Shown piece after piece: positions 1 through 64,000 of a DNA stretch of 64,000 nucleotides. Positions within the stretch are counted from its first letter, which is position 1. Every line of letters starts with the position of its first letter. The translations under genes were made by a program, and so were the position numbers. Origin of the DNA: a virus (lineage: Duplodnaviria; Heunggongvirae; Uroviricota; Caudoviricetes); the IMG/VR virus record IMGVR_UViG_2681813318_000003; one strand, given 5' to 3'. The notes beneath the pieces were generated by a model, which saw only the letters and a program-made list of their open reading frames with translations, was not told where the DNA came from and searched no databases.

Positions 1-167
1 CCTTCCAACCGAGTTGATGAACTCCTGCCATGGAACGTAGTACTCACCAATAAATAAGCGTCAATACGGTGCTCCGTTGACGCTTACAATCGAGATCGAG
101 TAATTTGGTCATTGGTTAAAATCCTTTTAAAAGAGAGGCCCATCCTGAGCCTCTGCTTAATTACTGA

Positions 168-914
168 TTAATCTGCGGGGTTAATCGTTACTGATTTAGT
201 TGCCTTCTTACCACCGCTATTGCTGGTGAAGGAGATATTTGTAGAACCCTGCGCCACACCACGTACCAGACCCGTTTGATCTACCGTGGCCTTTTCCTGG
301 TCTTCGGATTCCCAAACACCGGTTTTGTCTGCGGCATCAGCTGGAGTGATTTCGGCTGTCAGTTGCACAGTTTCTCCAGCTTTTACGGTTGGAGATTCCG
401 GTGCGATCGACACAGTTTTTACCGGTTTAGGGCCGCTCATTCTTCCCAGAACGCCTTCGTCATCAGGGTATGCGCTGAACTGAACAGAGAACACACGAAC
501 ATCATCAGACTGGTAGGTCATAGTGAAGTTGCCCGCGGTTGCCGCTTTCGGGATGGTCAACACATAGTCGGTGGTGTCCTGCGGAGTCAGAACCAGCTCC
601 TTCGCCACATCAATCAGGTTAACGCCCTGTGCAGATGTGATCGTGACAGAGTTGTCATCTTCGCTCAGAGTAGAACCAGGCATCAGGTCAACCATGTTTT
701 GGAGTACAGACTCAGCCAGAGGCGCGGTGATGGTAATGTTGCGCCCCTGAACTAATTCGGAAATTACGGTCTGCCCCAACTGATCGACGGTGACTTTCAG
801 CGTTTCAGTGGCTACTTCAACCTGAACACCACCTTTGGTGTAACCCAAATCCACACCACCAAACGACACCTTACAGGCACCAAGTTTGATGTTTTTTACA
901 TGGGTATTAGACAT
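168..914 (-). CDS. Major tail protein with C-terminal Ig-like (Big_2-type) domain
   Basis: ORF 168..950; probable start ATG at 914 preceded by AAGGAG. N-terminal tube-like region plus C-terminal Ig-like repeat, same architecture as lambda gpV-type tail proteins. Last gene of the virion operon inside the window. Confidence 0.55.
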   Translation of the reverse strand: MSNTHVKNIKLGACKVSFGGVDLGYTKGGVQVEVATETLKVTVDQLGQTVISELVQGRNITITAPLAESVLQNMVDLMPGSTLSEDDNSVTITSAQGVNLIDVAKELVLTPQDTTDYVLTIPKAATAGNFTMTYQSDDVRVFSVQFSAYPDDEGVLGRMSGPKPVKTVSIAPESPTVKAGETVQLTAEITPADAADKTGVWESEDQEKATVDQTGLVRGVAQGSTNISFTSNSGGKKATKSVTINPAD

Positions 915-988
915 TGATGGAAAACTCCTTTTTCCGTTAATTCTACGCATTCATTGCGCTAATAGTAAGTATATACTTACTAATTGAG

Positions 989-1345
989 TTAATTCAATAA
1001 ATAGCCAGCAAATTCAACAGGAATGCCTGCTTCTATTAATGCCCCATCATTTTTGGGATAAATGATTGGCATCGCCATCGGTCGTACAAGTCGAAAATAA
1101 ACACCACCAGATTCCGTTTCCTCTACTGGAAACATCTCAATGATTTTATTGGCTTTCTCAACCGTCGTAGTAATTGACGAACCACGCACAATGATTGTGA
1201 ATGATTCGAGATAAAAGCCCTGTAGCTCATGATCGATGCTGATACCGGTATTTGGGTTAATAAGCAGGACGCCAGATTTCACATTGGCAGGCAAGTAGTG
1301 ACAGAAAATGTCAGTCCCGACCGTGCCAATCTTTGCCTTCTGCAT
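989..1345 (-). CDS. Tail component (possible tail terminator or completion protein)
   Basis: ORF 989..1495 trimmed to the internal ATG at 1345 so it does not overlap the upstream gene; lies between head-tail genes and the major tail gene. Confidence 0.35.
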   Translation of the reverse strand: MQKAKIGTVGTDIFCHYLPANVKSGVLLINPNTGISIDHELQGFYLESFTIIVRGSSITTTVEKANKIIEMFPVEETESGGVYFRLVRPMAMPIIYPKNDGALIEAGIPVEFAGYLLN

Positions 1346-1373
1346 CAAACTTGCAAACGCTTCAATAAACACA

Positions 1374-1847
1374 TTAACCTCTCGTAAATCCGGCTTTTCT
1401 GGCAGCCTCAAGAATCGCTTCTGAGAACTGCTTCTCGCTAATTTCCACCGCTCTTTCCAGAAAGTGTGGCCCAACACGGGGTTTAACACCGGCAATTGGT
1501 GGGTTTGTCACGTTCTTCATTCGAGAAAGATAACCGAGTCGGTATTTACCCAGCTCCATGTACTTAGCATAGTCACCTACTTCTACGCCCGGATGCCCCT
1601 GACGTGGTTTTGCTCCAGACACAGAAAGCTCAATACGCAGCCCTGAATAACCTTCTTTAATCACCCTGGCAAAGATGGCTGTCTCCAGAGATCCGGTTTC
1701 CAGCGGGGCCATTGCACGGCTGAAACGCTCAACCAAACGCGCCAGCTTTTCCATGTCCCGAATAAGATATCGCTTAAATGCTTTCTGGCTGTTGTTGAGT
1801 CTATTCCCCGCACGTTTGAACTGATGCGCATCGTATTTCAGACCCAT
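1374..1847 (-). CDS. Head-tail joining or tail component (HK97 gp10-like, tentative)
   Basis: 157-aa ORF in the conserved position between head-closure genes and the tail terminator. Confidence 0.35.
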   Translation of the reverse strand: MGLKYDAHQFKRAGNRLNNSQKAFKRYLIRDMEKLARLVERFSRAMAPLETGSLETAIFARVIKEGYSGLRIELSVSGAKPRQGHPGVEVGDYAKYMELGKYRLGYLSRMKNVTNPPIAGVKPRVGPHFLERAVEISEKQFSEAILEAARKAGFTRG

Positions 1848-2182
1848 ATATTCGCCCCTACTTCAAGATGCCCAGGTCTTCCTCGTAGCCCCCAGCGGCG
1901 ATGAACACTGGACACCTTTAATTTTTGACCTTCAAGGATCAGTACATCATCAAGTTGTACAGCCGCTTCCAAAGGGACAACTAACACAGCATCAAACAGC
2001 TCCAGACTCGCCTTACCACGACTACCAGAGCTATCAGCACGAACTGACGATTTCTCATTACTCTGTTCGAACTTAACCACGCCGACATTCGTCTTCCTGA
2101 CGAATTGTAATTGCGCCTCACCGTAAACGTTCTTTGCGCCAAAGCGGTAGATCGCAATTTCTGTTTGCCATGAAATATTCAT
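1838..2182 (-). CDS. Head-tail connector or head closure protein (tentative)
   Basis: ORF 1838..2278 trimmed to ATG 2182 with SD-like CAGGGAGAG upstream; synteny only. Confidence 0.3.
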   Translation of the reverse strand: MNISWQTEIAIYRFGAKNVYGEAQLQFVRKTNVGVVKFEQSNEKSSVRADSSGSRGKASLELFDAVLVVPLEAAVQLDDVLILEGQKLKVSSVHRRWGLRGRPGHLEVGANIWV

Positions 2183-2261
2183 GCTCTCTCCCTGTTGTTG
2201 TCGGTCGCTCTCATTACTGGCCAAAAACCCTTTAGACCAAAAGTAAATAATGCGACTGGCG

Positions 2262-3095
2262 TTACGCACGGCGAACAATCATACGGTTGTTGATGTAACT
2301 GACCAGCAAGCGCCAGGTACTACGAGCCACATGCACGTTTGCAGCTTTACCGGTACGGTACATGTTGGTTGTTTCACCGATGGACTCTGACAAAATGCCA
2401 TCCTCTCGTGCTGCGGCTACATCATTGCCATTTGCGATCTCACACGCTTCGTTGACAACGGCAAGCATCAACGCTTCTTTGAAGTAGTCAGGGAACTCTT
2501 CAAACTTCTCCTGCGTCATCTTTTCCCAATCGACTAAATCATGCCGGTACGCTCCATCTGCTCCCCACGGAATGTCATACACATTCAGCATATTTTGAGG
2601 GCGATCGTATCGGTCAAAGTCGATACGTAGAATTTTGCGGATTGAGAACGGTAAAGTTTTAATACGTCTGGTAGCCTCAATGAGACGCTTGCGCATTAAG
2701 CCTTCACCATCCGACAGCAAAGTGTCCCCATTCAGCATATCGATCGCCTGCATTTGAGCATCAGCGACAGTTGCAAACGACTGTTCTGGTATCGACAGTT
2801 CAAAAGTATTCAGCAGAACATACATTTGACGCTCTTCATGCGTCAGGCCCGATGCAACAGCCTTCACAATGACGTACCGCAGATCTCGCTCTTTCTCAGA
2901 GAGCTGGTTATATTCAGCCGACACGACAACCGGAATCGACATTTGACCGTTGGTAATTTCTAGCGGCTCGCCATCAACGAGAATAGCCCCGGTGCTGTCC
3001 TTTACTGTGTAGGTGGCAGATTCGATATCCAGCACGTTGAAGGCAAATGAAAGAGAAACAGCTTCACCGCTACGATACGAGTCGATCTGCGCCAT
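2262..3095 (-). CDS. Hypothetical virion protein (possible head-tail adaptor)
   Basis: 277-aa ORF within the structural operon, start coupled to the stop of the upstream gene. Confidence 0.3.
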   Translation of the reverse strand: MAQIDSYRSGEAVSLSFAFNVLDIESATYTVKDSTGAILVDGEPLEITNGQMSIPVVVSAEYNQLSEKERDLRYVIVKAVASGLTHEERQMYVLLNTFELSIPEQSFATVADAQMQAIDMLNGDTLLSDGEGLMRKRLIEATRRIKTLPFSIRKILRIDFDRYDRPQNMLNVYDIPWGADGAYRHDLVDWEKMTQEKFEEFPDYFKEALMLAVVNEACEIANGNDVAAAREDGILSESIGETTNMYRTGKAANVHVARSTWRLLVSYINNRMIVRRA

Positions 3096-3529
3096 TACTC
3101 ACCACCTTGTGCTTTCAGGATGCCGTCAATCATTTCGACAATTCCTTTCGCTTTGACACCAACCTGATTACCAATAACTCGTAGACCGGCAATACCTTCG
3201 TTGTCTGCAATTGACTCCAGCTCTTCTCGTGTGAAAGTCTGGATCTGTTTGGCCGGTTCATCTGGTGTCCCACGTTTCATTGGCACAATGTCAGGCGCTG
3301 CTGGCTCGGTAATCAGGTCTGCTGTCAATTCACCACGATCACTGTATGCGGCAGACGGAGAAACATTTTTGCCCTCTACTGTTGACGCTCGCATTGAAGC
3401 ACAAATCCTCTGCTGATCGATAAAAGGCAACTCCGCTACGGATACCCCGTTCTCGAACTGAACGCCACACAGCATTCCCGAATAACCGGAAAATTGCGGT
3501 TCTAATAAAACAATTTTTGCTGGTTTCAT
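3095..3529 (-). CDS. Hypothetical virion protein
   Basis: 144-aa ORF, ATG at 3529 with GAGAGAAAG upstream; position between decoration and head-tail genes. Confidence 0.3.
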   Translation of the reverse strand: MKPAKIVLLEPQFSGYSGMLCGVQFENGVSVAELPFIDQQRICASMRASTVEGKNVSPSAAYSDRGELTADLITEPAAPDIVPMKRGTPDEPAKQIQTFTREELESIADNEGIAGLRVIGNQVGVKAKGIVEMIDGILKAQGGE

Positions 3530-3573
3530 AACGCTTTCTCTCTACATGGGCGGCTTTCGCCGCCCAATATTGA

Positions 3574-4494
3574 TTATTCCTGTGCAGCAGTGACTTCTAC
3601 GGTCGCTGTCGCTTTGTGGCTACCATCTTGGGTAGTAACCTCGATTGTGGCAGTACCAGCCGCAACGCCAGTTACAACACCGGTTTCGCTATCAACCGTT
3701 GCAAACTCGGTATTTTTGGATTCCCAAGTAACGGTTTTATTTGTTGCTCCTGCCGGCTCGACATTTGCGGTCAGCTGAACAGTTTTGTTTGCCTCAACGG
3801 TTGTGCTATTTGGGTCGATTTCGACGCCGGTAACAGCCACAACAGGCGCAGTTACTTCCACCGTTGCAGTTGCCTTTTTGCTGCCATCTTGGGAAACGAT
3901 CTCAATCGTCGCAGTGCCAACTTCTACACCAGTAACGTTCCCGCTCTGGTCTACCGTTGCCTTATCTTCATTTTTTGAAGACCAGGTAACAGCCTTATTC
4001 GTCGCATTTGACGGCTGAACATTCGCTTTCAGACTGACTGATTTCCCTTTCTCAACAGAGGTTGAGTCTGGCGTTACCGTTACGGATTGAACGGCTACCG
4101 GATTTACGGTGACTTCCACTGACGCGGAAAGCTGGGTTTCCTGATCAGTTGCAGTAATTTTTACTTTGCCTGGTGCTACACCAGTTACTAATCCAGTGCC
4201 GTTAACGGCTGCAATTTGATCATTAGCTGACTTCCAAGTGAATGAACTGGCACTCTTACCCATACTAATACCTGCACTAAGTTGAACAGTTTTCCCAACC
4301 AAAACTGACGGTGAAGCCGGGGTTATGTTTACGGATTGGGAGAGGGGAACCGCCTGCAAACAAGCAGATAGCTGACTTTGTTGCCGCTCGGTTAAAGGTT
4401 CATCGGAGATAGAATTGGTAAATCCGGCGCGGCACATATGCCCCGTAAAATCCGAAAATGCCTCTTCCGTAATCTTCATCTTTTGTTCTGGCAT
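3574..4494 (-). CDS. Ig-like domain (three Big_2-type repeats) head decoration protein
   Basis: Three tandem about 80-aa repeats of the type VTVTP..SV..G..V.L.A.V.P..A.NK.VTW.S...ATV; ATG 4494 preceded by AGGAG; directly downstream of the capsid gene. Confidence 0.55.
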   Translation of the reverse strand: MPEQKMKITEEAFSDFTGHMCRAGFTNSISDEPLTERQQSQLSACLQAVPLSQSVNITPASPSVLVGKTVQLSAGISMGKSASSFTWKSANDQIAAVNGTGLVTGVAPGKVKITATDQETQLSASVEVTVNPVAVQSVTVTPDSTSVEKGKSVSLKANVQPSNATNKAVTWSSKNEDKATVDQSGNVTGVEVGTATIEIVSQDGSKKATATVEVTAPVVAVTGVEIDPNSTTVEANKTVQLTANVEPAGATNKTVTWESKNTEFATVDSETGVVTGVAAGTATIEVTTQDGSHKATATVEVTAAQE

Positions 4495-4510
4495 TTCTTG
4501 CTCCTACAAA

Positions 4511-4536
4511 AAGGGTGGGCGTATAGCCCACCCTTA
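4511..4536 (-). terminator. Rho-independent terminator or attenuator after the capsid gene
   Basis: GGGTGGGC..GCCCACCC hairpin followed by a T-run on the minus strand, between capsid and decoration genes. Confidence 0.5.
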
Positions 4537-4567
4537 AACATAGATAATTGCTTATCTACCACACTGA

Positions 4568-5443
4568 TTAAATTTTTACATTGGTCAGTGCAGCGATAGC
4601 CTTATCGTGCTTATTCGCCAGAGAGCAGTACCACTTCACACGGGTACGTACTGCGTCTTTGTTCTGTACAGTACCAATGTTTTCAACAACGATACCTGCG
4701 TTATCGCCGCCATACAGACCAGTAACGCCGTTCTCTTCTGACAGATGCAGGCAATAGATGCTTGCTTTGCCAGCATCGGTCGGGATGAAGTCGTTGATGA
4801 TGAACGGAACGCCGTTATGACACAGCATCGGACGACCAAAGTTCTCCATCATGATTTCAGACGGACCTACGTTTACTGTACGCAGCAGCGCACGATAAGC
4901 ACGCAGGTGCTCTGAACGCATCATGATGCAGTCAGCACCAAGATCTTTCACCGCATCGACCAGTTCGTCGAACATAGAGAAAGTCATAGATGCACCGGCG
5001 ATATCGATCTTCTGATCTGCGTGCATCAGGCGTGGAATGCCGTCAAACGCTTTGTTGTTGGAGCTGGAGTCACCCAAAATCAGGTTGCGGCGGAACGCAC
5101 GAGCCAGACCTTTAACTTTCTGACGAACCTGAATAGCCAACTGGTTATTGGTGTCGGCCATAGTGGTTGCCAGGAATTTATCAACGTCTACGTCACCAGC
5201 CAGAATACGCAGTTTCGCAACGCATTCTTCGAAGGTTGCTGCACCTTCCGGGATGGTGTCGTTAACGTCGATGAAGGTAGCTTCACTCAGCGTTTTTTCA
5301 CGGTTGTACAGATATGCCTTTGAAGTAATTTTCATAAAAGGCAGGATGGCAAACAGGTCATCGCGATCGATGATGGTTTCAATCACGCCCTGTTCAAGTT
5401 CGTTGTTAGACAGCTTTTCAGCTTCTTCACGCAGTAATGGCAT
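4568..5443 (-). CDS. Major capsid protein (HK97 fold)
   Basis: 291-aa ORF with AAAGGGA SD; follows portal and scaffold in canonical order; terminator downstream consistent with high expression. Confidence 0.65.
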   Translation of the reverse strand: MPLLREEAEKLSNNELEQGVIETIIDRDDLFAILPFMKITSKAYLYNREKTLSEATFIDVNDTIPEGAATFEECVAKLRILAGDVDVDKFLATTMADTNNQLAIQVRQKVKGLARAFRRNLILGDSSSNNKAFDGIPRLMHADQKIDIAGASMTFSMFDELVDAVKDLGADCIMMRSEHLRAYRALLRTVNVGPSEIMMENFGRPMLCHNGVPFIINDFIPTDAGKASIYCLHLSEENGVTGLYGGDNAGIVVENIGTVQNKDAVRTRVKWYCSLANKHDKAIAALTNVKI

Positions 5444-5468
5444 CTATCAATTCCCTTTGATTTAGATG

Positions 5469-6356
5469 TTACTTAAGTCCAATTTTCCCCAGACCGGAGG
5501 CCAACTTATCCATAGTCGACTTGTTCTTCGGTTGGGATATTGTGTAGGTCGATTTGGAATGTGAGCCTACACCCTGCTTGGCTTCGCTACGCATCAATGC
5601 GTCAGCTTCCGGATCTGCCCGCACAATGCGTTCAATCGCGGATTCAAACGGCAACGGCTTACCTTCACCGTCAACCAGAACAGCTCGTTCTTTATGACCT
5701 GCCGGTTTGTCATAACCCACTACGCTACCGTCTTCACCCACTTCAAAATGAGAACCGTAGATCACGCGGGCTTTTGCCGGAGTCATCAGAACTTTGTCAC
5801 GTAGGAAGAGAGAGTTACTGAAGGAAGCGCCCACGGTCATCTCGACTAATTGAGATTTCAGTGATGCGTTTTCACTTTCCAGTGCTGCATAACGTTCGTC
5901 ACGCTGTGCCAGCTCTGCCTGGTGTGCTTCGATCATCTGTTTTTTAACAGCATCGAACTCACCACGACGCTCCAGTTCAGCTTGCTCCGCCTCACGACGT
6001 GCGTTTTCTGCGGCCTGTTCAGCTTCTAAAAGCTGGCGAGCACGCGCCGGGTCGATATCACCGTACTGAGCAAGCTGATCGGCCAATGTGCGCTCTTTCT
6101 CTTTGCGCTTCATGTTCTCTTTCAGCAGTTCAGCACCAGCTTTCTTGGTTTTGCGAAGTTCGACCAGTAACTCTTCATGAGTCATGCCAGCGTATTCGTC
6201 ATCACCCTTCGGCTGCTCTTTTTGTTCACCCTGCTTGTCAGGATCTTGTGTACTCTGCTCATTATCAGCAGCTACACCGCCAGCGCCCCCACGCTCATGC
6301 GCTTCAGCAACATCCATCAGACCACGACGGGCCAAAAGCATTTGCCACAGTTTCAT
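5469..6356 (-). CDS. Scaffolding protein
   Basis: 295 aa, strongly charged E/A/Q/R-rich central coiled-coil-like region; located between portal and capsid genes. Confidence 0.5.
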   Translation of the reverse strand: MKLWQMLLARRGLMDVAEAHERGGAGGVAADNEQSTQDPDKQGEQKEQPKGDDEYAGMTHEELLVELRKTKKAGAELLKENMKRKEKERTLADQLAQYGDIDPARARQLLEAEQAAENARREAEQAELERRGEFDAVKKQMIEAHQAELAQRDERYAALESENASLKSQLVEMTVGASFSNSLFLRDKVLMTPAKARVIYGSHFEVGEDGSVVGYDKPAGHKERAVLVDGEGKPLPFESAIERIVRADPEADALMRSEAKQGVGSHSKSTYTISQPKNKSTMDKLASGLGKIGLK

Positions 6357-6377
6357 AAAAATTCCCTTTGTTACTTA

Positions 6378-7952
6378 TCACTCGTTCTCTTGAGTAGATG
6401 AGTCCCCATTCCCTCGGGGTTGATCTTGCCCGCTTTCTTGGGCCACACCACGATCATAAGTAAGTACTGACTTATTTTCAAGGGTATTTAGATCATTTTT
6501 TGGCGGAAAATTCAAGAGATCTTTATCAAATTCCTTTTTCATCGCCTCAGTAATGTTCGGGAAAATCTTCTCAATAAGCATTTCCATCTGGTGACGACGT
6601 ACAGAGTCCGGTGCCTGAAGTAATGACAGTTTCTCGGCAACAGAAAATTCATCTGTAAGGCCACGAATATCGAAACTTTCTGGATACGCAATTAAAGAGT
6701 GGTCTTCGTCCAGATCTACCCCCATCCATTTCGCAACCAGTAGCATGATTTGGCGTTCAGCCCTTTCCAGACGCTCTGCTTTTGTGACAAGCAAGCTATT
6801 TACACGCTGGAAGTCATACATTTTTGCGGCACCAGATGAGTTATCGATTCCCTGTGCGTTGTCCTGCTTCGTTCGCTCACCAGCTACACCAACTGAATGG
6901 TAGATTTCGTTAATCACCGTCTTAATCGTAGTGATGATCATCTGAGCTTGTTTCGGGTCTGGTGACAGATAAAACGGCTGGTTTCCACCTTCAGAATCGT
7001 AGGTGAAGACTCGCTTTGTGCCCATTTCAAGCACTTTAGTGTGGTTTTCATCACCAGGTAAAAGCGACTGTACCGGTATAGCCAACTGGCTAAATGTCTG
7101 ATCCTGAATAATGGCATCAAGGTTTGACAGATAGTTTGCAACCGCACGATCAAGATAAGCGATATCATCGATCAACGATGGGCTGAAATACGGTGATTCA
7201 CTTTCTCCAATACAATCAACAGGAAACACAGGAACTACGCCGAGATTATGCTCACCGCTATCCTCTAAAATAACTTTTGCCTGACGGCGACCTGCTCCAC
7301 CAGCGCCCTTCTTCACTTCCTCACGGAACAGATACCACTCGTTTTGTGTCCACAGACGATAACGTTGGTATTCCTGACCTGTAGAAGTAAAAGGATCTGC
7401 GTCATCACGAGCGACTTCCACAATTAACGCCCACAACATATTCCCGTCGTCGTCCCATGCCACATCCAGCATTTGCTGAGGTGAAATCCAGTAGGCGTAG
7501 GCGCGAGCATCTTTCTTTTTCTCGTCAGCTACTGACTCAACATCACCACTCATCGTGCTATCGACAACAACCCATATGCGACCGTAAATAGACGACTGCA
7601 AATCAATAGCGGCCATAAATAAGTCAATAGAGGCATTCTGGCGAGTCGCACGTTTCCAGAAATTGCGGATCTGCTCTGGTGCCTCTTCGATATTTCTATG
7701 AATGTCTTCTTTAAAGAGATATTTGTTGATGAGGTTTACCACCTCACGAGTGTGGTTGAAGCGATAAGCACGTTCAACTCGCTCCTTAAACTCCTGATCT
7801 CCCTCTTTAAAGTAACGAAAGATATTGTCTGTAAACCAACCACGCCCGCCAGCGTAAGTGCTGGCGAGGAAGTCCCAATGTTCTTTTTTCTTTTCGTATT
7901 CCGGGTGGCGTCGCGCCACCAGATCCTTAATTTGTTTGTCGTTCAATTCCAT
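6378..7952 (-). CDS. Portal protein
   Basis: 524-aa ORF immediately downstream of terminase large subunit; size and position typical of portal. Confidence 0.65.
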   Translation of the reverse strand: MELNDKQIKDLVARRHPEYEKKKEHWDFLASTYAGGRGWFTDNIFRYFKEGDQEFKERVERAYRFNHTREVVNLINKYLFKEDIHRNIEEAPEQIRNFWKRATRQNASIDLFMAAIDLQSSIYGRIWVVVDSTMSGDVESVADEKKKDARAYAYWISPQQMLDVAWDDDGNMLWALIVEVARDDADPFTSTGQEYQRYRLWTQNEWYLFREEVKKGAGGAGRRQAKVILEDSGEHNLGVVPVFPVDCIGESESPYFSPSLIDDIAYLDRAVANYLSNLDAIIQDQTFSQLAIPVQSLLPGDENHTKVLEMGTKRVFTYDSEGGNQPFYLSPDPKQAQMIITTIKTVINEIYHSVGVAGERTKQDNAQGIDNSSGAAKMYDFQRVNSLLVTKAERLERAERQIMLLVAKWMGVDLDEDHSLIAYPESFDIRGLTDEFSVAEKLSLLQAPDSVRRHQMEMLIEKIFPNITEAMKKEFDKDLLNFPPKNDLNTLENKSVLTYDRGVAQESGQDQPRGNGDSSTQENE

Positions 7953-7978
7953 TTGAATAACCTTAGATAATTACTTAC

Positions 7979-9235
7979 CTATCGAGAACCACCAAGAATA
8001 ACACGGTTTTTGACTGGATACCTACGATGTACTGGATAGCCCAATGCGTCTGCACTATGCTCAATGCCACCTGTCTTATCCATATCTCGTGTTCCAGGCT
8101 TGTAGATGACTTTTTCCAGTGAATCAATCAAATGCTTGCACTTCGGATCGATATACAGCCGGATATCTCCAGATGCGGTCATCAGCATTCGGTTAACAGC
8201 ATTAACACGATCCGCAATTGGCGGGTGCTTTTTCGAATAATCGACACGTAAGAATCCCTTCTCTTTGAATATGTCGACGTCAGACTCCCCGCGAGCATGT
8301 TGGCGATAAGCACCTGCCGGATCTGGAAATATCGTTATCTGTGATTTCCAGCGCCAGAAGCGTCTCTCAAGCTCATCACAAACCTCTGCCGTGTTAGAGG
8401 AAAAGAGCACCAATTCATCAATTGCCCATAGTTCACCATTTGGCTGAGGTTGCAAAATTACGGAAGACATCGGGTCAATGTTGAAGTCCTGCCCTACCCA
8501 TATAGGTAACCGAGGGTTGAACTGAAGCGGTTTTACATGCACGTTACGATCGAACGGGTAGTAAACGCGCCCGGACATGTTCTCAAAGCTGGCCAGGTAC
8601 TCCTGAGCGAACGATTTGGGGTCCATATCGTTCTTAGCAGCTTCAATTTCCGCCGTAGGTACAAACGGAGAATCGGCAGTTACAAACTGCCAGCTCTTCC
8701 ACTGTCCCTTTCTTTGCAGCTCTACGTTCTGGCCTATAGTCCACAGTTTGTGAAATTCCGAGAAGCCTTTTGGCGTACCAATGATCAGTGCACCGCCGCG
8801 TGTCGATGAAAGAGTAGGTCGTAACACCTTGTACCAAGTGTCAGCCTTCATATCCTGAAATTCATCAAGCACTACAAAATGCAACGCTACGCCGCGCAGA
8901 GTGTCAGGCTTATCAGCACCTTTGAGGGCGATCTCCGAACCGTTCTTCAACACGATTGTCATCGTGGTGTCGTTCTTTTTCCTAACCCACTTACGAGGCA
9001 GAACTTCCTGTAGATCGTCCCACAAAATCTGGCGAGCCATCTGGTAAGTAGGAGCGACATACCAGACCCTTTGCTTTTTTTCCTTTGCCGCCGCACGAAT
9101 AATAGTGGAGATCGACAACCGGGATTTTCCCCAGCGTCGACCAGCACAAACAACTTTAAATCGATGCGGAGACTGGAAGACTTTCATCTGTCCAGAATGC
9201 AGTTGCACAAGACTGAGCGAGGACGGGATTGCCAT
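7979..9235 (-). CDS. Terminase large subunit
   Basis: N-terminal Walker A-like VVCAGRRWGKS, ATPase plus nuclease size class, start overlapping the stop of the upstream small-subunit gene. Confidence 0.7.
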   Translation of the reverse strand: MAIPSSLSLVQLHSGQMKVFQSPHRFKVVCAGRRWGKSRLSISTIIRAAAKEKKQRVWYVAPTYQMARQILWDDLQEVLPRKWVRKKNDTTMTIVLKNGSEIALKGADKPDTLRGVALHFVVLDEFQDMKADTWYKVLRPTLSSTRGGALIIGTPKGFSEFHKLWTIGQNVELQRKGQWKSWQFVTADSPFVPTAEIEAAKNDMDPKSFAQEYLASFENMSGRVYYPFDRNVHVKPLQFNPRLPIWVGQDFNIDPMSSVILQPQPNGELWAIDELVLFSSNTAEVCDELERRFWRWKSQITIFPDPAGAYRQHARGESDVDIFKEKGFLRVDYSKKHPPIADRVNAVNRMLMTASGDIRLYIDPKCKHLIDSLEKVIYKPGTRDMDKTGGIEHSADALGYPVHRRYPVKNRVILGGSR

Positions 9236-9867
9236 TATTCGTCCTCCCCTTCACTTCCATCATCTGTCGCATCAAATTCGCTTAGAGCTTCTTCTTCCAA
9301 CGTCTCAAGCAATTCGTCATCGATGATTTCAGGCTCGTCGTCTTCCTGACGTAATTTCGCCACCTGGGAAGGCGTAAGCTCACCAAATACCAGATTCGGA
9401 ATTTCTTCCTCGTCATTTTCCGCATGATCCATGCCCAATGCTTTGGACGAAACTTCAAAGCATTTTGCAAGGGTATTACTGGCTCTCTGTAAGCTCTTGA
9501 GAGAATCCTCAATCGCCCCTAAAGGCTTACCCTCACGTTTGGCCGTAGTGACTTCGACCATCACCATCTGCCCCAACGCATACGCCCAGCCGTCATAACG
9601 TGTACGACGTTCTTCTATCTTTTCTGCACGGGCTTTAGCGCGAAGCTCTGCGTCAGATTTAAGAGACTCACGAACCATCTTCCCAACAGAGTCCGCGCCT
9701 TTCTCTAATCCTCGCTTTTTGAAATGTCTGGAGAGTGTTTCACGACGAATGCCGTACTCTTCCTCCAGCTTTGAGAGTGTATATTCGCCTGACGTCCATT
9801 TGGCTTCAGCTTCGGCCCACTCCGCTGGTGTCAGGCGAGTTTTTACCTCGTCTTTTTCGACCGTCAT
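9235..9867 (-). CDS. Terminase small subunit (DNA-binding, acidic C-terminus)
   Basis: 210-aa ORF directly upstream of and translationally coupled to the large subunit; SD AGAGGGA before ATG 9867. Confidence 0.5.
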   Translation of the reverse strand: MTVEKDEVKTRLTPAEWAEAEAKWTSGEYTLSKLEEEYGIRRETLSRHFKKRGLEKGADSVGKMVRESLKSDAELRAKARAEKIEERRTRYDGWAYALGQMVMVEVTTAKREGKPLGAIEDSLKSLQRASNTLAKCFEVSSKALGMDHAENDEEEIPNLVFGELTPSQVAKLRQEDDEPEIIDDELLETLEEEALSEFDATDDGSEGEDE

Positions 9868-9981
9868 AGATCCCTCTAAAACACACAGAGCGCGTCCATG
9901 CGCTCTAAAACAACTTGTTTACTGCATCTGCTAACCAACTTGTTTTCTGGGGTGTTTAATTAGGTCTGGCATGTCTTACGA

Positions 9982-10040
9982 AGCCTGCTTCCGTATATAT
10001 TTAATAAGTTACTTATTATTTATATATACAGATGCAGGTC
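9982..10040. terminator. Long AT-loop hairpin (bidirectional terminator-like)
   Basis: CCTGCTTCCGTATATA..TATATATACAGATGCAGG inverted repeat; a near-identical element recurs at 38654-38710. Confidence 0.45.
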
Positions 10041-10062
10041 TTTAAATAAGCTCCCAGACCGA

Positions 10063-10329
10063 TTACATCACCAGTAACTTCGCTTTGGCTCGACCTAAAG
10101 TGGTTAACCCAAGAGTTCGGCGGTGATAGCGATTGTCACTGCGTTGGCGCGTATGCCCTTTCTCCACCAGCCCCTTTTTTATCAGAGCGCGAATTGAGAA
10201 CTGGATACTTTGCTTGGTTGTCTTGTACGGCAAAACTTCAAGCAATTCGTCCAGGTCAAGTAGATGACCTCGCTCATAACCGAGATTGAGCGTTTTGATG
10301 ATGTCCTTTTGTTTATCGGTTAACGTCAT
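10063..10329 (-). CDS. Small basic DNA-binding protein (winged-helix-like, tentative)
   Basis: 88-aa ORF with SD AAGGA; basic C-terminus; upstream of the packaging genes. Confidence 0.3.
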   Translation of the reverse strand: MTLTDKQKDIIKTLNLGYERGHLLDLDELLEVLPYKTTKQSIQFSIRALIKKGLVEKGHTRQRSDNRYHRRTLGLTTLGRAKAKLLVM

Positions 10330-10338
10330 GGCAAATCC

Positions 10339-11229
10339 TTATGCCGGTAAAGCAATTTCTAACGGTTTATCCAAAGGTTGTTTGTCGAATGCCAGCAGTG
10401 GCAGCGTGTCAGGCAGTCGACGGCCAAAGTCAGGGTTTCGGTACACACCATACAACGGAGACGTAAAGCTCAGGTTGTGAATGTCCTTGAGCAGCTTCAC
10501 AATGCTGGCCTCGTCCACCAGACTGTCGGCAATGTCCTGAATCGTCGTGCCACGATTCCGCCCAGCTTTTGCCAGGGAACTGTTCTTGTGGTAGTCCGCC
10601 ACCAGATCACGCAGTGCACGGCGACGACGAGACTCGCTCATTGCGAACAACTCTTTGACGATCGCCTCGTTATCACCCGGGTCGGAACGGAAATGGCGCT
10701 GGAATACACGCAGTGCACTTTCATAGCTCTTCGGTCGCTCAGGGCGGATGAACTTAAACCCTGCTTTCATGGCGAAGGGATTGTATTTGCTCATCGAGGA
10801 CTGGATCTCAATGATTGGCCGGTCATGCATCCTGCTAACCAGGTTAATCATTCGATAAGAGACGCCTACGCCACGATACTGAGTATCCACAACTGAGCGA
10901 CTGATCACCGCAAAGTTGTTATTCACGTACCGACCCCAGTACTGGTTAGCCACGGTGGTATTAGTGGTTGGTTTCAACTTAGGAAACATGCGGTGGCGAG
11001 GTGCCAGCAGTAGTTTCGGGTAAGCCATAACCACGACGCCCACCAGACGGTCATCAAGTTCGCAGCGATAGTAAGTTGGCGCGAAAGGTTTGCCGTCTGT
11101 TTTGTAGTGAAGCGACTTAAGAGCGTGCCAGTCCTCTACAGTTCCCTTTGTGACAGTCATTCGCTCCAGAAAGTCCAGATGACGCGGAAACTCTTCAGGG
11201 CGGTAGCGTTTAATGATGATGTCCGTCAT
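10339..11229 (-). CDS. GNAT-like acetyltransferase-fold protein (tentative)
   Basis: Contains Q-Y-R-G-V-G-V-S resembling GNAT motif A (R/Q-x-x-G-x-G/A); translationally coupled to the upstream ABC ATPase gene. Confidence 0.35.
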   Translation of the reverse strand: MTDIIIKRYRPEEFPRHLDFLERMTVTKGTVEDWHALKSLHYKTDGKPFAPTYYRCELDDRLVGVVVMAYPKLLLAPRHRMFPKLKPTTNTTVANQYWGRYVNNNFAVISRSVVDTQYRGVGVSYRMINLVSRMHDRPIIEIQSSMSKYNPFAMKAGFKFIRPERPKSYESALRVFQRHFRSDPGDNEAIVKELFAMSESRRRRALRDLVADYHKNSSLAKAGRNRGTTIQDIADSLVDEASIVKLLKDIHNLSFTSPLYGVYRNPDFGRRLPDTLPLLAFDKQPLDKPLEIALPA

Positions 11230-11891
11230 AAATGAACCTCATCATGACTACCATTGTGATATTCCACCTTCACGCGTTCTTTGTAGTGCTTGGTGATCTG
11301 CATATCCGGGCGCAGCGCGTTCTTCAGGTCTTCGTGAGTCGTCGCCACCATTACCGTCGCACCAACCTTTCGAGCGGCACGCTGGAGGTTAGATGCCACA
11401 ACCTGAGCGGTTACACGGTCTAGAACAGCACCGAACTCGTCAGCAGCCCACACTTTAGCGCCTGACTCAATCAGTTTGGCAATCTTGAGACGATATTTCT
11501 GACCGTCTGACATTTCAGAAGGCTTGCGAACAAACAGATATGCATCGTTCAGACCAGCCATAGATAACAACCCAAGCGCATCGCTGGTCGTTTTGCCCAA
11601 CTGATCGATGACGTTAACCTCATTATCGAAGGTAAAATCATCGATGGAGGCTACAGACAGCCCTTCATCCTTCATCTGTCGTTGCAACTCGCGCAGCACA
11701 ACGGATTTGCCGGAACCGGATTGGCCGGTGATGTACACCACATCGCCCTGCTTCACTTCCAGCTCCAGATTGTCGTAAAGCGTCCACTCTTTTTCGTCCA
11801 GGCCAAGCCCGAACGACTCAGCGATTTCCAACGTGCGCGTGGTTTTATTTACGCGTGTCTGAAACGATACGTTGATGATGTATTTGCTCAT
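11226..11891 (-). CDS. Stand-alone ABC-type ATPase (no transmembrane partner)
   Basis: Walker A GQSGSGKS, ABC signature-like MSDGQKYRL, Walker B VWAADEF, H-loop ATTHEDL; 221 aa. Confidence 0.6.
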   Translation of the reverse strand: MSKYIINVSFQTRVNKTTRTLEIAESFGLGLDEKEWTLYDNLELEVKQGDVVYITGQSGSGKSVVLRELQRQMKDEGLSVASIDDFTFDNEVNVIDQLGKTTSDALGLLSMAGLNDAYLFVRKPSEMSDGQKYRLKIAKLIESGAKVWAADEFGAVLDRVTAQVVASNLQRAARKVGATVMVATTHEDLKNALRPDMQITKHYKERVKVEYHNGSHDEVHL

Positions 11892-12589
11892 ACAGCCATC
11901 TCCCCGGAAGAGATCTTCTCCGCATATGCCACAAATGCGTCTACCCCGCTTTCTCCCGTCATTTCTTCCATGTGGGCAAGCAAATCACCAACAACAATGG
12001 CAGAGCCAGCAGGAAGCGTTTTAAAGCCCAATACGTCGACAACACGTACTTCTTCCGCTGCAACTTCACGACTGATCTCGGTGTGTTCATCCTTCTGTCG
12101 TTTAGTTTCTTCGCCAAGATCGATAACTAGCGAGTCGGTGTCCATTTCTTCTGTCATGCTGCCAACGAGAACATTCAACTCACGCTCTTCAAAGCCGAAA
12201 ACCTCGATATCGTCCAGAACAAGCGACTCAAGCTCTTTCTGTAGCTTAATTGCATCGTAATCAATGCTGGCAAGTCGGTTATCTTCAAGGCGCTTCGCAC
12301 GAACCTCATCATCACTGAGATCATCGCGAACAATAACCGGTACGCGCTCAAGTCCAGCAAAAATTGCAGCCTCACGGCGGCCGTGGCCAGTAATAATTAC
12401 GTCGTTCTTATCGACCGTAATTGGCTGGTCAAATCCGCGCTTTTTAATGGCTGCGGCTAGATCTCGGATCTGCTGTTCATCATGCTTTTTGGCATTCATC
12501 TCATAGGGAATAAGATCTGCCGGGTCGCGATATACGATTTCAAACTTTTTGGTCATTACATACGCTCCTTGTAGTAGTCGACCAGCCAC
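11888..12589 (-). CDS. ParB-like nuclease domain protein
   Basis: ParB/Srx-type motif ITGHGRREAA (GxxRxxA) near the N-terminus; acidic C-terminal half. Confidence 0.55.
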   Translation of the reverse strand: MAGRLLQGAYVMTKKFEIVYRDPADLIPYEMNAKKHDEQQIRDLAAAIKKRGFDQPITVDKNDVIITGHGRREAAIFAGLERVPVIVRDDLSDDEVRAKRLEDNRLASIDYDAIKLQKELESLVLDDIEVFGFEERELNVLVGSMTEEMDTDSLVIDLGEETKRQKDEHTEISREVAAEEVRVVDVLGFKTLPAGSAIVVGDLLAHMEEMTGESGVDAFVAYAEKISSGEMAV

Positions 12590-13236
12590 ACCAGAGCCTC
12601 ACCAGCGTTCTCCATTTCATTACCGGTGTTAATAGCCTGCTCTTTGATGATGTTTTTTATGGTTTCTGCAACACGATCTGACGCATCGAAAGTTACTTTG
12701 AAGCGCATGGTCTGATGTTCCGCCCCCACACGTTCGGTTTTCTCTCGTTTGTCGGTATCGACAGGCTCATCACTACCACGAGACAACGCCTCCAGTGCTT
12801 CAAGGTCGATTGCCGCCTCTTTTGCTAAAACCATCGAGATTTCGTCGTCATACGGGGCGATTTCAGACAGTTGATAGTCAAGTTCTGACTGAATTTCTTC
12901 AATGAAGCGTTGCAATGCGATTTGGTCGTCTTCACCGTATCGCTCGTTGTCCACCAGTGACATCTGTTTAGCTACGACATCGCTAATTTTGCCCACAGAA
13001 AGCACTGGAACCGTTGAAATTCCTTGCTCAATAGCGGCACGCCAGCGATGTTCGCCGCCGAGGATTTCAAAAAATCCATCTTCAAGTTCACGAGCCAAAA
13101 TTGGCTTAAAAAAGCCCAATTTTTCGATAGAACCTTTCAGTTTTTCAAAATTCTGCGCACCAACCGAATTGGTGTTCCAGGTATTCGGGCGAAGGTTGGC
13201 AACATCAACCTGCAAAATCGTGATTTTTACATCCAT
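12556..13236 (-). CDS. ParB-like nuclease domain protein (second copy)
   Basis: ParB motif ILGGEHRWRAA; start trimmed to ATG 13236 (MDVKITI); paralogous architecture to the adjacent gene. Confidence 0.55.
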   Translation of the reverse strand: MDVKITILQVDVANLRPNTWNTNSVGAQNFEKLKGSIEKLGFFKPILARELEDGFFEILGGEHRWRAAIEQGISTVPVLSVGKISDVVAKQMSLVDNERYGEDDQIALQRFIEEIQSELDYQLSEIAPYDDEISMVLAKEAAIDLEALEALSRGSDEPVDTDKREKTERVGAEHQTMRFKVTFDASDRVAETIKNIIKEQAINTGNEMENAGEALVWLVDYYKERM

Positions 13237-13318
13237 TTTATTGCTACAATCCACTAAGTAATCACTTACTTATTATAATAGCCAAATAACATACAAAAGG
13301 CACTAAGGAAAGAGGTTT

Positions 13319-14878
13319 ATGACTGTTCGGATTGTATCTAACGCAGTTAATGCGCTTATTTCTGGCGCAGATGACAAGGTAAAGCAACTGGTGCAACAGA
13401 TGTTGAGCTACGAAGTCGAGACTGGCGACTGGAAGGGCACAAGCACAATGTTCAACTGGAGTAAAAACTCGTTCCCTGCAGGCTTTGCCAAGCCTGTAGC
13501 GGCGAACTTGAACAAGGCGGGCATCAAATGTGTTCATATCCGCAAAGACAAAGCCCCGGCGCTTGGAAAACCAAATCCGGCGGTTAACCCATTCCCATAC
13601 AATCCTGATTATGCGTATCAGGATCAGACTGTGGAAACACTGGTTCGAGAGGGAATGATGATTGCGCAGATCGCTACTGGTGGCGGGAAATCTAATGTTG
13701 CCTGCAAAGCAGCTGCACGTATCGCTCGAATGACATTATTTTTAACAACCCGCTCTGTTCTGATGTTTCAAATGGCCGAAAACTTCCAGAGATCCATCGA
13801 CTACCGCGCCAAAAATGGCGAACCGTGGTTAAAAGACCAAAAGGTTGGAGTCATTGGCTCGGGTGAGTTCCAGGTATCACGACATATCAACGTCGCTACA
13901 GTTCAAACTCTTGCAAGTTTCCTCGAAGAACCACCACGCGATGCAACACCAGATAAGAAAAGCTACCACCTCAAACGTCGGGAGTTGGTGAAACGCTTCC
14001 TTTCAAGTGTCTCTCTTCTTATTCTGGAAGAGGCGCATGAGTCTTCAGGCTCAAATTTCTATGACATCGCCAGATTATGTGTGAACGCAGACTATCGTCT
14101 GGCGCTTACAGCCACGCCGTTCATGAAGGATTCGACGGAAGCCAACATGCGCCTGATGGCGGTGGCCGGGCGAATTGAAATTAAAGTCACAGAAAAGTAC
14201 CTGATTGATCGAGGCATTCTGGCAAAGCCGTACTTCCTTTATCATAAAGTTGCCTACAAGCCAGACGAGGCCAGAATCAAGGCCGAACTTGCCAACAAAC
14301 ATCTCAATTTTAGAGTTGGTATGAGCACCGCCTACCAAAAGGCTTATCAGTTGGGGATCGTGTATAATTTGGGACGTAACGAGGCCATAGTGCGCGAGGC
14401 ATTGCTTTATAAGCAACATTCACTCAACTGCATGACTCTGGTTCGTCTTAAACGCCACGGGCAAATCCTGATGGAGATGATGAAGGAGTCAGGTCTTAGA
14501 GTTGATTTCATCTATGGGGAATCTAACCAGACGACAAGGCAAGCAAAGCTGAACAGTTTAGCGTCTGGTGAAATAGATGTTTTAATAGGCTCGACTATTC
14601 TGGATGTTGGTGTTGATGTGCCAAGCGTTGGTGCGGTCATTCTTGCTGGTGGTGGGAAAGCAGAAGTTGAAATGAGACAGCGTGTCGGTCGTGGCTTACG
14701 AGCCAAAAAAAATCAGGCAAACGTGTGTTTTATCACTGATTTCATTGACATTAGCAACAAATACCTGTTGTCTCACTCTTATGAGCGAAAACACATCATC
14801 GACACCACACCTGGCTTTGCAGAAGGTGTATTGCCTATTGATGGAGCATTCGATTTTGGAGTTCTGAAACGAGATTAG
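13319..14878 (+). CDS. Superfamily 2 DNA helicase (DEAH-like, UvsW or type III res-like)
   Basis: Motif I ATGGGKS, motif II LEEAHE, motif III TATP, motif VI QRVGRGLR; SD AAGGAAAGAGG before ATG. Confidence 0.7.
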   Translation: MTVRIVSNAVNALISGADDKVKQLVQQMLSYEVETGDWKGTSTMFNWSKNSFPAGFAKPVAANLNKAGIKCVHIRKDKAPALGKPNPAVNPFPYNPDYAYQDQTVETLVREGMMIAQIATGGGKSNVACKAAARIARMTLFLTTRSVLMFQMAENFQRSIDYRAKNGEPWLKDQKVGVIGSGEFQVSRHINVATVQTLASFLEEPPRDATPDKKSYHLKRRELVKRFLSSVSLLILEEAHESSGSNFYDIARLCVNADYRLALTATPFMKDSTEANMRLMAVAGRIEIKVTEKYLIDRGILAKPYFLYHKVAYKPDEARIKAELANKHLNFRVGMSTAYQKAYQLGIVYNLGRNEAIVREALLYKQHSLNCMTLVRLKRHGQILMEMMKESGLRVDFIYGESNQTTRQAKLNSLASGEIDVLIGSTILDVGVDVPSVGAVILAGGGKAEVEMRQRVGRGLRAKKNQANVCFITDFIDISNKYLLSHSYERKHIIDTTPGFAEGVLPIDGAFDFGVLKRD

Positions 14879-14880
14879 TT

Positions 14881-15159
14881 ATGAGTGAAAAGAAAACAAC
14901 TTACTGTCAGGTAGCATTGTCTGATAAGGCCAATGACAAACTTGGAAAGTTTCAAGTGAAACTAAAAGAAAAAAATATCAAAATGTCTAAGGCTGAAGTC
15001 ATTAATACCATTCTGGAACAATTGACAATGGCCGACTTTGACAAGGTTATATCTTCTGTCGGGGCTTCCGCTAAGACTCGTGAGAAAATCATGCGTATCT
15101 ATGAGAACTCTAATATGACAAAGGAAGATCTCGAAACGCTATTAAGCAGATTAAAATAA
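14881..15159 (+). CDS. Hypothetical small protein
   Basis: 92-aa ORF immediately after the helicase stop; Lys-rich. Confidence 0.35.
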   Translation: MSEKKTTYCQVALSDKANDKLGKFQVKLKEKNIKMSKAEVINTILEQLTMADFDKVISSVGASAKTREKIMRIYENSNMTKEDLETLLSRLK

Positions 15160-15185
15160 TCACGCTATCAATTAGGGAGACAAAG

Positions 15186-15650
15186 ATGAAGTCTCCCATA
15201 CTGTTCACTTTCTGTTCTAAAACTAACATGAAATACTCGCTTCTCCCTCTACTAACGTTACCAGTGTTGATGCTTACCGCGTGCCAATCACGTCCAATAT
15301 CAATCCATGACGCCAAACCAGCACCGCAGGCCAAAGTGTTCAAGTATCAAAGCGCAGCGCCAGCTACGTTGGTGGTAATGAGAGACACAGGTTTTGTAGG
15401 AGCTGGATGTGATGCTTCCATTTTCATCAATGGCGAAACTGTCGCAAAACTGGCTACAGGCGAAAAAGCGACTTTCCATTTCAATGCCGGAGAATTAATT
15501 GTGGGTGCATCTCTTGAAGGTGCAGGTTTATGTGCTCTAAACCCCGCTCGTCAAGAGCGAGAAACGACTCTGAAGAATGGAGACACAAAAGCGTTCAGGG
15601 TGTTCACCAGCAATTCTGGTAACATCGACATTCTGCCAACAACTCTGTGA
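15186..15650 (+). CDS. Lipoprotein (lipobox LTAC), possible superinfection-exclusion factor
   Basis: Signal peptide LLPLLTLPVLMLTAC with Cys lipobox; SD AGGGAGA before ATG 15186. Confidence 0.5.
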   Translation: MKSPILFTFCSKTNMKYSLLPLLTLPVLMLTACQSRPISIHDAKPAPQAKVFKYQSAAPATLVVMRDTGFVGAGCDASIFINGETVAKLATGEKATFHFNAGELIVGASLEGAGLCALNPARQERETTLKNGDTKAFRVFTSNSGNIDILPTTL

Positions 15651-15654
15651 TGAC

Positions 15655-16179
15655 ATGACAACCAAAGATATTACCTACGGTATCCAAGCTGAACTCTTGC
15701 CGCGAGATTACACTAACGTTGAAAAACTACTGATGTTCTGGCGCAGAGAACAAATTCCTGTAAGGGTCACTCTCGAAGATGGTCAGGCGTTTTGCATGTA
15801 CGTTTATGGCCTCATGCCATCTCGCAACAAAGTTGACCTTTGCCCAGCCCCTTTTGACAAAGAAAATCGTATAAGGCTCCCACTTGAACGCATTAGTACA
15901 ATTGAATCAGGTGTGGTTGACAGTATCGCTCACGATTTCAAAGGTCGATTAACAGTTCACCCTGATTATGTCGATAATCGGCCATCACGCCGCGATTTTT
16001 TTGCAATTTGCAACCAAGCCTACAAAGCAAACAAATCTATAAGGGTGTACATGGCGGATGGCCGTGAAATTGAGGGGGTGTCAGCAGGCGCAGATGCTTG
16101 TCAGGTTACACTACGTGTCGAGAACGGTAGAAAAATAGTTGTTTTGTTCGATTGGGTTGAACGAATTTTGCCTTTTTGA
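15655..16179 (+). CDS. Hypothetical protein
   Basis: ORF 15577..16179 trimmed to ATG 15655 (MTTKDITYG), which is coupled to the preceding stop TGA. Confidence 0.4.
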   Translation: MTTKDITYGIQAELLPRDYTNVEKLLMFWRREQIPVRVTLEDGQAFCMYVYGLMPSRNKVDLCPAPFDKENRIRLPLERISTIESGVVDSIAHDFKGRLTVHPDYVDNRPSRRDFFAICNQAYKANKSIRVYMADGREIEGVSAGADACQVTLRVENGRKIVVLFDWVERILPF

Positions 16180-16182
16180 GTT

Positions 16183-16491
16183 ATGAAATCGATATTGTTA
16201 CCACCATTATTTTTACTTTGCTCAGTTGCGGCAAATGCAATGGACTATAAGCCTGTCATTCAGTCGCTGATGAATGACGTGTGCTCAACGTCTCAGAATG
16301 TATCAGTTTGCATGTATCAATTTTCGGCAGCCGTAAAAGCAGGAAAAGCGATAGGTGAGAATGTGGAACTGTGTAAGAAAGTGGCAAATGAAGAACGGGC
16401 AATGTTGGATTGCGAATCTAGCGAGTCATCGGCACAGTTCGTTGATGCGCTATTTGACACCAATCGTAAGGCTGTAGAGTCTGTTCAATAA
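16183..16491 (+). CDS. Small secreted or periplasmic protein
   Basis: N-terminal signal peptide MKSILLPPLFLLCSVAANA followed by a Cys-containing mature region. Confidence 0.45.
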   Translation: MKSILLPPLFLLCSVAANAMDYKPVIQSLMNDVCSTSQNVSVCMYQFSAAVKAGKAIGENVELCKKVANEERAMLDCESSESSAQFVDALFDTNRKAVESVQ

Positions 16492-16506
16492 ATCTATAAG
16501 GTTAAT

Positions 16507-16534
16507 AACCGGCTAAGTCCGGTTATTATTTTTC
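16507..16534 (+). terminator. Rho-independent terminator
   Basis: AACCGGCTAAGTCCGGTT hairpin followed by ATTATTTTT. Confidence 0.55.
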
Positions 16535-16682
16535 ACATCACTTCTTTATATCTACAAATCAAATAACCTAAATATATATAAGGTCGAAAGCCGGAATCGA
16601 TTATTTATTTAGGGAACACCTTCGACGATCTCGCTTTTATTTCTAGGACTTTCATCCCTGCAAAAAATTTAAAAAAAATACT

Positions 16683-16730
16683 TGCAATCTTTTTTCGCGT
16701 ATCGATAATTGAACTCGTCGAAAGCGAAGA
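16683..16730 (+). promoter_or_regulatory. Strong sigma70-type promoter with upstream A-tract
   Basis: TTGCAA, 17-bp spacer, GATAAT-like -10, preceded by an AAAAAATTTAAAAAAAA tract (UP-element-like); drives the AT-rich three-gene cassette. Confidence 0.45.
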
Positions 16731-16774
16731 CGCTAACGACAATAAATTTTAAATTTACATAAGGAAAAATTATC

Positions 16775-17425
16775 ATGGCTAACATTATCATTTCTAAAAA
16801 ATCCATCATTGAAGCTGCTTCCATTGTATCCGATGAACTGCGCGAAAAAGCAGATCTGGCAACTCAAACATATAACGAACATTATAAAAATGGTACGCAC
16901 ACTAAAGCAGACAAAGCAAATATGCAAGCTGCGTCCACTAAACTTGCTTACTTCATCAACAACGTCGTAAACGCTGTAGAAGACGAAAAATTATGCTCTG
17001 TTTTCTACTATGCGATTAAAGCAAGCAAACAAGCGCCAGAAGTATTTTTCCGTGATGCTATGACTAATAGTTATTCACTGGAAAAACTGGTTTATCTGGT
17101 TAAATCCATTAAAGCTGGTAAATGCGTTTATTCCGTCGCTGATATGTCAGGATCTCGTGTATTTGCTTTAATCGATATGATTAACGACGAGATCGACACG
17201 TTCACTAATGGCGCTGTTTTCGATTTAATGAATGAAGCTAAAAAAGCGTGCGAAATTAAATTGGACGCTGGCTATACTCAAGCCAACCAGTTGATCAATC
17301 TTTGCGAACGTCTTGGACTTGTTGAAAAAGTCAAAGGAGCTGGGAGCGCAAAAGCTGGTACTCAGCAATATCGCTTCATTAAAAATGATTTCTACAATTA
17401 TTTAGCTGATGCTTTCAAAGCGTAA
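16775..17425 (+). CDS. Hypothetical protein (first gene of AT-rich cassette)
   Basis: 216-aa ORF with SD AAGGAAAAA; codon usage biased to GCT/AAA/GAA/CGT/CTG, unlike neighbouring genes. Confidence 0.5.
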   Translation: MANIIISKKSIIEAASIVSDELREKADLATQTYNEHYKNGTHTKADKANMQAASTKLAYFINNVVNAVEDEKLCSVFYYAIKASKQAPEVFFRDAMTNSYSLEKLVYLVKSIKAGKCVYSVADMSGSRVFALIDMINDEIDTFTNGAVFDLMNEAKKACEIKLDAGYTQANQLINLCERLGLVEKVKGAGSAKAGTQQYRFIKNDFYNYLADAFKA

Positions 17426-17473
17426 TTAATGGAATCAAGCGCCCACTATGGGCGCTTTAAAGGAGCTTTAAAA

Positions 17474-17677
17474 ATGGTCAGCTATGACAAGATCCGCGCA
17501 GAATATCGCGCAAAGTATCGCGCTTATAAACTGGAATTAATCGATGATTTGATCGCGCAACGCGACCAATTAAATTTTACGTTTTCTGATTTGCTTAACA
17601 GCAAGCGAGATTGCAAGCGCAAACGTGAATACTTACGTTTAAGCGCATTAATCGGAAAACTTCAAAATTCTATTTAA
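17474..17677 (+). CDS. Small basic coiled-coil protein
   Basis: ORF 17429..17677 trimmed to ATG 17474 (MVSYDK) with SD AAAGGAG; the upstream in-frame codons run through the GCGCCCACTATGGGCGC hairpin. Confidence 0.4.
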   Translation: MVSYDKIRAEYRAKYRAYKLELIDDLIAQRDQLNFTFSDLLNSKRDCKRKREYLRLSALIGKLQNSI

Positions 17678-17698
17678 TTTTTTTTAAGGAGCTTAATC

Positions 17699-17929
17699 AT
17701 GTTTGTTCTTATCGCTGGCGTTAACGTCCATAACGAATATTATGTTAATCGCATCGCTGGGATCGCTGGTTACGCTGGGCGCGCAGTCGAGCTTATAGAT
17801 GAAACGACGCGCAAAATTGACTTATTGAGCGACCAGGAGCGAAAAAAAGCAGACGTGAACGACGCTGATATATTTTTAATGTTAAAAGCGTTTGTAGAAA
17901 TGGGATTTGAAATCAGTCTACATAAATAA
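17699..17929 (+). CDS. Hypothetical small protein
   Basis: 76-aa ORF with SD TAAGGAG. Confidence 0.45.
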   Translation: MFVLIAGVNVHNEYYVNRIAGIAGYAGRAVELIDETTRKIDLLSDQERKKADVNDADIFLMLKAFVEMGFEISLHK

Positions 17930-17980
17930 AATCGAGCGCTCACTATGGGCGTTTTTTTCGTTTCCAATACTTCCACCATA

Positions 17981-18010
17981 ACGCGCCAATGATGGCGCTT
18001 TTTTTATTGT
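17981..18010 (+). terminator. Rho-independent terminator
   Basis: GCGCCAATGATGGCGC hairpin followed by T8; a related hairpin with a T7 run sits at 17933-17958. Confidence 0.6.
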
Positions 18011-18384
18011 CTTTGACTCAAGCCAACAACATAAAAATAAGCGCCAAAATAACGCCATAGACGCACTTTTATATCCTTACCAGTACATACCCATTACTTA
18101 GCGCATTAACGCACTTAAATCGCGTTATATTGCGTTATGGTGTATGGTTAATCATTGGCTTTTATTCTTGCTATGTGATCCGCGTTTAATTGTCGGCGCG
18201 GATCGGCATTTTGTTTTGTTCCGTATCCGCTCGCGTATTATGTGCGCGTGATTTTTCACATAATCACACCACTTAATCACGTATGTGATTACGCTACGAA
18301 AGAAATCTGGATGTCTCAGGCGACGAAAGTCATCATAATTTTCCCCGCTCACCTGTCCGACAACCGCTGGTTGGATTCCACCAG

Positions 18385-18535
18385 CTTCCCGATGTTTTTT
18401 CTATATAAAGGCGAATGCAGCCGTTTCCCGAAAAAATCCTGGCCGTTCCCCGTCGGCTCATGAATACGTTCCTCGCCGTTTCTGAAAATTTCCCTGCGGC
18501 AGCTGGTGGCTATATAGAAAGGGCCGTTTCTGGCC
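18385..18535. repeat. Cluster of about five degenerate direct repeats CCGTT(T)CC(C)nGAAA
   Basis: CCGTTTCCCGAAAAAA, CCGTTCCCCG, CCGTTTCTGAAAATTTCCCTG, CCGTTTCTGG seen in tandem; second cluster at 21550-21690 in the same orientation. Confidence 0.5.
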
Positions 18536-18545
18536 CTCTTCTCAG

Positions 18546-19028
18546 TTACACGCCATCAAGGATGTGGATGCGGTTGCTGGCGTATACATTCAGCATAAAG
18601 TTAGCGCAAAACAGTTTCCATGTATCAACGCCAGCGGTATACGTAATGTTTTTGCATTTAATCGCATTGTTGGCGATCCGCATCCCCTGCGATACTGCTT
18701 CATCGTCGGAAAATTTGAACGACGATTGAGTTTTAATCCAGACAGAAATCTGCGTAGCAAACTCAATCAGCTTGGACTGGCAGAATCGCCCGGAGCGTAC
18801 CGGGAAGACGAACGTTCCGAATCCAGAATTTACCACATACGCTTTCTCAAATACCCGCGAGTAACGACGATTACCAATGATGTCACGTGCAATAATGCAT
18901 TTTTCTTGTGCTGACAGTTCTACCGTCTCATTGTCGCGCCATGCACCAAGTACTCGTTTTTCAATGTCAGAGAACGTTACAGCGATATTGCCATGTGCGG
19001 GTGCGTTTACAGTAGCGATAAAATTCAT
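18546..19028 (-). CDS. Hypothetical early protein
   Basis: 160-aa ORF; class A promoter/leader motif immediately upstream (19045-19086). Confidence 0.4.
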   Translation of the reverse strand: MNFIATVNAPAHGNIAVTFSDIEKRVLGAWRDNETVELSAQEKCIIARDIIGNRRYSRVFEKAYVVNSGFGTFVFPVRSGRFCQSKLIEFATQISVWIKTQSSFKFSDDEAVSQGMRIANNAIKCKNITYTAGVDTWKLFCANFMLNVYASNRIHILDGV

Positions 19029-19378
19029 GATTAATTCCTTATCGTAAATAACAAATTGTTTTCTTGTTGGTGTTAATTATCGTTGTACGAATAAGGCGTC
19101 AAAGTGGAAAGTTGCGGTAGCCGGACGGGAACAGGTGTGTTTGTCGGTTGCCTGGAGGTAAGAGGTTGGTGTTTTTAGCCTGCGGGAAACAGGATGGTCA
19201 TTTAAGACCACCAATGGTGATGGCCTTAATAATTATCGCCCGATTACGCTAAGGATCTTTTCCTCAACTGATTTGTTGTTGCGACTAAACTGCCTTGCGT
19301 ATCTGATGACAGCAGAGGCGTTTTGCTTTCTGACCATCTCGGCTCTTTCCTTCTGGCGTTTCTTGAAATCGCCCATAT

Positions 19379-19753
19379 TTACCACCAGGCGCAGAAGGTC
19401 AGTCTGTTATTGTGAAAGTCGTGGTTCCTGATCAGGTCTTCCACAAGTTTTTTCAGCTTATCCACGTCATGCCAGTAACCTTCGTCGTACTCCTGACTGC
19501 CGAAGAAAAAACCTTCCCGAGTAGGCAAGTACTCTTCGCAATTGCTTTCGTTTATGTGCATCAAATGAGCCTTCAGAAAACAAATGTCATTCATCGTTAA
19601 TTCTAAAAGCTCACAATTTTCGACTTCACCTACGTTGCGCTCCATCCACCCAACGAGCGCATTGAACTTACGGAAGTAAGCAACCTGCTTTCTGGATGCC
19701 TCGTTATTCAGATCGTTTTTAGGCTGTGTCTCGATATAGATATCAAGTCCCAT
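19379..19753 (-). CDS. Hypothetical early protein
   Basis: ORF trimmed to ATG 19753 (MGLDIY) with SD AAGGAAACC; class A-like motif at 19807-19827. Confidence 0.4.
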   Translation of the reverse strand: MGLDIYIETQPKNDLNNEASRKQVAYFRKFNALVGWMERNVGEVENCELLELTMNDICFLKAHLMHINESNCEEYLPTREGFFFGSQEYDEGYWHDVDKLKKLVEDLIRNHDFHNNRLTFCAWW

Positions 19754-19836
19754 GATGGTTTCCTTATTAAGTTGCTTCAGTGAAATCATTTTCACAAATC
19801 AGATAAGGCAGAAAACAAATTGTTATCGGGCATAAT

Positions 19837-19862
19837 AAAATGGCGCGGTTTGCGCGCCATTT
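19837..19862 (-). terminator. Rho-independent terminator
   Basis: GGCGCGCAAACCGCGCC hairpin followed by ATTTTATT on the minus strand, downstream of gene 19871..20266. Confidence 0.55.
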
Positions 19863-19870
19863 AAAGAGGA

Positions 19871-20266
19871 TTAAGCGAATACGCTTTCAGGGATTAAGGT
19901 GTCGGCAGGAATGCCAGAGGTAATGCGCAGACCGTACTGGCCAATCCAGGTGGTGCTGGTGTTCAGGCTGGAGGCGAATACGGTGTTAACCATATTCATC
20001 ATGGTTTCAAACACCTCTTCATCAACCTGGCGGAAGTAGTTCTCGATTTTCAGCAGCAGCGGGTCAGTTGCATCGAGAATGGACTGGTATTGAGTCGCGT
20101 ACTCGCCGCCGGAGGCATCACCTTTACGCACGATCGTACTGGCCTGTACTTCGGCACCAGTTTCGGTGTTGTACGTAACAACGGTGATTTTTGCCACATT
20201 CTTACCTTCGGCGGTTTCAGAGGCATAGTAAACATCAACTGTCAGTTTTTCGCGTTTAACGGTCAT
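19871..20266 (-). CDS. Hypothetical early protein
   Basis: 131-aa ORF with SD GGAGAG; class B palindrome and a terminator lie upstream. Confidence 0.4.
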   Translation of the reverse strand: MTVKREKLTVDVYYASETAEGKNVAKITVVTYNTETGAEVQASTIVRKGDASGGEYATQYQSILDATDPLLLKIENYFRQVDEEVFETMMNMVNTVFASSLNTSTTWIGQYGLRITSGIPADTLIPESVFA

Positions 20267-20330
20267 TTCACTCTCCGTAGTGTCTTGATTATTTTTCTAT
20301 TTTATAATCGTAGGTATGTACTTACAATAC

Positions 20331-20358
20331 AAAAAAGCCCCGTAAGGATGGCGGGGCT
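20331..20358 (-). terminator. Rho-independent terminator
   Basis: AGCCCCGCCATCCTTACGGGGCT hairpin followed by TTTTTTG on the minus strand. Confidence 0.6.
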
Positions 20359-20392
20359 GTCGTACTGTCGACTAATTACCACTTGCACATTA

Positions 20393-20704
20393 TCAGGCTA
20401 TTGCCATCACTGATGCTCTCTGAATTTCTTGCTGGGCCACGCGGTTAACTTCCATCAAGGCCAGTTCGAGCTGATGTTCCGGCCACATTCTTTGAAATGC
20501 CACCCATCCTTTTCCACGCTGGCGACGAACATTCATTACATAACGAGTAAAGGTGTTTTTATCGAAAGACACCGCTGTTTCACGGAACAGACGAATAGAA
20601 GTTCCATTGGCAACGATGTCTAGCAAAGTTAATTGAGCAACCAGTGCAGGCTTCTCTTTTCTCTTCTGGTCTTTGTCCAGACCAAGAACCAATGATTTTT
20701 TCAT
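20393..20704 (-). CDS. Hypothetical early protein
   Basis: ORF trimmed to ATG 20704 (MKKSLVLG) with SD ACGGAG; class A motif overlaps the leader. Confidence 0.4.
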   Translation of the reverse strand: MKKSLVLGLDKDQKRKEKPALVAQLTLLDIVANGTSIRLFRETAVSFDKNTFTRYVMNVRRQRGKGWVAFQRMWPEHQLELALMEVNRVAQQEIQRASVMAIA

Positions 20705-20857
20705 CACAACTCCGTAAACAACTTGTTTTCTCAATGGCGTAAATAATACCAGTAAGAAAACGGCTACAAAGCATAATGATCAGGTGCATGATCGATATGC
20801 AGGTTCCTCCCTGCGGCTATAGAGAAATTAAGCCAGCATTGCTGGCTTTGGTTGGGG

Positions 20858-21187
20858 TTACTCGAATACTTCAAGAAACTCCTGAACGTCCCAATGCTGG
20901 ACGAGGTGAAGATAGACCTTAGAAATCACGTCATTTTCGCTATCGCATGTGAAGTAGTACTTCTGGCTGCGGTTGTATGTGTCCACACAAAATTCGCTCA
21001 TATCCATAAAGTCAGCATCTTCACCCATGTCGCAAATCATCAAAGCAGGTGCGTCATCACGAGTCATCAGCTCAAGCACCCACCGCGAATTGATCAGAGT
21101 GGAAGACCAACCTTCTAACTCATAAAACTGATCAAACTCTTTTTGAGTTAATTTCTTGATTTGGTTGATGTCGATATTTGCAAACAT
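20858..21187 (-). CDS. Small acidic protein (candidate anti-restriction or DNA-mimic type)
   Basis: ORF trimmed to ATG 21187 (MFANIDI) with SD AAGGA; D/E-rich, about 109 aa; class A motif upstream. Confidence 0.4.
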   Translation of the reverse strand: MFANIDINQIKKLTQKEFDQFYELEGWSSTLINSRWVLELMTRDDAPALMICDMGEDADFMDMSEFCVDTYNRSQKYYFTCDSENDVISKVYLHLVQHWDVQEFLEVFE

Positions 21188-21198
21188 AAAGCAATCCT

Positions 21199-21236
21199 TA
21201 AACAACTTGTTTTCTCGTTGGTGTTATTATCGCAAT
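21199..21236 (-). promoter_or_regulatory. Class A promoter/leader motif (representative copy)
   Basis: Minus-strand reading TTGCGATAATAACACCAACGAGAAAACAAGTTGTTTAA: extended -10-like TGnGATAAT followed by palindrome AAACAAnTTGTTT 10-30 nt before the ATG. Related copies near 19045-19086, 19807-19827, 20714-20750, 24007-24075 (two), 31872-31892 (inverted), 34786-34820, 35501-35537, 36230-36268, 46450-46492 (two), 58371-58408. Confidence 0.5.
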
Positions 21237-21549
21237 AACGCACAGGCGAAAAAGGATTTTATTCCGGTGAATGTTGTTTTGGCAGTGAGTTTTCAGGTTC
21301 AGTATCGAGTACACTTTTTACATTATTCTGATTTAGTGGCCGAAGGTGGCTGGTGGGCAGAATAATCCTCTCCCCGAAAACCTACTGAAATCGATTGTGA
21401 CCCGTTGGCTGTCTGGCACAATTACGCTGTAGCTGGGCATTCAGAGGGAATCCAGCGGTAAGTAAGTTCGCCTGCACGTGAGCGCCTCTCTTCTTCCCGC
21501 ACATTACAGGTGGGTAGCCGCAACTCTCCCTCACGCTATACCGGTACGC

Positions 21550-21690
21550 CGCCGTTCCTGAACCGGCATCGAGCCTTTTCCCGAAATCCACACAGGCAAC
21601 TCGACCGTTTCCCTGAAAACCTCCAGCCGTTCCCCGAAGGCAACCCAGCCGTTTCTGTAGCGGGATGCAACCTTTTCCCTGTATGGACCG
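21550..21690. repeat. Second cluster of CCGTT(T)CC(C)nGAA(A) direct repeats
   Basis: CCGTTCCTGAACC, TTTTCCCGAAATCC, CCGTTTCCCTGAAAACC, CCGTTCCCCGAAGG, CCGTTTCTGTAGC, TTTTCCCTGTATGG; same orientation as cluster 18385-18535. Confidence 0.5.
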
Positions 21691-21699
21691 AAGGCTGAC

Positions 21700-22750
21700 C
21701 GTAGGGGTGTTACGGGGGATAAAATCAGGAGTTGAATAAATACGAAAAAGGAGGCGACACCCCTCCTTCCCTCCCCACTTATACATACCTGGCTTCTTCG
21801 CTATACACGTTGTGTTTTCTGCGTGTTTTATCTGTCTCAACCTCTCTATGGGCGTTAATGCACACTCCTTCCAGAACGTTCTATACGGCGACTATTTCTG
21901 TTGGTGAATTGGGTGTGTTGTTTTCTCTGTCGGTGTATGTGGTTTCGTTAGTTTTGCGGTGGTTCTTCTATGGGGTGTTCTCGTCGTTTTGGTGATTGTT
22001 CTTCTCCGTCTATGGAGTAATGGCAGGTGGGCGATTCCTTTCGTTATTGTGTTTGAGTTGTTTGTCTGGAGTGCGTGAAGGGCTTTTGTAGTTATTCGTG
22101 TATTGGGTAATGGCGTTTCCCGTGATTGTTATGTTTCGTGTCTTTTGGGATTGAGAGAAACCTTGCGGTTACAGGCTTCGTTGGGGTTTCAGTGATTCTG
22201 ATGTTTCTTCGCTGTTTGGGTAATGGCGTGTCGTGGGTATCGCGCGTATGAATGTTTTCGGATTGCCTGTGAAAGTTAGGTTGGTTCTCCGGTAGCCTGG
22301 GAAGAAGAGGTGGGTCTTTTCGGTAGCCTGCCATAAAGAGGTTGGTTGTTTTGGGAATGGCATATGTGTTATTTAGTTGTTTTGTTATGCCTGAAAATAA
22401 GTTGTTTATATGGTTATGTAACGCAACGGGAACGATTTTGAGCGTGTGTTTTTGTTGGTAGTGTGTTGGGTCGTCTGTGGTGAAAATTGGACGCTGTGGC
22501 GCTGTCTGCTGCGTAGAATTACGGGTATAAGCAGTGATGTGTGAAAACGTCAATTTTTTAGACCAAATCGGGTGAAAGCGTTGATGTTTCGTTGATCTGT
22601 TATTCAGTTGTTTTCTTGATTGTATAAACAACTATAACTTATTGATATTTAAGGATGTGATTGCGGGTATGGAAGGGGAGTAGTGGCGATCAACGGATTC
22701 TTATAGAAAAGAATCAAATTGTGACCGCCATTATCAATGAGTTGCAACCG
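21700..22750. other. About 1-kb non-coding tract with strong G+T skew on the plus strand
   Basis: No credible ORF; recurring GGTAATGGCG-type units at roughly 100-bp spacing (about 22010, 22095, 22215) and CGGTAGCCTG..AGAGGTGG duplicated. Confidence 0.4.
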
Positions 22751-23320
22751 TTAGTTGTTCAGATAAACATTTGGAACACGGACGTAGAAGTTCCTGTCGC
22801 CGGTAAGTTCCAGAGTAATGTTAATGTCATTACCATTGTCTAGTGTAGCCGTTGCTCTATAGAACTTATCCGTCACCTTGTCCTCTATTGTCACCTTCAT
22901 ACATTTTGGTGCAGTCGAACCGTTATTCTCTTTCAGAATAGTTGTCACGAGAGGGCAGGCTGCTTCTTCAAGAGCAACCTCGTCCTTGTGTGGGATGCCG
23001 ATGAAGATAACCCAAGCCAGCGACGCAACGATTATGATAAATGGCACTCTGCTGCCTTTTGTAATAGTCGCGCGCTTCCAGAGATAGACAGGCAGGAGGA
23101 ATACCCCCCATAGAATTGAAGGTGGTTCACAGCCAGACTCCGATAGAGCCATTCTGTCAGCTACTAACAAACCGATGGTAGTTACACCCCCAATTATAAT
23201 AGCGTAATTGGTATACTCTTCCGGCGATACTCCAAAGAAGAAAGGCATGAACGCTAGAATCCACGCATAAATGTTATTCAGAGGTTTTGTTTGTTGGTTC
23301 TGGGTTTCCATCACATCCAT
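22751..23320 (-). CDS. Membrane protein (about three TM helices plus C-terminal soluble domain)
   Basis: 189-aa ORF with hydrophobic segments IYAWILAFMPFFFGV, AIIIGGVTTIGLLV, FIIIVASLAWVIFIGI. Confidence 0.45.
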   Translation of the reverse strand: MDVMETQNQQTKPLNNIYAWILAFMPFFFGVSPEEYTNYAIIIGGVTTIGLLVADRMALSESGCEPPSILWGVFLLPVYLWKRATITKGSRVPFIIIVASLAWVIFIGIPHKDEVALEEAACPLVTTILKENNGSTAPKCMKVTIEDKVTDKFYRATATLDNGNDINITLELTGDRNFYVRVPNVYLNN

Positions 23321-23472
23321 TCCATCACATAAAAATCGCGTTTATATATTATCAATTTTCTCACTTGTATAACCTAAATACGCATCCGTTTATCAATCCA
23401 CCTTCCACAAACATCAGCTTTAGCTATGAAAAATAACAATCTCAAAGTGAAAACCATTATCATAGGAAACGA

Positions 23473-23658
23473 TTAGATGAGATGGTCTAATTCATCATCT
23501 ATCATTGCTTTAACACTTGAGTCATTAACCCCGTATTGATTTATGAACCGTTTCAGCTCCGGTGAAAACTGAAGGTAGATATCGTGAGCGTTTTTCACTG
23601 TAGGTTCAACGCCACGCATTTCAAGCGCCTTTAGTAGATATGAGTCTTCTTTAAGCAT
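23473..23658 (-). CDS. Hypothetical small protein
   Basis: 61-aa ORF with ATG at 23658. Confidence 0.3.
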   Translation of the reverse strand: MLKEDSYLLKALEMRGVEPTVKNAHDIYLQFSPELKRFINQYGVNDSSVKAMIDDELDHLI

Positions 23659-23694
23659 AAATTCTCCGTTGTCTAGTATGAAGCGATTGCCGGA

Positions 23695-23994
23695 TTACCA
23701 TTGCCAGCACTCTAGCCCTTCAACGACCGGTGCACCACAATCAAAATGTACAGAGTCAAAGCCTACATCAAGTACTTTCTGAATGTTCGCAATCGCGCCC
23801 TCGGATATACCATATCGACGCAACTCATCTTTCCAGTCATCGTCCTGTAACCCGGCGTGGACAATGCAACCGTACTCAATTTGTGAAACCCAATCCAGCT
23901 CATTGCTTGCGATCATGAATCGGCGAGCATCTTCCTCTGATGTATGAGATGAGCTGATCAATGCCACCTGGTAGGCTTGGGTAATGTTCAACAT
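23695..23994 (-). CDS. Hypothetical early protein
   Basis: ORF trimmed to ATG 23994 (MLNIT) with SD GGAGTGG; two class A motif copies upstream. Confidence 0.4.
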   Translation of the reverse strand: MLNITQAYQVALISSSHTSEEDARRFMIASNELDWVSQIEYGCIVHAGLQDDDWKDELRRYGISEGAIANIQKVLDVGFDSVHFDCGAPVVEGLECWQW

Positions 23995-24006
23995 TTCAAC
24001 CACTCC

Positions 24007-24075
24007 AAAACAAGTTGTTTTCTTATGTGGTTTATTATCTCCATCAACAAAAGGCAGAAAACAAATTGTTTTAGG
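24007..24075 (-). promoter_or_regulatory. Two tandem class A motif copies next to the host-like block
   Basis: AGAAAACAACTTGTTTTGG and AAAACAATTTGTTTTCTGCC on the minus strand, ending about 35 bp from the metG terminator. Confidence 0.45.
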
Positions 24076-24109
24076 TACTGTGTAAATCAGAAGGGATTGT
24101 GTCTATATG

Positions 24110-24136
24110 AAAATGCCCGGCGTGTTGCCGGGCATT
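24110..24136 (-). terminator. metG rho-independent terminator
   Basis: AATGCCCGGCAACACGCCGGGCATT hairpin followed by TTTCAT on the minus strand, about 20 nt after the metG stop. Confidence 0.6.
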
Positions 24137-24155
24137 GCGAAGAGAGGTTGTTTAA

Positions 24156-26189
24156 TTACTTAACCTGGTGGCCAGGTTTAGCACCAGCATCCGGGCTTAA
24201 CAGGAAGATATCTTTCCCGCCGGGGCCAGCAGCCATCACCATGCCTTCAGAGATACCGAAGCGCATTTTACGCGGAGCCAGGTTAGCCACCATAATTGTG
24301 TGACGACCAATCAGTGCCTGTGGGTCTGGATAAGCAGAACGGATGCCTGAGAAGACATTACGCTTTTCACCACCGAGATCCAGCGTCAGGCGCAGCAGCT
24401 TGTCAGAACCTTCAACAAACTCTGCGTTTTCAATCAGCGCCACGCGCAGGTCAACTTTAGCGAAGTCGTCAAAGGTGATGGTTTCCTGAATCGGGTCGTC
24501 TGCCAGTGGGCCAGTTACCGGTGCGGCTGTGGCTTTCACTTCTTCTTTGGATGCTTCCACCAGTGCTTCCACCTGTTTCATATCGATACGGTTATACAAT
24601 GCCTTGAACGGATTCACTTTATGGCCCAGCAGCGGTTGCTGGATACCATCCCAGGTCAGTTCTGTATTCAGGAATGCTTCTGCACGTTCAGTCAGTTTCG
24701 GCAGTACCGGTTTCAAGTACGTCATCAGCACGCGGAACAGGTTAATGCCCATAGAGCAAATCGCCTGCAGATCGGCATCGCGTCCTTCCTGCTTCGCCAC
24801 CACCCACGGAGCCTGTTCATCAACATAGCGGTTAGCCAGGTCAGCCAGTGCCATGATTTCACGGATAGCTTTACCAAATTCGCGGCTTTCCCATGCTTCG
24901 CCAATCACTTCAGCGGCATCAGTAAAGGTTTTGTACAGTTGCGGGTCAGCCAGTTCGCTTGCCAGCACGCCGTCAAAACGCTTGTTGATAAAGCCTGCAT
25001 TACGGGAGGCCAGGTTAACCACTTTGTTCACGATATCGGCATTCACGCGCTGAACGAAATCCTCCAGGTTGAGATCGATATCATCAATGCGCGAAGAGAG
25101 TTTCGCAGTGTAGTAGTAACGCAGGCTGTCGGCGTCAAAATGATTCAGCCAGGTGCTGGCTTTAATAAAGGTGCCGCGAGACTTGGACATCTTCGCGCCG
25201 TTCACCGTCACATAGCCGTGAACAAACAGGTTGGTCGGCTTGCGGAAGTTGCTGCCTTCCAGCATGGCAGGCCAGAACAGGCTGTGGAAGTAAACAATAT
25301 CTTTACCGATGAAGTGGTACAGCTCGGCGGTGGAGTCTTTCTTCCAGTATTCATCGAAGCTGGTGGTATCGCCGCGCTTGTCGCACAGATTCTTGAAGGA
25401 ACCCATGTAGCCAATCGGCGCGTCCAGCCAGACGTAGAAATATTTGCCCGGCGCGTTCGGAATTTCAAAACCGAAGTAAGGCGCATCGCGGGAGATATCC
25501 CACTGTTGCAGGCCGGATTCAAACCATTCCTGCATTTTGTTCGCCACCTGCTCCTGCAACGCGCCGCTGCGGGTCCATGCCTGCAACATTTCGCTGAAAG
25601 AAGGCAGATCAAAGAAGAAGTGTTCGGAATCACGCATTACCGGGGTAGCGCCAGAAACCACCGATTTCGGCTCGATCAATTCAGTCGGGCTATATGTTGC
25701 GCCGCAGACTTCACAGTTATCGCCGTATTGATCTGGCGCTTTACATTTCGGGCAGGTGCCTTTTACAAAACGATCCGGCAGGAACATGCCTTTTTCCGGG
25801 TCGTACAACTGAGAGATAGTGCGGTTTTTAATAAAACCGTTCTCTTTCAGGCGAGTATAGATAAGCTCAGACAACTGACGGTTCTCTTCGCTGTGCGTCG
25901 AGTGATAGTTGTCATAGCTGATGTTAAAGCCTGCGAAATCAGTCTGATGCTCATGACTCATTTCGCCAATCATCTGCTCCGGTGTGATACCAAGCTGCTG
26001 TGCTTTCAGCATGATCGGCGTACCGTGGGCATCGTCGGCACAGATGAAATTAACCTCGTGGCCGCGCATTCGCTGGTAACGAACCCAGACATCAGCCTGG
26101 ATGTGCTCCAGCATATGGCCGAGGTGGATTGAGCCGTTAGCGTACGGCAGCGCGCACGTCACCAGAATTTTCTTCGCGACTTGGGTCAT
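24156..26189 (-). CDS. metG: Methionine--tRNA ligase (host-type)
   Basis: 677-aa protein starting [31 protein letters not shown], class I HIGH motif, zinc knuckles CPKC/CEVC, KMSKS motif. Near-identical (a handful of substitutions) to Escherichia coli MetG as recalled from memory, not from a database search. The longer ORF to 26318 is an upstream read-through. Confidence 0.95.
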
Positions 26190-26346
26190 AGTAGGCATTA
26201 CTTCTTTGTAGTGAAAAGGGGCTTGATAGTAACAAAATGGCCTTATGTCTGCCATGTGATAACAGCATTTCTCATAAATGATTAAATGTCGTAGCTGGAG
26301 TACACTACAAGGCGACAATTGCGCAAATTAAAATAAAGGAGACGGG

Positions 26347-27447
26347 ATGAGCGAGTCCAAATCGCCGGATGCCCTGAGAGCAATGGTAGCCGGTACGCTG
26401 GCTAATTTTCAGCACCCAACCCTGAAACACAACCTGACTACGCTTAAAGCGTTACACCATGTTGCGTTGATGGATGACACACTGCATGTCGAACTAATCA
26501 TGCCTTTCGTGTGGAATAAGCCTTTTGAAGACCTGAAAGAGCAATGTAGTGGTGATCTGCTCCGTATCACTGGCGCAAAGGCTATTGACTGGAAGCTGTC
26601 GTACAACATTGCCACGCTTAAGCGCGTCAAAAACCAACCAGGCATTAATGGCGTTAAGAACATTATCGCCGTCAGCTCAGGCAAGGGCGGCGTGGGTAAA
26701 TCCTCCACGGCGGTAAACCTGGCACTGGCGTTGGCTGCTGAAGGTGCGAAAGTTGGTATTTTGGATGCCGATATCTATGGTCCATCAATTCCAACCATGC
26801 TGGGCGCGGAAAACCAACGTCCAACCTCACCTGACGGTACTCACATGGCACCTATCATGTCTCATGGCCTGGCAACCAACTCTATTGGTTATCTGGTCAC
26901 CGACGACAATGCAATGGTGTGGCGTGGACCGATGGCCAGCAAGGCGCTGATGCAGATGTTGCAGGAAACTCTATGGCCTGATCTGGACTATCTCGTTCTC
27001 GATATGCCGCCGGGCACTGGTGATATTCAGTTGACGCTGGCGCAGAACATTCCTGTAACTGGTGCGGTTGTGGTAACTACGCCGCAAGACATCGCGCTGA
27101 TCGATGCGAAGAAAGGCATTGTGATGTTCGAAAAAGTCGAAGTGCCGGTACTGGGTATCGTCGAAAACATGAGTGTGCATATTTGCAGTAACTGCGGTCA
27201 TCACGAGCCAATTTTTGGCACCGGTGGCGCACAGAAACTGGCCGAGAAATACAACACGCAGTTGTTAGGCCAAATGCCACTTCATATCTCTCTTCGTGAA
27301 GATCTGGATAACGGAACACCAACCGTTATTAGTCGTCCAGATAGCGAATTTACGGCTATTTATCGTGACCTCGCAGATCGCGTTGCTGCCCAAATGTATT
27401 GGCAAGGTGAAGTAATACCTGGCGAAATCGCATTCCGCGCAGTGTGA
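26347..27447 (+). CDS. apbC: Fe-S cluster carrier ATPase Mrp/ApbC (host-type)
   Basis: 366 aa, P-loop SGKGGVGKS, CxxC motif ICSNCGHHEP; divergent from metG with a 157-bp intergenic region as in the enterobacterial chromosome. Confidence 0.95.
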   Translation: MSESKSPDALRAMVAGTLANFQHPTLKHNLTTLKALHHVALMDDTLHVELIMPFVWNKPFEDLKEQCSGDLLRITGAKAIDWKLSYNIATLKRVKNQPGINGVKNIIAVSSGKGGVGKSSTAVNLALALAAEGAKVGILDADIYGPSIPTMLGAENQRPTSPDGTHMAPIMSHGLATNSIGYLVTDDNAMVWRGPMASKALMQMLQETLWPDLDYLVLDMPPGTGDIQLTLAQNIPVTGAVVVTTPQDIALIDAKKGIVMFEKVEVPVLGIVENMSVHICSNCGHHEPIFGTGGAQKLAEKYNTQLLGQMPLHISLREDLDNGTPTVISRPDSEFTAIYRDLADRVAAQMYWQGEVIPGEIAFRAV

Positions 27448-27452
27448 TAAAA

Positions 27453-27478
27453 AGGCGGTGCATTGCACCGCCTAATCA
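27453..27478. terminator. Bidirectional terminator shared by mrp and the UmuD'-like gene
   Basis: GGCGGTGCATTGCACCGCC hairpin flanked by AAAAA on the plus side (T-run on the minus strand). Confidence 0.55.
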
Positions 27479-27484
27479 GTTCTC

Positions 27485-27874
27485 CTACATCACGGGACAA
27501 TCATCAAACTCGCCACTTCTTGCGTCGTTGATAATGTGAGTGATCACACCAAACACGGCATTGCTGCCCGTGCATCCATCGTCATCCTTTGGCAATGCTT
27601 CCTTCTTACCGGTTCTTAAATCCTCCAGATGCTGACGTGGGTACTTCCGGTATCTTTTTACGCGATATTCCCCACCCAGAGCGCATACAAGCAGAGAACC
27701 ATCAACCGGGGTAAGTGAGGAATCGACCACCAGCAATGCACCCTGTAATATTCCCTCACGATGATGACTATCAGCTGCCCTCATGAAGTAGGTCGCTGAA
27801 GGATGTCTAATTATCTGCTGATCAAGAGAAATACGGCTCTCAGCATAATCCGCCGCAGGAGAAGGGAAGCCCAT
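27485..27874 (-). CDS. UmuD'-like peptidase S24 protein encoded in pre-processed form (HumD-like)
   Basis: Starts MGFPSPAADY, corresponding to UmuD residues just after the Cys24-Gly25 autocleavage site; HPSATYF motif; Ser (ADSH) and Lys (RVKRYRK) of the catalytic dyad present; in-frame TAA five codons upstream excludes a longer N-terminus. Confidence 0.8.
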   Translation of the reverse strand: MGFPSPAADYAESRISLDQQIIRHPSATYFMRAADSHHREGILQGALLVVDSSLTPVDGSLLVCALGGEYRVKRYRKYPRQHLEDLRTGKKEALPKDDDGCTGSNAVFGVITHIINDARSGEFDDCPVM

Positions 27875-27890
27875 AATACTCGCCTCTTAA

Positions 27891-27910
27891 TACTGTATAT
27901 ACATACAGTA
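27891..27910. promoter_or_regulatory. LexA (SOS) box
   Basis: TACTGTATATACATACAGTA, a CTGT-N8-ACAG match to the SOS-box consensus, 17 nt upstream of the UmuD'-like ATG and overlapping a TTCAAA-17-TATACT promoter on the minus strand. Confidence 0.75.
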
Positions 27911-27964
27911 TATGTTGAAGCTATATATTTTTGAACTCTATCTCTTAAAAAAGATGTTAATAAG

Positions 27965-28207
27965 ATGCTAACTATTGAAAGGCATAAATATATACAATTC
28001 CATCAAACGTTATTTTTAACAAATTTTTTCTCTCCGTTGACTTTTGCGAAAGCCTTGTCTGGCCTAAATTGCGCGGAAGATACTTTTTCCTTCCTGAGTT
28101 ATCCACAGAGTTATGCACTTGCATGCATAACCTATACACACTATCTTAATTCGCAAGACACTGATGTTGCGGTATTGAAGGTTCATTGGGTTAAAAATAG
28201 ACATTAA
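27965..28207 (+). CDS. Hypothetical small hydrophobic protein (low confidence)
   Basis: 80-aa ORF divergent from the SOS-controlled gene, followed immediately by a terminator; weak SD. Confidence 0.25.
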   Translation: MLTIERHKYIQFHQTLFLTNFFSPLTFAKALSGLNCAEDTFSFLSYPQSYALACITYTHYLNSQDTDVAVLKVHWVKNRH

Positions 28208-28236
28208 AAAGCCCAGTTGACTAGGCTGGGCTTTTT
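28206..28236. terminator. Bidirectional rho-independent terminator
   Basis: AAAAAGCCCAGTTGACTAGGCTGGGCTTTTT. Confidence 0.6.
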
Positions 28237-28271
28237 AAAAGGAAACAGAGTTTGCGCCTCTGTTCCTGAGC

Positions 28272-28572
28272 CATAAGTATCTGGCGACTGAGCTAAGATT
28301 AACCGAATGTACTGGATTCATCAAGAAACGTTGAGCCGTCATGCTAGGTAATAATGACCATTTACCAAACATCGTTGTTCTCAAAGAAGATTTAAGTCCA
28401 GGTTTTTGGTGACTCTAAAACCTTACCTTAACTCGAAATCGTGCCGTAAGTATCTGGCGACTACAGATATTGCAACTGCAAAGGCAAGCTCAAAGGTATT
28501 TGCAGCTAGGTGCGATAAAACTAAGTGAGGCCTATAGTGCTTAACTTACTTTTCAAAATCGTGCCGCCTATG
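28272..28572. repeat. Two tandem imperfect repeat units in a non-coding region
   Basis: Both units begin with TAAGTATCTGGCGACT (28276 and 28449) and end with AAATCGTGCCG (28437 and 28555); no ORF. Confidence 0.45.
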
Positions 28573-28630
28573 TTCGCAATCATCGAAGCGATCATTGAGT
28601 ACGTCAACCAGCGCCCATAATGCTAGTTGT

Positions 28631-28660
28631 TACCGGCCCCATCCAAATGGGGCCATTTTA
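28631..28660 (+). terminator. Rho-independent terminator
   Basis: CCGGCCCCATCCAAATGGGGCC followed by ATTTTATT. Confidence 0.55.
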
Positions 28661-28669
28661 TTGTATTGA

Positions 28670-29341
28670 CTACATACTTTCTGATCTAATTGAGTTGTTC
28701 ACTGCTCTGGCAATTTTCTCCCGCAATTGCTGCGTTCCGTGGTACTGAACCGCAATATCCCGCAACTCGTTCACCAGTTCTCTAATCTGGTGATCTTTAA
28801 GCTCATTATTTGGGTGATGGGTAACAACTCTGGTTAATTCACCCTTGTCTTTTGCCCTTACGTATGCAGCTCTTGTGCATTCGACCCATGTATTACCGCC
28901 TACATTAACTTCGTAGATTAGGCTAGACTTATCTGTCAATTCGGAACAAATACGGGCCGTGGTCTGGCAACTAGAGCATTCGCAGTTATCGCGGAAACCG
29001 TGGTCTACTGGCTTCGGTTTCACATCATCAACTTTTTCTACCCTATTGGAATTTAAATACTTCGAAGCCTTGCTATGCCAATCGCTGGTTTTAGGATCTT
29101 GTCCATCCATCAAACGCCAGGCTTCAGCGATTAACTCATAACTAGTGACTGTAGCTTCCTGCGCATCACCAATAAGTCGTGTAATCTCTCTTTCAAGCCG
29201 ACCGCCTAGCTCTGTTTTAGTGCAATGTTCTGACCAATCGCCAGCCTCAAGCAGCGCGAGAATGCTTAAAATATCGTCCAATAGATCAGTGGTATTATCG
29301 ACTTCCTTCTGAAGCTCACCGGCTACTGATTTATGCATCAT
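28670..29341 (-). CDS. Hypothetical protein
   Basis: 223-aa ORF, first of a run of small minus-strand accessory genes. Confidence 0.4.
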   Translation of the reverse strand: MMHKSVAGELQKEVDNTTDLLDDILSILALLEAGDWSEHCTKTELGGRLEREITRLIGDAQEATVTSYELIAEAWRLMDGQDPKTSDWHSKASKYLNSNRVEKVDDVKPKPVDHGFRDNCECSSCQTTARICSELTDKSSLIYEVNVGGNTWVECTRAAYVRAKDKGELTRVVTHHPNNELKDHQIRELVNELRDIAVQYHGTQQLREKIARAVNNSIRSESM

Positions 29342-29559
29342 TCGTCATCCTCATCCGAGTCATCCTCATCACAGAATGAAAGTAGTGGGTTAGTCATTCG
29401 CCCTACCTGAGTAGCGTAGCCACGCCGACAGAGATTGCGCAGCACACTGTATATTTCGAACATCTCGGTTCGTTCACCGCCAACATCAAGCTCAGATGCT
29501 ATAGCGTGACATTCAGTCGCGAGAGCCGATATTTTCTGAAATAACTCTGCTTTATTCAC
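29338..29559 (-). CDS. Hypothetical small acidic protein
   Basis: 73 aa with poly-acidic C-terminus DEDDSDEDDE; translationally coupled to neighbours. Confidence 0.35.
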   Translation of the reverse strand: MNKAELFQKISALATECHAIASELDVGGERTEMFEIYSVLRNLCRRGYATQVGRMTNPLLSFCDEDDSDEDDE

Positions 29560-30256
29560 TCTGCGACTCCTGCGGAGGTTCTGGTAGCGGCATCCAATGG
29601 GTTACGTTGCTAATCAGTCCATATTCATTAGTTTGAGGATGGCCGCCGCGATCGTCTCCGTATTTAAAACTTTCCATAAAACCATAATGCTTACCCCCAT
29701 TAACGCTCACAAAGCCGTAATAAGCTGGTATAACGCCGATCTCACACGTAATCAGCAAAGGAAAACCAGTTCTCCAATTTAGCTCGCCGATTACAGGCAT
29801 TCGCTCACTACAGCTTATCCAGCTATCCTTAATGCCACTATCTTGACTCTGAAGCATGGCGGCACGACAGGCGTTCCAGCCTCTCACCTCTGCAATAGCG
29901 GCAACAGCATCGACCGCGTACATTTTAAGAGGGTTAGGCATTGGTTTTTCTTCAGGTACTACTGGAATGGGTGGGGCGGCGTAGACCTCAATAATTCCAT
30001 TATCAATAGGCCATTCTCCATCCTTGAGGTAGTCACTTGTGCCGTCAACTTGCTGTTCTGCAATGTGGAATGCACCTATTGGTTTTGCCTCAAGCGAGGC
30101 CAGTGCAATTCGTGCCAGTTCTAGATCTCGTTCAACCATCTCAAGAACAACTTTGCAGTCCGCACCTTCTTTGCTAACACGTCCTTTCAAGTTTTCCAGA
30201 TAACTAACGCTTTCGCGTGCATGGGAGATTAACTGTTCTTTGGTAAAGGTGGTCAT
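29552..30256 (-). CDS. DUF551-like phage protein (tentative)
   Basis: C-terminal GDDRGGHPQTNEYGLISNVTHWMPLPEPP resembles the conserved C-terminal motif of DUF551 proteins common in enterobacterial prophages. Confidence 0.35.
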   Translation of the reverse strand: MTTFTKEQLISHARESVSYLENLKGRVSKEGADCKVVLEMVERDLELARIALASLEAKPIGAFHIAEQQVDGTSDYLKDGEWPIDNGIIEVYAAPPIPVVPEEKPMPNPLKMYAVDAVAAIAEVRGWNACRAAMLQSQDSGIKDSWISCSERMPVIGELNWRTGFPLLITCEIGVIPAYYGFVSVNGGKHYGFMESFKYGDDRGGHPQTNEYGLISNVTHWMPLPEPPQESQSE

Positions 30257-30444
30257 TAGGCAGCTCTCTCAACAACAAGCAATTCGTCGTAGTCATAATC
30301 AGTTTCGGAGCCATCCGTACCGAACAGAGTCACTTTGTCACCGTCCATCCAGAAAGATTTAACCGCACATTGTTGACCTTTAGATGTTATGACCACATCA
30401 CCAGGTATTACGTCCTCAGCGCGAACTTCTATAGTTCTCATCAT
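30256..30444 (-). CDS. Hypothetical small protein
   Basis: ORF 30256..30570 trimmed to the internal ATG (MMRTIEV) that abuts the upstream stop. Confidence 0.3.
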
Positions 30445-30764
30445 GCTGATCCCTCTTTCTCTCCCCGGATAATTCTGTTGCACACATCCACGCACTCGTC
30501 GCAGATAAAAACGGCGTCCCCAGCAATTAACTTTTTGACGGCGTGCTGGGATTTGTTGCAGAAGCTGCAATAAAGCGTTCGCCTAACGGATACGGATGGT
30601 GCGCCAGATGTCAGCCGCGCCATATCGTTCTTGCGGCGCAACATCACACGGCTGAACTCAACCAGTTTCTCTGGGGATATCTCCTCCTCCGTAGCTAGCG
30701 TCTCTAGTCGTTCGAGTATGTGGAAGGCTTTTTCCTGGGTAATTGCAGAATGCGATGTGGTCAT
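30441..30764 (-). CDS. Small protein with ClpX-type C4 zinc-binding domain
   Basis: [36 protein letters not shown] closely parallels the ClpX N-terminal zinc-binding domain ([36 protein letters not shown]); no AAA+ module follows. Confidence 0.55.
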
Positions 30765-31106
30765 CTTCTTTCACCTTAATTTTCGACACGATCATGATTT
30801 AGCCAAAATCCACCATCCCGAAATGAGTGCATAATCTGACCAACATGAGTGAACAATCCCGTTCTCCTGTTGCTGATTCTTGTCCATTGCAAGACTCGAG
30901 GGTCGTTTCTACGAACTAATAGAATCTTTGCTTTACGGTTTTTCATCGTTTTGCTCTCCTGCGTTTCTTTGCTGCACGCCGAGCCGCCGCGATACCAGTA
31001 CGACGCTTTGATGCAGGAATACCGGTTCCATCAGAAAAGACATGCGACTTTATGAGTGATGTTGACGCCCAAAGGCGAATTGGGTGTGGAAGCAAGCCGA
31101 AGAACA

Positions 31107-31352
31107 CTATCTGCATTTCACACCACCATTTGTATTCGGTGAGCTATTTACTTCTTTCGCGTTAGCTTTGCGCTTAACTTCTCGAACGGTATAAGAAAGG
31201 TCATTAAGCATGATGACCGACGCCATAATATTGCAATGCAGTTGCTCTTCGACACGGTTAAGCATTATTCGCAAATCCGGGTGTTCCGCTTCAAATCTTG
31301 CACGCTCAATCTGCCATAAGTTGGCGGCTTCTAACGTTTTATTGGTTGCCAT
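31107..31352 (-). CDS. Hypothetical small protein
   Basis: 81-aa ORF with ATG at 31352. Confidence 0.3.
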   Translation of the reverse strand: MATNKTLEAANLWQIERARFEAEHPDLRIMLNRVEEQLHCNIMASVIMLNDLSYTVREVKRKANAKEVNSSPNTNGGVKCR

Positions 31353-31353
31353 A

Positions 31354-31803
31354 TCAAACTCCTTTGCGAAGCTCAGCGGCGAAGGCTACTGCGTGATCAT
31401 GATGTTCAAGTGTGTATGCATACTCCGCAAACATCTCCACGCCCTGCGCACGTACTTCAGCCAGAAAAGCATCGGTGGCTGGAGTCTCCGTCAATTCGCT
31501 AACCCAATTATCTCCGTGTTCCTCGGCACACATCGCATCGAATGCTCGCTCAGATTCTTTCAGGGCTGCATTCTCCGCCGCTAATGCGTCTCTTTGCGCC
31601 CGCAACTTCTCAATTTCGGCAGCCATGTAGTAACCAACCATAGCGAAGACGGCAAAAGAGTTGTCTGCCTCATCAGGCGACACTGAGGCCATTAGCAGGC
31701 CATCGTAAAAATCGTGACTCCCATTGGTGATCGCCACCGCATAGGAGTCGTGGTTCTCGCGCTTGTGAATGAGAACTACGGGATTTTCGATTTTGTTACT
31801 CAT
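31354..31803 (-). CDS. Hypothetical protein
   Basis: 149-aa ORF; conserved start context AGAGAAAAACACATG; inverted class A motif about 70 nt upstream. Confidence 0.4.
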   Translation of the reverse strand: MSNKIENPVVLIHKRENHDSYAVAITNGSHDFYDGLLMASVSPDEADNSFAVFAMVGYYMAAEIEKLRAQRDALAAENAALKESERAFDAMCAEEHGDNWVSELTETPATDAFLAEVRAQGVEMFAEYAYTLEHHDHAVAFAAELRKGV

Positions 31804-31941
31804 GTGTTTTTCTCTTCTTTGCTGTTACATAAGCACTACCAAGTGCTGGTTTATTTTCACAAATAAGAAAATGTAGAAAACAATTTATTTAAGGCCATAA
31901 GTTATGGCCTTTATTTATTCATGCAGAAGGATTTGTAGCGC

Positions 31942-32322
31942 CTAATTGCCGGATAAAATGGGTTGAGGTGCTTGCCAGTAAGCTCCACCGTCCCATGTGA
32001 ACCCCATGCGAATAAGAGTGTTTATTGCGGCTTTGGTAGACTCTGATTCGACGCTGACTTTTCGAAACTCTTGAACCTCTTTCGCCAACTTGTATGTAAT
32101 TGTGCAGGGGACGATTGCAGCCCAGCCTTTCTCATGACTGTTAATGACCATCTGGATGTGACCATCCAGAATAGGTTGATTAGGCATGTTATTGAAAACG
32201 TCTGCCTGTTTTTGAATGTGAAGAAAAAGCCTTGCCAGCGCCATTTGCTCACTACGAGACAAGGGATTATCAAGAGGACTTTTTGCAAAAGCTGCTATAC
32301 GCTGTGCATCAATGCCAAACAT
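31942..32322 (-). CDS. Hypothetical protein
   Basis: 126-aa ORF, start coupled to the stop of the upstream gene. Confidence 0.35.
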   Translation of the reverse strand: MFGIDAQRIAAFAKSPLDNPLSRSEQMALARLFLHIQKQADVFNNMPNQPILDGHIQMVINSHEKGWAAIVPCTITYKLAKEVQEFRKVSVESESTKAAINTLIRMGFTWDGGAYWQAPQPILSGN

Positions 32323-33026
32323 CAGCGCACCTCACCATCTTTATGGCTGGAGTTAACTTCCGCCATTAAATGTCTGACGTAATCGACAAGAGAGCCATCT
32401 GGTGGAATCTGGCATTCCTCAACTAACTGGAAGTAGATATCCGCTGCATTACGTGTATTACTACCCGCGCATATTCTTTCTTCCCGAAGTGCATGAAGCT
32501 CGTTGATCAAACGGTCACACTCTCCGTTACGCTGATCCACAACGGCCTCAAGCTCTGCGACGCGTTCACCTGGCGTCTTACCTTCTTTGCGTTGGATGGT
32601 AACGACGAAATCGCCAATTGCAGGGACGTTGTAATCCAGCTCAAGGTAGTTTTTGGCACCGCTGCGGACGAACTCACCCGCGAACATGGTGGCGAACATC
32701 GCAGAGGCCACTTCGCCGTTGAAAAGTGACTCCAGATCTAACGGAGTCCCGGCAGCAAGAGCCTCTTTTGCTGTATCCATTGCATCCATGAACCGATCAA
32801 ACTCACTAGCGCGCTTTTCCAGGTCTTTCCATTGCTCGCTCCAACGTTTGGCAACGAAGTCTATGAATGTTTTCGCGGATTCATCAAAATCCCCCTCAAA
32901 CTTAACGATGCCTTTATCAATAATGATCTGGCCTACCGCATCCTCTGCATAACCTTTCAATGTAAACTTGAAAGGAAAATCAGAATGGCCTGTGACGTTA
33001 AAATGCTCTAACTGGAGGTTGTTCAT
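32322..33026 (-). CDS. Hypothetical protein
   Basis: 234-aa ORF; start context GAGAAAAACACATG. Confidence 0.4.
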   Translation of the reverse strand: MNNLQLEHFNVTGHSDFPFKFTLKGYAEDAVGQIIIDKGIVKFEGDFDESAKTFIDFVAKRWSEQWKDLEKRASEFDRFMDAMDTAKEALAAGTPLDLESLFNGEVASAMFATMFAGEFVRSGAKNYLELDYNVPAIGDFVVTIQRKEGKTPGERVAELEAVVDQRNGECDRLINELHALREERICAGSNTRNAADIYFQLVEECQIPPDGSLVDYVRHLMAEVNSSHKDGEVR

Positions 33027-33087
33027 GTGTTTTTCTCTTATCGTTTAGTTATTACATTCTTACACAAATTAAGTAAGTATTTACCTA

Positions 33088-34773
33088 TCATTTAACGCAT
33101 TTGAAAACGTATACGCTGACTGTGATCCCTGTGTCTTCAAACTCGTTGGTAAACGACTTCCCTCTGGCATAAACGTAATTATCCATCGTCATCCAGTCCA
33201 GTATTGGCGCAGTGCCCGGCAATACTGCTACAAGACGCCCGCCGACTTTCAGATGCCCCAGCGCAGCCAGCGTGTGCTCTCTATGACGACCAAGCGAGTA
33301 CGGCGGGTTCATAACGATTTTGTCGAACTGATAACCTGCGTTGTCCTCAGACCACTTTATGAAGTCGCAGCAAATCGTGTTCGTATACCCTTTTCCACGC
33401 AGGATATCAGCGAAGAGAGGTGCGATTTCTATGCAGGTAACATCTTCCAGATCGGCGTTAATATAGGCCAGAAGATCCCCACGTCCGGCTTGAGGCTCCA
33501 ACAGCTTCTCACCAGGCTTCAATTCAGTGGCTCTGGCAACGTACTCAGCAATCAAGCGTGGGGTAGGGTAGAACTGGTGTGATTTTGTATCCGGTATTAA
33601 ACCGGTAGCCACAATCGTATTTAGCGTATGGCCGATCTCATACGGGAACTGCCAGTGCTTTTTCTCCTGCACGCCGCCAATGAAGCTCAGTGTGCGCTCA
33701 AGCTCTTCCACCTGCGACTTCTGGAGAGCTGAATCAGAGAAGTACCATACGCCTTTGTCTTTGCTCAATCGCCCGTCACGAAGCGCAGTGCGAACCGGCA
33801 TGGAGATCGTCTTCTGGATTAACCCGAACTGCTTTGGTGCCCGTGTTTTTGGCGCAGTTCGGCATGGCGCGGGAATTGCAGCAGGCATACTGTAAGCCAG
33901 CACCTCATTCAACTTCCAGGCCACGTCAGGATGTATTTCAAAGTGAACGTTGCCGTTCTTGAACATCTTCACGCGCATCAGATTTCCATCGACGTTCATC
34001 CAGTCACCGGTCTGGCAGTCGTTTGCCCGATACGCAGCTGATAGCACCTCAGCAGTGCGGTTGATGGTAATAAATTCTTTGTGCGCGAAGAAATGAAGCA
34101 AGACACGCAGATCGTCGATGTAGTCCTCTTTGCGATAGTTCACGCTAACGCTGTCCCGCCAGAAATCAGAAATGCAGTCAGCGATTATCAGACGCTCGCT
34201 GAAACCGTTTGTCTTATTTGTCTTGTGCGCAGGACTCAGCGCCTTAAACAAGCCATACACGCGCTCAGAGAGATATTTGTGCCTGTCATTCAGCAAATTA
34301 AGCATCGTGGGTATGACCGTTTCTGCTTTGAACTCCGGTACACCAACGAACTCTTTAACCTTCATCTGGTAGCCGGTTCTGTCAGTTTTGATGACTTCCT
34401 GTTTGCCCTCTATAAACTGCTCGCGCCACTCATCTCGACGGGAAGCTGGCATGATCAGCAAAACGTTAGTCATATCCGTGACCTTCCTCCAGTACTCGGC
34501 CCAAATATTCTGTTTCACCCATTCCAGATCGACTTTATCCAACCAACCTCGATTTAAACGCGAGCGATCTTCATCTGGTCGATGGTTTAGTCGCAGCAGG
34601 CGATTAATCATGTTGTGGCGTTCGTCGCCATAAACGAAGTCGTGTACCTGATACATGAAGGCGATCTCTTTCTCGCACTCGGCCACGATTTCGTGGATGA
34701 CATTCATTTCCTGACGATAGTCGATAGCCGTGTTTGAGCTGGCATCGTCGATGATGGAAAGGGCTGTATTCAT
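33088..34773 (-). CDS. DNA N6-adenine (or N4-cytosine) methyltransferase with large N-terminal domain, orphan
   Basis: C-terminal SAM-binding LLEPQAGRGDL and catalytic IVMNPPY; 561 aa; no restriction endonuclease partner nearby. Confidence 0.6.
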   Translation of the reverse strand: MNTALSIIDDASSNTAIDYRQEMNVIHEIVAECEKEIAFMYQVHDFVYGDERHNMINRLLRLNHRPDEDRSRLNRGWLDKVDLEWVKQNIWAEYWRKVTDMTNVLLIMPASRRDEWREQFIEGKQEVIKTDRTGYQMKVKEFVGVPEFKAETVIPTMLNLLNDRHKYLSERVYGLFKALSPAHKTNKTNGFSERLIIADCISDFWRDSVSVNYRKEDYIDDLRVLLHFFAHKEFITINRTAEVLSAAYRANDCQTGDWMNVDGNLMRVKMFKNGNVHFEIHPDVAWKLNEVLAYSMPAAIPAPCRTAPKTRAPKQFGLIQKTISMPVRTALRDGRLSKDKGVWYFSDSALQKSQVEELERTLSFIGGVQEKKHWQFPYEIGHTLNTIVATGLIPDTKSHQFYPTPRLIAEYVARATELKPGEKLLEPQAGRGDLLAYINADLEDVTCIEIAPLFADILRGKGYTNTICCDFIKWSEDNAGYQFDKIVMNPPYSLGRHREHTLAALGHLKVGGRLVAVLPGTAPILDWMTMDNYVYARGKSFTNEFEDTGITVSVYVFKCVK

Positions 34774-34920
34774 AATTACACCATTAAATAATTTGTTTTC
34801 TTATTGGTGTAATTATCGCAAACTTGAAAAGGCATAAAAGCTGCATTCATAGGCGTTACAGCAGATTTAAGGCGTAAAAATGGGGGCTTTCGCCCCCTGT
34901 CGACTTGTGCGGTATTAGAA

Positions 34921-35484
34921 TTATGCGTATTGCGTTTTGTGCGGTTGCTTATTCAAGTCGTGGCGATGCGTAAGCTCCCGCATCATGTCTTCAAGCCGAC
35001 TTTTCGTATCATCAAGCTGGTCGGCCATTGCTCCCAAAAGCTGGCGAACGGCCATTGGATCGTCACTGTTTAGTGATGGCATTTTATATCCCGCTTTAGA
35101 AGACATAAGATTGATTGCAGACATCAACATCGTTAGAGAAGACTTAAGTCCGGCAATTTCACGATCTTTGCTGGCAATAATCGTCTCACTATTGTTACCG
35201 TCATGGGTTCCTTGAGTCTCGCTCACCATATCCAAAGTCGCCTGCAACTTATTAGCGCGCTCTTTTTCAGCAAGATAATGAACACCGAAATGGTGTGCCA
35301 AAGCTACAACCTGAGTTGGCTCTTCAAAGGTGGAATTAAAATTAAGTACTGTAAACAGTCTCTCAAATATAGAAACGTCTTCTGTTCCCCGAACAATGCC
35401 TAACATTTTGACAAGTTCATTAGCATCCATTTCTTCGAATAGGGCGTTTTGTTCATCAGCTATTGCTTTGCATTTCTCGCACAT
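34921..35484 (-). CDS. Hypothetical protein
   Basis: 187-aa ORF with start context AAGGAAAACACATG and a class A motif upstream. Confidence 0.4.
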   Translation of the reverse strand: MCEKCKAIADEQNALFEEMDANELVKMLGIVRGTEDVSIFERLFTVLNFNSTFEEPTQVVALAHHFGVHYLAEKERANKLQATLDMVSETQGTHDGNNSETIIASKDREIAGLKSSLTMLMSAINLMSSKAGYKMPSLNSDDPMAVRQLLGAMADQLDDTKSRLEDMMRELTHRHDLNKQPHKTQYA

Positions 35485-35781
35485 GTGTTTTCCTTAATGC
35501 TTAAACAAGTTGTTTTCTAATTGGATTTATTGTGATGTGGCATAAAAGGGGAGCAAGCTAAACGTAAAGGTGCAAACTCTCTATTTCGGTCAACGAAACA
35601 CAAGGGCCATTTGGCCCTTGTCATTAACACGTTGCTTTACGGACTAGCGGATAAGCGAAGTAGATCGCCAGGCCAATGAGGACGCCATCAGAAATGACAG
35701 ACATCATCTTTCCCGTAAAATCCACCAACACCGCCATCACCAGAAGAGCAATGACGGTCACAAGCCGGAATCTCTCAAGCA

Positions 35782-36207
35782 TTAGAGATAAGCATCCAGT
35801 GACAACTGAAGCGCCTGGGCTATCTTTTTCAGCGCCTGCTCTTCTTGTTCTCCAATACCGTCTTGGTCGGCAATATCAAGGCACAGACACAGAACATCGA
35901 CCGCCTCTGGAGTACCCGCAATATCAGACAGCTCACGAATAGCCTGTGCATTAGCAGAACGAGGGGACGCTTCGTAACGAGCACGGATATTGGCGCTCAT
36001 TTGGGCAATTTCACCAGCAAACGGAGAAAACGCAGGCAGAGCTGCAATTGTCTTCTCAAGAATGGCAATTTCTTTTGCGTCACATGTGCCGTCGGCATAG
36101 GAGATCATGTACGCGCCCCACACGGTGGCCTCAACCGCATCACGGTTCTCCATTTTTTTGACTTCAATAACAGCTTTACGAGTTTTCTTTTTGAAGAAAC
36201 CTAACAT
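35782..36207 (-). CDS. TerB-like domain protein (tentative)
   Basis: YADGTCDAKEIAILEKTIAALPA segment resembles the TerB fold signature; class A motif upstream. Confidence 0.35.
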   Translation of the reverse strand: MLGFFKKKTRKAVIEVKKMENRDAVEATVWGAYMISYADGTCDAKEIAILEKTIAALPAFSPFAGEIAQMSANIRARYEASPRSANAQAIRELSDIAGTPEAVDVLCLCLDIADQDGIGEQEEQALKKIAQALQLSLDAYL

Positions 36208-36300
36208 GTGTTTTCCTTTTATTATTTGTCAGAACAAGTTGTTTTCTAGTTTCATAAATTGCTTGCGCAAAGATGGTCAATGCATATGCACTAACAACCG

Positions 36301-36489
36301 TCAGAAATAACCAAGTACCGAACCAACTGGAAAAACAAAAATCCCAACTACACGAGCCAAGGTCATGCCAGCCTGAAACTGGAGATCACCAGAGCAAACA
36401 AGTTTTATAATGTTCGATACCCAACCGGCGGCCATGAGGGCCAGAATTGCCAGCCAAATTTTTCCAAAGTGATTTGAAAACCAGTTCAT
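36301..36489 (-). CDS. Small two-TM membrane protein
   Basis: 62 aa with hydrophobic stretches IWLAILALMAAGWV and VVGIFVFPVGSVLGYF. Confidence 0.4.
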   Translation of the reverse strand: MNWFSNHFGKIWLAILALMAAGWVSNIIKLVCSGDLQFQAGMTLARVVGIFVFPVGSVLGYF

Positions 36490-36737
36490 ACAACCGCCTT
36501 AGTCACAACATGATCCTGAGTAACTGGATGAACTTGAGGTATCGCATCCACCGTCATCCCATCCAGAGTGACAGGACGCTCTACTGGAGTGGTGGTAATT
36601 GTCGTCGACGGAGGTGTGGTGATGGATGAATCCGGCATCAAAAGGCTCTGGCCGGCTGGAACAGCTACCGTCGCCAGTGAAACTATAATGAGAACGTAGG
36701 CCATTGGTTTCAGCCTCTTTCTTTGAAAATTTTCCAT
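36486..36737 (-). CDS. Small signal-anchored Pro/Thr-rich protein
   Basis: 83 aa, TM segment MAYVLIIVSLATVAVPAG, SD AAGGA before ATG 36737; lies in a different frame inside the longer ORF 36499..36993. Confidence 0.4.
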   Translation of the reverse strand: MENFQRKRLKPMAYVLIIVSLATVAVPAGQSLLMPDSSITTPPSTTITTTPVERPVTLDGMTVDAIPQVHPVTQDHVVTKAVV

Positions 36738-36993
36738 TCGAACTGTCCTTGTTGTTTTTCTCCTTCACTAAAGGCCGTGCATTTTTCGCTTGGTGTGAAG
36801 AACCAGAGGTAACAATCGCCCCCACGTTCGCAACAACTGACGCTTGCTTATCTAAACGTTCATTCAGCAACCGAACGGTAGTCTCCAGTTCATCAAGACG
36901 TGACAGAACACGACCGCTAAATAATTCGGCCAAAATTTGACGTAGTGAACGAGGACGTTTAGTTGCAGAAGTGAAATAGGTTTGACGTGCCAT
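36499..36993 (-). CDS. Hypothetical protein (extent uncertain; overlaps the 83-aa gene out of frame)
   Basis: 164-aa ORF with SD GGAG before ATG 36993; C-terminal half is low complexity, so either the real gene ends early or this is an embedded-gene arrangement. Confidence 0.25.
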   Translation of the reverse strand: MARQTYFTSATKRPRSLRQILAELFSGRVLSRLDELETTVRLLNERLDKQASVVANVGAIVTSGSSHQAKNARPLVKEKNNKDSSNGKFSKKEAETNGLRSHYSFTGDGSCSSRPEPFDAGFIHHHTSVDDNYHHSSRASCHSGWDDGGCDTSSSSSYSGSCCD

Positions 36994-37138
36994 GTGGACT
37001 CCATCCAGTGTCAGAAAGAGTTGCGGCTGGCGATTGCCAGCCGCCTTTCTCGTTCCATCCTGGAACTGTGTCTTACCGACACATTGTCATCCTGACGCCG
37101 ATAAGATACATGATTTAATATGATAGGTAAACACTTAC

Positions 37139-37732
37139 TTACCACTTGTTGTAAATAAAACCAATGTCTTTCTTGTGAGGCGTATCGGCTGCGGAAAAAG
37201 CTGCGATCTTCGCGAGTCGATCACATATTTCATTTTCACGATGCCCGGCGTGACCTTTAACCCACTTCCAGCGAACATTATGTCGACTTGCGGCCTCATC
37301 CAGACGTTTCCACAGATCAACATTCTTTACCGGTTTTTTATCAGAAGTCATCCATCCATTACGTTTCCACCATTTCATCCACTGTGTCATGCCGTTTTTC
37401 AGATACTGGCTATCAGAGTACAAAATAACGTTGCATGGATATTTCAAACGCTCCAGCCCGATAAGTGCGCCCATCATCTCCATGCGGTTATTGGTGGTGC
37501 TATGAAAACCATCTGAGAACTCGCGTTCCTCACCACGATACTGGAGAACGATACCGTAACCGCCCGGGCCACCCGGATTTTTAAGGCAAGAGCCATCACT
37601 AAAGATTTTCACGGTTTTGAGCTGGGGATTGAACTCTACGACAGGCGTTGTGGGATTGGTGCGGGGAGAATTTTTGTTTTTGTCTTTTTTGCGAGTTTTT
37701 GCTTGCGATCGGGCTGGTGTCTTCGTCGTCAT
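37139..37732 (-). CDS. Ribonuclease HI with basic N-terminal extension
   Basis: [58 protein letters not shown] align to E. coli RnhA catalytic motifs; start at ATG 37732 with SD CAGGAG. Confidence 0.85.
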
Positions 37733-38316
37733 ATAAACTCCTGAATCAATCGCCGCGCCGATTTTTTTTCCTCGCGCGTGCGCACACGCGTGCGTGTTAA
37801 TAATTATTAAAATAAACAAATTACTTCCCAGAACAGGTTTTTATAAACCTGAACTGAACGAACGAAGTGAGTGAAGTTCACCTCGAACGAAGTGAGAGGT
37901 TGTCTTTTCAGGTAATACTCTCCCAGGGAGGTGAGTATAAAATTCCTCACCAACCTGGTCGTTTCATAACCTGAAAAGCTATGGTCTAAGTCTACTGCCA
38001 GCTTAGACTTGGGAAGTTATGGATGACAGCACCCCAGAACCGAGATCTTCCCACACTTTATGAAGGGGAGTACTGGATTCAACCTCTCGAAACACCCCAG
38101 ACTCGACAATCATAAAGTGACCCTTGTCTCTGCTCACTTTGGTTCCCCCTTCCCCGACACCTATACGGCACCGGTTCTACGCTGGTAGTGAGCTTTTTTA
38201 AACCTGACGCCAGTGACGCTTACCCCCACCCATCAGGTCGAGCCTCCAGTCTACGACTGGAAACTATCATATCTTAGCACTTACAATTCACTTTATGAAT
38301 AGTTTGTACTTATCTA
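37733..38316. other. About 580-bp non-coding region with multiple inverted repeats (candidate structured RNA or cis element)
   Basis: No ORF; alternating GC tract CGCGCGTGCGCACACGCGTGCG, GAACGAAGTGAG direct repeats, CTCCCAGGGAG and TAAGTCTA..TAGACTT palindromes. Confidence 0.3.
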
Positions 38317-38547
38317 TCATTGTGATTGATTATTTTCTCGACCATGTAGTTGAACATTCAAGGCAAACACCTCATTGATCAACTCACCTAAAAGCTGTTC
38401 AACAAGTTCGCGATGCTCGCCAAGATGCAAGCACTTAATTGCCCACTCGTACAAGTTGAAAGCCTGCTCACGATCTTTCATCATTTCACGAGCCTGGGCC
38501 AGAAAATCGCTCTCTACGAGCGCAACGACATTAGTCGGGTATGACAT
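38317..38547 (-). CDS. Hypothetical small protein
   Basis: ORF 38317..38571 trimmed to ATG 38547 (MSYPTNV) with SD AAGGA. Confidence 0.35.
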   Translation of the reverse strand: MSYPTNVVALVESDFLAQAREMMKDREQAFNLYEWAIKCLHLGEHRELVEQLLGELINEVFALNVQLHGRENNQSQ

Positions 38548-38653
38548 GTTGGTTTCCTTAAAGTGGTTCATAAAATCGATTTTAAAGCGTCTGGGAAGGG
38601 GTTCTAGTGGATTCTGTAGTGATGTTCAGGTCTGGAGTCTCTGATACAAAACA

Positions 38654-38710
38654 GCCTGCTTCCGTATATTAATAATTAATATGTAGTTATTTATATATAC
38701 AGAAGCAGGC
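38654..38710. terminator. Long AT-loop hairpin (bidirectional terminator-like), paralog of 9982-10040
   Basis: GCCTGCTTCCGTATATT..TTATATATACAGAAGCAGGC. Confidence 0.45.
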
Positions 38711-38732
38711 TAATTACAGACGCCAGAACAAA

Positions 38733-39326
38733 CTAAGCAGCCTTCTTTGATGGTCTTTTTTTCCTGATCACATTCGCAGGATCATACCCTCCCAGACTTT
38801 TCATGACGTCCAAAGGGATCTTGCTTATAGAGTGCCCAGCGTCCTGACAGAATCCTCGAAAAACAACGAGCATACTGCCACCGGGGTTGATGTTTACTTC
38901 TACCTGACCCAAATTGACGTCAGGCTCGACAAACGCTACGCGGCCACCAGACAGAATAATCGTCTCATTCGCACACTCTGTTGCACGCTCATACCACTTT
39001 GTATCGAGGGATTGAGGAATTAGCATCACTGTTGTAACTCCGCGAGCCTGCTCACGTATAGCCGCATCAATCCAGGGGGAGATTTTGGAGTAGGGTGGAT
39101 TGAGGAAGGCAATTGTACCTGGCTGTCCCCATTCAGATTTCAAAGCATCACGCTCAACGCCTATGAAAATAGGCAGCTTTGCGTTGTCCTTGTTGCAGGC
39201 AACGTCAACATCAAATGTCACTCCAAGATAACGTTGAATGGCAGAAAACAGCCAATCAGGTGTTCTCCAGAGGTCACGAAGAGAGTTGTCGCGCTTTCGC
39301 TGTTTGATTTTTTCGGCTGCAATCAT
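38733..39326 (-). CDS. Phage-type Dam-like DNA N6-adenine methyltransferase, orphan
   Basis: 197 aa with FLNPPYSK catalytic motif; size and layout of the small phage Dam family. Confidence 0.6.
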   Translation of the reverse strand: MIAAEKIKQRKRDNSLRDLWRTPDWLFSAIQRYLGVTFDVDVACNKDNAKLPIFIGVERDALKSEWGQPGTIAFLNPPYSKISPWIDAAIREQARGVTTVMLIPQSLDTKWYERATECANETIILSGGRVAFVEPDVNLGQVEVNINPGGSMLVVFRGFCQDAGHSISKIPLDVMKSLGGYDPANVIRKKRPSKKAA

Positions 39327-39336
39327 CTTCTTTCTC

Positions 39337-39357
39337 GATAGGTAAGTGATTACCTAT
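39337..39357. promoter_or_regulatory. Class B palindromic motif (representative copy)
   Basis: GATAGGTAAGTGATTACCTAT, 8-bp arms ATAGGTAA/TTACCTAT, about 12 nt upstream of the Dam ATG. Related copies near 963-982 (perfect 20-bp palindrome TAGTAAGTATATACTTACTA), 4542-4559, 7964-7983, 10003-10017, 13253-13274, 20309-20331, 33070-33089, 37121-37145, 44177-44198, 48890-48913, 53571-53593, 59511-59535, 63035-63062. Confidence 0.5.
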
Positions 39358-39509
39358 TTTTGCATTTGATTTTATGTCTGGCAATCAAATAAAACGCGCC
39401 AGAAATGCAAACGAGAAGCTCTCTGGCGCGTTTTTGTGGTGCTGGGTATGTGATTGGCTTACCCAGCACTATAAAGCTCTCTATGGGCTTTATTTTCAGT
39501 AGGGGGACG

Positions 39510-40319
39510 TCATCCAATAGTGTACTCCGCTACAAACTTCTTAACGATCGGTGATTCTTCGTTCAATGTTAGATTTCCACCGTCTCTAACGGCAATTCCT
39601 GTCGCTGGAAATACAGCCATCATTTGCCCAGCCTGAGTTGACGCAGTGTTAAGCGGATACGGTTTTTCTGGATTGCTCATTAAAGCAATCTTAATACTAT
39701 TACTTGTAGCCTTCTTTTCTGTGAGAAGGTGTCTCATGGAAATTACCGTGTAAACACTAATATCTGGACCTCCGCTAAACCAATTAAGAAGGTTTAATAT
39801 CTTATCCTTTGCTTTGACAGGCGCGTTTTCGTAAGTGTCTAAGAAAATATCTTTTTCTAAGCCTGCTTTATTGAAAAACAAATCATCTTTATCACTTAAA
39901 GTAAAACGAGGACCTCTTGCAGTACGAGCTTTTTTATTTGTATTGCTATCATTTGACTGTTGAACTTTTAATTCATCATTAACCTCAACACACTCTTCAA
40001 CCTCAATAAACCCCAATTGTTCTGGCTCGTTTTCGGCAGATTCAACACTTTCAGCCTTAATTACGTTTATAGGCTCATGAGCTAACTCCAACTCATTTAA
40101 AGCGGAGCTGAAATCACCTGCTTTTTCTTCATTGAACAGTTCTTCGGCAACATCATCAGAACTCATGGCTACGCCAGCATCGAGGCCGAGAAGCAGATCG
40201 TCAATATCATCAGTATTTTCAACCTGTGCAGCTTTTTTTACTGGTTCATCAAGTGATTGCAACATGGCTGTCAGCTCATCCAGATCATCATTTGTCATTA
40301 CATTTTCAACCGAACTCAT
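39510..40319 (-). CDS. Hypothetical protein with highly acidic N-terminal half
   Basis: 269-aa ORF with SD AAGGAG; N-terminal 120 aa rich in D/E. Confidence 0.4.
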   Translation of the reverse strand: MSSVENVMTNDDLDELTAMLQSLDEPVKKAAQVENTDDIDDLLLGLDAGVAMSSDDVAEELFNEEKAGDFSSALNELELAHEPINVIKAESVESAENEPEQLGFIEVEECVEVNDELKVQQSNDSNTNKKARTARGPRFTLSDKDDLFFNKAGLEKDIFLDTYENAPVKAKDKILNLLNWFSGGPDISVYTVISMRHLLTEKKATSNSIKIALMSNPEKPYPLNTASTQAGQMMAVFPATGIAVRDGGNLTLNEESPIVKKFVAEYTIG

Positions 40320-40440
40320 GTAAGTCTCCTTCTGTTTAGTTGCATTTGCGTTTCGATGGCTACATTTTGACTAAACCTATCAGGCGGAAAAGTATTAAAT
40401 ACAGGCAGGAAATGATTGAAAGGCGACTGTTCTTTAAAAG

Positions 40441-40482
40441 AAAGCCTGCTTCAAACTCTCTTTAAAGCAGGCTTTTGTTTTA
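40441..40482. terminator. Hairpin terminator (bidirectional)
   Basis: AAAGCCTGCTT..AAGCAGGCTTTTGTTTT. Confidence 0.5.
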
Positions 40483-41037
40483 CACAATTTCAGAGGGTAA
40501 TTTAAAAAATCCGTATTTATTACGTGCCTTAAAGAAGCATTGCATCATTAAGTTTGTGTCATATAAGGCACTATGTGCTTTGGCATGATCGTATATAAAG
40601 CCAAGAGAGAAGGCCAATTCTTCAAGGCGAGGACGTTTACCGTCTTCTGTGGCCCACAATCCCGATAACATAGTATCTATAACAGGAACTTCTGGCAGTC
40701 TTACTCCATACCCTGAAAACTCGTGTCGAATAAATGGTATATCAAACGCTTCGCCGTTATGAGCAATCCACGCACTACATGCCCCCATATAAGCGCCAAT
40801 TTCGCTGGCATGATTTGACAACAAAGGTTCAGCTGCGAGCTGTTCTAATGAAATGCCATGAACGGCTTGAGCTTTCGGATCTATGTTTCTGCGAGGGTTA
40901 AAACGCATCTCCAGACTATCAATATGTCTCTGTGTCTCCAGTTCATAGCGGGTAATTGCGATTTCAATAATTTTATGACCAGCAAGGAAATCCAGTCCCG
41001 TAGACTCGATATCGATGCCTGCAACAATCGTTGTCAT
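40480..41037 (-). CDS. DnaQ-like 3'-5' exonuclease (DEDD family)
   Basis: Exo I GIDIESTGL, Exo II HNGEAFDIPF, Exo III HSALYDT motifs; SD AAGGAG. Confidence 0.7.
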   Translation of the reverse strand: MTTIVAGIDIESTGLDFLAGHKIIEIAITRYELETQRHIDSLEMRFNPRRNIDPKAQAVHGISLEQLAAEPLLSNHASEIGAYMGACSAWIAHNGEAFDIPFIRHEFSGYGVRLPEVPVIDTMLSGLWATEDGKRPRLEELAFSLGFIYDHAKAHSALYDTNLMMQCFFKARNKYGFFKLPSEIV

Positions 41038-41046
41038 CAGAACTCC

Positions 41047-41466
41047 TTACAACTTCTTAGCGCCCTTAAGTAGGGCGCTACGTACAAATTGAGCCGCTTT
41101 TTTCAAAGTTTCTTCACTGGTTTCACAGACAATCGGATCTTTCCACTTACCTGACGCAGTGTTGAGAATATTGATTTGGTTGCTATCCAGACAAATAGAG
41201 ATATAAAGCACCGTGCCACCAGCCAGCATCAAATGCATAGGAAACAGAGGCTTTTTACTGTCTTCACTGAACTGAGACATGGCGATGTTAATGGCTTCAC
41301 CTACTTGTGCGCCAACAAGCCCCTGCGCAGTTTCGAATATGGCACGAATAGCCAGACGAGCCTCTCGATCGCTCATAAGCGACCGGGAATGTTCGTCCGC
41401 TACACGAATCAAAGCCTCTGTTGTTTTCCGATCCAGTTCATCTTCAAGCAACATTTCACTAAACAT
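41047..41466 (-). CDS. Hypothetical protein
   Basis: 139-aa ORF with SD TAAGGA. Confidence 0.4.
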   Translation of the reverse strand: MFSEMLLEDELDRKTTEALIRVADEHSRSLMSDREARLAIRAIFETAQGLVGAQVGEAINIAMSQFSEDSKKPLFPMHLMLAGGTVLYISICLDSNQINILNTASGKWKDPIVCETSEETLKKAAQFVRSALLKGAKKL

Positions 41467-41527
41467 TTTTTATCCTTAACCCATTTTGAGAGTTTTATTG
41501 TCGCAATGTCGAAGAGGCGAACAATTT

Positions 41528-42172
41528 CTAATGAACGGTTACTCGGCCACAGAACCGGTTTTCTATCTTTTCTACAGCGTTATCTAGCATTCTCATCACT
41601 GATCTGGCTCTTGCTTCAACCGTGCGATATCGGTTGGAAACGACGAAGGTTTGCAGATCTCCCCTTTGCGGATGCAGGTGAATTTTTGTCAGTTCCCCGC
41701 ACATCAACGCATCAATACGAGCGACATACAGACGGTCTAATGATGCTCGTTGTGATCGCAAGTAATCTCGCTCTGAGAGAGCGACTCCCGGGCGTAAGCC
41801 AGCAATGGCGTTAAAGTTTGAAATAGCAGTTTTGTGGCAAAACTTTTCGATATCGAGGGCTAACTCAATACATCGATCTTCATTGGTATGGCCGACCAAA
41901 TCCAACGTGTAGGCCATAACATCAGCAGGTGTGCGATCGATAACAAAGCCTTCAACACCACGCGTAAGTAGCTCTATATGCTTTGCTATTTCCATTTGAA
42001 TCTGAAGCCGCTCATATAGAGGCATAGACTCACCTACTCGAACACCGAGGCGGCTCATCAAACTTCCGACACCAGCATCCACGTAAGGGATTCCGTAATG
42101 TTTGTCGATATATTTAGCCAGGGTTGTTTTCCCACTGCCCTGAGCACCAGTGATCCCAATCCGGTAATCCAT
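41528..42172 (-). CDS. P-loop nucleotide kinase (putative dNMP kinase)
   Basis: Walker A GITGAQGSGKTT at the N-terminus, 214 aa, start coupled to the DHFR stop within a nucleotide-metabolism operon. Confidence 0.5.
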   Translation of the reverse strand: MDYRIGITGAQGSGKTTLAKYIDKHYGIPYVDAGVGSLMSRLGVRVGESMPLYERLQIQMEIAKHIELLTRGVEGFVIDRTPADVMAYTLDLVGHTNEDRCIELALDIEKFCHKTAISNFNAIAGLRPGVALSERDYLRSQRASLDRLYVARIDALMCGELTKIHLHPQRGDLQTFVVSNRYRTVEARARSVMRMLDNAVEKIENRFCGRVTVH

Positions 42173-42648
42173 TACGACCTTCTGTATACGATCTGCGAAA
42201 AGCCAGGCTCTTCCTCGCTGGCTCGTTGGGTATAAGCTGTTTCAACAGGCACAAAGCCTAAGTTACGCATCATGCTTGCCGGGAAGAATGCATCGGCGTT
42301 TGGTACATCAACGCCGATGTGGGAGAGCCAAATCTCTTCAACATGCGGCATGAATAGCGAGTAAATTTGTTCCCCGCCAATCACCCACACAGGCTCTGGT
42401 AATCGCAACACATCATCCACACCAGCAGGGTAGAATCCATTTGGTACAAAGCCATGAGAGCGCGTCAAAACGAGGTTATGACGCTCTGGAAGAGGGCGTT
42501 TGAGACTTTCCATCGTTTTACGCCCCATAACAACAGTGGCGTTTTTGGTGAGTCTCTTAAATAGCTTCAGATCGGTAGAACAACGCCAGGGCAGTTCGTT
42601 CGCTATGCCGATCTCATAGTTACGGCCAACAGCAGCTATCATCTTCAT
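42172..42648 (-). CDS. Dihydrofolate reductase
   Basis: 158 aa, MIAAVGRNYEIG..LPW N-terminus and VVMGRKTMESL motif typical of DHFR; adjacent to thymidylate synthase. Confidence 0.75.
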   Translation of the reverse strand: MKMIAAVGRNYEIGIANELPWRCSTDLKLFKRLTKNATVVMGRKTMESLKRPLPERHNLVLTRSHGFVPNGFYPAGVDDVLRLPEPVWVIGGEQIYSLFMPHVEEIWLSHIGVDVPNADAFFPASMMRNLGFVPVETAYTQRASEEEPGFSQIVYRRS

Positions 42649-43058
42649 TTGCTCACCTCATAGATGACCGGTCTATGATGAGAGTCAGCTAAAGCGGCAC
42701 GGAGTCGAGGATCGTGCACCAGCGCAGCGATAAGCAGATCGCCTTTATGCTCCGCTAATGTGCGCTTAATATGCTTCTCATAACTGGTGCCATTCGGTAC
42801 GAGATGAAGCCAGTCGTAATCAACGCCAAAATCTTTCAGCCATCGTTTAGTGGGCGCTTCAAGAGTTTCAGAGCGGCTACTGATAAGCACCACTTCAGCC
42901 CCTGAGCGAGCAAAACCACGCAACATACGGCTGGTGGGGAAAATGAGTTCATCACCGGCAATGAGCTGGCCTGCATCCGCGTCAGATACAGATTTACGAT
43001 GACTGGTATTTGCCAGCACACCTTCAATTTCGCATAAGACATACATACCTCTTGCCAT
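42645..43058 (-). CDS. Hypothetical protein
   Basis: ORF 42645..43106 trimmed to ATG 43058, which is coupled to the thymidylate synthase stop. Confidence 0.3.
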   Translation of the reverse strand: MARGMYVLCEIEGVLANTSHRKSVSDADAGQLIAGDELIFPTSRMLRGFARSGAEVVLISSRSETLEAPTKRWLKDFGVDYDWLHLVPNGTSYEKHIKRTLAEHKGDLLIAALVHDPRLRAALADSHHRPVIYEVSK

Positions 43059-43059
43059 A

Positions 43060-44163
43060 TCACACCGCCACTGGAACCTTGATCCACGGTAGAGGGTCAT
43101 AGCCAAGAATTAAAACCTCGTCCCATTTGAAATCATCCAACTCTGACCATTCATGAGGGAAAATAACGACCGGATCTGAATGCTCTGGAGCCTGTCGTTT
43201 CATTAGCTCACACACACCTTCCATTTGGTTGTTGTACAAATGCACGTCAAAGCCAAAATGTACAAATGCACCGGCCATGTGACCCGTAATCTTCGCGAGA
43301 AAATGAGTGAGAATGCCATAGCCAGCAATATTGAATGGCATACCAACAAAAGTGTCTACGCTACGCTGTACGAGGCAGGAGTTGAGGATGCGTTTGGGGA
43401 TTCCAAGTTCATCCAGTTCAGCTTCAGTAACACTGCCGTCCATCTCCAGATCGTATAGCATCTTGGTGTAGATAGACTCATAACCGAGGCGACTGTGTTG
43501 AAGACCAATGTCAGTTGCCATCGTTAAACGGGTTTCAAAATCAAGCTCACGACTCCACAAAGAGAAGACAAAGTGGCAAGGTGGCAGTTTCATATCCTCA
43601 AGCTCGCCTACGTTCCATGCGTTAAGCATGATACGACGATCGGTGGGGTTCGTGCGCAGTGTATCGACAATACGCTGTAGCTGATCGATTTCACGGGACA
43701 GCACTACGCGATCTTCACTGATACCCAGGTATCCCTCGACTTTGTACCCGCGTTCACGGAAAGTATCGATCTTGCTCAGATATTCACTATGGCTCACGAT
43801 GCGGGTATCTTCCCATCGACGCCACTGCTTACCGTAAACCGGCCCCAAATCGCCATTCTCATCGGCCCATGCATCCCAAATCTTAACGCCGTTATCCTTG
43901 AGAAATTGGATGTTGCCCGTGCCTTTCAGATACCACTCAAGTTCGACAAGCAGTGGCTTAAGATTTACCGCCTTTCCAGAAATAAGCGGCACAGTCCCAC
44001 CAGTAAGCATGTAGTAAGAGGGAACGTAGCAGGTGCTTAAAGTACCAGTGCCTGTGCGATCATCAGCCTGCACGCCGCTTTTAAGCACCGTCTCAATAAC
44101 TTTTGCATACGATGCGTTTGTTACCTGACCGTTCGTATGCTCACGATTCAAAAGGAGTGACAC
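43060..44163 (-). CDS. thyA: Thymidylate synthase (ThyA family) with two internal insertions
   Basis: DRTGTGT, WADENGDLGPVYGKQWR, NPTDRRIMLNAWNVGEL, catalytic LPPCHFVF, QRSVDTFVGMPFNIAGY, GYDPLPWIKVPVAV; probable GTG start at 44163 with SD GAGG; about 100 extra residues relative to E. coli ThyA. Confidence 0.8.
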   Translation of the reverse strand: MSLLLNREHTNGQVTNASYAKVIETVLKSGVQADDRTGTGTLSTCYVPSYYMLTGGTVPLISGKAVNLKPLLVELEWYLKGTGNIQFLKDNGVKIWDAWADENGDLGPVYGKQWRRWEDTRIVSHSEYLSKIDTFRERGYKVEGYLGISEDRVVLSREIDQLQRIVDTLRTNPTDRRIMLNAWNVGELEDMKLPPCHFVFSLWSRELDFETRLTMATDIGLQHSRLGYESIYTKMLYDLEMDGSVTEAELDELGIPKRILNSCLVQRSVDTFVGMPFNIAGYGILTHFLAKITGHMAGAFVHFGFDVHLYNNQMEGVCELMKRQAPEHSDPVVIFPHEWSELDDFKWDEVLILGYDPLPWIKVPVAV

Positions 44164-44334
44164 AAAAACCTCACAAAGATAAGTAACCACTTATTCCTTA
44201 AGTGAGTTTACATTTATTGAGGGAACAAGGCCAGATAGATAAAAAAATGGTGGCCATAGGCCACCAAAAACGAATAGTTGTTTCAGAAATTTAACGCGCC
44301 AACGCAATATACACAGATAGATAACTACCTACAA

Positions 44335-45204
44335 TTATTTTTTGATCATTCCGTACATTGCTGAGGCTTTAGCTTGCTCAACAAAGGAGGATAAATCGAC
44401 ATCACTATAGGTTGGAGACTTCAGAATCTTTCCATCGGAAATTCGAAAACCGATCATCTTATCGGTGCCATCAGCATGGCGAAATCCCAGGTCAGAAGAG
44501 TCGTATTTGCAGTTGGCCACAGCATGGCGACGCTCTTCGGCATCTGCAGGCCATAATTTTGTCATGTTGGACCGATGAATTTCGCCAACCAGCTCGACGA
44601 CATTGATACCGAGGAAATCAGCCAGTCGATAGGTCATCATGCACGCCACATAGATTTTGTTCATTACACGGCGCAGTTCCTGAATCAGCTCAGAATCCTT
44701 AACAGTCTTGTTCTCAAGTTTATCTGCCAGCTCTTCGAGCATACATGACGCCTCACGAGCTTCCTGAAATGGCATTGCCATATCATCGAAAACAGTGTTA
44801 CCAGGCACAAAAATTGTCTGCATAAAGCGATCAATGCTCTGTTCCTGCGTGTAATAGGTCATGCCGGTAGAAATACCACCTTTGATGGCGACCATCGTAC
44901 CAACACCAACGTATAAAAAGTCGGCCATTGCATCCAGCAGTTGCTCAATATCCCCATTCATTGCGGCTGGAATACCTTCCACTACAGCTTCTTCATGAAT
45001 CAGGCTTGCACGGAGACGAAGCAGCTCTGGTGTCGGCATAACGCGTCTCGGATGCTGGAAGAGTTCATGAAACTGATCGACCATCTTGTAAATACTTTCA
45101 GTAGCTACACCATGACCTTCATGCAACTCATATGGTTCTGGCTTAAATCCAATGAGTCGATCGGTGGCAAGTTTCAGGTGGTCAGTCAGTTTGGTAAAGT
45201 TCAT
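44335..45204 (-). CDS. Hypothetical protein in nucleotide-metabolism operon
   Basis: 289-aa ORF with SD AAGGA; no confident motif recognised. Confidence 0.4.
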   Translation of the reverse strand: MNFTKLTDHLKLATDRLIGFKPEPYELHEGHGVATESIYKMVDQFHELFQHPRRVMPTPELLRLRASLIHEEAVVEGIPAAMNGDIEQLLDAMADFLYVGVGTMVAIKGGISTGMTYYTQEQSIDRFMQTIFVPGNTVFDDMAMPFQEAREASCMLEELADKLENKTVKDSELIQELRRVMNKIYVACMMTYRLADFLGINVVELVGEIHRSNMTKLWPADAEERRHAVANCKYDSSDLGFRHADGTDKMIGFRISDGKILKSPTYSDVDLSSFVEQAKASAMYGMIKK

Positions 45205-45281
45205 GCTAGTTTTGTTCCTTCTTAATTCTTGTGATCCATTGTGGCCCAGCGTTGCCAGGCCACATAATGCTTTGTATCGGT

Positions 45282-46424
45282 TTACAGGTCTGCAAACTGG
45301 CTTAGAGAAGCCTTATCCACGGTAGAATCGATCTGACCTACCAGATATGTGCTTTGCTCTGCCTCTTGTGGTGCAATTTGCAGTGTGTCGGTTAACAACC
45401 ACTTGTTCATCCAGACCAGCGGATCTGTGGTAACTTCTGGAAATAAAGCCTTCAGGCCAAGACGATTCATAGCCAGATTGGTGCGGTATTTTACATAGGT
45501 CTTCAGAATATCCGCGTTTAAACCAATCATCGAACCGTCTTTGAAGAGATAGTCTGCCCAGTTCATTTCTTGTTCGGCGACTGATTTCATGGTGTCGTAA
45601 ATGACGTTTTCTTCATCAGCAGCAATCTCTTTCCACAATAAACCTTCGCGACCGGTACGCATGAAGCGGATCATGCGTTCAGTTCCTTCGCAATGCAGAG
45701 CTTCATCACGGGCAATAAAGCGCATAATTTTGGTGTTGCCCTCAAGCAACTTCCGTTCGCCAAAGGCAAACGTACATGCAAAACTTACATAGAAACGGAT
45801 CGCCTCAAGCGCATTAATGGACACCAACGTGCGGAAAAGCTGACGGTGCAAAGGGTATGGCTCCCAGCCATATTCATTTACGTACAGACGTTCAAACTCT
45901 TTCTCACCTAACGACTGGCGCTCGCAGGTCATCCCATAAAGCCTGTCATATTCAGCAGAGATACTGATCGCTCGGTTGATGATTTCTTCATCCGTAACAA
46001 TACCGTTAAAAACAATGCTCGGATCGTCCACCATGCCACGAATAATGTGGGTGTAGCTGCGGCTATGGATAGTCTCAGAGAAAGACCATGTTTCAACCCA
46101 CGTTTCCAGTTCAGGAATAGAGATAAGCGGCAGCAGCGTTGCATTTGGGCTACGTCCCTGAACTGAATCGAGTAACGTTTGATAACGGAGATTGCTCAGA
46201 AAAATGTGACGTTCGTGGTCCCGCAGCTTCGTGTTGAAGTCGATACGATCGCTCGAAATATCAACTTCTTCCGGCCGCCAGAAGAAAGACAATTGACGTT
46301 CAATCAACTTTTCAAAATCACGGTATTTTTGCTGATCGTAACGTGCCACGTTGACAGATTGTCCGAGGAACATAGGCTCTTTGGTTGCATCATTAGCACC
46401 CAAACGGAACGTTGAATATGACAT
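45282..46424 (-). CDS. nrdB: Ribonucleotide reductase class Ia small subunit
   Basis: 380 aa, co-linear with E. coli NrdB ([39 protein letters not shown], iron ligand region EALH..GT, C-terminal SYLVGQIDS). Confidence 0.9.
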
Positions 46425-46504
46425 GTGTTTTCCTTTTGCTTATTGATGTGTTTAAACAAGTTGTTATCTTATTTGTTTAAACAAGGTTTACAAATCAAAG
46501 AGAA

Positions 46505-46523
46505 GGTGGGGATATCCCCCACC
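46505..46523 (-). terminator. Rho-independent terminator after nrdA
   Basis: GGTGGGGGATATCCCCACC perfect hairpin followed by TTCTCTTTGATTTG on the minus strand. Confidence 0.55.
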
Positions 46524-46528
46524 ATATG

Positions 46529-48844
46529 TCAGATTTTGCAGGCTCCGTCGCACTCATCTTCTGGCTCGACGGCTACAGCTTGCGTCAGTGGATTCTGCGG
46601 TTCGTCGTCATCACGCTTTCCTGCCCCATCTCTGGTGTTGTGGTAGTAAAGCGTTTTAACTCCCATCTTGTAGGCGAGAAGCAAATCTGACAGTAGCGTC
46701 ATCATTGGGACTTTATCGCCTTCAAAGCGAGAAGGGTCATAGTTGGTATTGGCTGAAATAGCCTGGTCAAAGAACTTCTGGATGATCGCCACCTTTGTCA
46801 GATAGCCGCGGTTGTCCGGCATATCCCACAGGTATTCATACTGTTCCTTCAGTTTTTCAAACTCAGGCACGACCATCTTAACGATGCCGTCCTTAGAAGA
46901 TTTCACCGACACCGGGCCACGAGGCGGTTCGATGCCGTTGGTGGAATTAGTGATCTGGCTGGAAGTCTCGCATGGCATTTGTGCCGTCAGTGTGGAGTTG
47001 CGAAGGCCGTATTTTGCAATACGTTCACGCAGTTCTTCCCACGGCATCTTTAACTCAAAGTTGGTTTCGCCACTTTCGTCTAATGAAGAACGGTAATGGT
47101 CGATCGGCAACTGACCAATTGCGTACTTGGTCTGCTCAAACCAGTCACACTCACCTTTTGCTTCAGCAAGTCGGCAGCTGGCATCAAGAAGGTAATACTG
47201 GATAGCTTCGAACGTTTCATGCACCAGTTTATTGCCAGCGGTATCAGAATAACGAACGCCATTCTTTGCCAGGTAATAAGCAAAGTTGGTTACACCAATT
47301 CCCAAGCTACGACGAGCTTTGGCAGGCACTGCGGCTGCCTCCATCGGATAGTCTTGATAATCCAGTAACGAATCCAGTGCAGCAACGGCATAGAACGCCA
47401 CCTCTTTAAGAGACTCCAGTGAACGGATGGCTCCGAGGTTAAAAGCGGATAAAGTGCATAGCGCGATCTCACCGTTCGGGTCGTCGGTAAATGCCAGTGG
47501 ACGAGTGGGTAGAGTGATCTCCATGCACAGGTTTGACTGGCGGACAGGTGCAAGAGCAGGAATGAAAGCGCCATGCTCATTAATATGATCGACGTTCGCA
47601 ATATAAATTCGGCCCGTGGACGCTCGTTCCTGCATCAGAGATGAGAACAGCTCAATGGCAGACACTGACTTCTTGCGAATTGAATCATCGGCTTCGTATT
47701 TATGGTACAGCTTTTCAAACAGATCCTGGTCTGTGAAGAAGGCTTCGTACATATCAGGCACATCATGCGGGCTGAACAGAGTGATGTTCTCGCTTCTGAC
47801 GAGTCGACGGTACATTAGACGGTTACTCATGACGCCGTAATCAAGATGGCGAACGCGGTTTTCATCAATACCACGGTTATTTTTCACCACCAGCAGACTT
47901 TCAACTTCAAGATGCCAGATCGGGTAAAACGCTGTTGCTGCGCCACCACGAACACCACCTTGCGAACAAGATTTAACAGCCGTCTGGAAATGCTTCAGGA
48001 ATGGAATAACTCCGGTATGGGTGGCTTCACCATTGCGGATCTCGCTGCCCAGCGCACGGATACGGCCAAAACCAATACCAATTCCAGCACGACGTGAAAC
48101 GTAGTCGATAATTGCGGCTGAAGCTGCACTAATCCCTTTCAGACTATCGCCAGACTCAATCAGCACACAACTGGAGAACTGACGGGTTGGAGTACGGACG
48201 CCGGCCATGATTGGTGTGGGCAGAGACAGTTTGAACGTACTTGTAACGTCATAGAAACCTTTGACCATCTCCATACGTGTTTTACCAGCGCAGTCGTCTT
48301 CCCAATTCTGGAACAGACACATGCCTACCAGCATATAGATATGTTGCGGCCCCTCATGAATCTCACCAGTAACACGGTTTTGAACGAGGTATTTGCTTTG
48401 CAACTGCACCGTAGCTGCATAGCCAAAAAGATCGTCACGTTTCGGCTTAATGTAATTGCCGAGTTCTTCGATCTCTTCAAACGAATAATGTGTCAGCAAA
48501 TCCTTGTCATAAACGCCCTTGTTAACGTTCTTGACAATGTGTTGGTAGAAGTTCGGATAGTCGTAACGACCGAAGGCATCTTTGCGGATTTTAAAAATGT
48601 TCAGGCGGGCAGCCACCTGTGAGTAATTTGGTGCTTCTGGTGAGATCAAATCAGCGGCAGATTTAACCAAAGCCTCATGCAACTGGCTGGTGGTAATCCC
48701 ATCAAAAATGCTGGCCGCAGCTCCCATTGCTACAGCGGATGCGCTTACACCACGAATGCCTTCTACGCCATACATTACGACGCGGTTGTATTTTTCTTCG
48801 GATAACGGCTCTGTTTGGCCGTTACGTTTTACGATGCTTATCAT
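46529..48844 (-). CDS. nrdA: Ribonucleotide reductase class Ia large subunit
   Basis: 771 aa, N-terminal ATP-cone region and active-site region NLCMEI, C-terminal Cys pair; directly upstream of nrdB. Confidence 0.9.
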   Translation of the reverse strand: MISIVKRNGQTEPLSEEKYNRVVMYGVEGIRGVSASAVAMGAAASIFDGITTSQLHEALVKSAADLISPEAPNYSQVAARLNIFKIRKDAFGRYDYPNFYQHIVKNVNKGVYDKDLLTHYSFEEIEELGNYIKPKRDDLFGYAATVQLQSKYLVQNRVTGEIHEGPQHIYMLVGMCLFQNWEDDCAGKTRMEMVKGFYDVTSTFKLSLPTPIMAGVRTPTRQFSSCVLIESGDSLKGISAASAAIIDYVSRRAGIGIGFGRIRALGSEIRNGEATHTGVIPFLKHFQTAVKSCSQGGVRGGAATAFYPIWHLEVESLLVVKNNRGIDENRVRHLDYGVMSNRLMYRRLVRSENITLFSPHDVPDMYEAFFTDQDLFEKLYHKYEADDSIRKKSVSAIELFSSLMQERASTGRIYIANVDHINEHGAFIPALAPVRQSNLCMEITLPTRPLAFTDDPNGEIALCTLSAFNLGAIRSLESLKEVAFYAVAALDSLLDYQDYPMEAAAVPAKARRSLGIGVTNFAYYLAKNGVRYSDTAGNKLVHETFEAIQYYLLDASCRLAEAKGECDWFEQTKYAIGQLPIDHYRSSLDESGETNFELKMPWEELRERIAKYGLRNSTLTAQMPCETSSQITNSTNGIEPPRGPVSVKSSKDGIVKMVVPEFEKLKEQYEYLWDMPDNRGYLTKVAIIQKFFDQAISANTNYDPSRFEGDKVPMMTLLSDLLLAYKMGVKTLYYHNTRDGAGKRDDDEPQNPLTQAVAVEPEDECDGACKI

Positions 48845-48917
48845 GTATCACCAAATAAAGAGGGCCACTAAATATAGTGGCCCATGTTAATAGATAAGCA
48901 CTTACCTATCAACGAGA

Positions 48918-49487
48918 TCAAATGAGAGACTTGAGAACATCGCGCACCTGGCGAAACTGATCTGTTTGCATACCGGTATGGATGGCAGCCACCGCATCAG
49001 CCAAATGTTCGTTTTTGTTCACGAGAACATCCTGTCCAGATTGCTTACGACGCAGCCACGGTGCTTTAGGGTGTTTTTTCGTAGCCCACTGGATAATCTC
49101 TTCTTTCGATGTAGTAAGTTTATTGCCGACAAAATGCTTGATTTCGTTTGGAGTAACCTGGATCAATGGCTTATCCACACACGCAAGTACACCGATACAA
49201 ATACCGTAAGACGTCTGCGAACGAGAGTTTTGGCTCCCAACCGGTAGCTCACAAAAAACCATATTTGCCTTATCAATGATTGGCTTCGCAACACGCCATA
49301 TTTCACTGGCTCGGCGCAGATCGTCACTGTTCACACGAACGGTCTTTTTGTTACTCCCCGCTTTAGTCTCAACAAGAGTAAGGCCGTGAATCTCAAGTTC
49401 GTCCGTCTCAAGGTCTAAAGTGCCCACAGCAAGCCCAAAGTTGCTCATTGAGGGATCAACACCAACTACGCTGATTTTTTTACTCAT
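48918..49487 (-). CDS. RuvC-like Holliday junction resolvase
   Basis: N-terminal VVGVDPSMSNFGLAVG resembles the RuvC/YqgF catalytic Asp motif; 189 aa; SD AAGGAG. Confidence 0.5.
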   Translation of the reverse strand: MSKKISVVGVDPSMSNFGLAVGTLDLETDELEIHGLTLVETKAGSNKKTVRVNSDDLRRASEIWRVAKPIIDKANMVFCELPVGSQNSRSQTSYGICIGVLACVDKPLIQVTPNEIKHFVGNKLTTSKEEIIQWATKKHPKAPWLRRKQSGQDVLVNKNEHLADAVAAIHTGMQTDQFRQVRDVLKSLI

Positions 49488-49496
49488 ATAGTCTCC

Positions 49497-50240
49497 TTAC
49501 CATGTTCCCCATATAGGGTTTTCCAATAATCTCGCCTCCAACGAATTGGCTACTATTGCCGTTTGCAACGTTGGTTGGGGATAGTTTGCAAAGTCTGAAT
49601 ACTCATTTTCCTGCGTGACACGTTTATCTGCGGCATGTTTAACACCACTTGCTATGAAATGACGCATGATGCCCAACAGCCTCCGACTGTCTGCACTATC
49701 GTTTGCTAAAACATGAGGGAGCTGAAGTTCGATTTCTACCATTTCTCCATACTTACCAACAAACTGTAGTTTGTCCGCACTGTACTTTTTATCCCTCCTT
49801 TGGATAAGGAAACCAGTAAAAGCATCACCTGGCGATGCCAAACTATCCGCCCGCTTATTGGCAAGTCGAATAAGGTTCGTGAAAGCCATACAGAGATGCG
49901 CATCCATTGCCCCAAAGAACCCTTCGCTATTAATGTTAAGATCTTCAGTTTCATGGGTTGCGATAAACCCAGGTCCGACGTTGGGAAGATATCCCCCCTC
50001 AACAAAAGGATTAATCAAGATCGGCGCAATACATCCAGACGGCAGTGATTCCAAACTTTGCATCAATGGTGTCTCGGATATTAGACCAAGCAACGGGGCG
50101 AATTGTGCTTTGTCAATATTATTGCTGCCCCACAGAATACGTGGAGCCGCACTATTGGAAGTATGCCCATTGATCAGTTTTATCGACTGCATCACTGCAA
50201 ACACCTGCAAAAACTGCGAGCGGCTTAATTTAAACGACAT
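49497..50240 (-). CDS. Hypothetical protein co-transcribed with SbcCD
   Basis: 247-aa ORF with SD GAGGGG; start overlaps the SbcC stop region. Confidence 0.4.
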   Translation of the reverse strand: MSFKLSRSQFLQVFAVMQSIKLINGHTSNSAAPRILWGSNNIDKAQFAPLLGLISETPLMQSLESLPSGCIAPILINPFVEGGYLPNVGPGFIATHETEDLNINSEGFFGAMDAHLCMAFTNLIRLANKRADSLASPGDAFTGFLIQRRDKKYSADKLQFVGKYGEMVEIELQLPHVLANDSADSRRLLGIMRHFIASGVKHAADKRVTQENEYSDFANYPQPTLQTAIVANSLEARLLENPIWGTW

Positions 50241-52146
50241 AGCTGCGCCCCTCTTTAACTTCCAGCGTAATAGTTTCGCGGAACCATGACTTCATCTCTT
50301 TATGGGAGATAATCAGCACAGTGCCCCGTTCGCGAGCTTTGGACTCCAGAATACCCATGAGGCGTTCAAGACCGGCTGTATCGAGTGCATCGTCAATTTC
50401 GTCGCCGATAAACAAATCGATGTTTTTACTCGCCCGGTTACTAACCAGATCCTGCAATGCCAAAGAACACGCAATGCGAACCTTCCGCTTCTCACCACCA
50501 GAGAGGGTCTGGAACGACTTACTTGAACCTTTCTTCTGCACACTAATGTTGAATTTGTCGCGATACTCACCTTTTTTAGTGACATCCATCGTCGACCACT
50601 CAGCAGTAATATTCCCGTCAGACAACGTATTGAGATACTCGGCTGTGCGTGTATTCAGGAAAGGCGTAACAGACGTCAAAATATGAGAACGCACCCCGGC
50701 AGGAGAGTAGACCTGACGAGCTTTTTCCAATAGCAACGTTTGTTCCTGAATAGCCTTCAACTCATCTTTTAAGGACTTGAAGGTAGACTTACTGGATACC
50801 AGGTTATCTTCGTGTCTGGCGATAAGAGCAATAAACGGATTAATCTCTTTTGATATACGATCGACCTCAGTACGAGCACGAGTAACAAGAGACTCAATAG
50901 CAACAACCTCCTTCTCACGATGACGCAAAGATGAGAGTTGTTTAGTAAGTTCTTCAATCCGGGCAATGATAGCCGTTACATCAGGTGTCGTTTTAACAAG
51001 GGCAGACTCAATGCTTAACGCCTTCTCAAGATTCGTTTTGTGTTTAGCCATTGCCTCTGCAAGTGTCTTCGCCTGACCAATTTCCTGACGTGCTTGTTCA
51101 ATGAAATTCTCCTTCACCGTTGATAGATCTTTTTCGCAGTAGGCTTTGCCACAAGTAGGGCATGGTGATCCTACTTTAGTACCAACCTCTTCTGCTTTGG
51201 TCTTAAAATTGCGCGCGCGGCTCATTGCATCAGCCTGACTATTTTCTGTAGCTTTGATGCTTGCCCGAATATCAGTTATCGCTCCACGCACTTTGAGCAA
51301 CTTGGCGTCATGTTCTTCTTTTGAGGCTAACTTTTTGCGCTCACTTTCGATTGCCTTCTCGGTATCACAGATCTGTTCGGGAAGAGTGCGGATCTCAAGT
51401 TCAACTTCTGTTAACTCAACTTCGGCACTTGCCAGCCCAGCCAGGGCATCGTCATAACGTTTAGAACGCTCTTGTTCCCATGATTCAGAGGAGGCTTTCG
51501 CGGACTCAATTTCTGACTGTGTTGCCTCAATGGTCGAGATTGTCGACTCCAATTTGGTTTTAACCACGTCCATACGTGCGGCAGCTGCGTTAGCTCGTTC
51601 ACGAGCAATAGCGTAGGCGCGTGTCAGTCTGTCAACGCCAGCGGCTTCTTCTACGATGGTTTTGAGGTTTTTGTCGGACATTCCAGGTAGATCTGGCATA
51701 GCTTCTTGGCTTGCATAGATGGAAGCCATGAAAACCTCTTTAGATGCACCGATCAGACGTTCGACGAACTCTTGCGTCAGCGCATCTTTGCCTTTCGTCA
51801 TATCGCCGTCTTCACCACGAACGATAAGCCGATTTTTGAACTCTTTGTGTTTACGGTGACGAATGATCGCATATCTCTTGCCTTCATCCTCGATGGTTAC
51901 TGCAACACGACAGTTCTTTTCATGGTCGGTAGACAACACATCGTCCCCCTTCACACCATGAGCTGTTTCACCATAAAGACACCACATCAGGCTATTCATT
52001 AGAGTTGACTTTCCAGAGCCATTACTTGATGCGGAACTATCATCACTATTAACGCCCTGAATTAACACTAAACCACGCTGATCTAACTCGACCTCCGCGC
52101 TGGCGATAGCCATAAAATTCTCAACCTGGAGTTTTAAAAACTTCAT
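50230..52146 (-). CDS. SbcC/Rad50-like recombination ATPase
   Basis: Walker A NGSGKST, long coiled coil with central CPTCGK zinc hook, C-terminal signature LSGGEKRK and Walker B LFIGDEID. Confidence 0.8.
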   Translation of the reverse strand: MKFLKLQVENFMAIASAEVELDQRGLVLIQGVNSDDSSASSNGSGKSTLMNSLMWCLYGETAHGVKGDDVLSTDHEKNCRVAVTIEDEGKRYAIIRHRKHKEFKNRLIVRGEDGDMTKGKDALTQEFVERLIGASKEVFMASIYASQEAMPDLPGMSDKNLKTIVEEAAGVDRLTRAYAIARERANAAAARMDVVKTKLESTISTIEATQSEIESAKASSESWEQERSKRYDDALAGLASAEVELTEVELEIRTLPEQICDTEKAIESERKKLASKEEHDAKLLKVRGAITDIRASIKATENSQADAMSRARNFKTKAEEVGTKVGSPCPTCGKAYCEKDLSTVKENFIEQARQEIGQAKTLAEAMAKHKTNLEKALSIESALVKTTPDVTAIIARIEELTKQLSSLRHREKEVVAIESLVTRARTEVDRISKEINPFIALIARHEDNLVSSKSTFKSLKDELKAIQEQTLLLEKARQVYSPAGVRSHILTSVTPFLNTRTAEYLNTLSDGNITAEWSTMDVTKKGEYRDKFNISVQKKGSSKSFQTLSGGEKRKVRIACSLALQDLVSNRASKNIDLFIGDEIDDALDTAGLERLMGILESKARERGTVLIISHKEMKSWFRETITLEVKEGRSYVV

Positions 52147-52375
52147 ATAACACCTTTGATACCGTGTGTTAGCTTTTGACCTTCTTTCAATCTGAACTCC
52201 GTATGCGCCGGGAAGGATCTGCGCCTCAATACGCCTTTTCTGGTTAACCTTCCAAGATAAAACGCTACGGGATTTCCTTGTGGCGGGTAGGGCTTGTGAA
52301 ACATCACCGTCTGGCCTCGTTCAAGTCTTTTCATCGTGATGGCAAAGTCTCGAAAGCTCCCATAACGACTTTGCC

Positions 52376-53461
52376 TCACACAGCCTCCGAACTCTCCGCT
52401 TCGGTGAGGATTTCCTGACACAAAATATCCAACTTGCTCAGATCAAATCCGCCGTCAGTATCGTGGACAATCTTGCAATAAGCAGATACCGACTCTCCCA
52501 GGCTATCGATTTTGCTGGTTTCCGTTGTGCTTGCTGTCCCTTCCATCATTGATGACTTACGGATGAAGTTGCACACAACACCTTTTGCACCCATTGTTTT
52601 GAGGATGTTCTGGTACTTAATGCCTTCTTCGTCGTTCTCGATTACGGCGCGGAAACGCACGTAGTTGCCGCGAATTTGGTCATCAGCAACATAATCTTCC
52701 AGGTTAATGAATTTAGGCGCACTGGTTTCGTAGTGACTGAAACTGCCGTCCGGGTTTACGATCATGTAACCAGCCAGAGATCCAACATCTCCCCAATTTT
52801 GATGGGTCAGTGCACCGACACTGATAACTCCAGGAATGACCTCTTTGTGGTTGTGGTAATGCCCACTAAGCACGAGACGAAAGCCGATATCCTTTAACTC
52901 CTGCGCATCGATACCGACGTCAGGCATTGTTGGAATGGCTTTGTTAATGGATGTATGGATAACAACATCATGATTATCACCTTCTACGCTCTTACGTAAT
53001 GCTTTCAGATCGCTGATAAGCTCTGCATGATTGTTACGCCAGCTAATCAGGTGGACAGTCACATCACCAATTTTTATTGAGTGTGGGCGCTTGCCACATA
53101 CGATTACCACGCCGATAGAACTCAGCGATGCTGCTGCGTTGGCGCTATATACTGAATCGTTGGTTTCAAGATCGTGATTACCGGCCAGCATTACTACTGT
53201 CAGATCAAGCTCGTTGATAATCCACTTGTACGTTTCAGTTACGTAATGCAAAACAGAAGGGGACACAGTTCCTCGGACGTGAAATGTATCACCGGCAACC
53301 AACATGTACTTACAACCGGCCTTCTTCATGGCGATGGCTGCTTCTTTCGTTGCTTCCAACTGTATTTCAAGTCTGGAGTTAAGCCCCTCAGCGTTCGTCG
53401 TGGAGAACGCATCCCATTTGTGGTAGTGGCAGTCAGAAATGACGCCGTATGGCAAAGTCAT
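52376..53461 (-). CDS. SbcD/Mre11-like nuclease (calcineurin-like phosphoesterase)
   Basis: Phosphoesterase motifs LVAGDTFH, LAGNHD, LSGHYH; start at ATG 53461 with context AAAGGAAAAACACATG. Confidence 0.8.
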   Translation of the reverse strand: MTLPYGVISDCHYHKWDAFSTTNAEGLNSRLEIQLEATKEAAIAMKKAGCKYMLVAGDTFHVRGTVSPSVLHYVTETYKWIINELDLTVVMLAGNHDLETNDSVYSANAAASLSSIGVVIVCGKRPHSIKIGDVTVHLISWRNNHAELISDLKALRKSVEGDNHDVVIHTSINKAIPTMPDVGIDAQELKDIGFRLVLSGHYHNHKEVIPGVISVGALTHQNWGDVGSLAGYMIVNPDGSFSHYETSAPKFINLEDYVADDQIRGNYVRFRAVIENDEEGIKYQNILKTMGAKGVVCNFIRKSSMMEGTASTTETSKIDSLGESVSAYCKIVHDTDGGFDLSKLDILCQEILTEAESSEAV

Positions 53462-53782
53462 GTGTTTTTCCTTTGTGGTTATTTGATACAAATCTTAAGC
53501 TTGCTCGAGAGGTGAGCAACCAAGACAGCACGGCACAGAAGAACATCAACAGGCATAGTATTACAAAATAAATAGGTAAGTGAATACCTACCAAAATTGT
53601 TGAATGGATTGCTTACAAGGCGGCTAGAGTTTCATTGAAGTGCTTAGATGTATATGGTAGGCAAAAGTCTCATCGTTACATATGAATGAACTATCTCATG
53701 GGTCATGTATCATTTGATATTTTTATTATCAACAATTACTGTATAAGAGGAATTTTCCAAATTGAAAAAGGATTGATTATCA

Positions 53783-54040
53783 ATGGCTATTGATGAAAGA
53801 AATATTGTTGTTGGTGGATTGTACAAGACCCATACGAATCAAGAACGGGTCGTTCTAGAAATAAAAGATGATGAAGTGAAATACGCTCCTCGAGGTGGAA
53901 ATGTAGAAAATAAATTTGACCATATGCAAAAAGCCAAATTGATCACATTTGCAGGAGCATGTTCAGAAAAAATTAAAGATTTACCCTCCGATGAATTTAA
54001 TAAAATTCGACAACTATTTGTGGATAGAAAACTTATTTAA
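53783..54040 (+). CDS. Hypothetical small protein in AT-rich moron
   Basis: 85-aa plus-strand ORF in a low-GC island between minus-strand operons, followed by a T-run terminator near 54132-54165. Confidence 0.4.
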   Translation: MAIDERNIVVGGLYKTHTNQERVVLEIKDDEVKYAPRGGNVENKFDHMQKAKLITFAGACSEKIKDLPSDEFNKIRQLFVDRKLI

Positions 54041-54187
54041 ATAGTTGTATTAGTTTTGAGGGTTTGTCTCTTAAAGGATTACCATTACTTGGATGAGTAA
54101 ATTTTAAACAGGAAAAGTTCTAAAAGCCAATGAGCGCCTATGTAACGAGCGCTCTTTTTTTGTTTGTGGATGGGCCTACTAAACCAT

Positions 54188-54841
54188 TTAAATCGTGTCG
54201 GAGGGCTTTTTACGCGCGTTACGCGCTGCGTTTATGCTTATGACGCCAGCTTTTGGACGTGGGTCAACAAGGTTAAGCTCTTCTTCACTGTGGTATTCGA
54301 GGTCGAACTCACGTTTTACATGTCTGATGTAGATTGCGGTGAGCAGGCTATCTTTGGTTAGGAAGTGTCCGTAGGATTTGCGGATCACTTCTTCTACCTT
54401 CTCGATTTTCTCACCCCCCATACAGAGATGATTAAACCGGCTGTGTTTTCGCAACATTTCGTCTACTGGACCTGAGTAAACCTTGTCTACTTTCCCAAAA
54501 CGGATGATTTTCCCTGTGTCTGCGGATACAAGGCAAATCAGCTTGTCTGGTGATAAACGATCTCGCCACGTCACACCTGAACGGAGTGTGTTGAAGTAGG
54601 GGGCATCCAATCCGATGATCGGTTTACGAAATGCGAGCAATGGAACGTACCTGATGCAACTGTTTAAATGAAAATTCACACCAGCCTTATCAAGTTTAAT
54701 TCTGGTTTCGTAGATCGGGCACTTCGCCGCTATACCGCAGATGTCACAAAGCAACTTCTGCTTATTCAGGTTGGAATTTGATTCGATAGTGTAGGAGCCG
54801 TCTTCAAGACGACGAACCCAGCGCGTGCGTTTTAGATCCAT
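54188..54841 (-). CDS. Hypothetical protein adjacent to the replication origin
   Basis: 217-aa ORF with CxxC (LCDICG) and further Cys residues; divergent from repA. Confidence 0.4.
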   Translation of the reverse strand: MDLKRTRWVRRLEDGSYTIESNSNLNKQKLLCDICGIAAKCPIYETRIKLDKAGVNFHLNSCIRYVPLLAFRKPIIGLDAPYFNTLRSGVTWRDRLSPDKLICLVSADTGKIIRFGKVDKVYSGPVDEMLRKHSRFNHLCMGGEKIEKVEEVIRKSYGHFLTKDSLLTAIYIRHVKREFDLEYHSEEELNLVDPRPKAGVISINAARNARKKPSDTI

Positions 54842-54918
54842 ATGTCATTTTTCTGTGATTGTTAGCCGAGGCAACGATAACCCACCAGGTGCGCCGAAGG
54901 TAGTAAATGCCTGTTTTA

Positions 54919-55145
54919 ATTATTCACATATCCACAGGATAGATCCTAATAAAGAGATCCATAGATAGATCCTTGTATAGATCAAATAAGATCCCCGATC
55001 GCTGTAAGCCGCGCCACGACTGGTCTGAAGCCATGTTCATGTATGCTACCAGCGGTAATTGATAGTCTGTCAACGGTTCGCCGTATGCTGCCAACTGTTT
55101 TTGGTATGCTGCCAGCGGCAAATCAAGTATGCTGTCAGCGGTTGA
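54919..55145. promoter_or_regulatory. Plasmid-type replication origin: tandem DnaA boxes, GATC-rich repeats, upstream iterons
   Basis: TTATTCACATATCCACA (two overlapping DnaA-box matches), six GATC sites within about 60 bp in AGATCC units, then four iteron copies GTATGCT(G/A)(C/T)CAGCGG at about 55041, 55083, 55104, 55127. Confidence 0.7.
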
Positions 55146-55162
55146 ATGACAAAGGTGTCCAC

Positions 55163-56257
55163 ATGTCCACAAAAAATAAAAAAGGTAAAAATAACAAAGA
55201 AGTAGAAGATAATCTCGACAACTTTGAAGAAGGTTCCCTTGAATTGTACACAGGGGAACTTGTCCCTAATAGCAACAATACAGTCCAACCAATTGCGTTG
55301 ATGCGGCTGGGGTTGTTCGTGCCCACGCTCAAGGGGACAAAATACAGCAAGCGTAACAAGCCAAATGAGATCGATGCTTCAAAGGAGCTTGTTCAGCTCG
55401 AAGTAGCCCGTTCTGAAGGTTATTCCGATATCAAGATAACCGGTCCTCGTCTCGACATGGATCATGATTTCAAAACGTGGGTGGGCGTTGTGCGTTCGCT
55501 GGCAGAATACGGCGAACCTAACGGTCGTGTCGAGTTAAGCATCACGAAATTTGCGAAGTTTTGTGGCTATCCATCGTCACAGATCCGCAAAACACTCCGC
55601 GACCGGCTTACAAACAGTCTTTTGAAGATCATGCGTACAACTCTGTCTTTTCAGAGAACGTATGAAGAAAAGAACGTCGACGGCTCTAACAAGATCTCGC
55701 TTCTGATGGTGCACCTCATCAATAGCGTGGACTACAACGAGCAGAAAGATACGGTGGTGTTCTATGCAGAACCGAAGCTGGCCGAACTATATCGCTTTGA
55801 CCATAAGGTTCTTTTGCAGTTAAAGGTTATCAATAAGCTACCACGCAAAGAAACAGCACAGGCTCTGTACACCTTCATCGAAAGTCTTCCAACCAAGCCT
55901 GCGCCGGTATCGCTTGCTCGATTACGTGCGCGACTCAATTTGAGTAGCAGGAATGTCAGCTCGCAGAATCAGACTATACGTAACGGCTTAAAAGCTCTCC
56001 AAGATTTGGGCTATCTCGAATACAGCGAGATTAAGCGAGGGCGGTCGATCTATATCCAGATTCACAGCCGCAATCCAAAACTCAAAGTCGCACCGCCAAA
56101 ACCTGAAGACATCGAACCCAAAAAACCAGATGAGAAAGCTGGGGAAATTGATGCCAAACAGAACATTATCAACAAGATAACCGAACTTTCGCAGAATTTG
56201 ACGCCTGAAAATATCAAGATGATTGAGATCCTTTCCAATAGTCTCAAACTGCTTTGA
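55163..56257 (+). CDS. repA: Iteron-binding replication initiator (RepA-like)
   Basis: 364-aa ORF flanked on both sides by same-orientation iterons; start taken at ATG 55163 (MSTKNKKGK) after SD AAGG; architecture matches P1-type incC-repA-incA replicons. Confidence 0.7.
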   Translation: MSTKNKKGKNNKEVEDNLDNFEEGSLELYTGELVPNSNNTVQPIALMRLGLFVPTLKGTKYSKRNKPNEIDASKELVQLEVARSEGYSDIKITGPRLDMDHDFKTWVGVVRSLAEYGEPNGRVELSITKFAKFCGYPSSQIRKTLRDRLTNSLLKIMRTTLSFQRTYEEKNVDGSNKISLLMVHLINSVDYNEQKDTVVFYAEPKLAELYRFDHKVLLQLKVINKLPRKETAQALYTFIESLPTKPAPVSLARLRARLNLSSRNVSSQNQTIRNGLKALQDLGYLEYSEIKRGRSIYIQIHSRNPKLKVAPPKPEDIEPKKPDEKAGEIDAKQNIINKITELSQNLTPENIKMIEILSNSLKLL

Positions 56258-56792
56258 TATGCTGTCAGCGGTGAAATGTATGCTATCAGCGGCTATTTTT
56301 CTGAAAAGTATGCTGTGAACGGTTAAAGATATGCTACCAGCGGTATAGTGAGATAAACGTATGCTGTGAGCGGTAAATCATCTATCACCACTCAATGCTC
56401 TGGCATACCTCCCCAGTGGTTACTAACCTCGAAGAGTGCATTCCATATAGGTTTGCGCTCACTAACATTCTATTGCCGTTGCGCTGATTGCTTGTAGTGA
56501 AAGGCATTTATTGCCTGCTGCTCCCTGATAGAACGTATGCTGTCAGCGGTGTTTTATTGAGGAATTTTTGTTTGGATATGCTATCAGCGGTAATTAATGG
56601 TATATGTCAGACCTTCGTATGCTGCCAGCGGTAATTTTGTTCTGGTTATAACCATACCGGTACACATTATTCATGCAATGTCTTAAGTATGCTGTCAGCG
56701 GTAAAAAATCGAGTAAAGTATGCTGTGAGCGGTGAGATAAACTCTCGATATGCTATCAGCGGTAATTGATTGTGTATGCTGTCAGCGGTGAC
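56258..56792 (+). repeat. Downstream iteron arrays (incA-like), about 12 copies
   Basis: 19-bp units (G)TATGCTGTCAGCGGT(A/G)A at about 56258, 56279, 56308, 56329, 56359, then after a 150-bp spacer at 56535, 56576, 56617, 56687, 56718, 56748, 56774; irregular spacing. Confidence 0.8.
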
Positions 56793-56836
56793 GACTATGA
56801 AATATGACTGCGGCACGTGCCGCAGTCAGTTTGCAT

Positions 56837-57049
56837 TTAGTGTATTTTCTTTAACAGACCCCAAAGTGTTCCGGCTTTTGTAGTCAGTTTTCCTGTTTCT
56901 GGATCGTACATACGCCATTCACGCCGCTGGTGGACGATATACCCATCTTCACGTTCCAGACGCTCAAGAATGCCAGGCTGCTTGAAACCCTTAGCACGCC
57001 AGTAGCCGCTTGTTTTCTCGATTTCCAGACCTGCCAGTGTTAATGCCAT
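56837..57049 (-). CDS. Hypothetical small protein
   Basis: 70-aa ORF, start overlapping the stop of the upstream gene. Confidence 0.35.
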   Translation of the reverse strand: MALTLAGLEIEKTSGYWRAKGFKQPGILERLEREDGYIVHQRREWRMYDPETGKLTTKAGTLWGLLKKIH

Positions 57050-57384
57050 TATCCAACCTCCTTGCAGTCATCGAAAAGGTAGCTTTGCTGAGAAGCGTGA
57101 ACGCCATAGAAGCCCTTGTATTTGTTGTATACGAAGTGGTCTTCTCCGACGCCGGTTAATTTGCCATTACGGTTTGTGAGATATGGGGATGACAATACTC
57201 GATCGTCACGCACTACATAGAACTGGTCGCCGCTGTCTACGACCATCGCGCCATATGGTGCTTTTATGACGTCGGTAAAAGCGCCATTCTTAATGTCGGC
57301 TACAGACATTTCACACTGATAAACAGTGGTGTCGGCCACAACGATCGAAGAAAGGAACAACAAAGCGAATGGGATGGCCTTCAT
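57049..57384 (-). CDS. Secreted or periplasmic protein
   Basis: 111 aa with signal peptide MKAIPFALLFLSSIVVA. Confidence 0.45.
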   Translation of the reverse strand: MKAIPFALLFLSSIVVADTTVYQCEMSVADIKNGAFTDVIKAPYGAMVVDSGDQFYVVRDDRVLSSPYLTNRNGKLTGVGEDHFVYNKYKGFYGVHASQQSYLFDDCKEVG

Positions 57385-57560
57385 GCTGCCACCTCTTTGA
57401 TTACATCAAATGCTGAATTAAATACGAGCACGATAGCCAAAGCGTTTATGACTACTTCGTTCACCGGGGAAAATACTTTACGAATGACACCAGTGAAAAT
57501 GCAGTCGATGACAAAAGCTATTGACACGATGAGTAACAAGTATTCAATAAAAATCTTCAT
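57381..57560 (-). CDS. Small membrane protein (below the ORF-track size cutoff)
   Basis: 59-aa ORF read manually (MKIFIEYLLLIVSIAFVIDCIFTGV...); its stop overlaps the next start as ATGA; two hydrophobic segments. Confidence 0.3.
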   Translation of the reverse strand: MKIFIEYLLLIVSIAFVIDCIFTGVIRKVFSPVNEVVINALAIVLVFNSAFDVIKEVAA

Positions 57561-57599
57561 GATAGGTAGATACTAACTTATATAAATTTTACTGTAAAC

Positions 57600-57875
57600 T
57601 CACTCAAAAGTGCTGATGCTTAAAATACGCTCAAGATGTGCGGCATCTTCATCACTGATTTGTTGAGTCTCTTCTACGTACCAACAGTTGCCGTTATGCC
57701 AACAAACACCATCATCATCAACCATCACTGAATCAGCGTCATGACCTGTATATTCAACGAGAATGTGCTGGATCAGCGCGTCAGTTTCTTCGTCGTTAAG
57801 GCCATCGGCTTTGACCATAAAAAGCGGAAACACGTCATAGACAGTGCTGGTAACGATTCGAACTAAAACTCTCAT
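57600..57875 (-). CDS. Hypothetical small acidic protein
   Basis: 91-aa ORF with start context AAAGGAAAAACACATG. Confidence 0.4.
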   Translation of the reverse strand: MRVLVRIVTSTVYDVFPLFMVKADGLNDEETDALIQHILVEYTGHDADSVMVDDDGVCWHNGNCWYVEETQQISDEDAAHLERILSISTFE

Positions 57876-57930
57876 GTGTTTTTCCTTTTGTGGTTAGTGT
57901 TTACTTATTTTGTTAGTTATGAATAGGCGA

Positions 57931-58356
57931 TCAATCTTCTTGTTTAGGGAAAAACTGTTCAATAACTCTGTCAACGGCTGTGTCTATATGGAGTAGATGC
58001 CACACAACCATATCTTTGCTTCCCATGCCTTGTGTGAATATCACGTCATACTTACGCCATGCGCAGTGGAACCAATATGCTGAGTCATCAATTGGTAAAT
58101 CCTCTCCCGCCTCTTTGAAGTATTTCAGCAGCATTGCCTGCTCTGCCGTTGGCGTTGGACCTATTTCCTGAGCGTACATACGGATGAATCGCTGCCAGTC
58201 TGTCTCGTCGGGGGTTGGATCTGGTGGGGTCATTTCTGCGATAGCGTTTCGTAGCTGATGCGCCCAATCAGGTTCAGGAAAGCCTTTTGCTACTTCATCA
58301 TCAATAACATCCAGAGCCACGTTTGCGGCATCGTAGAGTTTCTTAATAGCTGTCAT
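57931..58356 (-). CDS. Hypothetical protein
   Basis: 141-aa ORF; class A motif upstream. Confidence 0.4.
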   Translation of the reverse strand: MTAIKKLYDAANVALDVIDDEVAKGFPEPDWAHQLRNAIAEMTPPDPTPDETDWQRFIRMYAQEIGPTPTAEQAMLLKYFKEAGEDLPIDDSAYWFHCAWRKYDVIFTQGMGSKDMVVWHLLHIDTAVDRVIEQFFPKQED

Positions 58357-58404
58357 GTTTTCTTATCCTTTTAAACAAATTGTTTTCTTAATAAGATAAT
58401 TGCG

Positions 58405-58432
58405 ATAAAAAAGGCGTCCAACTGGACGCCTG
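58405..58432 (-). terminator. Rho-independent terminator (GGCGTCC hairpin family)
   Basis: AGGCGTCCAGTTGGACGCCT followed by TTTTTT on the minus strand; same stem family at 59545-59570 and 61877-61906. Confidence 0.65.
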
Positions 58433-58447
58433 AACTTTTTAGGGGAG

Positions 58448-59278
58448 TTATTTCACTGTAATGAAAGGAGTGTTAGCCCCTTGAGTCATGTACTGCGGTA
58501 ACTGGCCATTCCATTTATTGATGGCTTCCAGTTCCATAACGTTCGGGTTTTGACGCAGAGCTTCACCGCGCAGACGAATGGCGTCTGCTTCTGCTTGCGC
58601 ACGAGCACGGATAGCATCAGCTTCACCATTAGCCTGTTCACGTAGCATATTCGCCTCAGCTTTACGTTGTTCAACTTCCTGCTGACGTTGCAGAGTACGC
58701 TGGTTAGCCGTTACTTTGGCGTTAATAGATTCAATGACAGTTTTTGGGTAATCAGGCTTTCCAACCCATGACAGGCTCAGTACCTCAATACCAACCGGAG
58801 ACATCTCTTTCTGAATATCTTTCAGTGCGTTGTCCAGCAATTGTGCCTTACCACCGTCGATAAATGAGTCAGTGGTCATACGGCTGGCCAAACGGTTTAG
58901 AGAGTCGGCAATTTTCTGACGCAGATCTGATTCGGTGATATCGTCTACGCCTTTGCGATAGGTCTGGAACACCGTCGTTACCTTGTCACGATTAACCAGA
59001 TACGCAACGCCAATTTTGTGACCAATAGCAGTACCGTCACTCATCTGGAATGTGAACGGCTCGTCGTAGGTCTTCATTTGTTTGAAGGTCGGGAATACGT
59101 AAAGTTCGGTGTTAAGACCTGTCCATTGGCGACCAACGCCAACCACTTCACCAATCCCTTTGTCTTCACCTAATTTGTTTACTTTGATGCCAACGTATCC
59201 AGGCTCCACGCGATCGCAGCCAGTAAGACCCATTGTGCAAATAGCCGCCAGAGCAACTGCAAGTAAACCTTTCTTCAT
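58448..59278 (-). CDS. SPFH (band 7/prohibitin-like) domain lipoprotein
   Basis: Lipobox LTGC after a signal peptide, followed by an SPFH-like domain and an A/E/R/Q-rich coiled-coil C-terminus. Confidence 0.55.
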   Translation of the reverse strand: MKKGLLAVALAAICTMGLTGCDRVEPGYVGIKVNKLGEDKGIGEVVGVGRQWTGLNTELYVFPTFKQMKTYDEPFTFQMSDGTAIGHKIGVAYLVNRDKVTTVFQTYRKGVDDITESDLRQKIADSLNRLASRMTTDSFIDGGKAQLLDNALKDIQKEMSPVGIEVLSLSWVGKPDYPKTVIESINAKVTANQRTLQRQQEVEQRKAEANMLREQANGEADAIRARAQAEADAIRLRGEALRQNPNVMELEAINKWNGQLPQYMTQGANTPFITVK

Positions 59279-59281
59279 TAC

Positions 59282-59482
59282 TTATTTCCCCTTTGCTTTG
59301 ATTAATGAGTTGATAAACTTACGACCAGCAATAAGACCGATTACAGGAGCACCAAAACCAACGATAACTCCAAACATGACGGCTAAATCACTCTTGGTAG
59401 AAATCAGCGACGGAACCAGTAAACCGTAGATGAGAGCCACTGAAAGGCCTGTGGCTACTGCCAATAGATAGATTTTGATCAT
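59282..59482 (-). CDS. Small two-TM membrane protein upstream of the SPFH gene
   Basis: 66 aa, hydrophobic helices LLAVATGLSVALIYGLLV and VMFGVIVGFGAPVIGLIAG. Confidence 0.45.
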   Translation of the reverse strand: MIKIYLLAVATGLSVALIYGLLVPSLISTKSDLAVMFGVIVGFGAPVIGLIAGRKFINSLIKAKGK

Positions 59483-59544
59483 GTGTTTTCCTATGTGGTT
59501 GTTATGCGAAAATAATAAGTAAGTACTTATATATTTTCAAGAGA

Positions 59545-59570
59545 TAAAAAAGGCGTCCTGTGGACGCCTT
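59545..59570 (-). terminator. Rho-independent terminator (GGCGTCC hairpin family)
   Basis: AGGCGTCCACAGGACGCCT followed by TTTTTT on the minus strand, after the RecA-like gene. Confidence 0.65.
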
Positions 59571-59574
59571 GTGT

Positions 59575-60648
59575 TTACTCTTCTACTGACTCGGTGGGGT
59601 TGTCTTTTGCTCTTCGGTCGTCGATTGCCTGCAAAGCCGCAATGATTTCAGCCAGTGGCTTCTCCCGATACATCTCGACGATCTGCGATTTGGTGTATTT
59701 CTTGTCACCAATTTCAACTCGCCCGCTGGCGTTCTTTGGCAGGTATCCTTCTTCCAGCATGTACTCGACGAGCGATTCGATAACGTCGAGGCCACGAGTA
59801 GGATCGAAGTAGAATTTCCAGGTGCATTTGCCATACGGTGGTGCAACTTTGTTTTTGATGCATTCTGCGCCTACGTCCTGGCCGATCTTCTCTTTACCAT
59901 CCTTCATTACCGATGCACCAAGACGGATACGTACAGAAGCGTAGAACTTCGGTGAATCTCCACCTGGCGACGTAGTAGGGTCGCCAAACATTACACCGAT
60001 TTTTGTGCGAACCTGATTCAAGAAGATGATGCAGGCGTTGTATTTGCGTGCCCACAAAGCCAGAGTAGGGAAGTTCGCACTTGTCGCACGAGCCAGTGCC
60101 GTATTGTCGTTCATGTTTAGCTGATCTTTGTCTTTGGCAGTGCCTTCAGCCATCTTTTCGAACTTCTCGGCTTTGGTGTTCGGAACCATAGACGCAAGTG
60201 AGTCAGCCACGATACAGATAGGTGCTGATTCAGGGATAAGCTCTTCATCACGTACCAATTTAAGTATTGTGCCGATCAACTCTACAGAGTCTTCGAAGGT
60301 GTCAGGCTGCTTGTATACCCACTGACCGTCATCCTCATCTGCGTTCAGGCCATTGGCTACAGCCAGGCCAACGTCAAAACTGTTTTCATGATCGAGGAAT
60401 ACCGCCAGACCATCTTGTTTTTGAGCGGAGATCATCGCTGCTGTCGCAAGGAACGTTTTCCCTGCACTTGGAGGACCGAATACTTCGACGATACGACCAC
60501 ATGGGAAGCCGCCATCGTAACGACCGGAAATAGCTTTGTTTAACGGTGGAAAGCCTGTATCAATCCAATGAGTTACTTTCTGAATTTCGTCGTTGCTACC
60601 GATTTTCTTTTTCAGAGCAAGTGCCAGTGCGGATTTTCCTTTTGCCAT
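59575..60648 (-). CDS. RecA/UvsX-like recombinase
   Basis: Walker A GPPSAGKT in a RecA-type core, 357 aa, SD AAGGAG. Confidence 0.7.
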   Translation of the reverse strand: MAKGKSALALALKKKIGSNDEIQKVTHWIDTGFPPLNKAISGRYDGGFPCGRIVEVFGPPSAGKTFLATAAMISAQKQDGLAVFLDHENSFDVGLAVANGLNADEDDGQWVYKQPDTFEDSVELIGTILKLVRDEELIPESAPICIVADSLASMVPNTKAEKFEKMAEGTAKDKDQLNMNDNTALARATSANFPTLALWARKYNACIIFLNQVRTKIGVMFGDPTTSPGGDSPKFYASVRIRLGASVMKDGKEKIGQDVGAECIKNKVAPPYGKCTWKFYFDPTRGLDVIESLVEYMLEEGYLPKNASGRVEIGDKKYTKSQIVEMYREKPLAEIIAALQAIDDRRAKDNPTESVEE

Positions 60649-60650
60649 GA

Positions 60651-60923
60651 TCAGGCTCCTTTTGTTTCGTTGATTCGTTTTAAAGCGGCGGATTCGTCGA
60701 ATACAATCGCATCGTGATTAAGGAGTCTGGATACACGAGCGAGGATTTTTACGACCTGCTCGCTGACTAATCCAAACTCGCGATCTGTCGCTTTCATTCC
60801 GGCAGCGCCCAGAATTGACGGCAGTGCGATGACAGCGTACTCACCGTGATAAAAGACAATCTCTTTTGCCAGTTGGGTGGGGGTGGTTGTAGCGCCATTA
60901 ATAATCGATTTAAGCATTAGCAA
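60651..60923 (-). CDS. Hypothetical small protein
   Basis: 90-aa ORF between the flap endonuclease and recombinase genes. Confidence 0.35.
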   Translation of the reverse strand: MLMLKSIINGATTTPTQLAKEIVFYHGEYAVIALPSILGAAGMKATDREFGLVSEQVVKILARVSRLLNHDAIVFDESAALKRINETKGA

Positions 60924-61861
60924 TACCTTTCGAATGGAAGAACAAACACTTCAAGGTCTTCAAGGAACGAACGGAAATTCAGCTCGTAGCACAGTTGCTC
61001 GAATGCTTTCACGTCACGATTGCCTTTGATTGTTTCGATTTCGGTAGGCGGAAACTTCGTCTCAATCAGGTTCATTAGCGTGATGTTTCTCTTGAACGCT
61101 TCGAGCATTCGACAGCCTGTTTTCTCGTTGAAGGCATTCTTCGCTAGTTTGTTGAAGGCGGTCTTATGGCGTCCTTTGTCAACCACGATTGAGCCGTCGT
61201 TGATGCCGCGTACCATCGTTGCGACACTTCCCCATTCATGCAGCAGCTCTTTCGCACCGCCAGCACCAATGCCACCAACACCGCTAATGTTGTCCGATTT
61301 ATCGCCTTGTAATGCTTTTGCTTCCAAAAATGCGCGAGGAGTAGCGAATCCTGTCAGCTCCGCAAATTGCTCAAAATTAACCTGCTTGTTTTTGGCGTCT
61401 TCGCGCAGGCTTACCCAGCTTACGTTTTCGCGAACTAACTGAAGCCAGTCGCTATCGCCTGTTAACAGATAGATGTGTTCAACGGTTGGCTGCGCTGCCA
61501 TGCGGGATACCAGCAGCCCGGCCAGATCATCCGCTTCTGCATCTTTTGCAATGAGTTGGGTAACTCCAAGCGCGGTCATCATTTTGAGGATGTATGGCTT
61601 CTGGATAGCAAAGCCTTCCTTCATCTTTTTCATATCAGGATCGTCGTCGCGATTTGCTTTGTAGTCCGGGTAAAAGTCGCGACGCTTGTCACTAAATCCA
61701 TCCCAAAGAATCATAGGTCGGGCATGGAGGATGGAGGCATAACGACGGACGTTCTTAACAAAGCCGAAAGCAGCCTGTACTTCCATTTCGCCGTTGTGCA
61801 ATTTGTCAGATTGTTGGTGGTAATAACCCAGGCTATTGCCATCTACGAAGAGATAATTCAC
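60917..61861 (-). CDS. 5'-3' exonuclease / flap endonuclease (FEN family)
   Basis: N-terminal LFVDGNSLGYY PIN-like motif and H3TH motif GDKSDNISGVGGIGAGGAKELL; start taken at GTG 61861 after SD GGAAGGA. Confidence 0.75.
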   Translation of the reverse strand: MNYLFVDGNSLGYYHQQSDKLHNGEMEVQAAFGFVKNVRRYASILHARPMILWDGFSDKRRDFYPDYKANRDDDPDMKKMKEGFAIQKPYILKMMTALGVTQLIAKDAEADDLAGLLVSRMAAQPTVEHIYLLTGDSDWLQLVRENVSWVSLREDAKNKQVNFEQFAELTGFATPRAFLEAKALQGDKSDNISGVGGIGAGGAKELLHEWGSVATMVRGINDGSIVVDKGRHKTAFNKLAKNAFNEKTGCRMLEAFKRNITLMNLIETKFPPTEIETIKGNRDVKAFEQLCYELNFRSFLEDLEVFVLPFERYC

Positions 61862-61876
61862 CGGTACATTCCTTCC

Positions 61877-61906
61877 AAAAAGTAAGGCGTCCGTAGACGC
61901 CTTACT
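61877..61906 (-). terminator. Rho-independent terminator (GGCGTCC hairpin family)
   Basis: AGTAAGGCGTCTACGGACGCCTTACT followed by TTTTTGG on the minus strand, after the SSB-like gene. Confidence 0.6.
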
Positions 61907-61921
61907 GGTCACGTAATGGGA

Positions 61922-62950
61922 TTACAGAGAGTCCAGCTCTCTCAGTAGGTCATCCAGACCTTCATCTTCCGTCGCAGATGCGGTTGCTACAGATGTCGCT
62001 GCGACTGCTTCAGACTCTTTGACTGATACGGCAACGGCAGCGGAACTTGCCTCTGGTTTAAATTCAGTTTCAACGGCACGGAGGATTTCTTCATCAACCA
62101 GACTGGTTGGTTCAGAAGCCGGTGTGTGCGCGGTTGCTACAGCCGTCGCTCCTTCTGTATGACCAGTGACAGAGCCAAATCCAGGTAGTGCCGCAGCCGA
62201 TGTTTTCGCGGTTGAGGAAATTGCTGGTGCAGATGCTGCGGCAGTTGGTGCAGCGATGCCAATCAGACGACCCATAGTGCGAACTGTCGACAGAAGACGA
62301 GTTTCATCAGCCTGATTTGCGTATGCGATCAGATCATGCTGAGTGTTCCAGAATTTATCTTCGATATCGCCTTTGTAGACTTTACGCTTAGGCGAGACGT
62401 CATATTTGGTATCGCGACCAGAGCCAGTACGTTTAATCAGGAATGCGTAGCCTTCCTCTTTGCTCAGTGGATTGCCGATATCATCAGCGATGTCTTCGGT
62501 GATTGCTTTGCAGATATCATCGAATACAGTAGACGGCAGCTCGATTAACTGGCATTTCTCAGCATCTGCGAAATCCTCACGAGCAGAAAGAATGCCGTTG
62601 ACCAGGTAGCGAGGAGTGGCACGCATTTGACCGATGCGTTCTTCCATTGCTTTGTTACCCTTGTGACGAGCGCGACCTTCCATCACCATTTCGCATAGCT
62701 GACAAGCGCGACCGTGAGTATGTTGCTCACAAATATAAGCGTTGGTTGCTTCTTTACCTTCCTCGTTCTGATACTTAACGTAGTGCATACCGAAAGTCTG
62801 GAAGAACTTACCGTTTGGGTCGTCTTTATTCGGGAAGATGCGGATATAGTTGACGCCGTCTTTTAAGCGAGTCAGATCAACGTTGTTACCACGTTTGGCG
62901 GCAATGTCTTCACGAGTTTTGTTAAGCAAATCAAGTAATGTCTTAGACAT
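61922..62950 (-). CDS. Single-stranded DNA-binding protein (T4 gp32-like, tentative)
   Basis: Cys/His cluster YICEQHTHGRACQLCE, Ala/Ser-rich linker, acidic C-terminal tail DEGLDDLLRELDSL; sits with recombinase and FEN genes. Confidence 0.5.
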   Translation of the reverse strand: MSKTLLDLLNKTREDIAAKRGNNVDLTRLKDGVNYIRIFPNKDDPNGKFFQTFGMHYVKYQNEEGKEATNAYICEQHTHGRACQLCEMVMEGRARHKGNKAMEERIGQMRATPRYLVNGILSAREDFADAEKCQLIELPSTVFDDICKAITEDIADDIGNPLSKEEGYAFLIKRTGSGRDTKYDVSPKRKVYKGDIEDKFWNTQHDLIAYANQADETRLLSTVRTMGRLIGIAAPTAAASAPAISSTAKTSAAALPGFGSVTGHTEGATAVATAHTPASEPTSLVDEEILRAVETEFKPEASSAAVAVSVKESEAVAATSVATASATEDEGLDDLLRELDSL

Positions 62951-63067
62951 GTGTTTCTCCTTGTTGTGATTTGGCCGATGGCGCTATGCGCGTTGGGCTT
63001 TCGTTCATTCGTGGCTCTTTCGAGCTGTTAAATGATAGATCAGTACTTACTTATTATCTATCAAAAA

Positions 63068-63499
63068 TCAACGGGGAGTAATAAAGCGTTCAGAGCCTAA
63101 TCGCTCTAATTCAACGATGGCCATCTTTGACGCCTGAACGATCATGTCTCGGCGATGCGAAAAGGCGGCGACAGCATGTTTGTATATGTCTGCGATGTGC
63201 CGTGCTTCATCCAACTTCTGCCGTTTAGACAGATACTGTGGGTTTGTTTTAACCTTAGCGTCCAGTACAGATTCGTTGAACTTAATGCCGTTCATACTCA
63301 AGTTCTTACGCTCTGTGTCGTATAGCTTTGCTTCAACAGCTTCAAGGTTAAGTTTTGCTTCTGCGACACTTCTTTCTGCATGGGCGAGTTTTGAGCCATA
63401 TTCCATCAACAGGCGGGGTTGTCTACGCCAGACTTCTTCCAGATTGTCTCGGTCAAACTCGAGATCAGACATTATTTTCTCGTAAATATCGGCGATCAT
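63068..63499 (-). CDS. Hypothetical protein
   Basis: ORF 63068..63523 trimmed to ATG 63499 with SD AAGGAA. Confidence 0.35.
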   Translation of the reverse strand: MIADIYEKIMSDLEFDRDNLEEVWRRQPRLLMEYGSKLAHAERSVAEAKLNLEAVEAKLYDTERKNLSMNGIKFNESVLDAKVKTNPQYLSKRQKLDEARHIADIYKHAVAAFSHRRDMIVQASKMAIVELERLGSERFITPR

Positions 63500-63626
63500 G
63501 CACATTTCCTTATCACTTATCATTTTGTATTGATTATATCATTGTAATGATGAGGCAATGAGCTTGAAGATAGGGGGGGGTGAGGGGATAAGGGAAAACA
63601 TGGCCTTTATGGCCATGTTTATTGGA

Positions 63627-64000
63627 TCACGTCTTAATAGTTTCTGCTACGTCGGCTAATATCGCTTCTAGTCGTTCTCCCTCTTCAGGTCTGAAGTAAA
63701 GAATGTTGGGGTTAAACCCGTAAAAGACAGTAACGTCAAGGTCTGGAAGATACTCCTTCCTGCCGACCAAATCGGATGGCTTGTTTTTGTTGTTAAACAA
63801 TGCCGTTGCCCGGCTGCCACACGTCAGCACATAGGTCGGACGCACCAGATTGATCTCTTCACGTATAAAGTCGGTGAACTGGCCGATCTCGTCTTTGGTG
63901 TAGTCTTTTTCTTTGTCTTTAACCTTCTTGCAAACGCCTGTGACATAGAGATCGCCCATTCGTAAATCTCCAGCCGTCAATAGCTTGGCCTTAAAGTCGT
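63627..64000 (-). CDS. Hypothetical protein, 5' end probably beyond the window
   Basis: Minus-strand reading frame stays open to the window edge; the first in-window ATG is at 63959. Confidence 0.3.
   Translation of the reverse strand, partial: DFKAKLLTAGDLRMGDLYVTGVCKKVKDKEKDYTKDEIGQFTDFIREEINLVRPTYVLTCGSRATALFNNKNKPSDLVGRKEYLPDLDVTVFYGFNPNILYFRPEEGERLEAILADVAETIKT

Follow-up and report, generated by a model that had tools for sequence, protein, structure and literature searches.

Two arrays of a short direct repeat, X, flank a block of five small genes in a phage-plasmid of Escherichia coli and, to judge from their sequence, look like docking sites for a DNA-binding protein. As a cis-element they are new and shared across the family, but of a kind that is known in general. 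The arrays are phased, conserved and unique within the element, which also encodes a pair of ParA and a ribbon-helix-helix (RHH) protein that has no repeat array of its own. The analysed stretch of DNA (the window, 64,000 nucleotides) is part of an SSU5/pHCM2-like phage-plasmid of about 110 kb. A near-identical plasmid, pUTAK-6-1, was used for the remainder of the element (111 kb in all) and for its RefSeq annotation.

The short unit GCCGTTTCC, with the core CCGTTTCC(C), forms arrays at 18421–18531 and 21552–21679. The core is present four times (plus one half-site) in the first cluster and six times in the second, on the + strand only. This bears out the initial annotation, which had placed clusters of about five same-orientation copies at 18385–18535 and 21550–21690; the intervening five small genes that it described agree with the RefSeq annotation. 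The features of the region are as follows.

18420..18497, + strand: X array 1, full G-CCGTTTCC-C at 18421, 18443 and 18476 and half-site TTTCCCT at 18490 (sequence, cluster statistics, conservation).
18520..18535, − strand: terminator-like hairpin of the 160-aa gene, GGGCC-N6-GGCCC (loop GTTTCT), then a T-rich run on the − strand (sequence).
18546..21187, − strand: block of five small genes, 160, 124, 131, 103 and 109 aa (ORFs, annotation, PHROG families of unknown function).
19112..19204, + strand: Y array 1, GGTAGCCTGG-N8-GAGGTGGGT in three copies at intervals of about 30 bp (repeat families D2 and D3).
21536..21545, + strand: CTATACCGG element, CTRTRCCGR in relatives (conserved geometry).
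21551..21680, + strand: X array 2, six copies at 21552, 21574, 21605, 21627, 21649 and 21671 (sequence, statistics, alignments).
21745..21771, − strand: terminator-like hairpin and T run directly right of X array 2, at the end of a G/T-rich non-coding stretch.
21780..22700, no strand assigned: conserved non-coding stretch of about 1 kb, G/T-rich on the + strand, with GGGTAATGGC repeats, adjoining X array 2.
22286..22352, + strand: Y array 2, some 0.7 kb to the right of X array 2, with two copies here and three in relatives.

The core TTTCnnGAAA with partial dyad symmetry, as first proposed, did not hold. It has only two copies in the window and is kept neither across copies nor across lineages; what is conserved is an asymmetric unit, G-CCGTTTCC-C, and the right half (GAAA) is not kept. 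The full copies of array 1 read CCGTTTCCC (18421), CCGTTCCCC (18443) and CCGTTTCT (18476), with spacings of 22, 33 and, to the half-site, about 11 bp; those of array 2 are spaced by 22, 31, 22, 22 and 22 bp. A fifth X-like copy of cluster 1, CCGTTTCT at 18524, lies inside the hairpin loop and out of phase with the others. Across 94 spacings (33 distinct patterns), distances peak at 22, 31, 33–34 and 44 bp, with a Rayleigh R of about 0.7 for periods of 10.5–11.5 bp. The spacing fits a phase of about 11 bp.

Does the motif simply occur at background frequency? In total, it does: the relaxed heptamer CC[GT]TT[TC]C is found 28 times in the window against 32 expected, with no overall enrichment. 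Its clustering is another matter, as the same-strand groups of four and six exceed the maximum of three seen in 300 first-order Markov simulations. Likewise, 8 of the 13 copies of CCGTT[TC]C, which occurs on both strands of the 64 kb, fall in the two X clusters, all on the + strand. No further group of at least three X sites was found in the window or in the rest of pUTAK-6-1. The simulations, together with conservation, rule out a chance origin. Segmental duplication of the X-to-Y segments was also rejected, the regions 18380–19240 and 21510–22400 being alike in motifs only. When 185,579 genomes were scanned for two X cores 20–24 bp apart, the matches listed were unrelated chance or CRISPR-like ones. 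We found no earlier description of the X repeats in the literature.

In about 90 related loci, ranging from Escherichia to Moellerella, both arrays occupy matching places; the locus itself is present in more than 700 plasmid records. Array 1 is kept in 10 aligned relatives, and both arrays recur in the distant L050, L243, Moellerella and hvKP859 elements, where the flanks are unalignable and CCGTTTCC(C) persists at both places. In alignments A1 and A3 of array 2, identity is 0.91 in the core versus 0.79 in the spacers, and only the 8–10-nt core is common between copies. The plasmid-only derivative pMT1 keeps array 1 and has lost array 2 with the adjoining non-coding region. No X array was found in 17.5 kb of the Serratia element L248, in which a 216-aa homologue and a close RHH homologue are present. 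Single orientation, the ~11-bp phase, core-only conservation and the lack of an RNA family match agree with the general suggestion, already made from the repeats, of sites for a multimeric DNA-binding protein. A motif unchanged from Escherichia to Moellerella would mark a key protein–DNA interaction of the family. Phage-plasmids of the SSU5/pHCM2/pMT1/pKpn type are very common in clinical Escherichia, Klebsiella, Salmonella, Enterobacter and Yersinia, some with resistance genes aboard, and the arrays could serve as a simple sequence signature for typing them and for locating their cargo hotspot.

Which protein might bind? The best candidate comes from an orphan pair outside the window, at 47051–48078 of pUTAK-6-1: a ParA (222 aa; MipZ/ParA Pfam, PHROG 164) and a 117-aa RHH-like protein, predicted to form a type Ib system. 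We infer that the RHH protein is the binder and that its binding serves segregation. Under this proposal, both arrays would be helically phased sites for one sequence-specific protein encoded by the phage-plasmid, which would cover a single face of the DNA and assemble into a higher-order complex at these two fixed places; in addition, the arrays may regulate the small genes between them or insulate that block. We put this reading, in which the X arrays are remote centromere-like (parS-like) sites for the ParA–RHH pair, forward tentatively, as a possibility that falls short of being probable.

Several observations argue for it. No repeat array lies upstream or downstream of parA-RHH in E. coli or Moellerella, so the centromere of the pair must lie elsewhere, and the X arrays are unique in the 111-kb element. 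Four to six phased direct copies on one strand are typical of RHH/ParR- and iteron-type arrays, and selection acts on the X core only. The arrays are independent of replicon type, and the par pair and array 2 are found in the same set of plasmids. The RHH β-strand KSRTMS(L/I/M)ED and the start of helix 2, (T/S)RSDV, are kept in E. coli, Serratia, Klebsiella hvKP859 and Moellerella, with overall identity down to 29%, so that conserved DNA-reading residues match the unchanged site. However, the HTH of the putative small terminase is equally conserved in its DNA-binding residues, and RHH conservation therefore does not discriminate between candidates. As for pMT1, array 1 is kept there without the par pair, which is uninformative and lends the centromere reading no support. 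In a 262-kb Klebsiella plasmid, a truncated, IS-flanked homologue of the RHH protein is likewise uninformative.

Type Ib centromeres normally adjoin and autoregulate their own par operon. Here, the repeated-site array and an ATPase with an RHH-like partner are both encoded, but the arrays lie about 38–41 kb from the par operon, which counts against the centromere reading, and there is no X site at the par promoter, where the element-wide AACAAnTTGTT operator is found instead (E. coli and Moellerella). This distance also sets the X arrays apart from parC-type centromeres (R1 ParR/parC, pSK41 parC, pB171 parC1/parC2, pSM19035 omega), which sit beside or inside an autoregulated par promoter. In other respects these are alike: short direct repeats with 7-, 11- or 20-bp periodicity (11-bp repeats in R1 parC, 20-bp repeats in pSK41), some of them in two clusters, cooperatively coated by RHH dimers. 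A precedent for remote sites is the phage-plasmid N15, whose centromeres are dispersed away from sopAB, in phage-development regions. They differ from the X arrays in being single inverted repeats read by a type Ia HTH ParB (SopB), rather than four to six asymmetric direct repeats with a candidate type Ib RHH binder. According to its title, as cited in a review (PMC11652158), the study of Ravin, Rech and Lane (2008) found that the N15 sop partition system also affects phage late-gene expression.

The centromere reading does not explain why the arrays bracket a variable block, or why each is paired with a Y array 0.7 kb away. Y array 1, which follows X array 1 about 0.7 kb to the right, is conserved in Klebsiella and Moellerella; the Y arrays may or may not be part of one system with the X arrays. 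We give only a slight chance to a broader version, in which X arrays, Y arrays and the 1-kb skewed region form one chromatin-like module, with a partition-type protein on remote centromeres acting also as boundary or silencer for an exchangeable early (possibly anti-defence) cassette. If true, segregation would be coupled to accessory-gene control and to the lysogeny–lysis state. We found no literature describing segregation, a lytic origin or control of the early-gene hotspot in elements of this type; the identity of the binder would supply one or more of a centromere (a target for incompatibility or curing), a lytic origin and a master regulator of the variable early-gene block.

The initial annotation had reported no partition ATPase in the window. 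This is correct for ParA, but the window does encode two ParB_N-domain proteins (226 and 222 aa) and an ABC-type ATPase at 11226–13236, just upstream of terS. X and Y could be loading sites for the two ParB_N paralogues, acting as clamps or silencers (KorB/Noc-like) or condensing the locus. Two repeat families that share two loci, at about 0.7 kb from each other, would suit two paralogous proteins, and the four-gene ParB_N cluster is present in all lineages, including pMT1 with its array 1. Yet no DNA-binding domain beyond ParB_N (HTH or other) was detected in either protein, phage proteins of this ParB_N kind often have nuclease- or modification-related functions (PHROG neighbours), and the pairing of X with ParB_N is pure inference. 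We consider this quite improbable.

The short phased repeats also recall replication origins. The element's own RepA (Rep3/IncFIB-type) iterons, at 55040–55147 and 56256–56794, read TATGCTGTCAGCGGT at 21-bp spacing, and X reads GCCGTTTCCC; the sequences differ, which rules out X as RepA iterons. The X arrays also occur in plasmids typed rep_cluster_763 and rep_cluster_2469, with no co-inheritance with Rep type. A second, lytic-phase origin or control locus is a separate proposal: an iteron-like pair, as in P4 ori/crr or R6K, would be brought together by a phage initiator, and the 1-kb skewed region would be the unwinding or R-loop zone. Phased 22-bp direct repeats are an iteron hallmark, and RepA's own iterons come close at 21 bp. 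Array 2 adjoins the largest conserved non-coding region of the element, with strong strand skew (the stretch occurs in 836 plasmid records, mostly without annotation), and it is this array and region that plasmid-only pMT1 lacks. The element encodes replisome genes of its own (UvsW-like helicase, RNase H, primase, DnaB-like helicase and Pol III alpha). Nevertheless, no initiator-like gene lies near the arrays, and over 25 kb separates them from the replication genes; beside the arrays no obvious AT-rich unwinding element was noted, neither a GC skew nor a gene orientation switch marks the site, and the inter-array distance is highly variable. We regard this origin as unlikely.

Of the P4-like ori/crr pair suggested from the repeats, the geometry stands. 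As in P4 and Rep-iteron origins (P1 incC/incA, F, R6K), there are two clusters of one short direct repeat, a few kilobases apart (here 1.5–4.5 kb) or flanking genes, with 22-bp phasing. The initiator does not: no alpha-like primase-helicase adjoins the arrays, and their neighbours are small proteins of unknown function, with primase and DnaB-like helicase encoded by separate, distant genes. In further contrast to all these origins, no initiator gene lies between or beside the arrays, and the arrays persist across Rep types.

A looping operator pair, also raised at the outset, is a possible role for the two X arrays. More broadly, they could be regulatory sites (activator, repressor or insulator) for early transcription, at which a phage transcription factor would govern adjoining leftward promoters: array 2 would act on the block, array 1 would drive transcription antisense to the + strand operon, or looping between both would silence the block in the lysogen. 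The placement is suggestive: array 2 precedes the leading gene of the block by 360 bp, and array 1 is found at a convergent junction. On the left side of array 2, the CTATACCGG element ends a fixed 11 bp (a 7- to 8-bp gap) from the first X copy, a geometry common to the window, Salmonella-type relatives, Klebsiella, L050 and L243. TATA-like elements lie 9–27 nt from the first copy of array 1, and the strong-plus-weak half-sites at 11 bp recall the tandem sites of winged-helix activators (PhoB/OmpR, lambda CII). On the other hand, no acceptable sigma-70 −10/−35 pair is conserved beside either array, and inspection for sigma-54 or sigma-70 promoters gave no conserved match (the tool scan covered the sigma-70 type only). 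The distance from array 1 to the TATA-like element varies by lineage, no candidate regulator was found, and every one of the small genes is already served by a promoter and operator of its own, of the AACAAnTTGTT family. We regard a regulatory role as doubtful, though not far-fetched.

The block itself is swappable. Its gene content differs among relatives, the inter-array distance ranges from 1,484 to 4,511 bp (56 loci), and the minimal block contains the 160-aa and 103-aa genes. For the conserved 103-aa protein, a single-sequence structure model had a pLDDT of 47.6, too low for use, and profile search found no PDB relative.

Could the repeats act in RNA instead, as a transcript motif (bound, for example, by an FljA/Hfq-like protein) or as a C-rich zone on which Rho loads to stop antisense transcription? 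In the arrays, the + strand is rich in C (C 0.34–0.37, G 0.21), the gene of an FljA-like RNA-binding protein lies 2.2 kb away, and terminator-like hairpins adjoin the arrays. The stem at 18520..18535 is preserved by two-sided changes in relatives (GGGCC/GGCCC to GGGGC/GCCCC), and that at 21745..21771 shows partial conservation. Still, a phase of ~11 bp is meaningless in RNA, Rho loading needs no strict 9-mer, and several + strand terminator-like hairpins precede array 1. Neither the X arrays nor the non-coding stretch has an Rfam match, even at E ≤ 1, and by the measure of RNA repeat arrays (type III antitoxin or CRISPR-like) there is neither a covariance-model match nor near-identical full-length repeats. 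An RNA role thus seems very unlikely indeed.

Finally, the arrays might be pac or cosB-like sites for the small terminase, perhaps two boundaries of a terminal repeat carrying first-injected small genes. The gene upstream of terL encodes an HTH and coiled-coil protein with a highly conserved HTH, no repeat array lies near terS, and in T7 repeat arrays flank the terminal repeat. The X core shares CGTTTCC with the R sites of lambda cosB, where several copies within ~120 bp are bound by the small terminase; here, by contrast, there are two arrays in direct orientation only, far from terS (8.5 and 11.7 kb). Homology to lambda Nu1/cosB was rejected, as TerS and TerL are of other types: the small terminase has no Phage_Nu1 Pfam or PDB match and a psq/CENP-B-like HTH, and TerL is T4/P74-26-like rather than gpA-like (matches to Terminase_6N and P74-26 TerL). 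From locus to locus, the distance between the arrays differs by up to three-fold. No phage record or IMG/VR contig starts or ends at the arrays, which excludes them as genome termini or terminal-repeat boundaries, and a packaging role is improbable. A 2.6-kb 'Klebsiella phage Kpn_R1' record proved to be an arbitrary fragment. Contig breaks do cluster about 2.4–3 kb right of the arrays, near metG/apbC copies; these are presumably assembly artefacts caused by chromosomal homologues. In a scan for Chi sites, their density was host-like, and the pair around X array 1 is probably not special.

A 3.7-kb stretch of the window is 98–99% identical to ~110-kb E. coli plasmids and was found in 242 of 5,426 complete E. 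coli genomes, plasmid-borne every time; phage Cyrano matches it at 97% identity. Coverage of Cyrano in the LF82 virome reads (ERR8973296, named in PMC9928086) is only ~41×. In PLSDB, 711 plasmids match the same stretch (Klebsiella, Escherichia, Enterobacter, Yersinia, Salmonella and others). The best match, the near-identical complete plasmid pUTAK-6-1, is shown by its annotation to be an SSU5/pHCM2-type phage-plasmid; it has genes for tail, capsid, portal and terminase, a replisome of its own and a RepB-family initiator, located at window 55043–56257 on the basis of this annotation. Window position 18200 corresponds to pUTAK-6-1 position 85838.

Two clusters of G-CCGTTTCC-C direct repeats, hereafter X arrays 1 and 2, bracket a block of small genes. 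The copies were found in the sequence where the initial annotation had placed them:

18421, 18443 and 18476 (+): starts of the X array 1 copies, with a half-site at 18490
18524 (+): start of an X-like copy inside the terminator-like hairpin of the 160-aa gene
21552, 21574, 21605, 21627, 21649 and 21671 (+): starts of the X array 2 copies

The motif CCGTT[TC]C occurs 13 times in the window, both strands considered, and 8 of the 13 occurrences fall inside the two clusters, all on the + strand. A relaxed heptamer is not enriched over the window as a whole (28 observed versus 32 expected), whereas the clusters of 4 and 6 sites compare with a maximum of 3 in 300 Markov simulations. No third array was found in the complete near-identical plasmid.

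Spacings are 22, 33 and 11 bp in array 1 and 22, 31, 22, 22 and 22 bp in array 2; across the family they peak at 22 bp (40 of 94), 31, 33–34 and 44 bp. Rayleigh R is ~0.7 at periods of 10.5–11.5 bp for these 94 spacings, which are phylogenetically non-independent. A 9-bp deletion in Klebsiella turns the 31-bp spacing into 22 bp, with the phase retained. That the repeats act as an RNA-level motif is most improbable, chiefly because ~11-bp phasing is meaningless in RNA. The arrays have no match to a known RNA family.

Both arrays are syntenic in a divergent E. coli plasmid, E. fergusonii, Citrobacter, Salmonella Typhi pHCM2, two Enterobacter, Cronobacter and two Klebsiella elements, and are also present in one Klebsiella plasmid of a different replicon type and in Moellerella wisconsensis (family Morganellaceae). 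They are kept in two distant lineages of the family (L050 and L243), in which neighbouring proteins are 51–53% identical and the flanks are unalignable. Among ~90 related loci, clusters of at least three sites are confined to the strand that carries the 216-aa gene, mostly two per locus. A frequency matrix built from 182 different instances of the site yields the consensus G-CCGTTTCC-C, and information outside this core is at background level; therefore, the TTTCnnGAAA dyad that the initial annotation had noted is not a conserved feature. Core identity in alignable relatives is 0.91–0.92 versus 0.79–0.87 for spacers, and in the distant lineages the X cores alone survive. Judged from sequence, the one-strand orientation, the phase and the core-only conservation together point to a DNA-binding protein that would coat one face of the helix. 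The X arrays are a real cis-element, and probably an important one, with a putative function. Phased arrays of protein-binding repeats are a well-known kind of feature. These particular repeats were not found described in the literature, and the region also lacks annotation in the records; the X motif and its family-wide conservation are new here, as are the placement of two arrays around an exchangeable gene block and the motif's separation from any cognate gene.

The inter-array distance ranges from 1,484 to 4,511 bp (median 3,365; 56 loci) and the bracketed gene content varies, the smallest block having the 160-aa and 103-aa genes only. None of the block proteins has a Pfam match, and all represent PHROG families of unknown function. 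Each block gene has a promoter/operator of its own from the palindromic AACAAnTTGTT family, a motif that also precedes terS and parA and is found in front of most small genes (17 hits versus 4.7 expected):

window 9909, 9934, 19050, 19814, 20717, 21201, 22396, 24009, 24060, 35504, 36233, 46455 and 58374: AACAAnTTGTT sites
pUTAK-6-1 ~48125: AACAAnTTGTT site

A frequent layout of these sites is GATAAT-N11-GAAAACAAgTTGTTT-SD. Scattered in this way, the family probably serves the element's repressor as its operator, much like the C1 operators of P1. The X arrays themselves might be a regulatory array for early transcription, which we regard as unlikely; its main weakness is that no conserved promoter was found beside them.

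X array 1 occupies a convergent junction immediately past the terminator hairpin of the 160-aa gene, the stem of which is maintained through two-sided changes in relatives. X array 2 likewise comes immediately after a terminator-like hairpin, with which a conserved non-coding stretch ends. The features on this side, together with the second repeat family (Y), are:

21780–22700: non-coding stretch of ~1 kb, conserved across genera
19112–19204 and 22286–22352: Y repeats, GGTAGCCTGG-N8-GAGGTGGGT, ~30-bp period

The + strand of the non-coding stretch is strongly G/T-rich (A.18, C.14, G.29, T.39), and the stretch contains repeat families of its own; GGGTAATGGC repeats lie at ~22017, 22106 and 22218 and Y repeats at 22286–22352. 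A distant lineage keeps the stem of its hairpin at 22544–22589 by two-sided changes. No Rfam family matches the stretch, and most records leave it without annotation; it might represent an origin or the gene of a long non-coding RNA. Y repeats lie ~0.7 kb rightward of each X array, an arrangement kept in Klebsiella and Moellerella, and the two X-to-Y segments share no similarity besides the motifs. To the left of X array 1, a convergent intergenic region of 600 bp contains a series of at least four terminator-like hairpins (17934–18250), with repeated TAACGC and GGCGC motifs; the Klebsiella counterpart is divergent in sequence and similarly repeat-rich. Chi sites (GCTGGTGG) number 13 in the window versus 1.3 expected from composition, a host-like density, and an outward-facing pair surrounds X array 1 (18378–18385, −; 18502–18509, +).

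Adjoining the skewed non-coding stretch, the X arrays could be lytic ori/crr-like iterons, but the absence of an initiator gene nearby is the main weakness of this reading, which is decidedly unlikely. The plasmid-phase iterons are distinct:

55021–55162 and 56256–56809: RepA iterons, TATGCTGTCAGCGGT, >20 copies, flanking repA and overlapping its 5′ end

Their spacing is mainly 21 bp or ~10-bp multiples, and these regions are the plasmid-phase origin and control region. The X arrays are not RepA iterons, which differ in sequence and flank repA; moreover, X arrays are retained in elements of three Rep types. Y. pestis pMT1 retains X array 1 and has lost array 2 in an IS1541-associated deletion that removed everything as far as the counterpart of window 48.9 kb; array 2 is therefore dispensable for plasmid replication in pMT1.

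The CGTTTCC of the X core also occurs in lambda cosB R sites. A lambda-type cosB was rejected, as the protein upstream of terL (the putative small terminase, 9235–9867) has no Nu1 match and TerL is of T4/P74-26 type. The former is modeled with a psq-like HTH and a long coiled coil (pLDDT 77), and its best fold matches, to HTH domains and a Bacillus prophage protein, are weak. That the X arrays serve as packaging sites is improbable, mainly because neither records nor contigs end at them; among phage records and contigs we found no supporting evidence for the arrays as genome ends.

The candidate binder that we favor is encoded outside the window:

pUTAK-6-1 47051–48078: type Ib ParA (222 aa) and a 117-aa protein with a ribbon-helix-helix (RHH) signature

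No repeat array lies beside the ParA–RHH pair in E. coli or Moellerella, and the par promoter has only the general operator (AACAAnTTGTT); therefore, the centromere should be elsewhere. From E. coli to Moellerella, the RHH β-strand and the start of helix 2 are kept while overall identity falls to 29%, which, at the sequence level, fits an unchanged site. The plasmids that have the pair are also those that have array 2, and pMT1 is without both. RHH partition proteins of R1, pSK41 and pB171 bind phased direct-repeat arrays, as the X arrays are, and in the phage-plasmid N15 the centromeres lie remote from the partition operon, as proposed here. Because of the orphan par pair, the conserved RHH residues, the shared distribution and these precedents, we rank first, though tentatively, the possibility that the ParA–RHH system would use the X arrays as a remote centromere; the arrays may additionally regulate the flanked block. 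Against this, the par operon is far from the X arrays, its promoter has no X site, the HTH of the small terminase is conserved to the same degree, and the pairing with Y arrays is left unexplained. For a link to late-gene expression, a review (PMC11652158) cites the N15 sop study. When E. coli is compared with most Klebsiella elements, the RHH protein is ~91% identical and thus far better conserved than the small terminase (~61%) or the 160-aa protein (~80%).

A four-gene cluster immediately upstream of terS (10339–13236, −), present in all examined lineages including pMT1, encodes an ABC-type ATPase, a 296-aa protein and two proteins with a ParB_N domain (11888–13236). That the X arrays are loading sites for these two ParB_N proteins is improbable; the main weakness is that the pairing of protein and site is purely inferred. 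An 88-aa protein (10063–10329) is a further candidate binder.

FljA represses phase-1 flagellin via fliC mRNA. At 15655–16179 (+), the window encodes an FljA-family protein (Pfam Flag1_repress, E 1e-82) that also has a weak match of Hfq type; with it the phage-plasmid may carry a regulator of host flagellin or of RNA. The segment 24156–27447 contains metG (methionyl-tRNA synthetase) and apbC/mrp, both full-length and arranged as on the chromosome. Many contigs of related elements, from drafts and metagenomes, break off immediately to its left.

Follow-up and report, generated by a model that had tools for sequence, protein, structure and literature searches.

The sequence AGAAAACAAnTTGTTT is a perfectly symmetric DNA site of 13-19 bp (full symmetric form AGAAAACAAnTTGTTTTCT) with fixed placement on approximately 15-20 promoters in a phage-plasmid of the SSU5/pHCM2 type. 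It is a putative binding site for a dimeric regulator through which genes for replication, nucleotide metabolism, accessory functions, partition and packaging may be jointly controlled. The window, a 64,000-nucleotide stretch of DNA, is from an Escherichia coli member of this group with about 98% identity to phage Cyrano. The sites are non-randomly located in gene leaders, their spacing is quantised, they are under symmetric purifying selection, and they are restricted to a single clade. The dyad would be comparable to the sites of the P1 C1 and RK2 KorB regulons, a kind of system that is already known.

Scanning the window for AAACAAnTTGTTT with at most one mismatch yields 15 sites where 0.55 are expected, and none of 100 shuffled sequences reaches 15. 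A position weight matrix (PWM) spanning the -10 hexamer through the palindrome gives ten minus-strand matches that score 33-46 bits and none on the plus strand, compared with a top score of 16.7 bits among 50 shuffles. The dispersed element of the preliminary description is therefore real and does not reflect random motif frequency. The ten copies share a layout that we refer to as class A, in which a -10-like hexamer is followed on the minus strand by 13 nt, AGA, the dyad, a Shine-Dalgarno sequence and ATG; the start codon lies 4-29 nt from the dyad (10-30 nt in the preliminary description). All of the dyad sites are in gene leaders in sense context, and in Cyrano 16 of 18 dyads are outside annotated coding sequences, even though about 86% of that genome is coding. 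The half-site GAAAACAA occurs 14 times versus 1.3 expected, and what follows is bimodal, with the second half either matching with 0-1 mismatch or being random, which indicates that the dyad is the unit.

Nine of the ten matches lie within the region over which the element was originally described. Those that precede homologs of Cyrano genes include 19047-19081 (dyad 19049-19061; 35.1 bits), 20 nt upstream of the start codon of ORF 18546-19028 (CYRAN_111 homolog); 20714-20748 (dyad 20716-20728; extended -10 TGGTATTAT; 39.7 bits), before ORF ~20393-20704 (CYRAN_106); 21198-21232 (dyad 21200-21212; TGCGATAAT; 46.1 bits, with 43.9 bits for a promoter-cassette PWM), before ORF ~20858-21187 (CYRAN_105); 24006-24040 (dyad 24008-24020; 42.9 bits), before ORF ~23695-23994 (CYRAN_101) just downstream of metG; and 35501-35535 (dyad 35503-35515; 45.0 bits), before ORF 34921-35484 (CYRAN_87). 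The DUF4942 methyltransferase gene (33088-34773) is preceded by the element at 34784-34818 (dyad 34786-34798; TGCGATAAT; 43.4 bits), which has a footprint across six genomes, and the TerB/TciA-like gene (35782-36207) by that at 36230-36264 (dyad 36232-36244; 33.6 bits). At nrdB (45282-46424) AGA and the dyad are present at 46452-46486 (dyad 46454-46466; 41.3 bits) with no recognisable -10 at 13 nt, the variant TAACAA at this place being kept in three genera. The ninth match, at 58371-58405 (dyad 58373-58385; 36.2 bits), precedes ORF 57931-58356 (CYRAN_58 homolog); the operon behind it ends with a P1 Cra-like gene (56837-57049). The gene types originally listed, small accessory genes together with the methyltransferase, TerB-like and nrdB genes, are thus all found behind the element. 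A degenerate class A-like copy is present on the minus strand at 22599-22633 in an A/C-rich stretch (21.5 bits), and the AAACAAnTTGTTT scan finds a further dyad at 22395-22407.

The tenth match lies outside that region, in the leader of terS (9235-9867), at minus-strand positions 9931-9965 (CCTAAT, 13 nt, AGA and dyad 9933-9945; 36.8 bits), and this element is kept in Cyrano, SSU5, Kluyvera and Yersinia pestis. A second minus-strand dyad at 9908-9920 is 25 bp downstream, centre to centre, and is followed by a leader hairpin (9887-9906) and a T-run. Cyrano and SSU5 show the same tandem spacing, and the Klebsiella plasmid has it at a different gene.

In a second arrangement (class B), accounting for about one-fifth of all sites, the dyad is upstream of the -10 and hence not in the adjacent transcript. 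Examples on the minus strand are 19813-19825, before ORF 19379-19795 (CYRAN_108 homolog), where the dyad is followed by TCTGCC, N13 and a TGTGAAAAT promoter; 31878-31890, before the TGTGAAAAT promoter of the Eae-like ORF 31354-31803 (SSU5 ortholog at 85602); and 24059-24071, which shares a promoter with the class A dyad at 24008, exactly 51 bp away. This 51-bp pair is kept in Cyrano, SSU5 and Klebsiella, with SSU5 having two such pairs, in the second of which the upstream dyad has two mismatches. The count of at least 12 genes originally given for the element is reached only if these three palindromes of different layout are included. The distance from -10 to dyad is fixed, at 13 nt downstream in class A and 19 nt upstream in class B, so that relative to predicted start sites the dyad lies at about +14, at about -38, at both, or in tandem before terS; close pairs in all four genomes have spacings of 25 and 51 bp only. 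The position relative to the -10 would put the class A dyad at approximately +8 to +20, agreeing with the earlier proposal that the palindrome falls near the start of the transcript.

The element had been described as a single unit of about 38 bp, but it is a composite of two separable modules, an older putative extended -10 promoter cassette of ~42 bp and the dyad. The cassette can stand alone, as it does even in a relative that has no dyads, and the dyad in turn is found at promoters of other types as well as at about -38. Each genome has 8-10 copies of the cassette, with half-site-like ends even where there is no full dyad. Cassettes that do not have the right half still include the left half, AGAAAACAA, in their conserved leader, and part of the conservation could therefore reflect promoter or leader function. 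The full 38-bp consensus with TGnGATAAT is present in only about half of the copies (exactly at 21200 and 34786, approximately at 20716, 24008 and 19049), and the remaining class A copies have in common only nnnAAT-13 nt-AGA-dyad. Taking a sigma-70 extended -10 to be a hexamer with second base A and sixth base T, preceded by TG at a distance of one base, we find exact TGnGATAAT or TGnTATTAT at 21200, 34786 and 20716, and TGTGAAAAT at 19813 and 31878. At 19049 and 24008 the -10 has no TG; the Cyrano and SSU5 orthologs of the 24008 site do have it. Only nnnAAT is seen at 35503, 36232, 58373 and 9933, and a clear -10 at the class A distance is missing from the nrdB, helicase and parA sites. A generic sigma-70 -35/-10 scan made no call at the class A promoters.

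Cyrano, SSU5, two Klebsiella plasmids, Kluyvera and Y. pestis all have dyads at the orthologous promoters. The dyads are confined to the Enterobacteriaceae branch of the SSU5/pHCM2 family, and relatives hosted by Pectobacterium, Morganella, Xenorhabdus and Halomonas do not have them. Among the elements of E. coli, Salmonella, Klebsiella, Kluyvera and Yersinia the dyad is invariant, while most element proteins fall to 30-70% identity. In alignments of E. coli, Salmonella and Klebsiella elements anchored on the dyad, identity is 0.94 in each half and 0.93 in AGA, but 0.28 at the central base and 0.51-0.54 in the flanks. Mismatches in the dyad are one-sided and never compensated, its RNA stem is worth only -0.7 kcal/mol, the leaders are no more structured than shuffles, and Rfam covariance models applied to the whole window at the gathering score give no matches. 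With its halves equally conserved, its centre free, its mismatches uncompensated and no RNA structure, the dyad behaves as a binding site for a two-fold symmetric factor would, and this pattern suits the operator of a DNA-binding protein that acts as a symmetric dimer, most probably a repressor. The symmetry supports in part the dimeric-repressor operator of the preliminary description; candidate screens gave no cognate protein.

In published RNA-seq data from an LF82 lysogen, the first genes behind dyads are at background, 5.7-12.9 versus a median of 9.8, with the helicase at 21 and CYRAN_111 at 25, and parA, at 49.8, is the only clearly expressed dyad gene (PMC9928086, S1 table). The right half-site has been lost at the Cyrano methyltransferase promoter, yet that gene is still at lysogen background, so silence in the lysogen may not depend on the dyad, and these genes cannot be said with confidence to be kept off by it. 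The dyad does mark a gene set that is conserved across genera, as the earlier suggestion of a co-regulated set would have it.

We favour, with a probability of roughly 58%, a composite of extended -10 cassette and dyad operator for a two-fold symmetric DNA-binding protein, forming one repressed regulon of approximately 15-20 promoters. The cassette would be a sigma-70-type, largely -35-independent extended -10 promoter (TGnGATAAT), and AGAAAACAAnTTGTTT would be bound as double-stranded DNA by a dimer, probably pairing into tetramers; the protein is presumably a dedicated one, encoded by either the element or its host. The dyad centre would be ~14 bp downstream of the predicted start site in class A and at about -38, covering the -35 position, in class B, with some promoters having both dyads 51 bp apart and the late terS leader two that are 25 bp apart. 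Because all of these positions would be within the RNA polymerase footprint, occupancy should block initiation or escape, and control is presumably repression. The regulon would include the replicative helicase, nrdB, cobT, the DUF4942 methyltransferase, TerB/TciA, many small accessory genes, parA and terS.

No DNA-binding protein could be assigned to the dyad from Pfam, PHROGs or presence/absence screens. Two ParB homologs are disfavoured as readers, as both persist in the dyad-less Morganella, Xenorhabdus, Halomonas and Pectobacterium relatives, and the parB promoter carries a different dyad, TAAGTA-N6-TACTTA, that co-varies in the outgroups. C123 is disfavoured because it too is present in dyad-less relatives, and the CYRAN_45 HTH repressor because a dyad of another sequence lies in its switch region; SSU5, moreover, does not have this repressor. 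Of the annotated regulators just one tracks the clade, an FljA-family protein (PF03614; plus strand, 15661-16179) with a tandem Sm/Hfq-like, RNA-binding-type fold, and this fold leaves room for an operator acting at the RNA level. Such a protein could bind the A-rich and U-rich halves beside the Shine-Dalgarno sequence in the 5' UTR, blocking translation and destabilising the mRNAs as FljA does on fliC mRNA, and it is a candidate reader only under that explanation. We consider this unlikely: exact two-fold symmetry, equal constraint on the halves and a free centre better suit duplex DNA, there is no stable RNA structure, and the one-fifth of sites in class B would be outside the adjacent mRNA. 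Nothing similar is present in the fliC leader of E. coli K-12, the dyad is unchanged in Klebsiella elements whose FljA-like protein is only 33-36% identical, and a remote homolog in the dyad-less Pectobacterium relative makes the co-occurrence weaker than it had looked. A very unlikely variant is that the tandem-Hfq-like homolog reads the dyad as single-stranded nucleic acid, either in the nascent 5' leader or on the non-template strand of an initially transcribing or paused complex, as RfaH does at ops; if so, FljA-type proteins would act as global post-initiation regulators of an entire phage-plasmid regulon, and their repression of flagellin would be a special case of this role.

A transcription factor of the enterobacterial host could read the dyad and tie the regulon to host physiology, which would suit its invariance across elements of five host genera, its absence from the relatives in other hosts, and the fact that no element-encoded candidate stands out. 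We nonetheless think it quite unlikely, since we know of no enterobacterial factor with such a consensus and a literature search for the 13-mer returned nothing. Highly improbable, in our judgement, is that there is no dedicated trans-acting factor and that the sites are copies of a duplicated promoter or moron cassette with inverted-repeat ends (GTTTTCT...AGAAAAC), kept by common descent, as joints at which recombination shuffles modules, or as partition sites spread over the element. The abundance of the cassette, its half-site-like ends, the differing accessory genes behind it in relatives and the dyad at the parA promoter are in keeping with this, but dyads are also found at non-cassette promoters (terS, helicase, cobT, nrdB and parA), they are fixed while flanks fall to ~52% identity across genera, and 12 positions are kept around a free centre base. 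Moreover, the ParB-type dyad differs in sequence and only one dyad is near the par genes.

The operator reading has several precedents. In the P1 C1 regulon, a plasmid-prophage likewise has one type of site scattered over replication, recombination, methylation and accessory promoters, overlapping or just downstream of -10 boxes, in one immunity-type regulon. However, P1 operators are asymmetric 17-mers (ATTGCTCTAATAAATTT), so the symmetric AAACAAnTTGTTT is not a P1 C1 operator; the P1 protein is the well-known C1, and the likely master repressor here, of the CYRAN_45 type, seems to act through a different dyad. RK2/RP4 KorB recognises a 13-bp palindrome, TTTAGCSGCTAAA, at 12 sites, with KorA as a second global regulator. 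Its perfect palindrome is similarly dispersed over varied promoter positions, including just upstream of -35, and co-ordinates replication, partition and accessory operons, including the par operon's own promoter, but it is unrelated in sequence, and KorB is itself a ParB homolog. Lac O1 is centred at +11, and lambda-type cooperative operators are ~24 bp apart centre to centre; the class A dyad would similarly be shortly downstream of the start site, the terS pair suggests pairwise cooperativity, and flanking dyads at -38 and +14 suggest promoter clamping, although 51 bp is shorter than classical loops. FljA and fliC in Salmonella phase variation resemble the present case in that the element encodes a homologous protein and class A, by position, would fall within the leader beside the Shine-Dalgarno sequence, the place at which a protein of this kind would act; the dyad is, however, unlike the fliC leader, is of DNA type and also occurs outside transcribed leaders, and motif and protein do not covary. 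Phage-plasmid N15 has four dispersed SopB centromere sites in promoter regions, inverted repeats among phage genes that couple maintenance to phage gene expression, but these are bound by a known ParB-type protein, as opposed to ~18 sites with no ParB link.

In the searchable literature we found no study of gene regulation in SSU5/pHCM2-type phage-plasmids, which are very common in Enterobacteriaceae; in PLSDB alone, more than 800 plasmids carry the FljA-like gene that is a hallmark of the family, among them pHCM2-type plasmids of S. Typhi, pMT1 of Y. pestis and many from Klebsiella. At least two operator systems can be told apart in these elements, and the 19-bp dyad duplex offers a bait for isolating the regulator. 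If correct, the operator interpretation would be useful more than surprising, since dispersed-operator regulons are already known from P1 and IncP plasmids, and it predicts a regulon of approximately 15-20 promoters that would span replication, dNTP supply, DNA methylation, accessory or defence-type genes, partition and the late operon.

Allowing one mismatch or none, the window contains 15 occurrences of the pattern AAACAAnTTGTTT where 0.55 are expected, and when the copies are aligned they prove to belong to an extended minus-strand element with a fixed orientation. In this class A layout a hexamer of the form nnnAAT (the best copies have GATAAT, frequently with TGn ahead) is followed after exactly 13 nt, with the consensus aACaCCAAnaAGA, by the symmetric site or dyad, and an SD sequence and start codon lie 4–29 nt past it. 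A position weight matrix (PWM) of the layout gives ten matches of 33–46 bits, all ten on the minus strand, and the top-scoring shuffle reaches 16.7. The preliminary description of a conserved ~38-bp element upstream of minus-strand genes is therefore correct in substance; nine matches fall within its range of 19045–58408, and the tenth, at 9933, is ahead of terS and has another dyad 25 bp downstream of it. In the class B layout (19813, 24059, and 31878) the order is dyad, TCTGCC, 13 nt, and (TGn)GAAAAT or GATAAT, which would place the dyad ~38 bp upstream of the predicted start site, and one promoter is flanked by dyads at 24059 and 24008, a spacing of exactly 51 bp. The proposed figure of at least 12 genes is reached only when class B is added and not by class A alone, and the full 38-bp consensus is present in about half of the copies but not in the remainder.

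Sequence identity places the window among the SSU5/pHCM2-type phage-plasmids of E. coli. Its identity is 97–98% (over 20 kb) with Cyrano and CMS-2020a, both Escherichia phages, and about 79% with Salmonella phage SSU5, and its first 25 kb are about 99% identical to many 100–120 kb E. coli plasmids. The metG-apbC block and its flanks recur on 100–120 kb E. coli plasmids at ~98–99% identity, with 149 records containing at least 80% of the stretch, and what was termed the metG-mrp block is thus regular cargo of these elements and not a segment of host chromosome. Most genes read in sense on the Cyrano plus strand, to which the minus strand of the window corresponds. An iteron-like repeat, GCTGACAGCATAC, is present in fourteen copies (55104–55139 and 56257–56786, minus strand) flanking repA (55043–56257, plus strand), and presumably marks the plasmid origin together with the region that controls it.

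The dyad looks like the unit of recognition, acting as duplex DNA. The half-site GAAAACAA alone has 14 sense occurrences versus 1.3 expected; a partner half follows with 0–1 mismatch in nine cases and is random in the others, and the orphan half-sites lie mostly within coding sequence. In imperfect copies the changes are one-sided and uncompensated. An RNA hairpin or known RNA family was rejected, because the stem is worth only -0.7 kcal/mol and an Rfam search found no match to any RNA family; leader folding is also no better than that of shuffles. Resemblance to the leader of fliC, or to a sigma-28 promoter, was rejected on reading the sequence. The flanks are themselves symmetric, with AGA 5' of the dyad in class A and TCT 3' of it in class B, indicating that the full site is AGAAAACAAnTTGTTTTCT; the 19-bp duplex form of the dyad is AGAAAACAAGTTGTTTTCT. 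In class A the SD sequence occupies the outer flank; several class B copies have this flank after an upstream terminator.

The whole Cyrano genome contains 18 dyads, with extra ones ahead of parA, the replicative helicase, cobT, and CYRAN_110 (numbers being those of Cyrano genes), and 16 of the 18 are outside annotated coding sequences in a genome that is about 86% coding. SSU5 has 20, at orthologous promoters, and two Klebsiella plasmids, with proteins that typically share 30–70% identity with those of Cyrano, have 11–12 perfect dyads in 40 kb; a de novo count of 6-n-6 patterns in these plasmids ranks the dyad top, followed by a separate GTAAGT/AAGTAA-type dyad. The site is also kept in Kluyvera and Y. 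pestis elements, and an exact-pattern scan of viral contigs yielded chiefly chance singletons, plus multi-copy matches on contigs of about 100 kb. At six orthologous sites from three genera, dyad-anchored identity is 0.94 in both the left and right halves and 0.93 in AGA, with 0.28 in the centre and 0.51–0.54 in the flanks, and a variant specific to the nrdB site, TAACAA, is retained in all three genera. Close pairs of dyads have spacings of 25 bp and 51 bp only in every genome compared. The syntenic 21 kb of relatives in Morganella, two Xenorhabdus species, Halomonas, and two MAGs contains no dyad, and the dyad is not enriched in the complete 108-kb Pectobacterium plasmid Drgb1 (TerL 80%), which has one match with ≤1 mismatch; a de novo k-mer search there for a replacement motif returned AT-rich low-complexity words only.

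The dyad is separable from the promoter. A promoter-only PWM (42 nt, without the dyad) finds 8–10 cassettes per genome, some with the left half only and the SD sequence directly after it and others without any dyad; in a relative lacking the dyad it picks up three weak copies, all on the sense strand. At the methyltransferase promoter the footprint GCCTTTTC, N9, TGnnAtAAT, tACAnCAAtAAGAAAA is kept from E. coli to Pectobacterium, and only the copies from E. coli, Salmonella, and Klebsiella have the dyad, Cyrano's own having lost it. Dyads are also found at promoters that are not cassettes, those of terS, parA, the helicase, cobT, nrdB, and CYRAN_58.

Several other features were noted. The terS leader (9876–9945, minus strand) contains two dyads 25 bp apart, a GC-rich hairpin (9887–9906), and a T-run right before the SD sequence, a terminator- or attenuator-like arrangement in the late-operon leader that hints at control of the late genes by antitermination. 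Just upstream of terS (10063–11891, minus strand), two ABC-type ATPase-like proteins and an 88-aa protein, homologs of CYRAN_121–123, are among the most conserved in the family, at 78–86% in diverged Klebsiella elements and 40–64% in the most distant MAG relatives, with one good Halomonas match (60%). A translation-initiation block, AAGGAAAACACATG, is common to several genes (35482–35495, 36205–36218, 46422–46435, and 59480–59493, minus strand) and is kept in SSU5 and Klebsiella relatives. At 21900–22650 (minus strand) lies a stretch of ~750 nt, A/C-rich and G-poor, that has degenerate dyads at 22395–22407 and 22599–22633, only a weak TTG ORF, and no Rfam match.

Published RNA-seq of LF82, a lysogen of Cyrano, has a median normalised count of 9.8, and the first genes behind dyads have counts of 7.1 (terS), 7.8 (cobT), 12.9 (nrdB), 7.0 (tciA), and, for others, 5.7, 7.1, 7.5, 12.8, 12.2, and 6.7; the helicase and CYRAN_111 reach 21 and 25, and parA, at 49.8, is the sole clearly expressed first gene behind a dyad (PMC9928086, S1 table). 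Because the -10 boxes are near-consensus, the silence of the dyad promoters is compatible with repression, although this is weakened by the dyad-less methyltransferase promoter of Cyrano, which is also silent (7.8; PMC9928086). Ciprofloxacin gives a 39-fold induction of Cyrano. The comparisons show that the sites exist and establish their symmetry, placement, and conservation; with the start sites, sign of regulation, and binding protein as we infer them, a symmetric dimer would bind the 13–19 bp dyad on duplex DNA inside the RNA-polymerase footprint, at +14, -38, or both. At the 25-bp tandem ahead of terS binding would be cooperative, as it may also be across the 51-bp pairs, and the bound dimer would repress a regulon of about 15–20 promoters.

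As the reader of the dyad, the FljA-like protein was rejected in the role of a classical DNA-binding repressor because it has no HTH and its fold is of the tandem Sm/Hfq type, and further because the protein falls to 33–36% identity in elements that keep the dyad unaltered. Action of this protein on the element at the RNA level is unlikely. Co-occurrence of the two first looked perfect across the genomes compared, but hhalign identified a remote homolog in dyad-less Pectobacterium, so that tblastn absences are unreliable and the co-occurrence is weakened. C123 (a highly conserved protein of 88 aa encoded ahead of the terS dyads) and the two ParB homologs are disfavoured, as all three occur in every dyad-less relative. 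The CYRAN_45 HTH repressor is likewise disfavoured, being absent from SSU5 and having in its own switch region a different dyad, GGTAAGtgCTTACC, that recurs before nrdA and dam. C29, from the ORF after parA, was considered as a global regulator that binds a centromere; the parA promoter of Pectobacterium showed no alternative dyad that recurs. Among the small proteins that every dyad-bearing genome has and that could not be detected in Pectobacterium are CYRAN_37, 38, 62, and 34/35/59/61, of which CYRAN_62 is Cra-like and lies in a class A operon; Pfam and PHROGs give no function for these small candidates. A host factor as the reader is also unlikely. As separate observations, the FljA family has a tandem-Hfq fold, and Drgb1 encodes an annotated Hfq (48354–48575) directly upstream of the replicative helicase, where the E. 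coli elements have a class A dyad and Drgb1 has none.

The separate dyad that ranks next in the Klebsiella count belongs to a second dispersed system. This dyad, TAAGTA-N6-TACTTA / GGTAAGnnCTTACC with the common core GTAAGTGnTTAC, occurs at 966–983, 6457–6474, 13255–13272, 33070–33087, 37124–37141, 39341–39354, and 48893–48906, and at 42606–42619 in Cyrano. Copies sit between the divergently oriented genes parB and uvsW, ahead of dam and nrdA, and in the CYRAN_45 switch of Cyrano, and the dyad is present in co-varying form in outgroups without the class A dyad (Morganella TAGGTA.., Photobacterium TAAGTC.., and Halomonas AAGTAA-N4-TTACTT). It is probably the older, family-wide operator or parS-like system.

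The searchable literature contains no paper with the 13-mer or on regulation in SSU5/pHCM2-type elements. The set of class A and B dyads resembles the dispersed-operator regulons that C1 governs in P1 and KorA/KorB in RK2, and its geometry is like that of Lac O1 and lambda. However, its sequence is unlike the P1 C1 and RK2 KorB consensus, placing it outside those families, and it differs from KorB in not co-occurring with ParB homologs. The cassettes without dyads, the dyads without cassettes, and the dyad-less relatives together indicate that the dyad is an innovation of the Enterobacteriaceae branch on an older promoter family.

Follow-up and report, generated by a model that had tools for sequence, protein, structure and literature searches.

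Our analysis of a 64-kb stretch of DNA (64,000 nucleotides, hereafter the window), which belongs to an SSU5/pHCM2-type phage-plasmid, delineates a conserved non-coding module (approximately 21370-22745) whose core is the most strand-skewed sequence of the entire 64 kb. We tentatively propose, at a probability of roughly 0.4, that this tract is read leftward as a repressible unit without translation and works as a Rho-type barrier or attenuator. A preliminary description had placed a tract without open reading frames at 21700-22750, between a membrane-protein gene and the early-gene block of a phage-plasmid; the place, the flanking genes and the type of element are as described, and only the extent was drawn slightly too narrow. 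In clinical Escherichia, Klebsiella, Salmonella and Enterobacter, phage-plasmids of the SSU5/pHCM2 type are common; resistance and defence genes are among the accessory genes of their variable region, which begins exactly at the right edge of the module. To the left of the tract lies a conserved leftward small-gene operon (20858-21187 and downstream genes), and ten neighbouring proteins compared with PHROG and Pfam were every one of unknown function. The tract itself recurs in 836 plasmids and in phage SSU5, with its skew and without annotation, and the searchable literature, queried in part with loosely framed terms, yielded no description of the module.

The extreme G+T skew that had first drawn attention to the region was borne out by skew plots. 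Against 500-nt segments over the whole 64 kb (mean 0.500, SD 0.034), the G+T fraction peaks at 0.732 in the segment starting at 21901, which is 6.8 SD above the mean, and the ten highest segments all fall inside 21751-22700. GC skew in the tract reaches +0.48 and AT skew -0.57, with a G+C content of 40-58% across the module. Read in the minus sense, the core (21863-22637, G+T-rich on the plus strand) forms a 775-nt run with a C/G ratio of at least 1.5, the next longest such run on either strand of the window being 241 nt, and its predicted leftward RNA has 39% A, 32% C, 14% G and 15% U. The skew is kept in all homologues, at 0.60-0.73, even where the neighbouring protein is only 51% identical. 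The substitution spectrum, used as a test for selection on composition, has exchanges between G and T as its largest difference class (25%) and is not decisive.

The earlier remark that no frame stays credibly open also holds. The PGAP annotation of a 99%-identical plasmid leaves 21188-22749 without any gene, while two phage records carry differing and mutually inconsistent "hypothetical" ORFs in the tract. A 179-codon ORF exists on the minus strand (22092-22631). From lineage to lineage, however, in all 10 compared, open frames of at least 70 codons change position and size, and many of the indels in the tract alignments have lengths not divisible by three. With frames not conserved in position, no period-3 signal in the tract above shuffles and no PGAP call, we reject a protein-coding gene. 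Blocks of the tract are 69-86% identical, compared with 36-49% at third codon positions of neighbouring genes, so that on sequence grounds the tract is functional non-coding DNA. Constraint over the 1.3-kb module is about that of first and second codon positions, and the module is therefore a core part of SSU5/pHCM2-type phage-plasmid biology. One conserved block, GTTACGGGGGAT..CTTGAAT(A/T)(A/T)AT(A/G)CG at 21700-21741, is kept even in the most divergent lineage (L087).

Conserved structure across lineages is limited to two flanking hairpins. An Rfam 15 covariance scan of 20000-24500 returned a lone match, a chance miRNA outside the tract (E = 0.62); fold stability relative to shuffles gave z = +0.5 in the plus sense and -1.8 in the minus sense, which does not indicate a structured RNA; and sliding RNAalifold in 120-nt segments on both strands gave a structure conservation index of at most 0.59 everywhere. 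The minus-sense RNA is predicted to be nearly unstructured, at -107.8 kcal/mol for 801 nt (-0.13 kcal/mol per nt). At the DNA level, neither helical periodicity nor curvature was found in the tract.

A promoter-like element, operator-type motifs and both flanking hairpins point left, so that the RNA would be C+A-rich and not G+U-rich. Of the four options offered in the preliminary description (lytic origin, pac or cos region, R-loop-forming sequence, long non-coding RNA), the non-coding RNA fits best, on the strand opposite to that described. The promoter-like element on the minus strand comprises TTGACG (22553-22548), an 18-nt spacer and TATACC (22529-22524), with a predicted start near 22516. 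Its general form, TTGAC(G/A)-N18-TATA(C/T)C, occurs in 29 sequence variants covering every lineage including L087, the spacer being constant in length, inside the 16-18 bp range of sigma-70 promoters, and variable in sequence. Position 6 of the -10 hexamer is C in all lineages in place of the near-universal sigma-70 T, and because the usual final T is missing a consensus promoter scan overlooks the element. Downstream of it, at 22395-22407, lies the palindrome AAACAAnTTGTTT, with one mismatch here and perfect in other lineages, next to a ATAAGAAAACAA-type half site (22375-22389; both minus strand). The palindrome has 15 sites in the 64 kb, compared with 0.55 expected, and nearly all of them precede the start codon of a minus-strand gene by 10-40 nt; at one neighbouring gene, a conserved TATTAT stands in front of the palindrome. 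An asymmetric motif, ATAAGAAAACAAnTTGTTT, precedes many minus-strand genes in the orientation of the gene, and the right core of the tract carries it in that orientation too. As an observation in its own right, the genome-wide palindrome offers a direct handle on the regulatory circuit of the element.

Further signals surround the promoter-like element. A 23-nt direct repeat has its first copy at 22364-22386 and its second, which contains a AAGAAAACAA-type half site, upstream of the element at 22595-22617 (minus strand; 87% identity, 231 nt apart). Two direct CGTTGAT boxes on the plus strand (22579-22596) are conserved in all lineages including L087, and the first of them and the -35 region together make up an inverted repeat (AAAACGTCAA...TTGATGTTT). 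A two-tier hairpin (22683-22733, minus strand) with no U-tract after it marks the right edge of the module, a short way downstream of the last variable gene; in each of the 13 sequences folded, it reaches -13 to -20 kcal/mol in the minus sense, compared with -9 to -17 for the plus sense. Its inner stem varies by lineage around a constant CUAUAAG loop, L087 having a different 10-bp stem. The left end of the tract is marked by a terminator-like hairpin (21742-21776, minus strand) with a purine-rich 5' arm and a pyrimidine- and U-rich 3' arm; it is present in all lineages except L087 and was called by a terminator scan in the window and in a Klebsiella lineage and not in lineage L007. Through G-U pairs, both hairpins are more stable in the minus than in the plus sense in 13/13 sequences. 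Farther left, a consensus scan placed the promoter-like site of the small-gene operon at 21256-21285 (minus strand). No rightward promoter was found in scans of the window, L007 and the Klebsiella lineage. The R-loop option would require rightward transcription, and the C-richness of the leftward RNA favours Rho loading over R-loops.

We suggest that the G+T skew mirrors a transcription unit that is read leftward and not translated. Its right end (22370-22745) would be a control region built like those of the element's own genes, combining TTGACG-N18-TATACC with copies of the palindrome and half sites that precede many of these genes. Where a gene would then be expected to show a ribosome site or ORF, there would follow about 770 nt of C+A-rich, G-poor and nearly structure-free RNA, and the unit would end at the hairpin with a U/C-rich tail (21776-21742), beyond which lie an iteron-like array and the separately promoted operon. 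Naked, C-rich, G-poor RNA is the known loading substrate of Rho; the tract RNA is of this type, and any leftward RNA polymerase would therefore be released inside the tract, whether it came from the variable accessory region or from the tract's own repressible promoter, which would probably fire after induction. The module may thus form a polar barrier or attenuator that separates the hot spot of expressed accessory genes from the repeat arrays and conserved genes on its left. If Rho does act here and insulation is the selected function, this would explain how expressed accessory genes can be swapped in beside silent lytic genes without activating them.

The composition agrees with such a role. 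Rut sites are recognized by at least about 80 nt of C-rich, G-poor RNA that is unstructured and untranslated, and the tract offers 775 nt of predicted RNA of this kind (C 32%, G 14%). As in Rho terminators such as lambda tR1 and trp t' and in long Rho-sensitive leaders, the tract is untranslated, richer in C than in G, G-poor, unstructured and downstream of an expressed gene; a stable hairpin upstream sits where trimmed 3' ends are expected, and the transcript level appears to fall sharply across the region. Known rut regions are five to ten times shorter, and unlike them the tract is depleted in both U and G, bears conserved co-oriented motifs and apparently has its own promoter. Rho loading sites span about 80-150 nt, and a barrier requires neither a length of 775 nt, nor the strictly oriented motifs described below, nor U depletion besides that of G. 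It also counts against the barrier that the left hairpin is weak in pHCM2-type lineages and that L087 has no minus-sense terminator.

Transcript levels come from lysogen RNA-seq of phage Cyrano, which is 98% identical here (PMC9928086, Table S1). CYRAN_102, the right neighbour and upstream in the leftward sense, reaches a log2(FPKM+5) of 5.6-9.2; CYRAN_103 (22276-22632) shows the floor value of 2.32 (FPKM 0) in LB and never exceeds 4.3 under the other conditions; and CYRAN_105, downstream and to the left of the tract, rises to 7.8 (PMC9928086). Transcription thus appears to cease where the module begins on the right, and the operon appears to be started anew on its own. The drop from CYRAN_102 to CYRAN_103, from an FPKM of about 50-590 to 0-14 in counts that are perhaps not strand-specific, coincides with the right-edge hairpin (PMC9928086). 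CYRAN_102 transcripts already appear to end no more than about 110 nt past the stop codon, with most of the C-rich tract still ahead, which also counts against the barrier. With the small-gene operon at an FPKM of about 200 and the tract at no more than about 15 (PMC9928086), the operon starts downstream of the tract. The tract's own putative promoter was silent in every condition of this one lysogen data set (PMC9928086), which is a point against the barrier.

The motifs that a barrier leaves unexplained are carried on the plus strand. The preliminary description spoke of periodic repeats at about 100 bp; the recurrence is real, and true periodicity is not, since the GTAATGGC units are spaced 90, 113 and 134 nt apart. 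They lie at 22017-22024 (inside a degenerate unit of about 28 nt, TTCTCCGTCTATGGAGTAATGGC), 22107-22114 and 22220-22227, with a degenerate fourth unit, GGAATGGC, at 22354-22361; Tandem Repeats Finder reported no array in the tract. GTAATGGC is the most repeated 8-mer, with 34 copies in 10 lineages and none on the other strand, which amounts to 4-5 strictly co-oriented copies per element in all lineages but the most divergent, where ATGGCAGGTA takes its place. A 31-nt tandem pair, each copy with CGGTAGCCTG, occupies 22290-22351 on the plus strand and is present in three copies in some lineages. Of the six GTAATGG copies in the 64 kb, three lie together in the tract inside a span of 200 nt.

Such co-oriented units could serve an RNA that acts in trans. 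A long non-coding RNA made after induction, whose GCCAUUAC(C/U)C units and general composition would titrate a factor that binds single-stranded RNA, either from the host (Rho, for example) or from the phage, in a design like that of CrcZ or CsrB, is to our mind quite unlikely, and yet several observations would follow from it: a unit of about 770 nt bounded by the promoter-like element, the operator-type motifs and the terminator-like hairpin, the number and orientation of the 8-mer copies, the nearly structure-free predicted RNA, and silence in lysogens as expected of a lytic-phase product. The few hundred nucleotides of putative RNA with a short motif repeated in an unpaired A/C-rich context resemble CrcZ/CrcY of Pseudomonas and CsrB/RsmY. 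Unlike in these, the motif GCCAUUAC matches no known binding site; ARN runs, as bound by Hfq, are as frequent as in shuffles, GGA is not prominent, and no Rfam family matches, CsrB/Rsm included. The substitution of ATGGCAGGTA for the 8-mer in L087 also speaks against titration. Seed complementarity to GcvB R1 was rejected, the pairing being no better than in shuffles. There is only a slender chance that an abundant C+A-rich RNA of about 770 nt serves after induction as a decoy for Rho or another host factor that binds naked RNA; if it did, titration of the factor would relieve silencing and termination across the many short transcription units of the element, in what would be the RNA equivalent of Rho-inhibiting proteins such as P4 Psu.

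Alternatively, the repeats might act as DNA. In this reading, putative phage-plasmid proteins would bind the oriented GTAATGGC units, 31-nt repeats and iterons and assemble there into a nucleoprotein complex for silencing, for looping between the two iteron-like arrays (A and B, below) or for pairing, and the skew would be a by-product of packed co-oriented sites. We regard this as doubtful. The motifs are strictly oriented and conserved, an inverted GTAATGG copy lies in the conserved region next to array A, the operon is bracketed by the two arrays, and the region is transcriptionally silent, all as a scaffold would have it; however, the motifs make up less than 15% of the tract, whereas the skew is uniform over 775 nt including poorly conserved spacers, and helical periodicity is lacking.

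The CGGTAGCCTG copies raise a further, highly improbable reading, that of a rightward leader in which 2-3 copies on the plus strand act as ops sites that recruit RfaH for processive transcription into plus-strand defence genes. At 22290 and 22321, CGGTAGCCTG matches the core C3-G8 as well as T11 and G12 of the ops element GGCGGTAGnnTG; G5, T6, G8 and T11 are the most critical positions, and G2C is the only neutral change at G1/G2 (PMC5995543). Nearly every lineage retains one or more perfect copies, and Klebsiella lineages carry plus-strand DUF262 and type I R-M genes directly to the right of the tract. The core CGGTAG..TG, the 2-3 copies and the long untranslated region likewise recall RfaH ops/JUMPStart leaders. 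Unlike in those leaders, the copies lie on the strand opposite to all other oriented signals, which point left, with no upstream promoter and, in most lineages, no downstream operon in that direction, the next genes on the right being on the minus strand in the window and in most lineages. Moreover, the copies depart from ops at G1 and G2, L087 lacks the motif, and eight fixed bases would arise by chance at about 0.03 per tract, a figure uncorrected for the many motifs compared.

Two other likenesses were pursued and set aside. The psiA gene beside copies in large Klebsiella plasmids prompted comparison with the single-stranded-DNA promoters of conjugative leading regions (Frpo/ssi), in which a long imperfect hairpin restores -35 and -10. 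We rejected this reading because the psiA-adjacent copies are IS-truncated fragments of a Klebsiella phage-plasmid tract and no long promoter hairpin forms; the stem around the -35 region has only 9 bp. A resemblance of the repeat unit to the fliC 5' leader, prompted by a nearby FljA-like regulator gene, amounts to a 9-nt match, no better than many that arise by chance in the window.

Packaging is, among the readings weighed here, the one to which we give least credence, whether as pac or cos, one of the options in the preliminary description, or as a T5-like injection-stop region about 12 kb (11-12% of the genome) from a virion DNA end. A long, repeat-bearing non-coding region would suit either role, and the tract lies 11.6-12.9 kb from the genome end if that end is the terS-proximal start of the SSU5 record, a distance similar as a fraction of the genome to the first-step-transfer segment of T5. 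Against packaging, a pac or cos site would be expected next to or within the small-terminase gene, and the terminase genes (7979-9867) lie at a distance of 12 kb. The junction of the SSU5 record falls 133 nt upstream of terS; the record start may itself be mere convention. The T5 stop region, moreover, is AT-rich with palindromes and DnaA boxes, unlike the tract.

The iteron-like arrays bear on replication. Array B (21551-21680, plus strand) comprises six copies of (G/A)CC(G/T)TT(T/C)C(C/T), conserved in all lineages, with a start-to-start spacing of 21-22 bp in 4 of 5 intervals and 31-32 bp in the other. Array A, with three copies (18420-18490, plus strand), lies at the far end of the same small-gene operon in a conserved, repeat-rich 600-bp intergenic region (17930-18545), and the motif occurs nowhere else in the roughly 94 kb scanned. 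An iteron-like box as the -35 activator site of a neighbouring promoter was dropped because it occurs singly and in the opposite orientation. We also reject the tract as the plasmid origin, because repA (55043-56257) and its own iterons, GTATGCTGYCAGCGGTAAT, are 33 kb away, the plasmid origin being at 54.9-56.8 kb. With the plasmid-type origin separate, a lytic origin is still to be accounted for.

The tract could contribute to such an origin, as the preliminary description had listed: leftward transcription would activate or prime initiation at the purine-rich block, hairpin and iteron array (21540-21790), and the skewed tract would provide an unstructured displaced strand for helicase loading. 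We judge this unlikely, although less so than any other alternative to the barrier. Activation or priming by transcription has precedents in lambda ori, P1 oriL, T4 oriF and ColE1 RNA II. Array B, at about two-turn spacing, abuts the tract, with array A 3 kb away; the element encodes RNase HI, DnaE, a DnaB-like helicase and a ligase; and a purine run of 17-21 nt is conserved at the 3' end of the putative RNA. The overall layout, a strand-asymmetric non-coding control region in which a putative promoter reads through a long untranslated stretch toward a purine-rich block and repeated sites in an element that encodes RNase HI, is likewise that of transcription-activated or RNA-primed origins (lambda ori, P1 oriL, T4 oriF/oriG, ColE1 RNA II, the mitochondrial control region), and the direct repeats, each about 10 bp long, spaced by two turns and split between two arrays, are those of RepFIB/P1-type iteron origins.

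Several observations weigh against a lytic origin. Unlike in RNA-primed origins, the tract RNA is C-rich and not G-rich, which disfavours stable R-loops, and the module has no AT-rich unwinding element. Unlike in RepFIB/P1-type origins, the arrays lack an adjacent rep gene, DnaA box or GATC cluster, and array B is unrelated in sequence to the element's RepA iterons. No initiator gene was found beside the arrays, the five genes between them belonging to no known family; DnaA boxes at the module are one-mismatch matches only and not conserved; and scans for IHF sites and KOPS returned nothing conserved. The plasmid-wide GC skew follows gene orientation and has no turning point at the tract, and we know of no origin with an 800-bp G+T skew. 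Either a lytic origin or a decoy RNA, if present, would fill a real gap in the plasmid-to-phage switch of these elements. Chi clustering was rejected as a feature of the tract, since the 13 Chi sites in the 64 kb represent an ordinary density; two conserved Chi sites lie beside the two iteron arrays.

By its matches and gene content, the window is a phage-plasmid of the SSU5/pHCM2 type. Matches to the region come from Escherichia phage Cyrano (98%), from further SSU5-like phages and from E. coli plasmids of ~110 kb, hundreds of them, for which mobilization is not predicted. In the gene layout, taken from pUTAK-6-1, a plasmid 99% identical to the window, tail, capsid, portal and terminase genes occupy 0-10 kb, and ParB-like genes, a helicase and small genes 10-21 kb. 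To their right lies an unannotated gap, the tract studied here, followed by a variable block (metG, apbC-like, S24 peptidase and theta subunit genes, with restriction-modification genes in some relatives) and then by nucleotide-metabolism and replication genes; the plasmid initiator gene, repA, is at 55043-56257. This layout, together with repA, bears out the phage-plasmid context proposed in the preliminary description. A 'transcriptional regulator' in the plus-strand operon (~15577-16179, +) is FljA-like in all lineages examined (Pfam Flag1_repress, repressor of phase-1 flagellin), a hint that phage-plasmids of this type may shut down host flagellin.

The G+T strand skew, previously described as extreme, is real: the G+T fraction of 500-nt windows has a mean of 0.500 (sd 0.034) over the whole window and a maximum of 0.732 at 21901, the tract (core 21863-22637) supplies all ten top values, and GC and AT skew reach +0.48 and -0.57 there. 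The accompanying claim that the tract is free of ORFs also stands, as PGAP calls no gene in 21188-22749, the ORFs drawn over the gap in two phage records are mutually inconsistent, stop-free frames shift in place and length between lineages (including one of 179 codons on the minus strand) and the tract has no 3-nt periodicity. Its proposed location was right, but 21700-22750 is somewhat narrow for a functional unit, hereafter the module, of about 21370-22745. Similarly, the quoted repeat unit, TTGGGTAATGGCG, exists, but it recurs without a strict period: GTAATGGC-type units, on the plus strand only, lie at 22017, 22107, 22220 and 22354, at intervals of 90, 113 and 134 nt, and Tandem Repeats Finder detects no array in the tract.

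A sensitive search returned 836 plasmid records with the tract (Klebsiella 428, Escherichia 224, Enterobacter 90, Salmonella 49, pHCM2 among them, Citrobacter 25, and others), hardly any of which annotate a feature beneath it; phage SSU5 and Klebsiella phages carry it as well, and the phage-plasmid family with the module is clinically widespread. Seven divergent homologues have a G+T fraction of 0.64-0.73 over ~800 nt. Five blocks (21540-21800, 21870-22130, 22290-22460, 22520-22625 and 22680-22745) are mostly 69-86% identical, with 34-57% identity in the spacers between them; two neighbouring genes are 69-84% identical to the window at first and second codon positions and 36-49% at third positions. 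These alignments show the tract to be non-coding DNA that is conserved and under constraint. The most divergent relative found, a Logan assembly (L087) with a neighbouring protein 51% identical, retains the complete layout, with iterons, a TTGAAT block, skew over ~900 nt, a promoter-like core and the hairpin at the right edge, and repeats ATGGCAGGTA in place of GTAATGGC.

Conservation ends abruptly at ~22745 in every lineage compared (L004-L010), and different genes lie beyond: a membrane protein in the window, a 1191-nt ORF in pHCM2, and elsewhere a GIY-YIG nuclease, DUF4145 or IS5075. In this comparison the module forms the boundary of a hot spot for accessory genes. The right half of the tract also occurs, truncated by an IS3-family remnant, in large non-phage Klebsiella plasmids (L013-L015, IncFIB/IncHI1B; at ~3700-4460 of L014), flanked by a psiA-containing segment and by DUF262 and type I restriction-modification genes. 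We rejected a conjugative leading-region element, these psiA-adjacent copies being IS-truncated fragments of a Klebsiella phage-plasmid tract, and no long single-strand promoter hairpin forms in the tract. The copies are evidence that phage-plasmid accessory modules enter other plasmids along with their boundary element.

Signals of four kinds are asymmetric in the module, and all point leftward. The promoter-like element TTGAC(G/A), 18 nt, TATA(C/T)C is found in every lineage, its spacer constant in length and variable in sequence; in the window, its -35 (22553-22548) and -10 (22529-22524) predict a minus-strand start near 22516. Lacking the usual final T of the -10, this TTGACG-N18-TATACC element is at best a putative weak or factor-dependent sigma-70 promoter. 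The second signal is a 13-bp palindrome, AAACAAnTTGTTT, with 15 sites in the window (9908, 9933, 19049, 19813, 20716, 21200, 22395, 24008, 24059, 31878, 34786, 35503, 36232, 46454 and 58373) where 0.55 would be expected; almost every site precedes the start codon of a minus-strand gene by 10-40 nt. A longer asymmetric form, ATAAGAAAACAAnTTGTTT, often preceded by TATTAT or GATAAT, stands in gene sense before many minus-strand genes, including the small terminase, nrdB, DnaB-like helicase and ParA-like genes and each small gene left of the tract; at one such gene, cross-lineage alignment gives the order conserved TATTAT, palindrome, Shine-Dalgarno. We suggest that a global regulator of the phage-plasmid probably has AAACAAnTTGTTT/ATAAGAAAACAAnTTGTTT as its operator. 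The tract's right core carries one copy (22395-22407) and half sites (22375-22389 and 22606-22617), all in leftward sense, and neither a ribosome site nor an ORF follows them. The right-edge hairpin (22733-22683, minus sense) is more stable in minus sense (-13 to -20 versus -9 to -17 kcal/mol, 13/13 sequences) owing to G-U pairs; the inner stem has lineage-specific sequences around a constant CUAUAAG loop, and L087 has a different stem of 10 bp. The left hairpin (21776-21742, minus sense) is also the more stable in minus sense in every lineage, with a terminator-like pattern in the window and the Klebsiella lineage but not in the pHCM2-type lineage. Taken together, the four signals delimit a putative leftward unit of ~770 nt, and the orientation and likely transcriptional nature of the module are reasonably supported.

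The minus-sense RNA would consist of 39% A, 32% C, 14% G and 15% U and be nearly unstructured (-107.8 kcal/mol for 801 nt), with C/G of at least 1.5 over 775 nt; elsewhere in the window such runs reach at most 241 nt. Rho binds untranslated, C-rich, G-poor, unstructured RNA to terminate transcription, and the tract's RNA resembles Rho-loading RNA in all these respects. We tentatively propose, at a probability of roughly 0.4, that the tract is an untranslated leftward unit whose RNA acts as a Rho-loading platform, a polar barrier or attenuator. Transcription from the swappable accessory genes expressed in lysogens, and likewise from the module's own repressible promoter, would thereby be kept out of the iteron array and the conserved operon. 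In a reanalysis of GSE154648 covering Cyrano in the transcriptome of strain LF82 (log2(FPKM+5), from counts that may or may not be strand-specific; PMC9928086), CYRAN_102, directly right of the tract, has values of 5.6-9.2; CYRAN_103, an ORF drawn over 22276-22632, sits at the floor value in LB (2.32, zero fragments) and does not exceed 4.3 in the four remaining conditions; CYRAN_104, over 21382-21786, has 2.6-4.7; and CYRAN_105, the first operon gene to the left, reaches up to 7.8. The tract is therefore silent in lysogens, with an expressed unit on either side: transcripts arriving from the right end at the module edge, and the left operon is served by a promoter of its own, for which 21285-21256 is a candidate. 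Both the sign and the reach of the skew would follow from a Rho barrier, as would the absence of structure and translation, the hairpins at the edges, the module's place where conserved sequence meets variable sequence, and the fall in transcript level; the length, the U depletion and the oriented conserved motifs stay unexplained. The module is a real, strongly constrained non-coding element, apparently new to the literature; what we infer is its mechanism.

An iteron-like array (21551-21680) adjoins the tract on its left, with six copies of (G/A)CC(G/T)TT(T/C)C(C/T), mostly spaced by 21-22 bp. A lytic origin activated or primed by leftward transcription through the tract would fit with these adjacent iterons, with the RNase HI and replisome genes encoded by the element itself, and with the fact that its lytic origin has yet to be assigned; given the C-rich RNA, with no unwinding element present and no initiator identified, we consider this unlikely. 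A plasmid origin was rejected, since repA has its own 19-bp iterons, GTATGCTGYCAGCGGTAAT, elsewhere: ~20 copies on both sides of the gene, with a DnaA box and a GATC-rich stretch, give a plasmid-type origin (54900-55160 and 56258-56800) laid out like those of P1 and RepFIB. The array region also contains, at 21456-21691, a 236-nt run of C over G in plus sense, the second longest of that strand, so that a C-rich stretch would lie in the path of rightward transcripts as well; pHCM2-type lineages have an 80-aa gene on the plus strand directed into it.

A trans-acting decoy RNA seems somewhat more doubtful than a lytic origin. The repeat unit's likeness to the fliC 5' leader, of interest because the element encodes an FljA-like regulator, comprises nine shared bases, a match equalled by chance in other parts of the window; shuffled sequence pairs with the G/U-rich seed of GcvB just as well, and Hfq-type ARN runs are not enriched in the tract RNA. 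The tract matches no described RNA family, and has no conserved fold: neither strand beats shuffles in folding, and the structure conservation index from sliding RNAalifold is at most 0.59 everywhere. We regard a DNA scaffold for bound proteins as improbable; bent or phased DNA was ruled out. On the plus strand, 31-nt tandem repeats (22290-22351) each contain CGGTAGCCTG, which matches the core of the RfaH ops element (C3-G8, T11, G12) and is preserved in one or more perfect copies by nearly all lineages. A rightward RfaH leader is nevertheless very improbable, as CGGTAGCCTG lies on the 'wrong' strand, opposite to all other oriented signals, and no rightward promoter was found. The slimmest chance falls to a packaging or injection-stop site: the terminase genes are 12 kb away, and in the SSU5 record the small-terminase-like gene follows 133 nt after the start.

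A second array of the iteron-like motif, which occurs nowhere else in the ~94 kb scanned, lies at 18420-18490, at the far end of a five-gene operon. It is part of a 600-bp intergenic stretch, rich in repeats, that separates convergent operons (17930-18545) and is conserved, in pHCM2 too. This stretch holds two terminators, AACGC/AGCGC-type repeats and inverted repeats, with one inverted GTAATGG copy at 18091, and may serve as an origin or a regulatory site. The five genes between the arrays all belong to PHROG families of unknown function, and a search with the confident model of a 160-aa protein turned up no structural relative. Chi density in the window is ordinary (13 sites); a Chi sequence, GCTGGTGG (+), adjoins each array, at 18502-18509 and 21349-21356, and both sites are conserved in the majority of the divergent lineages.
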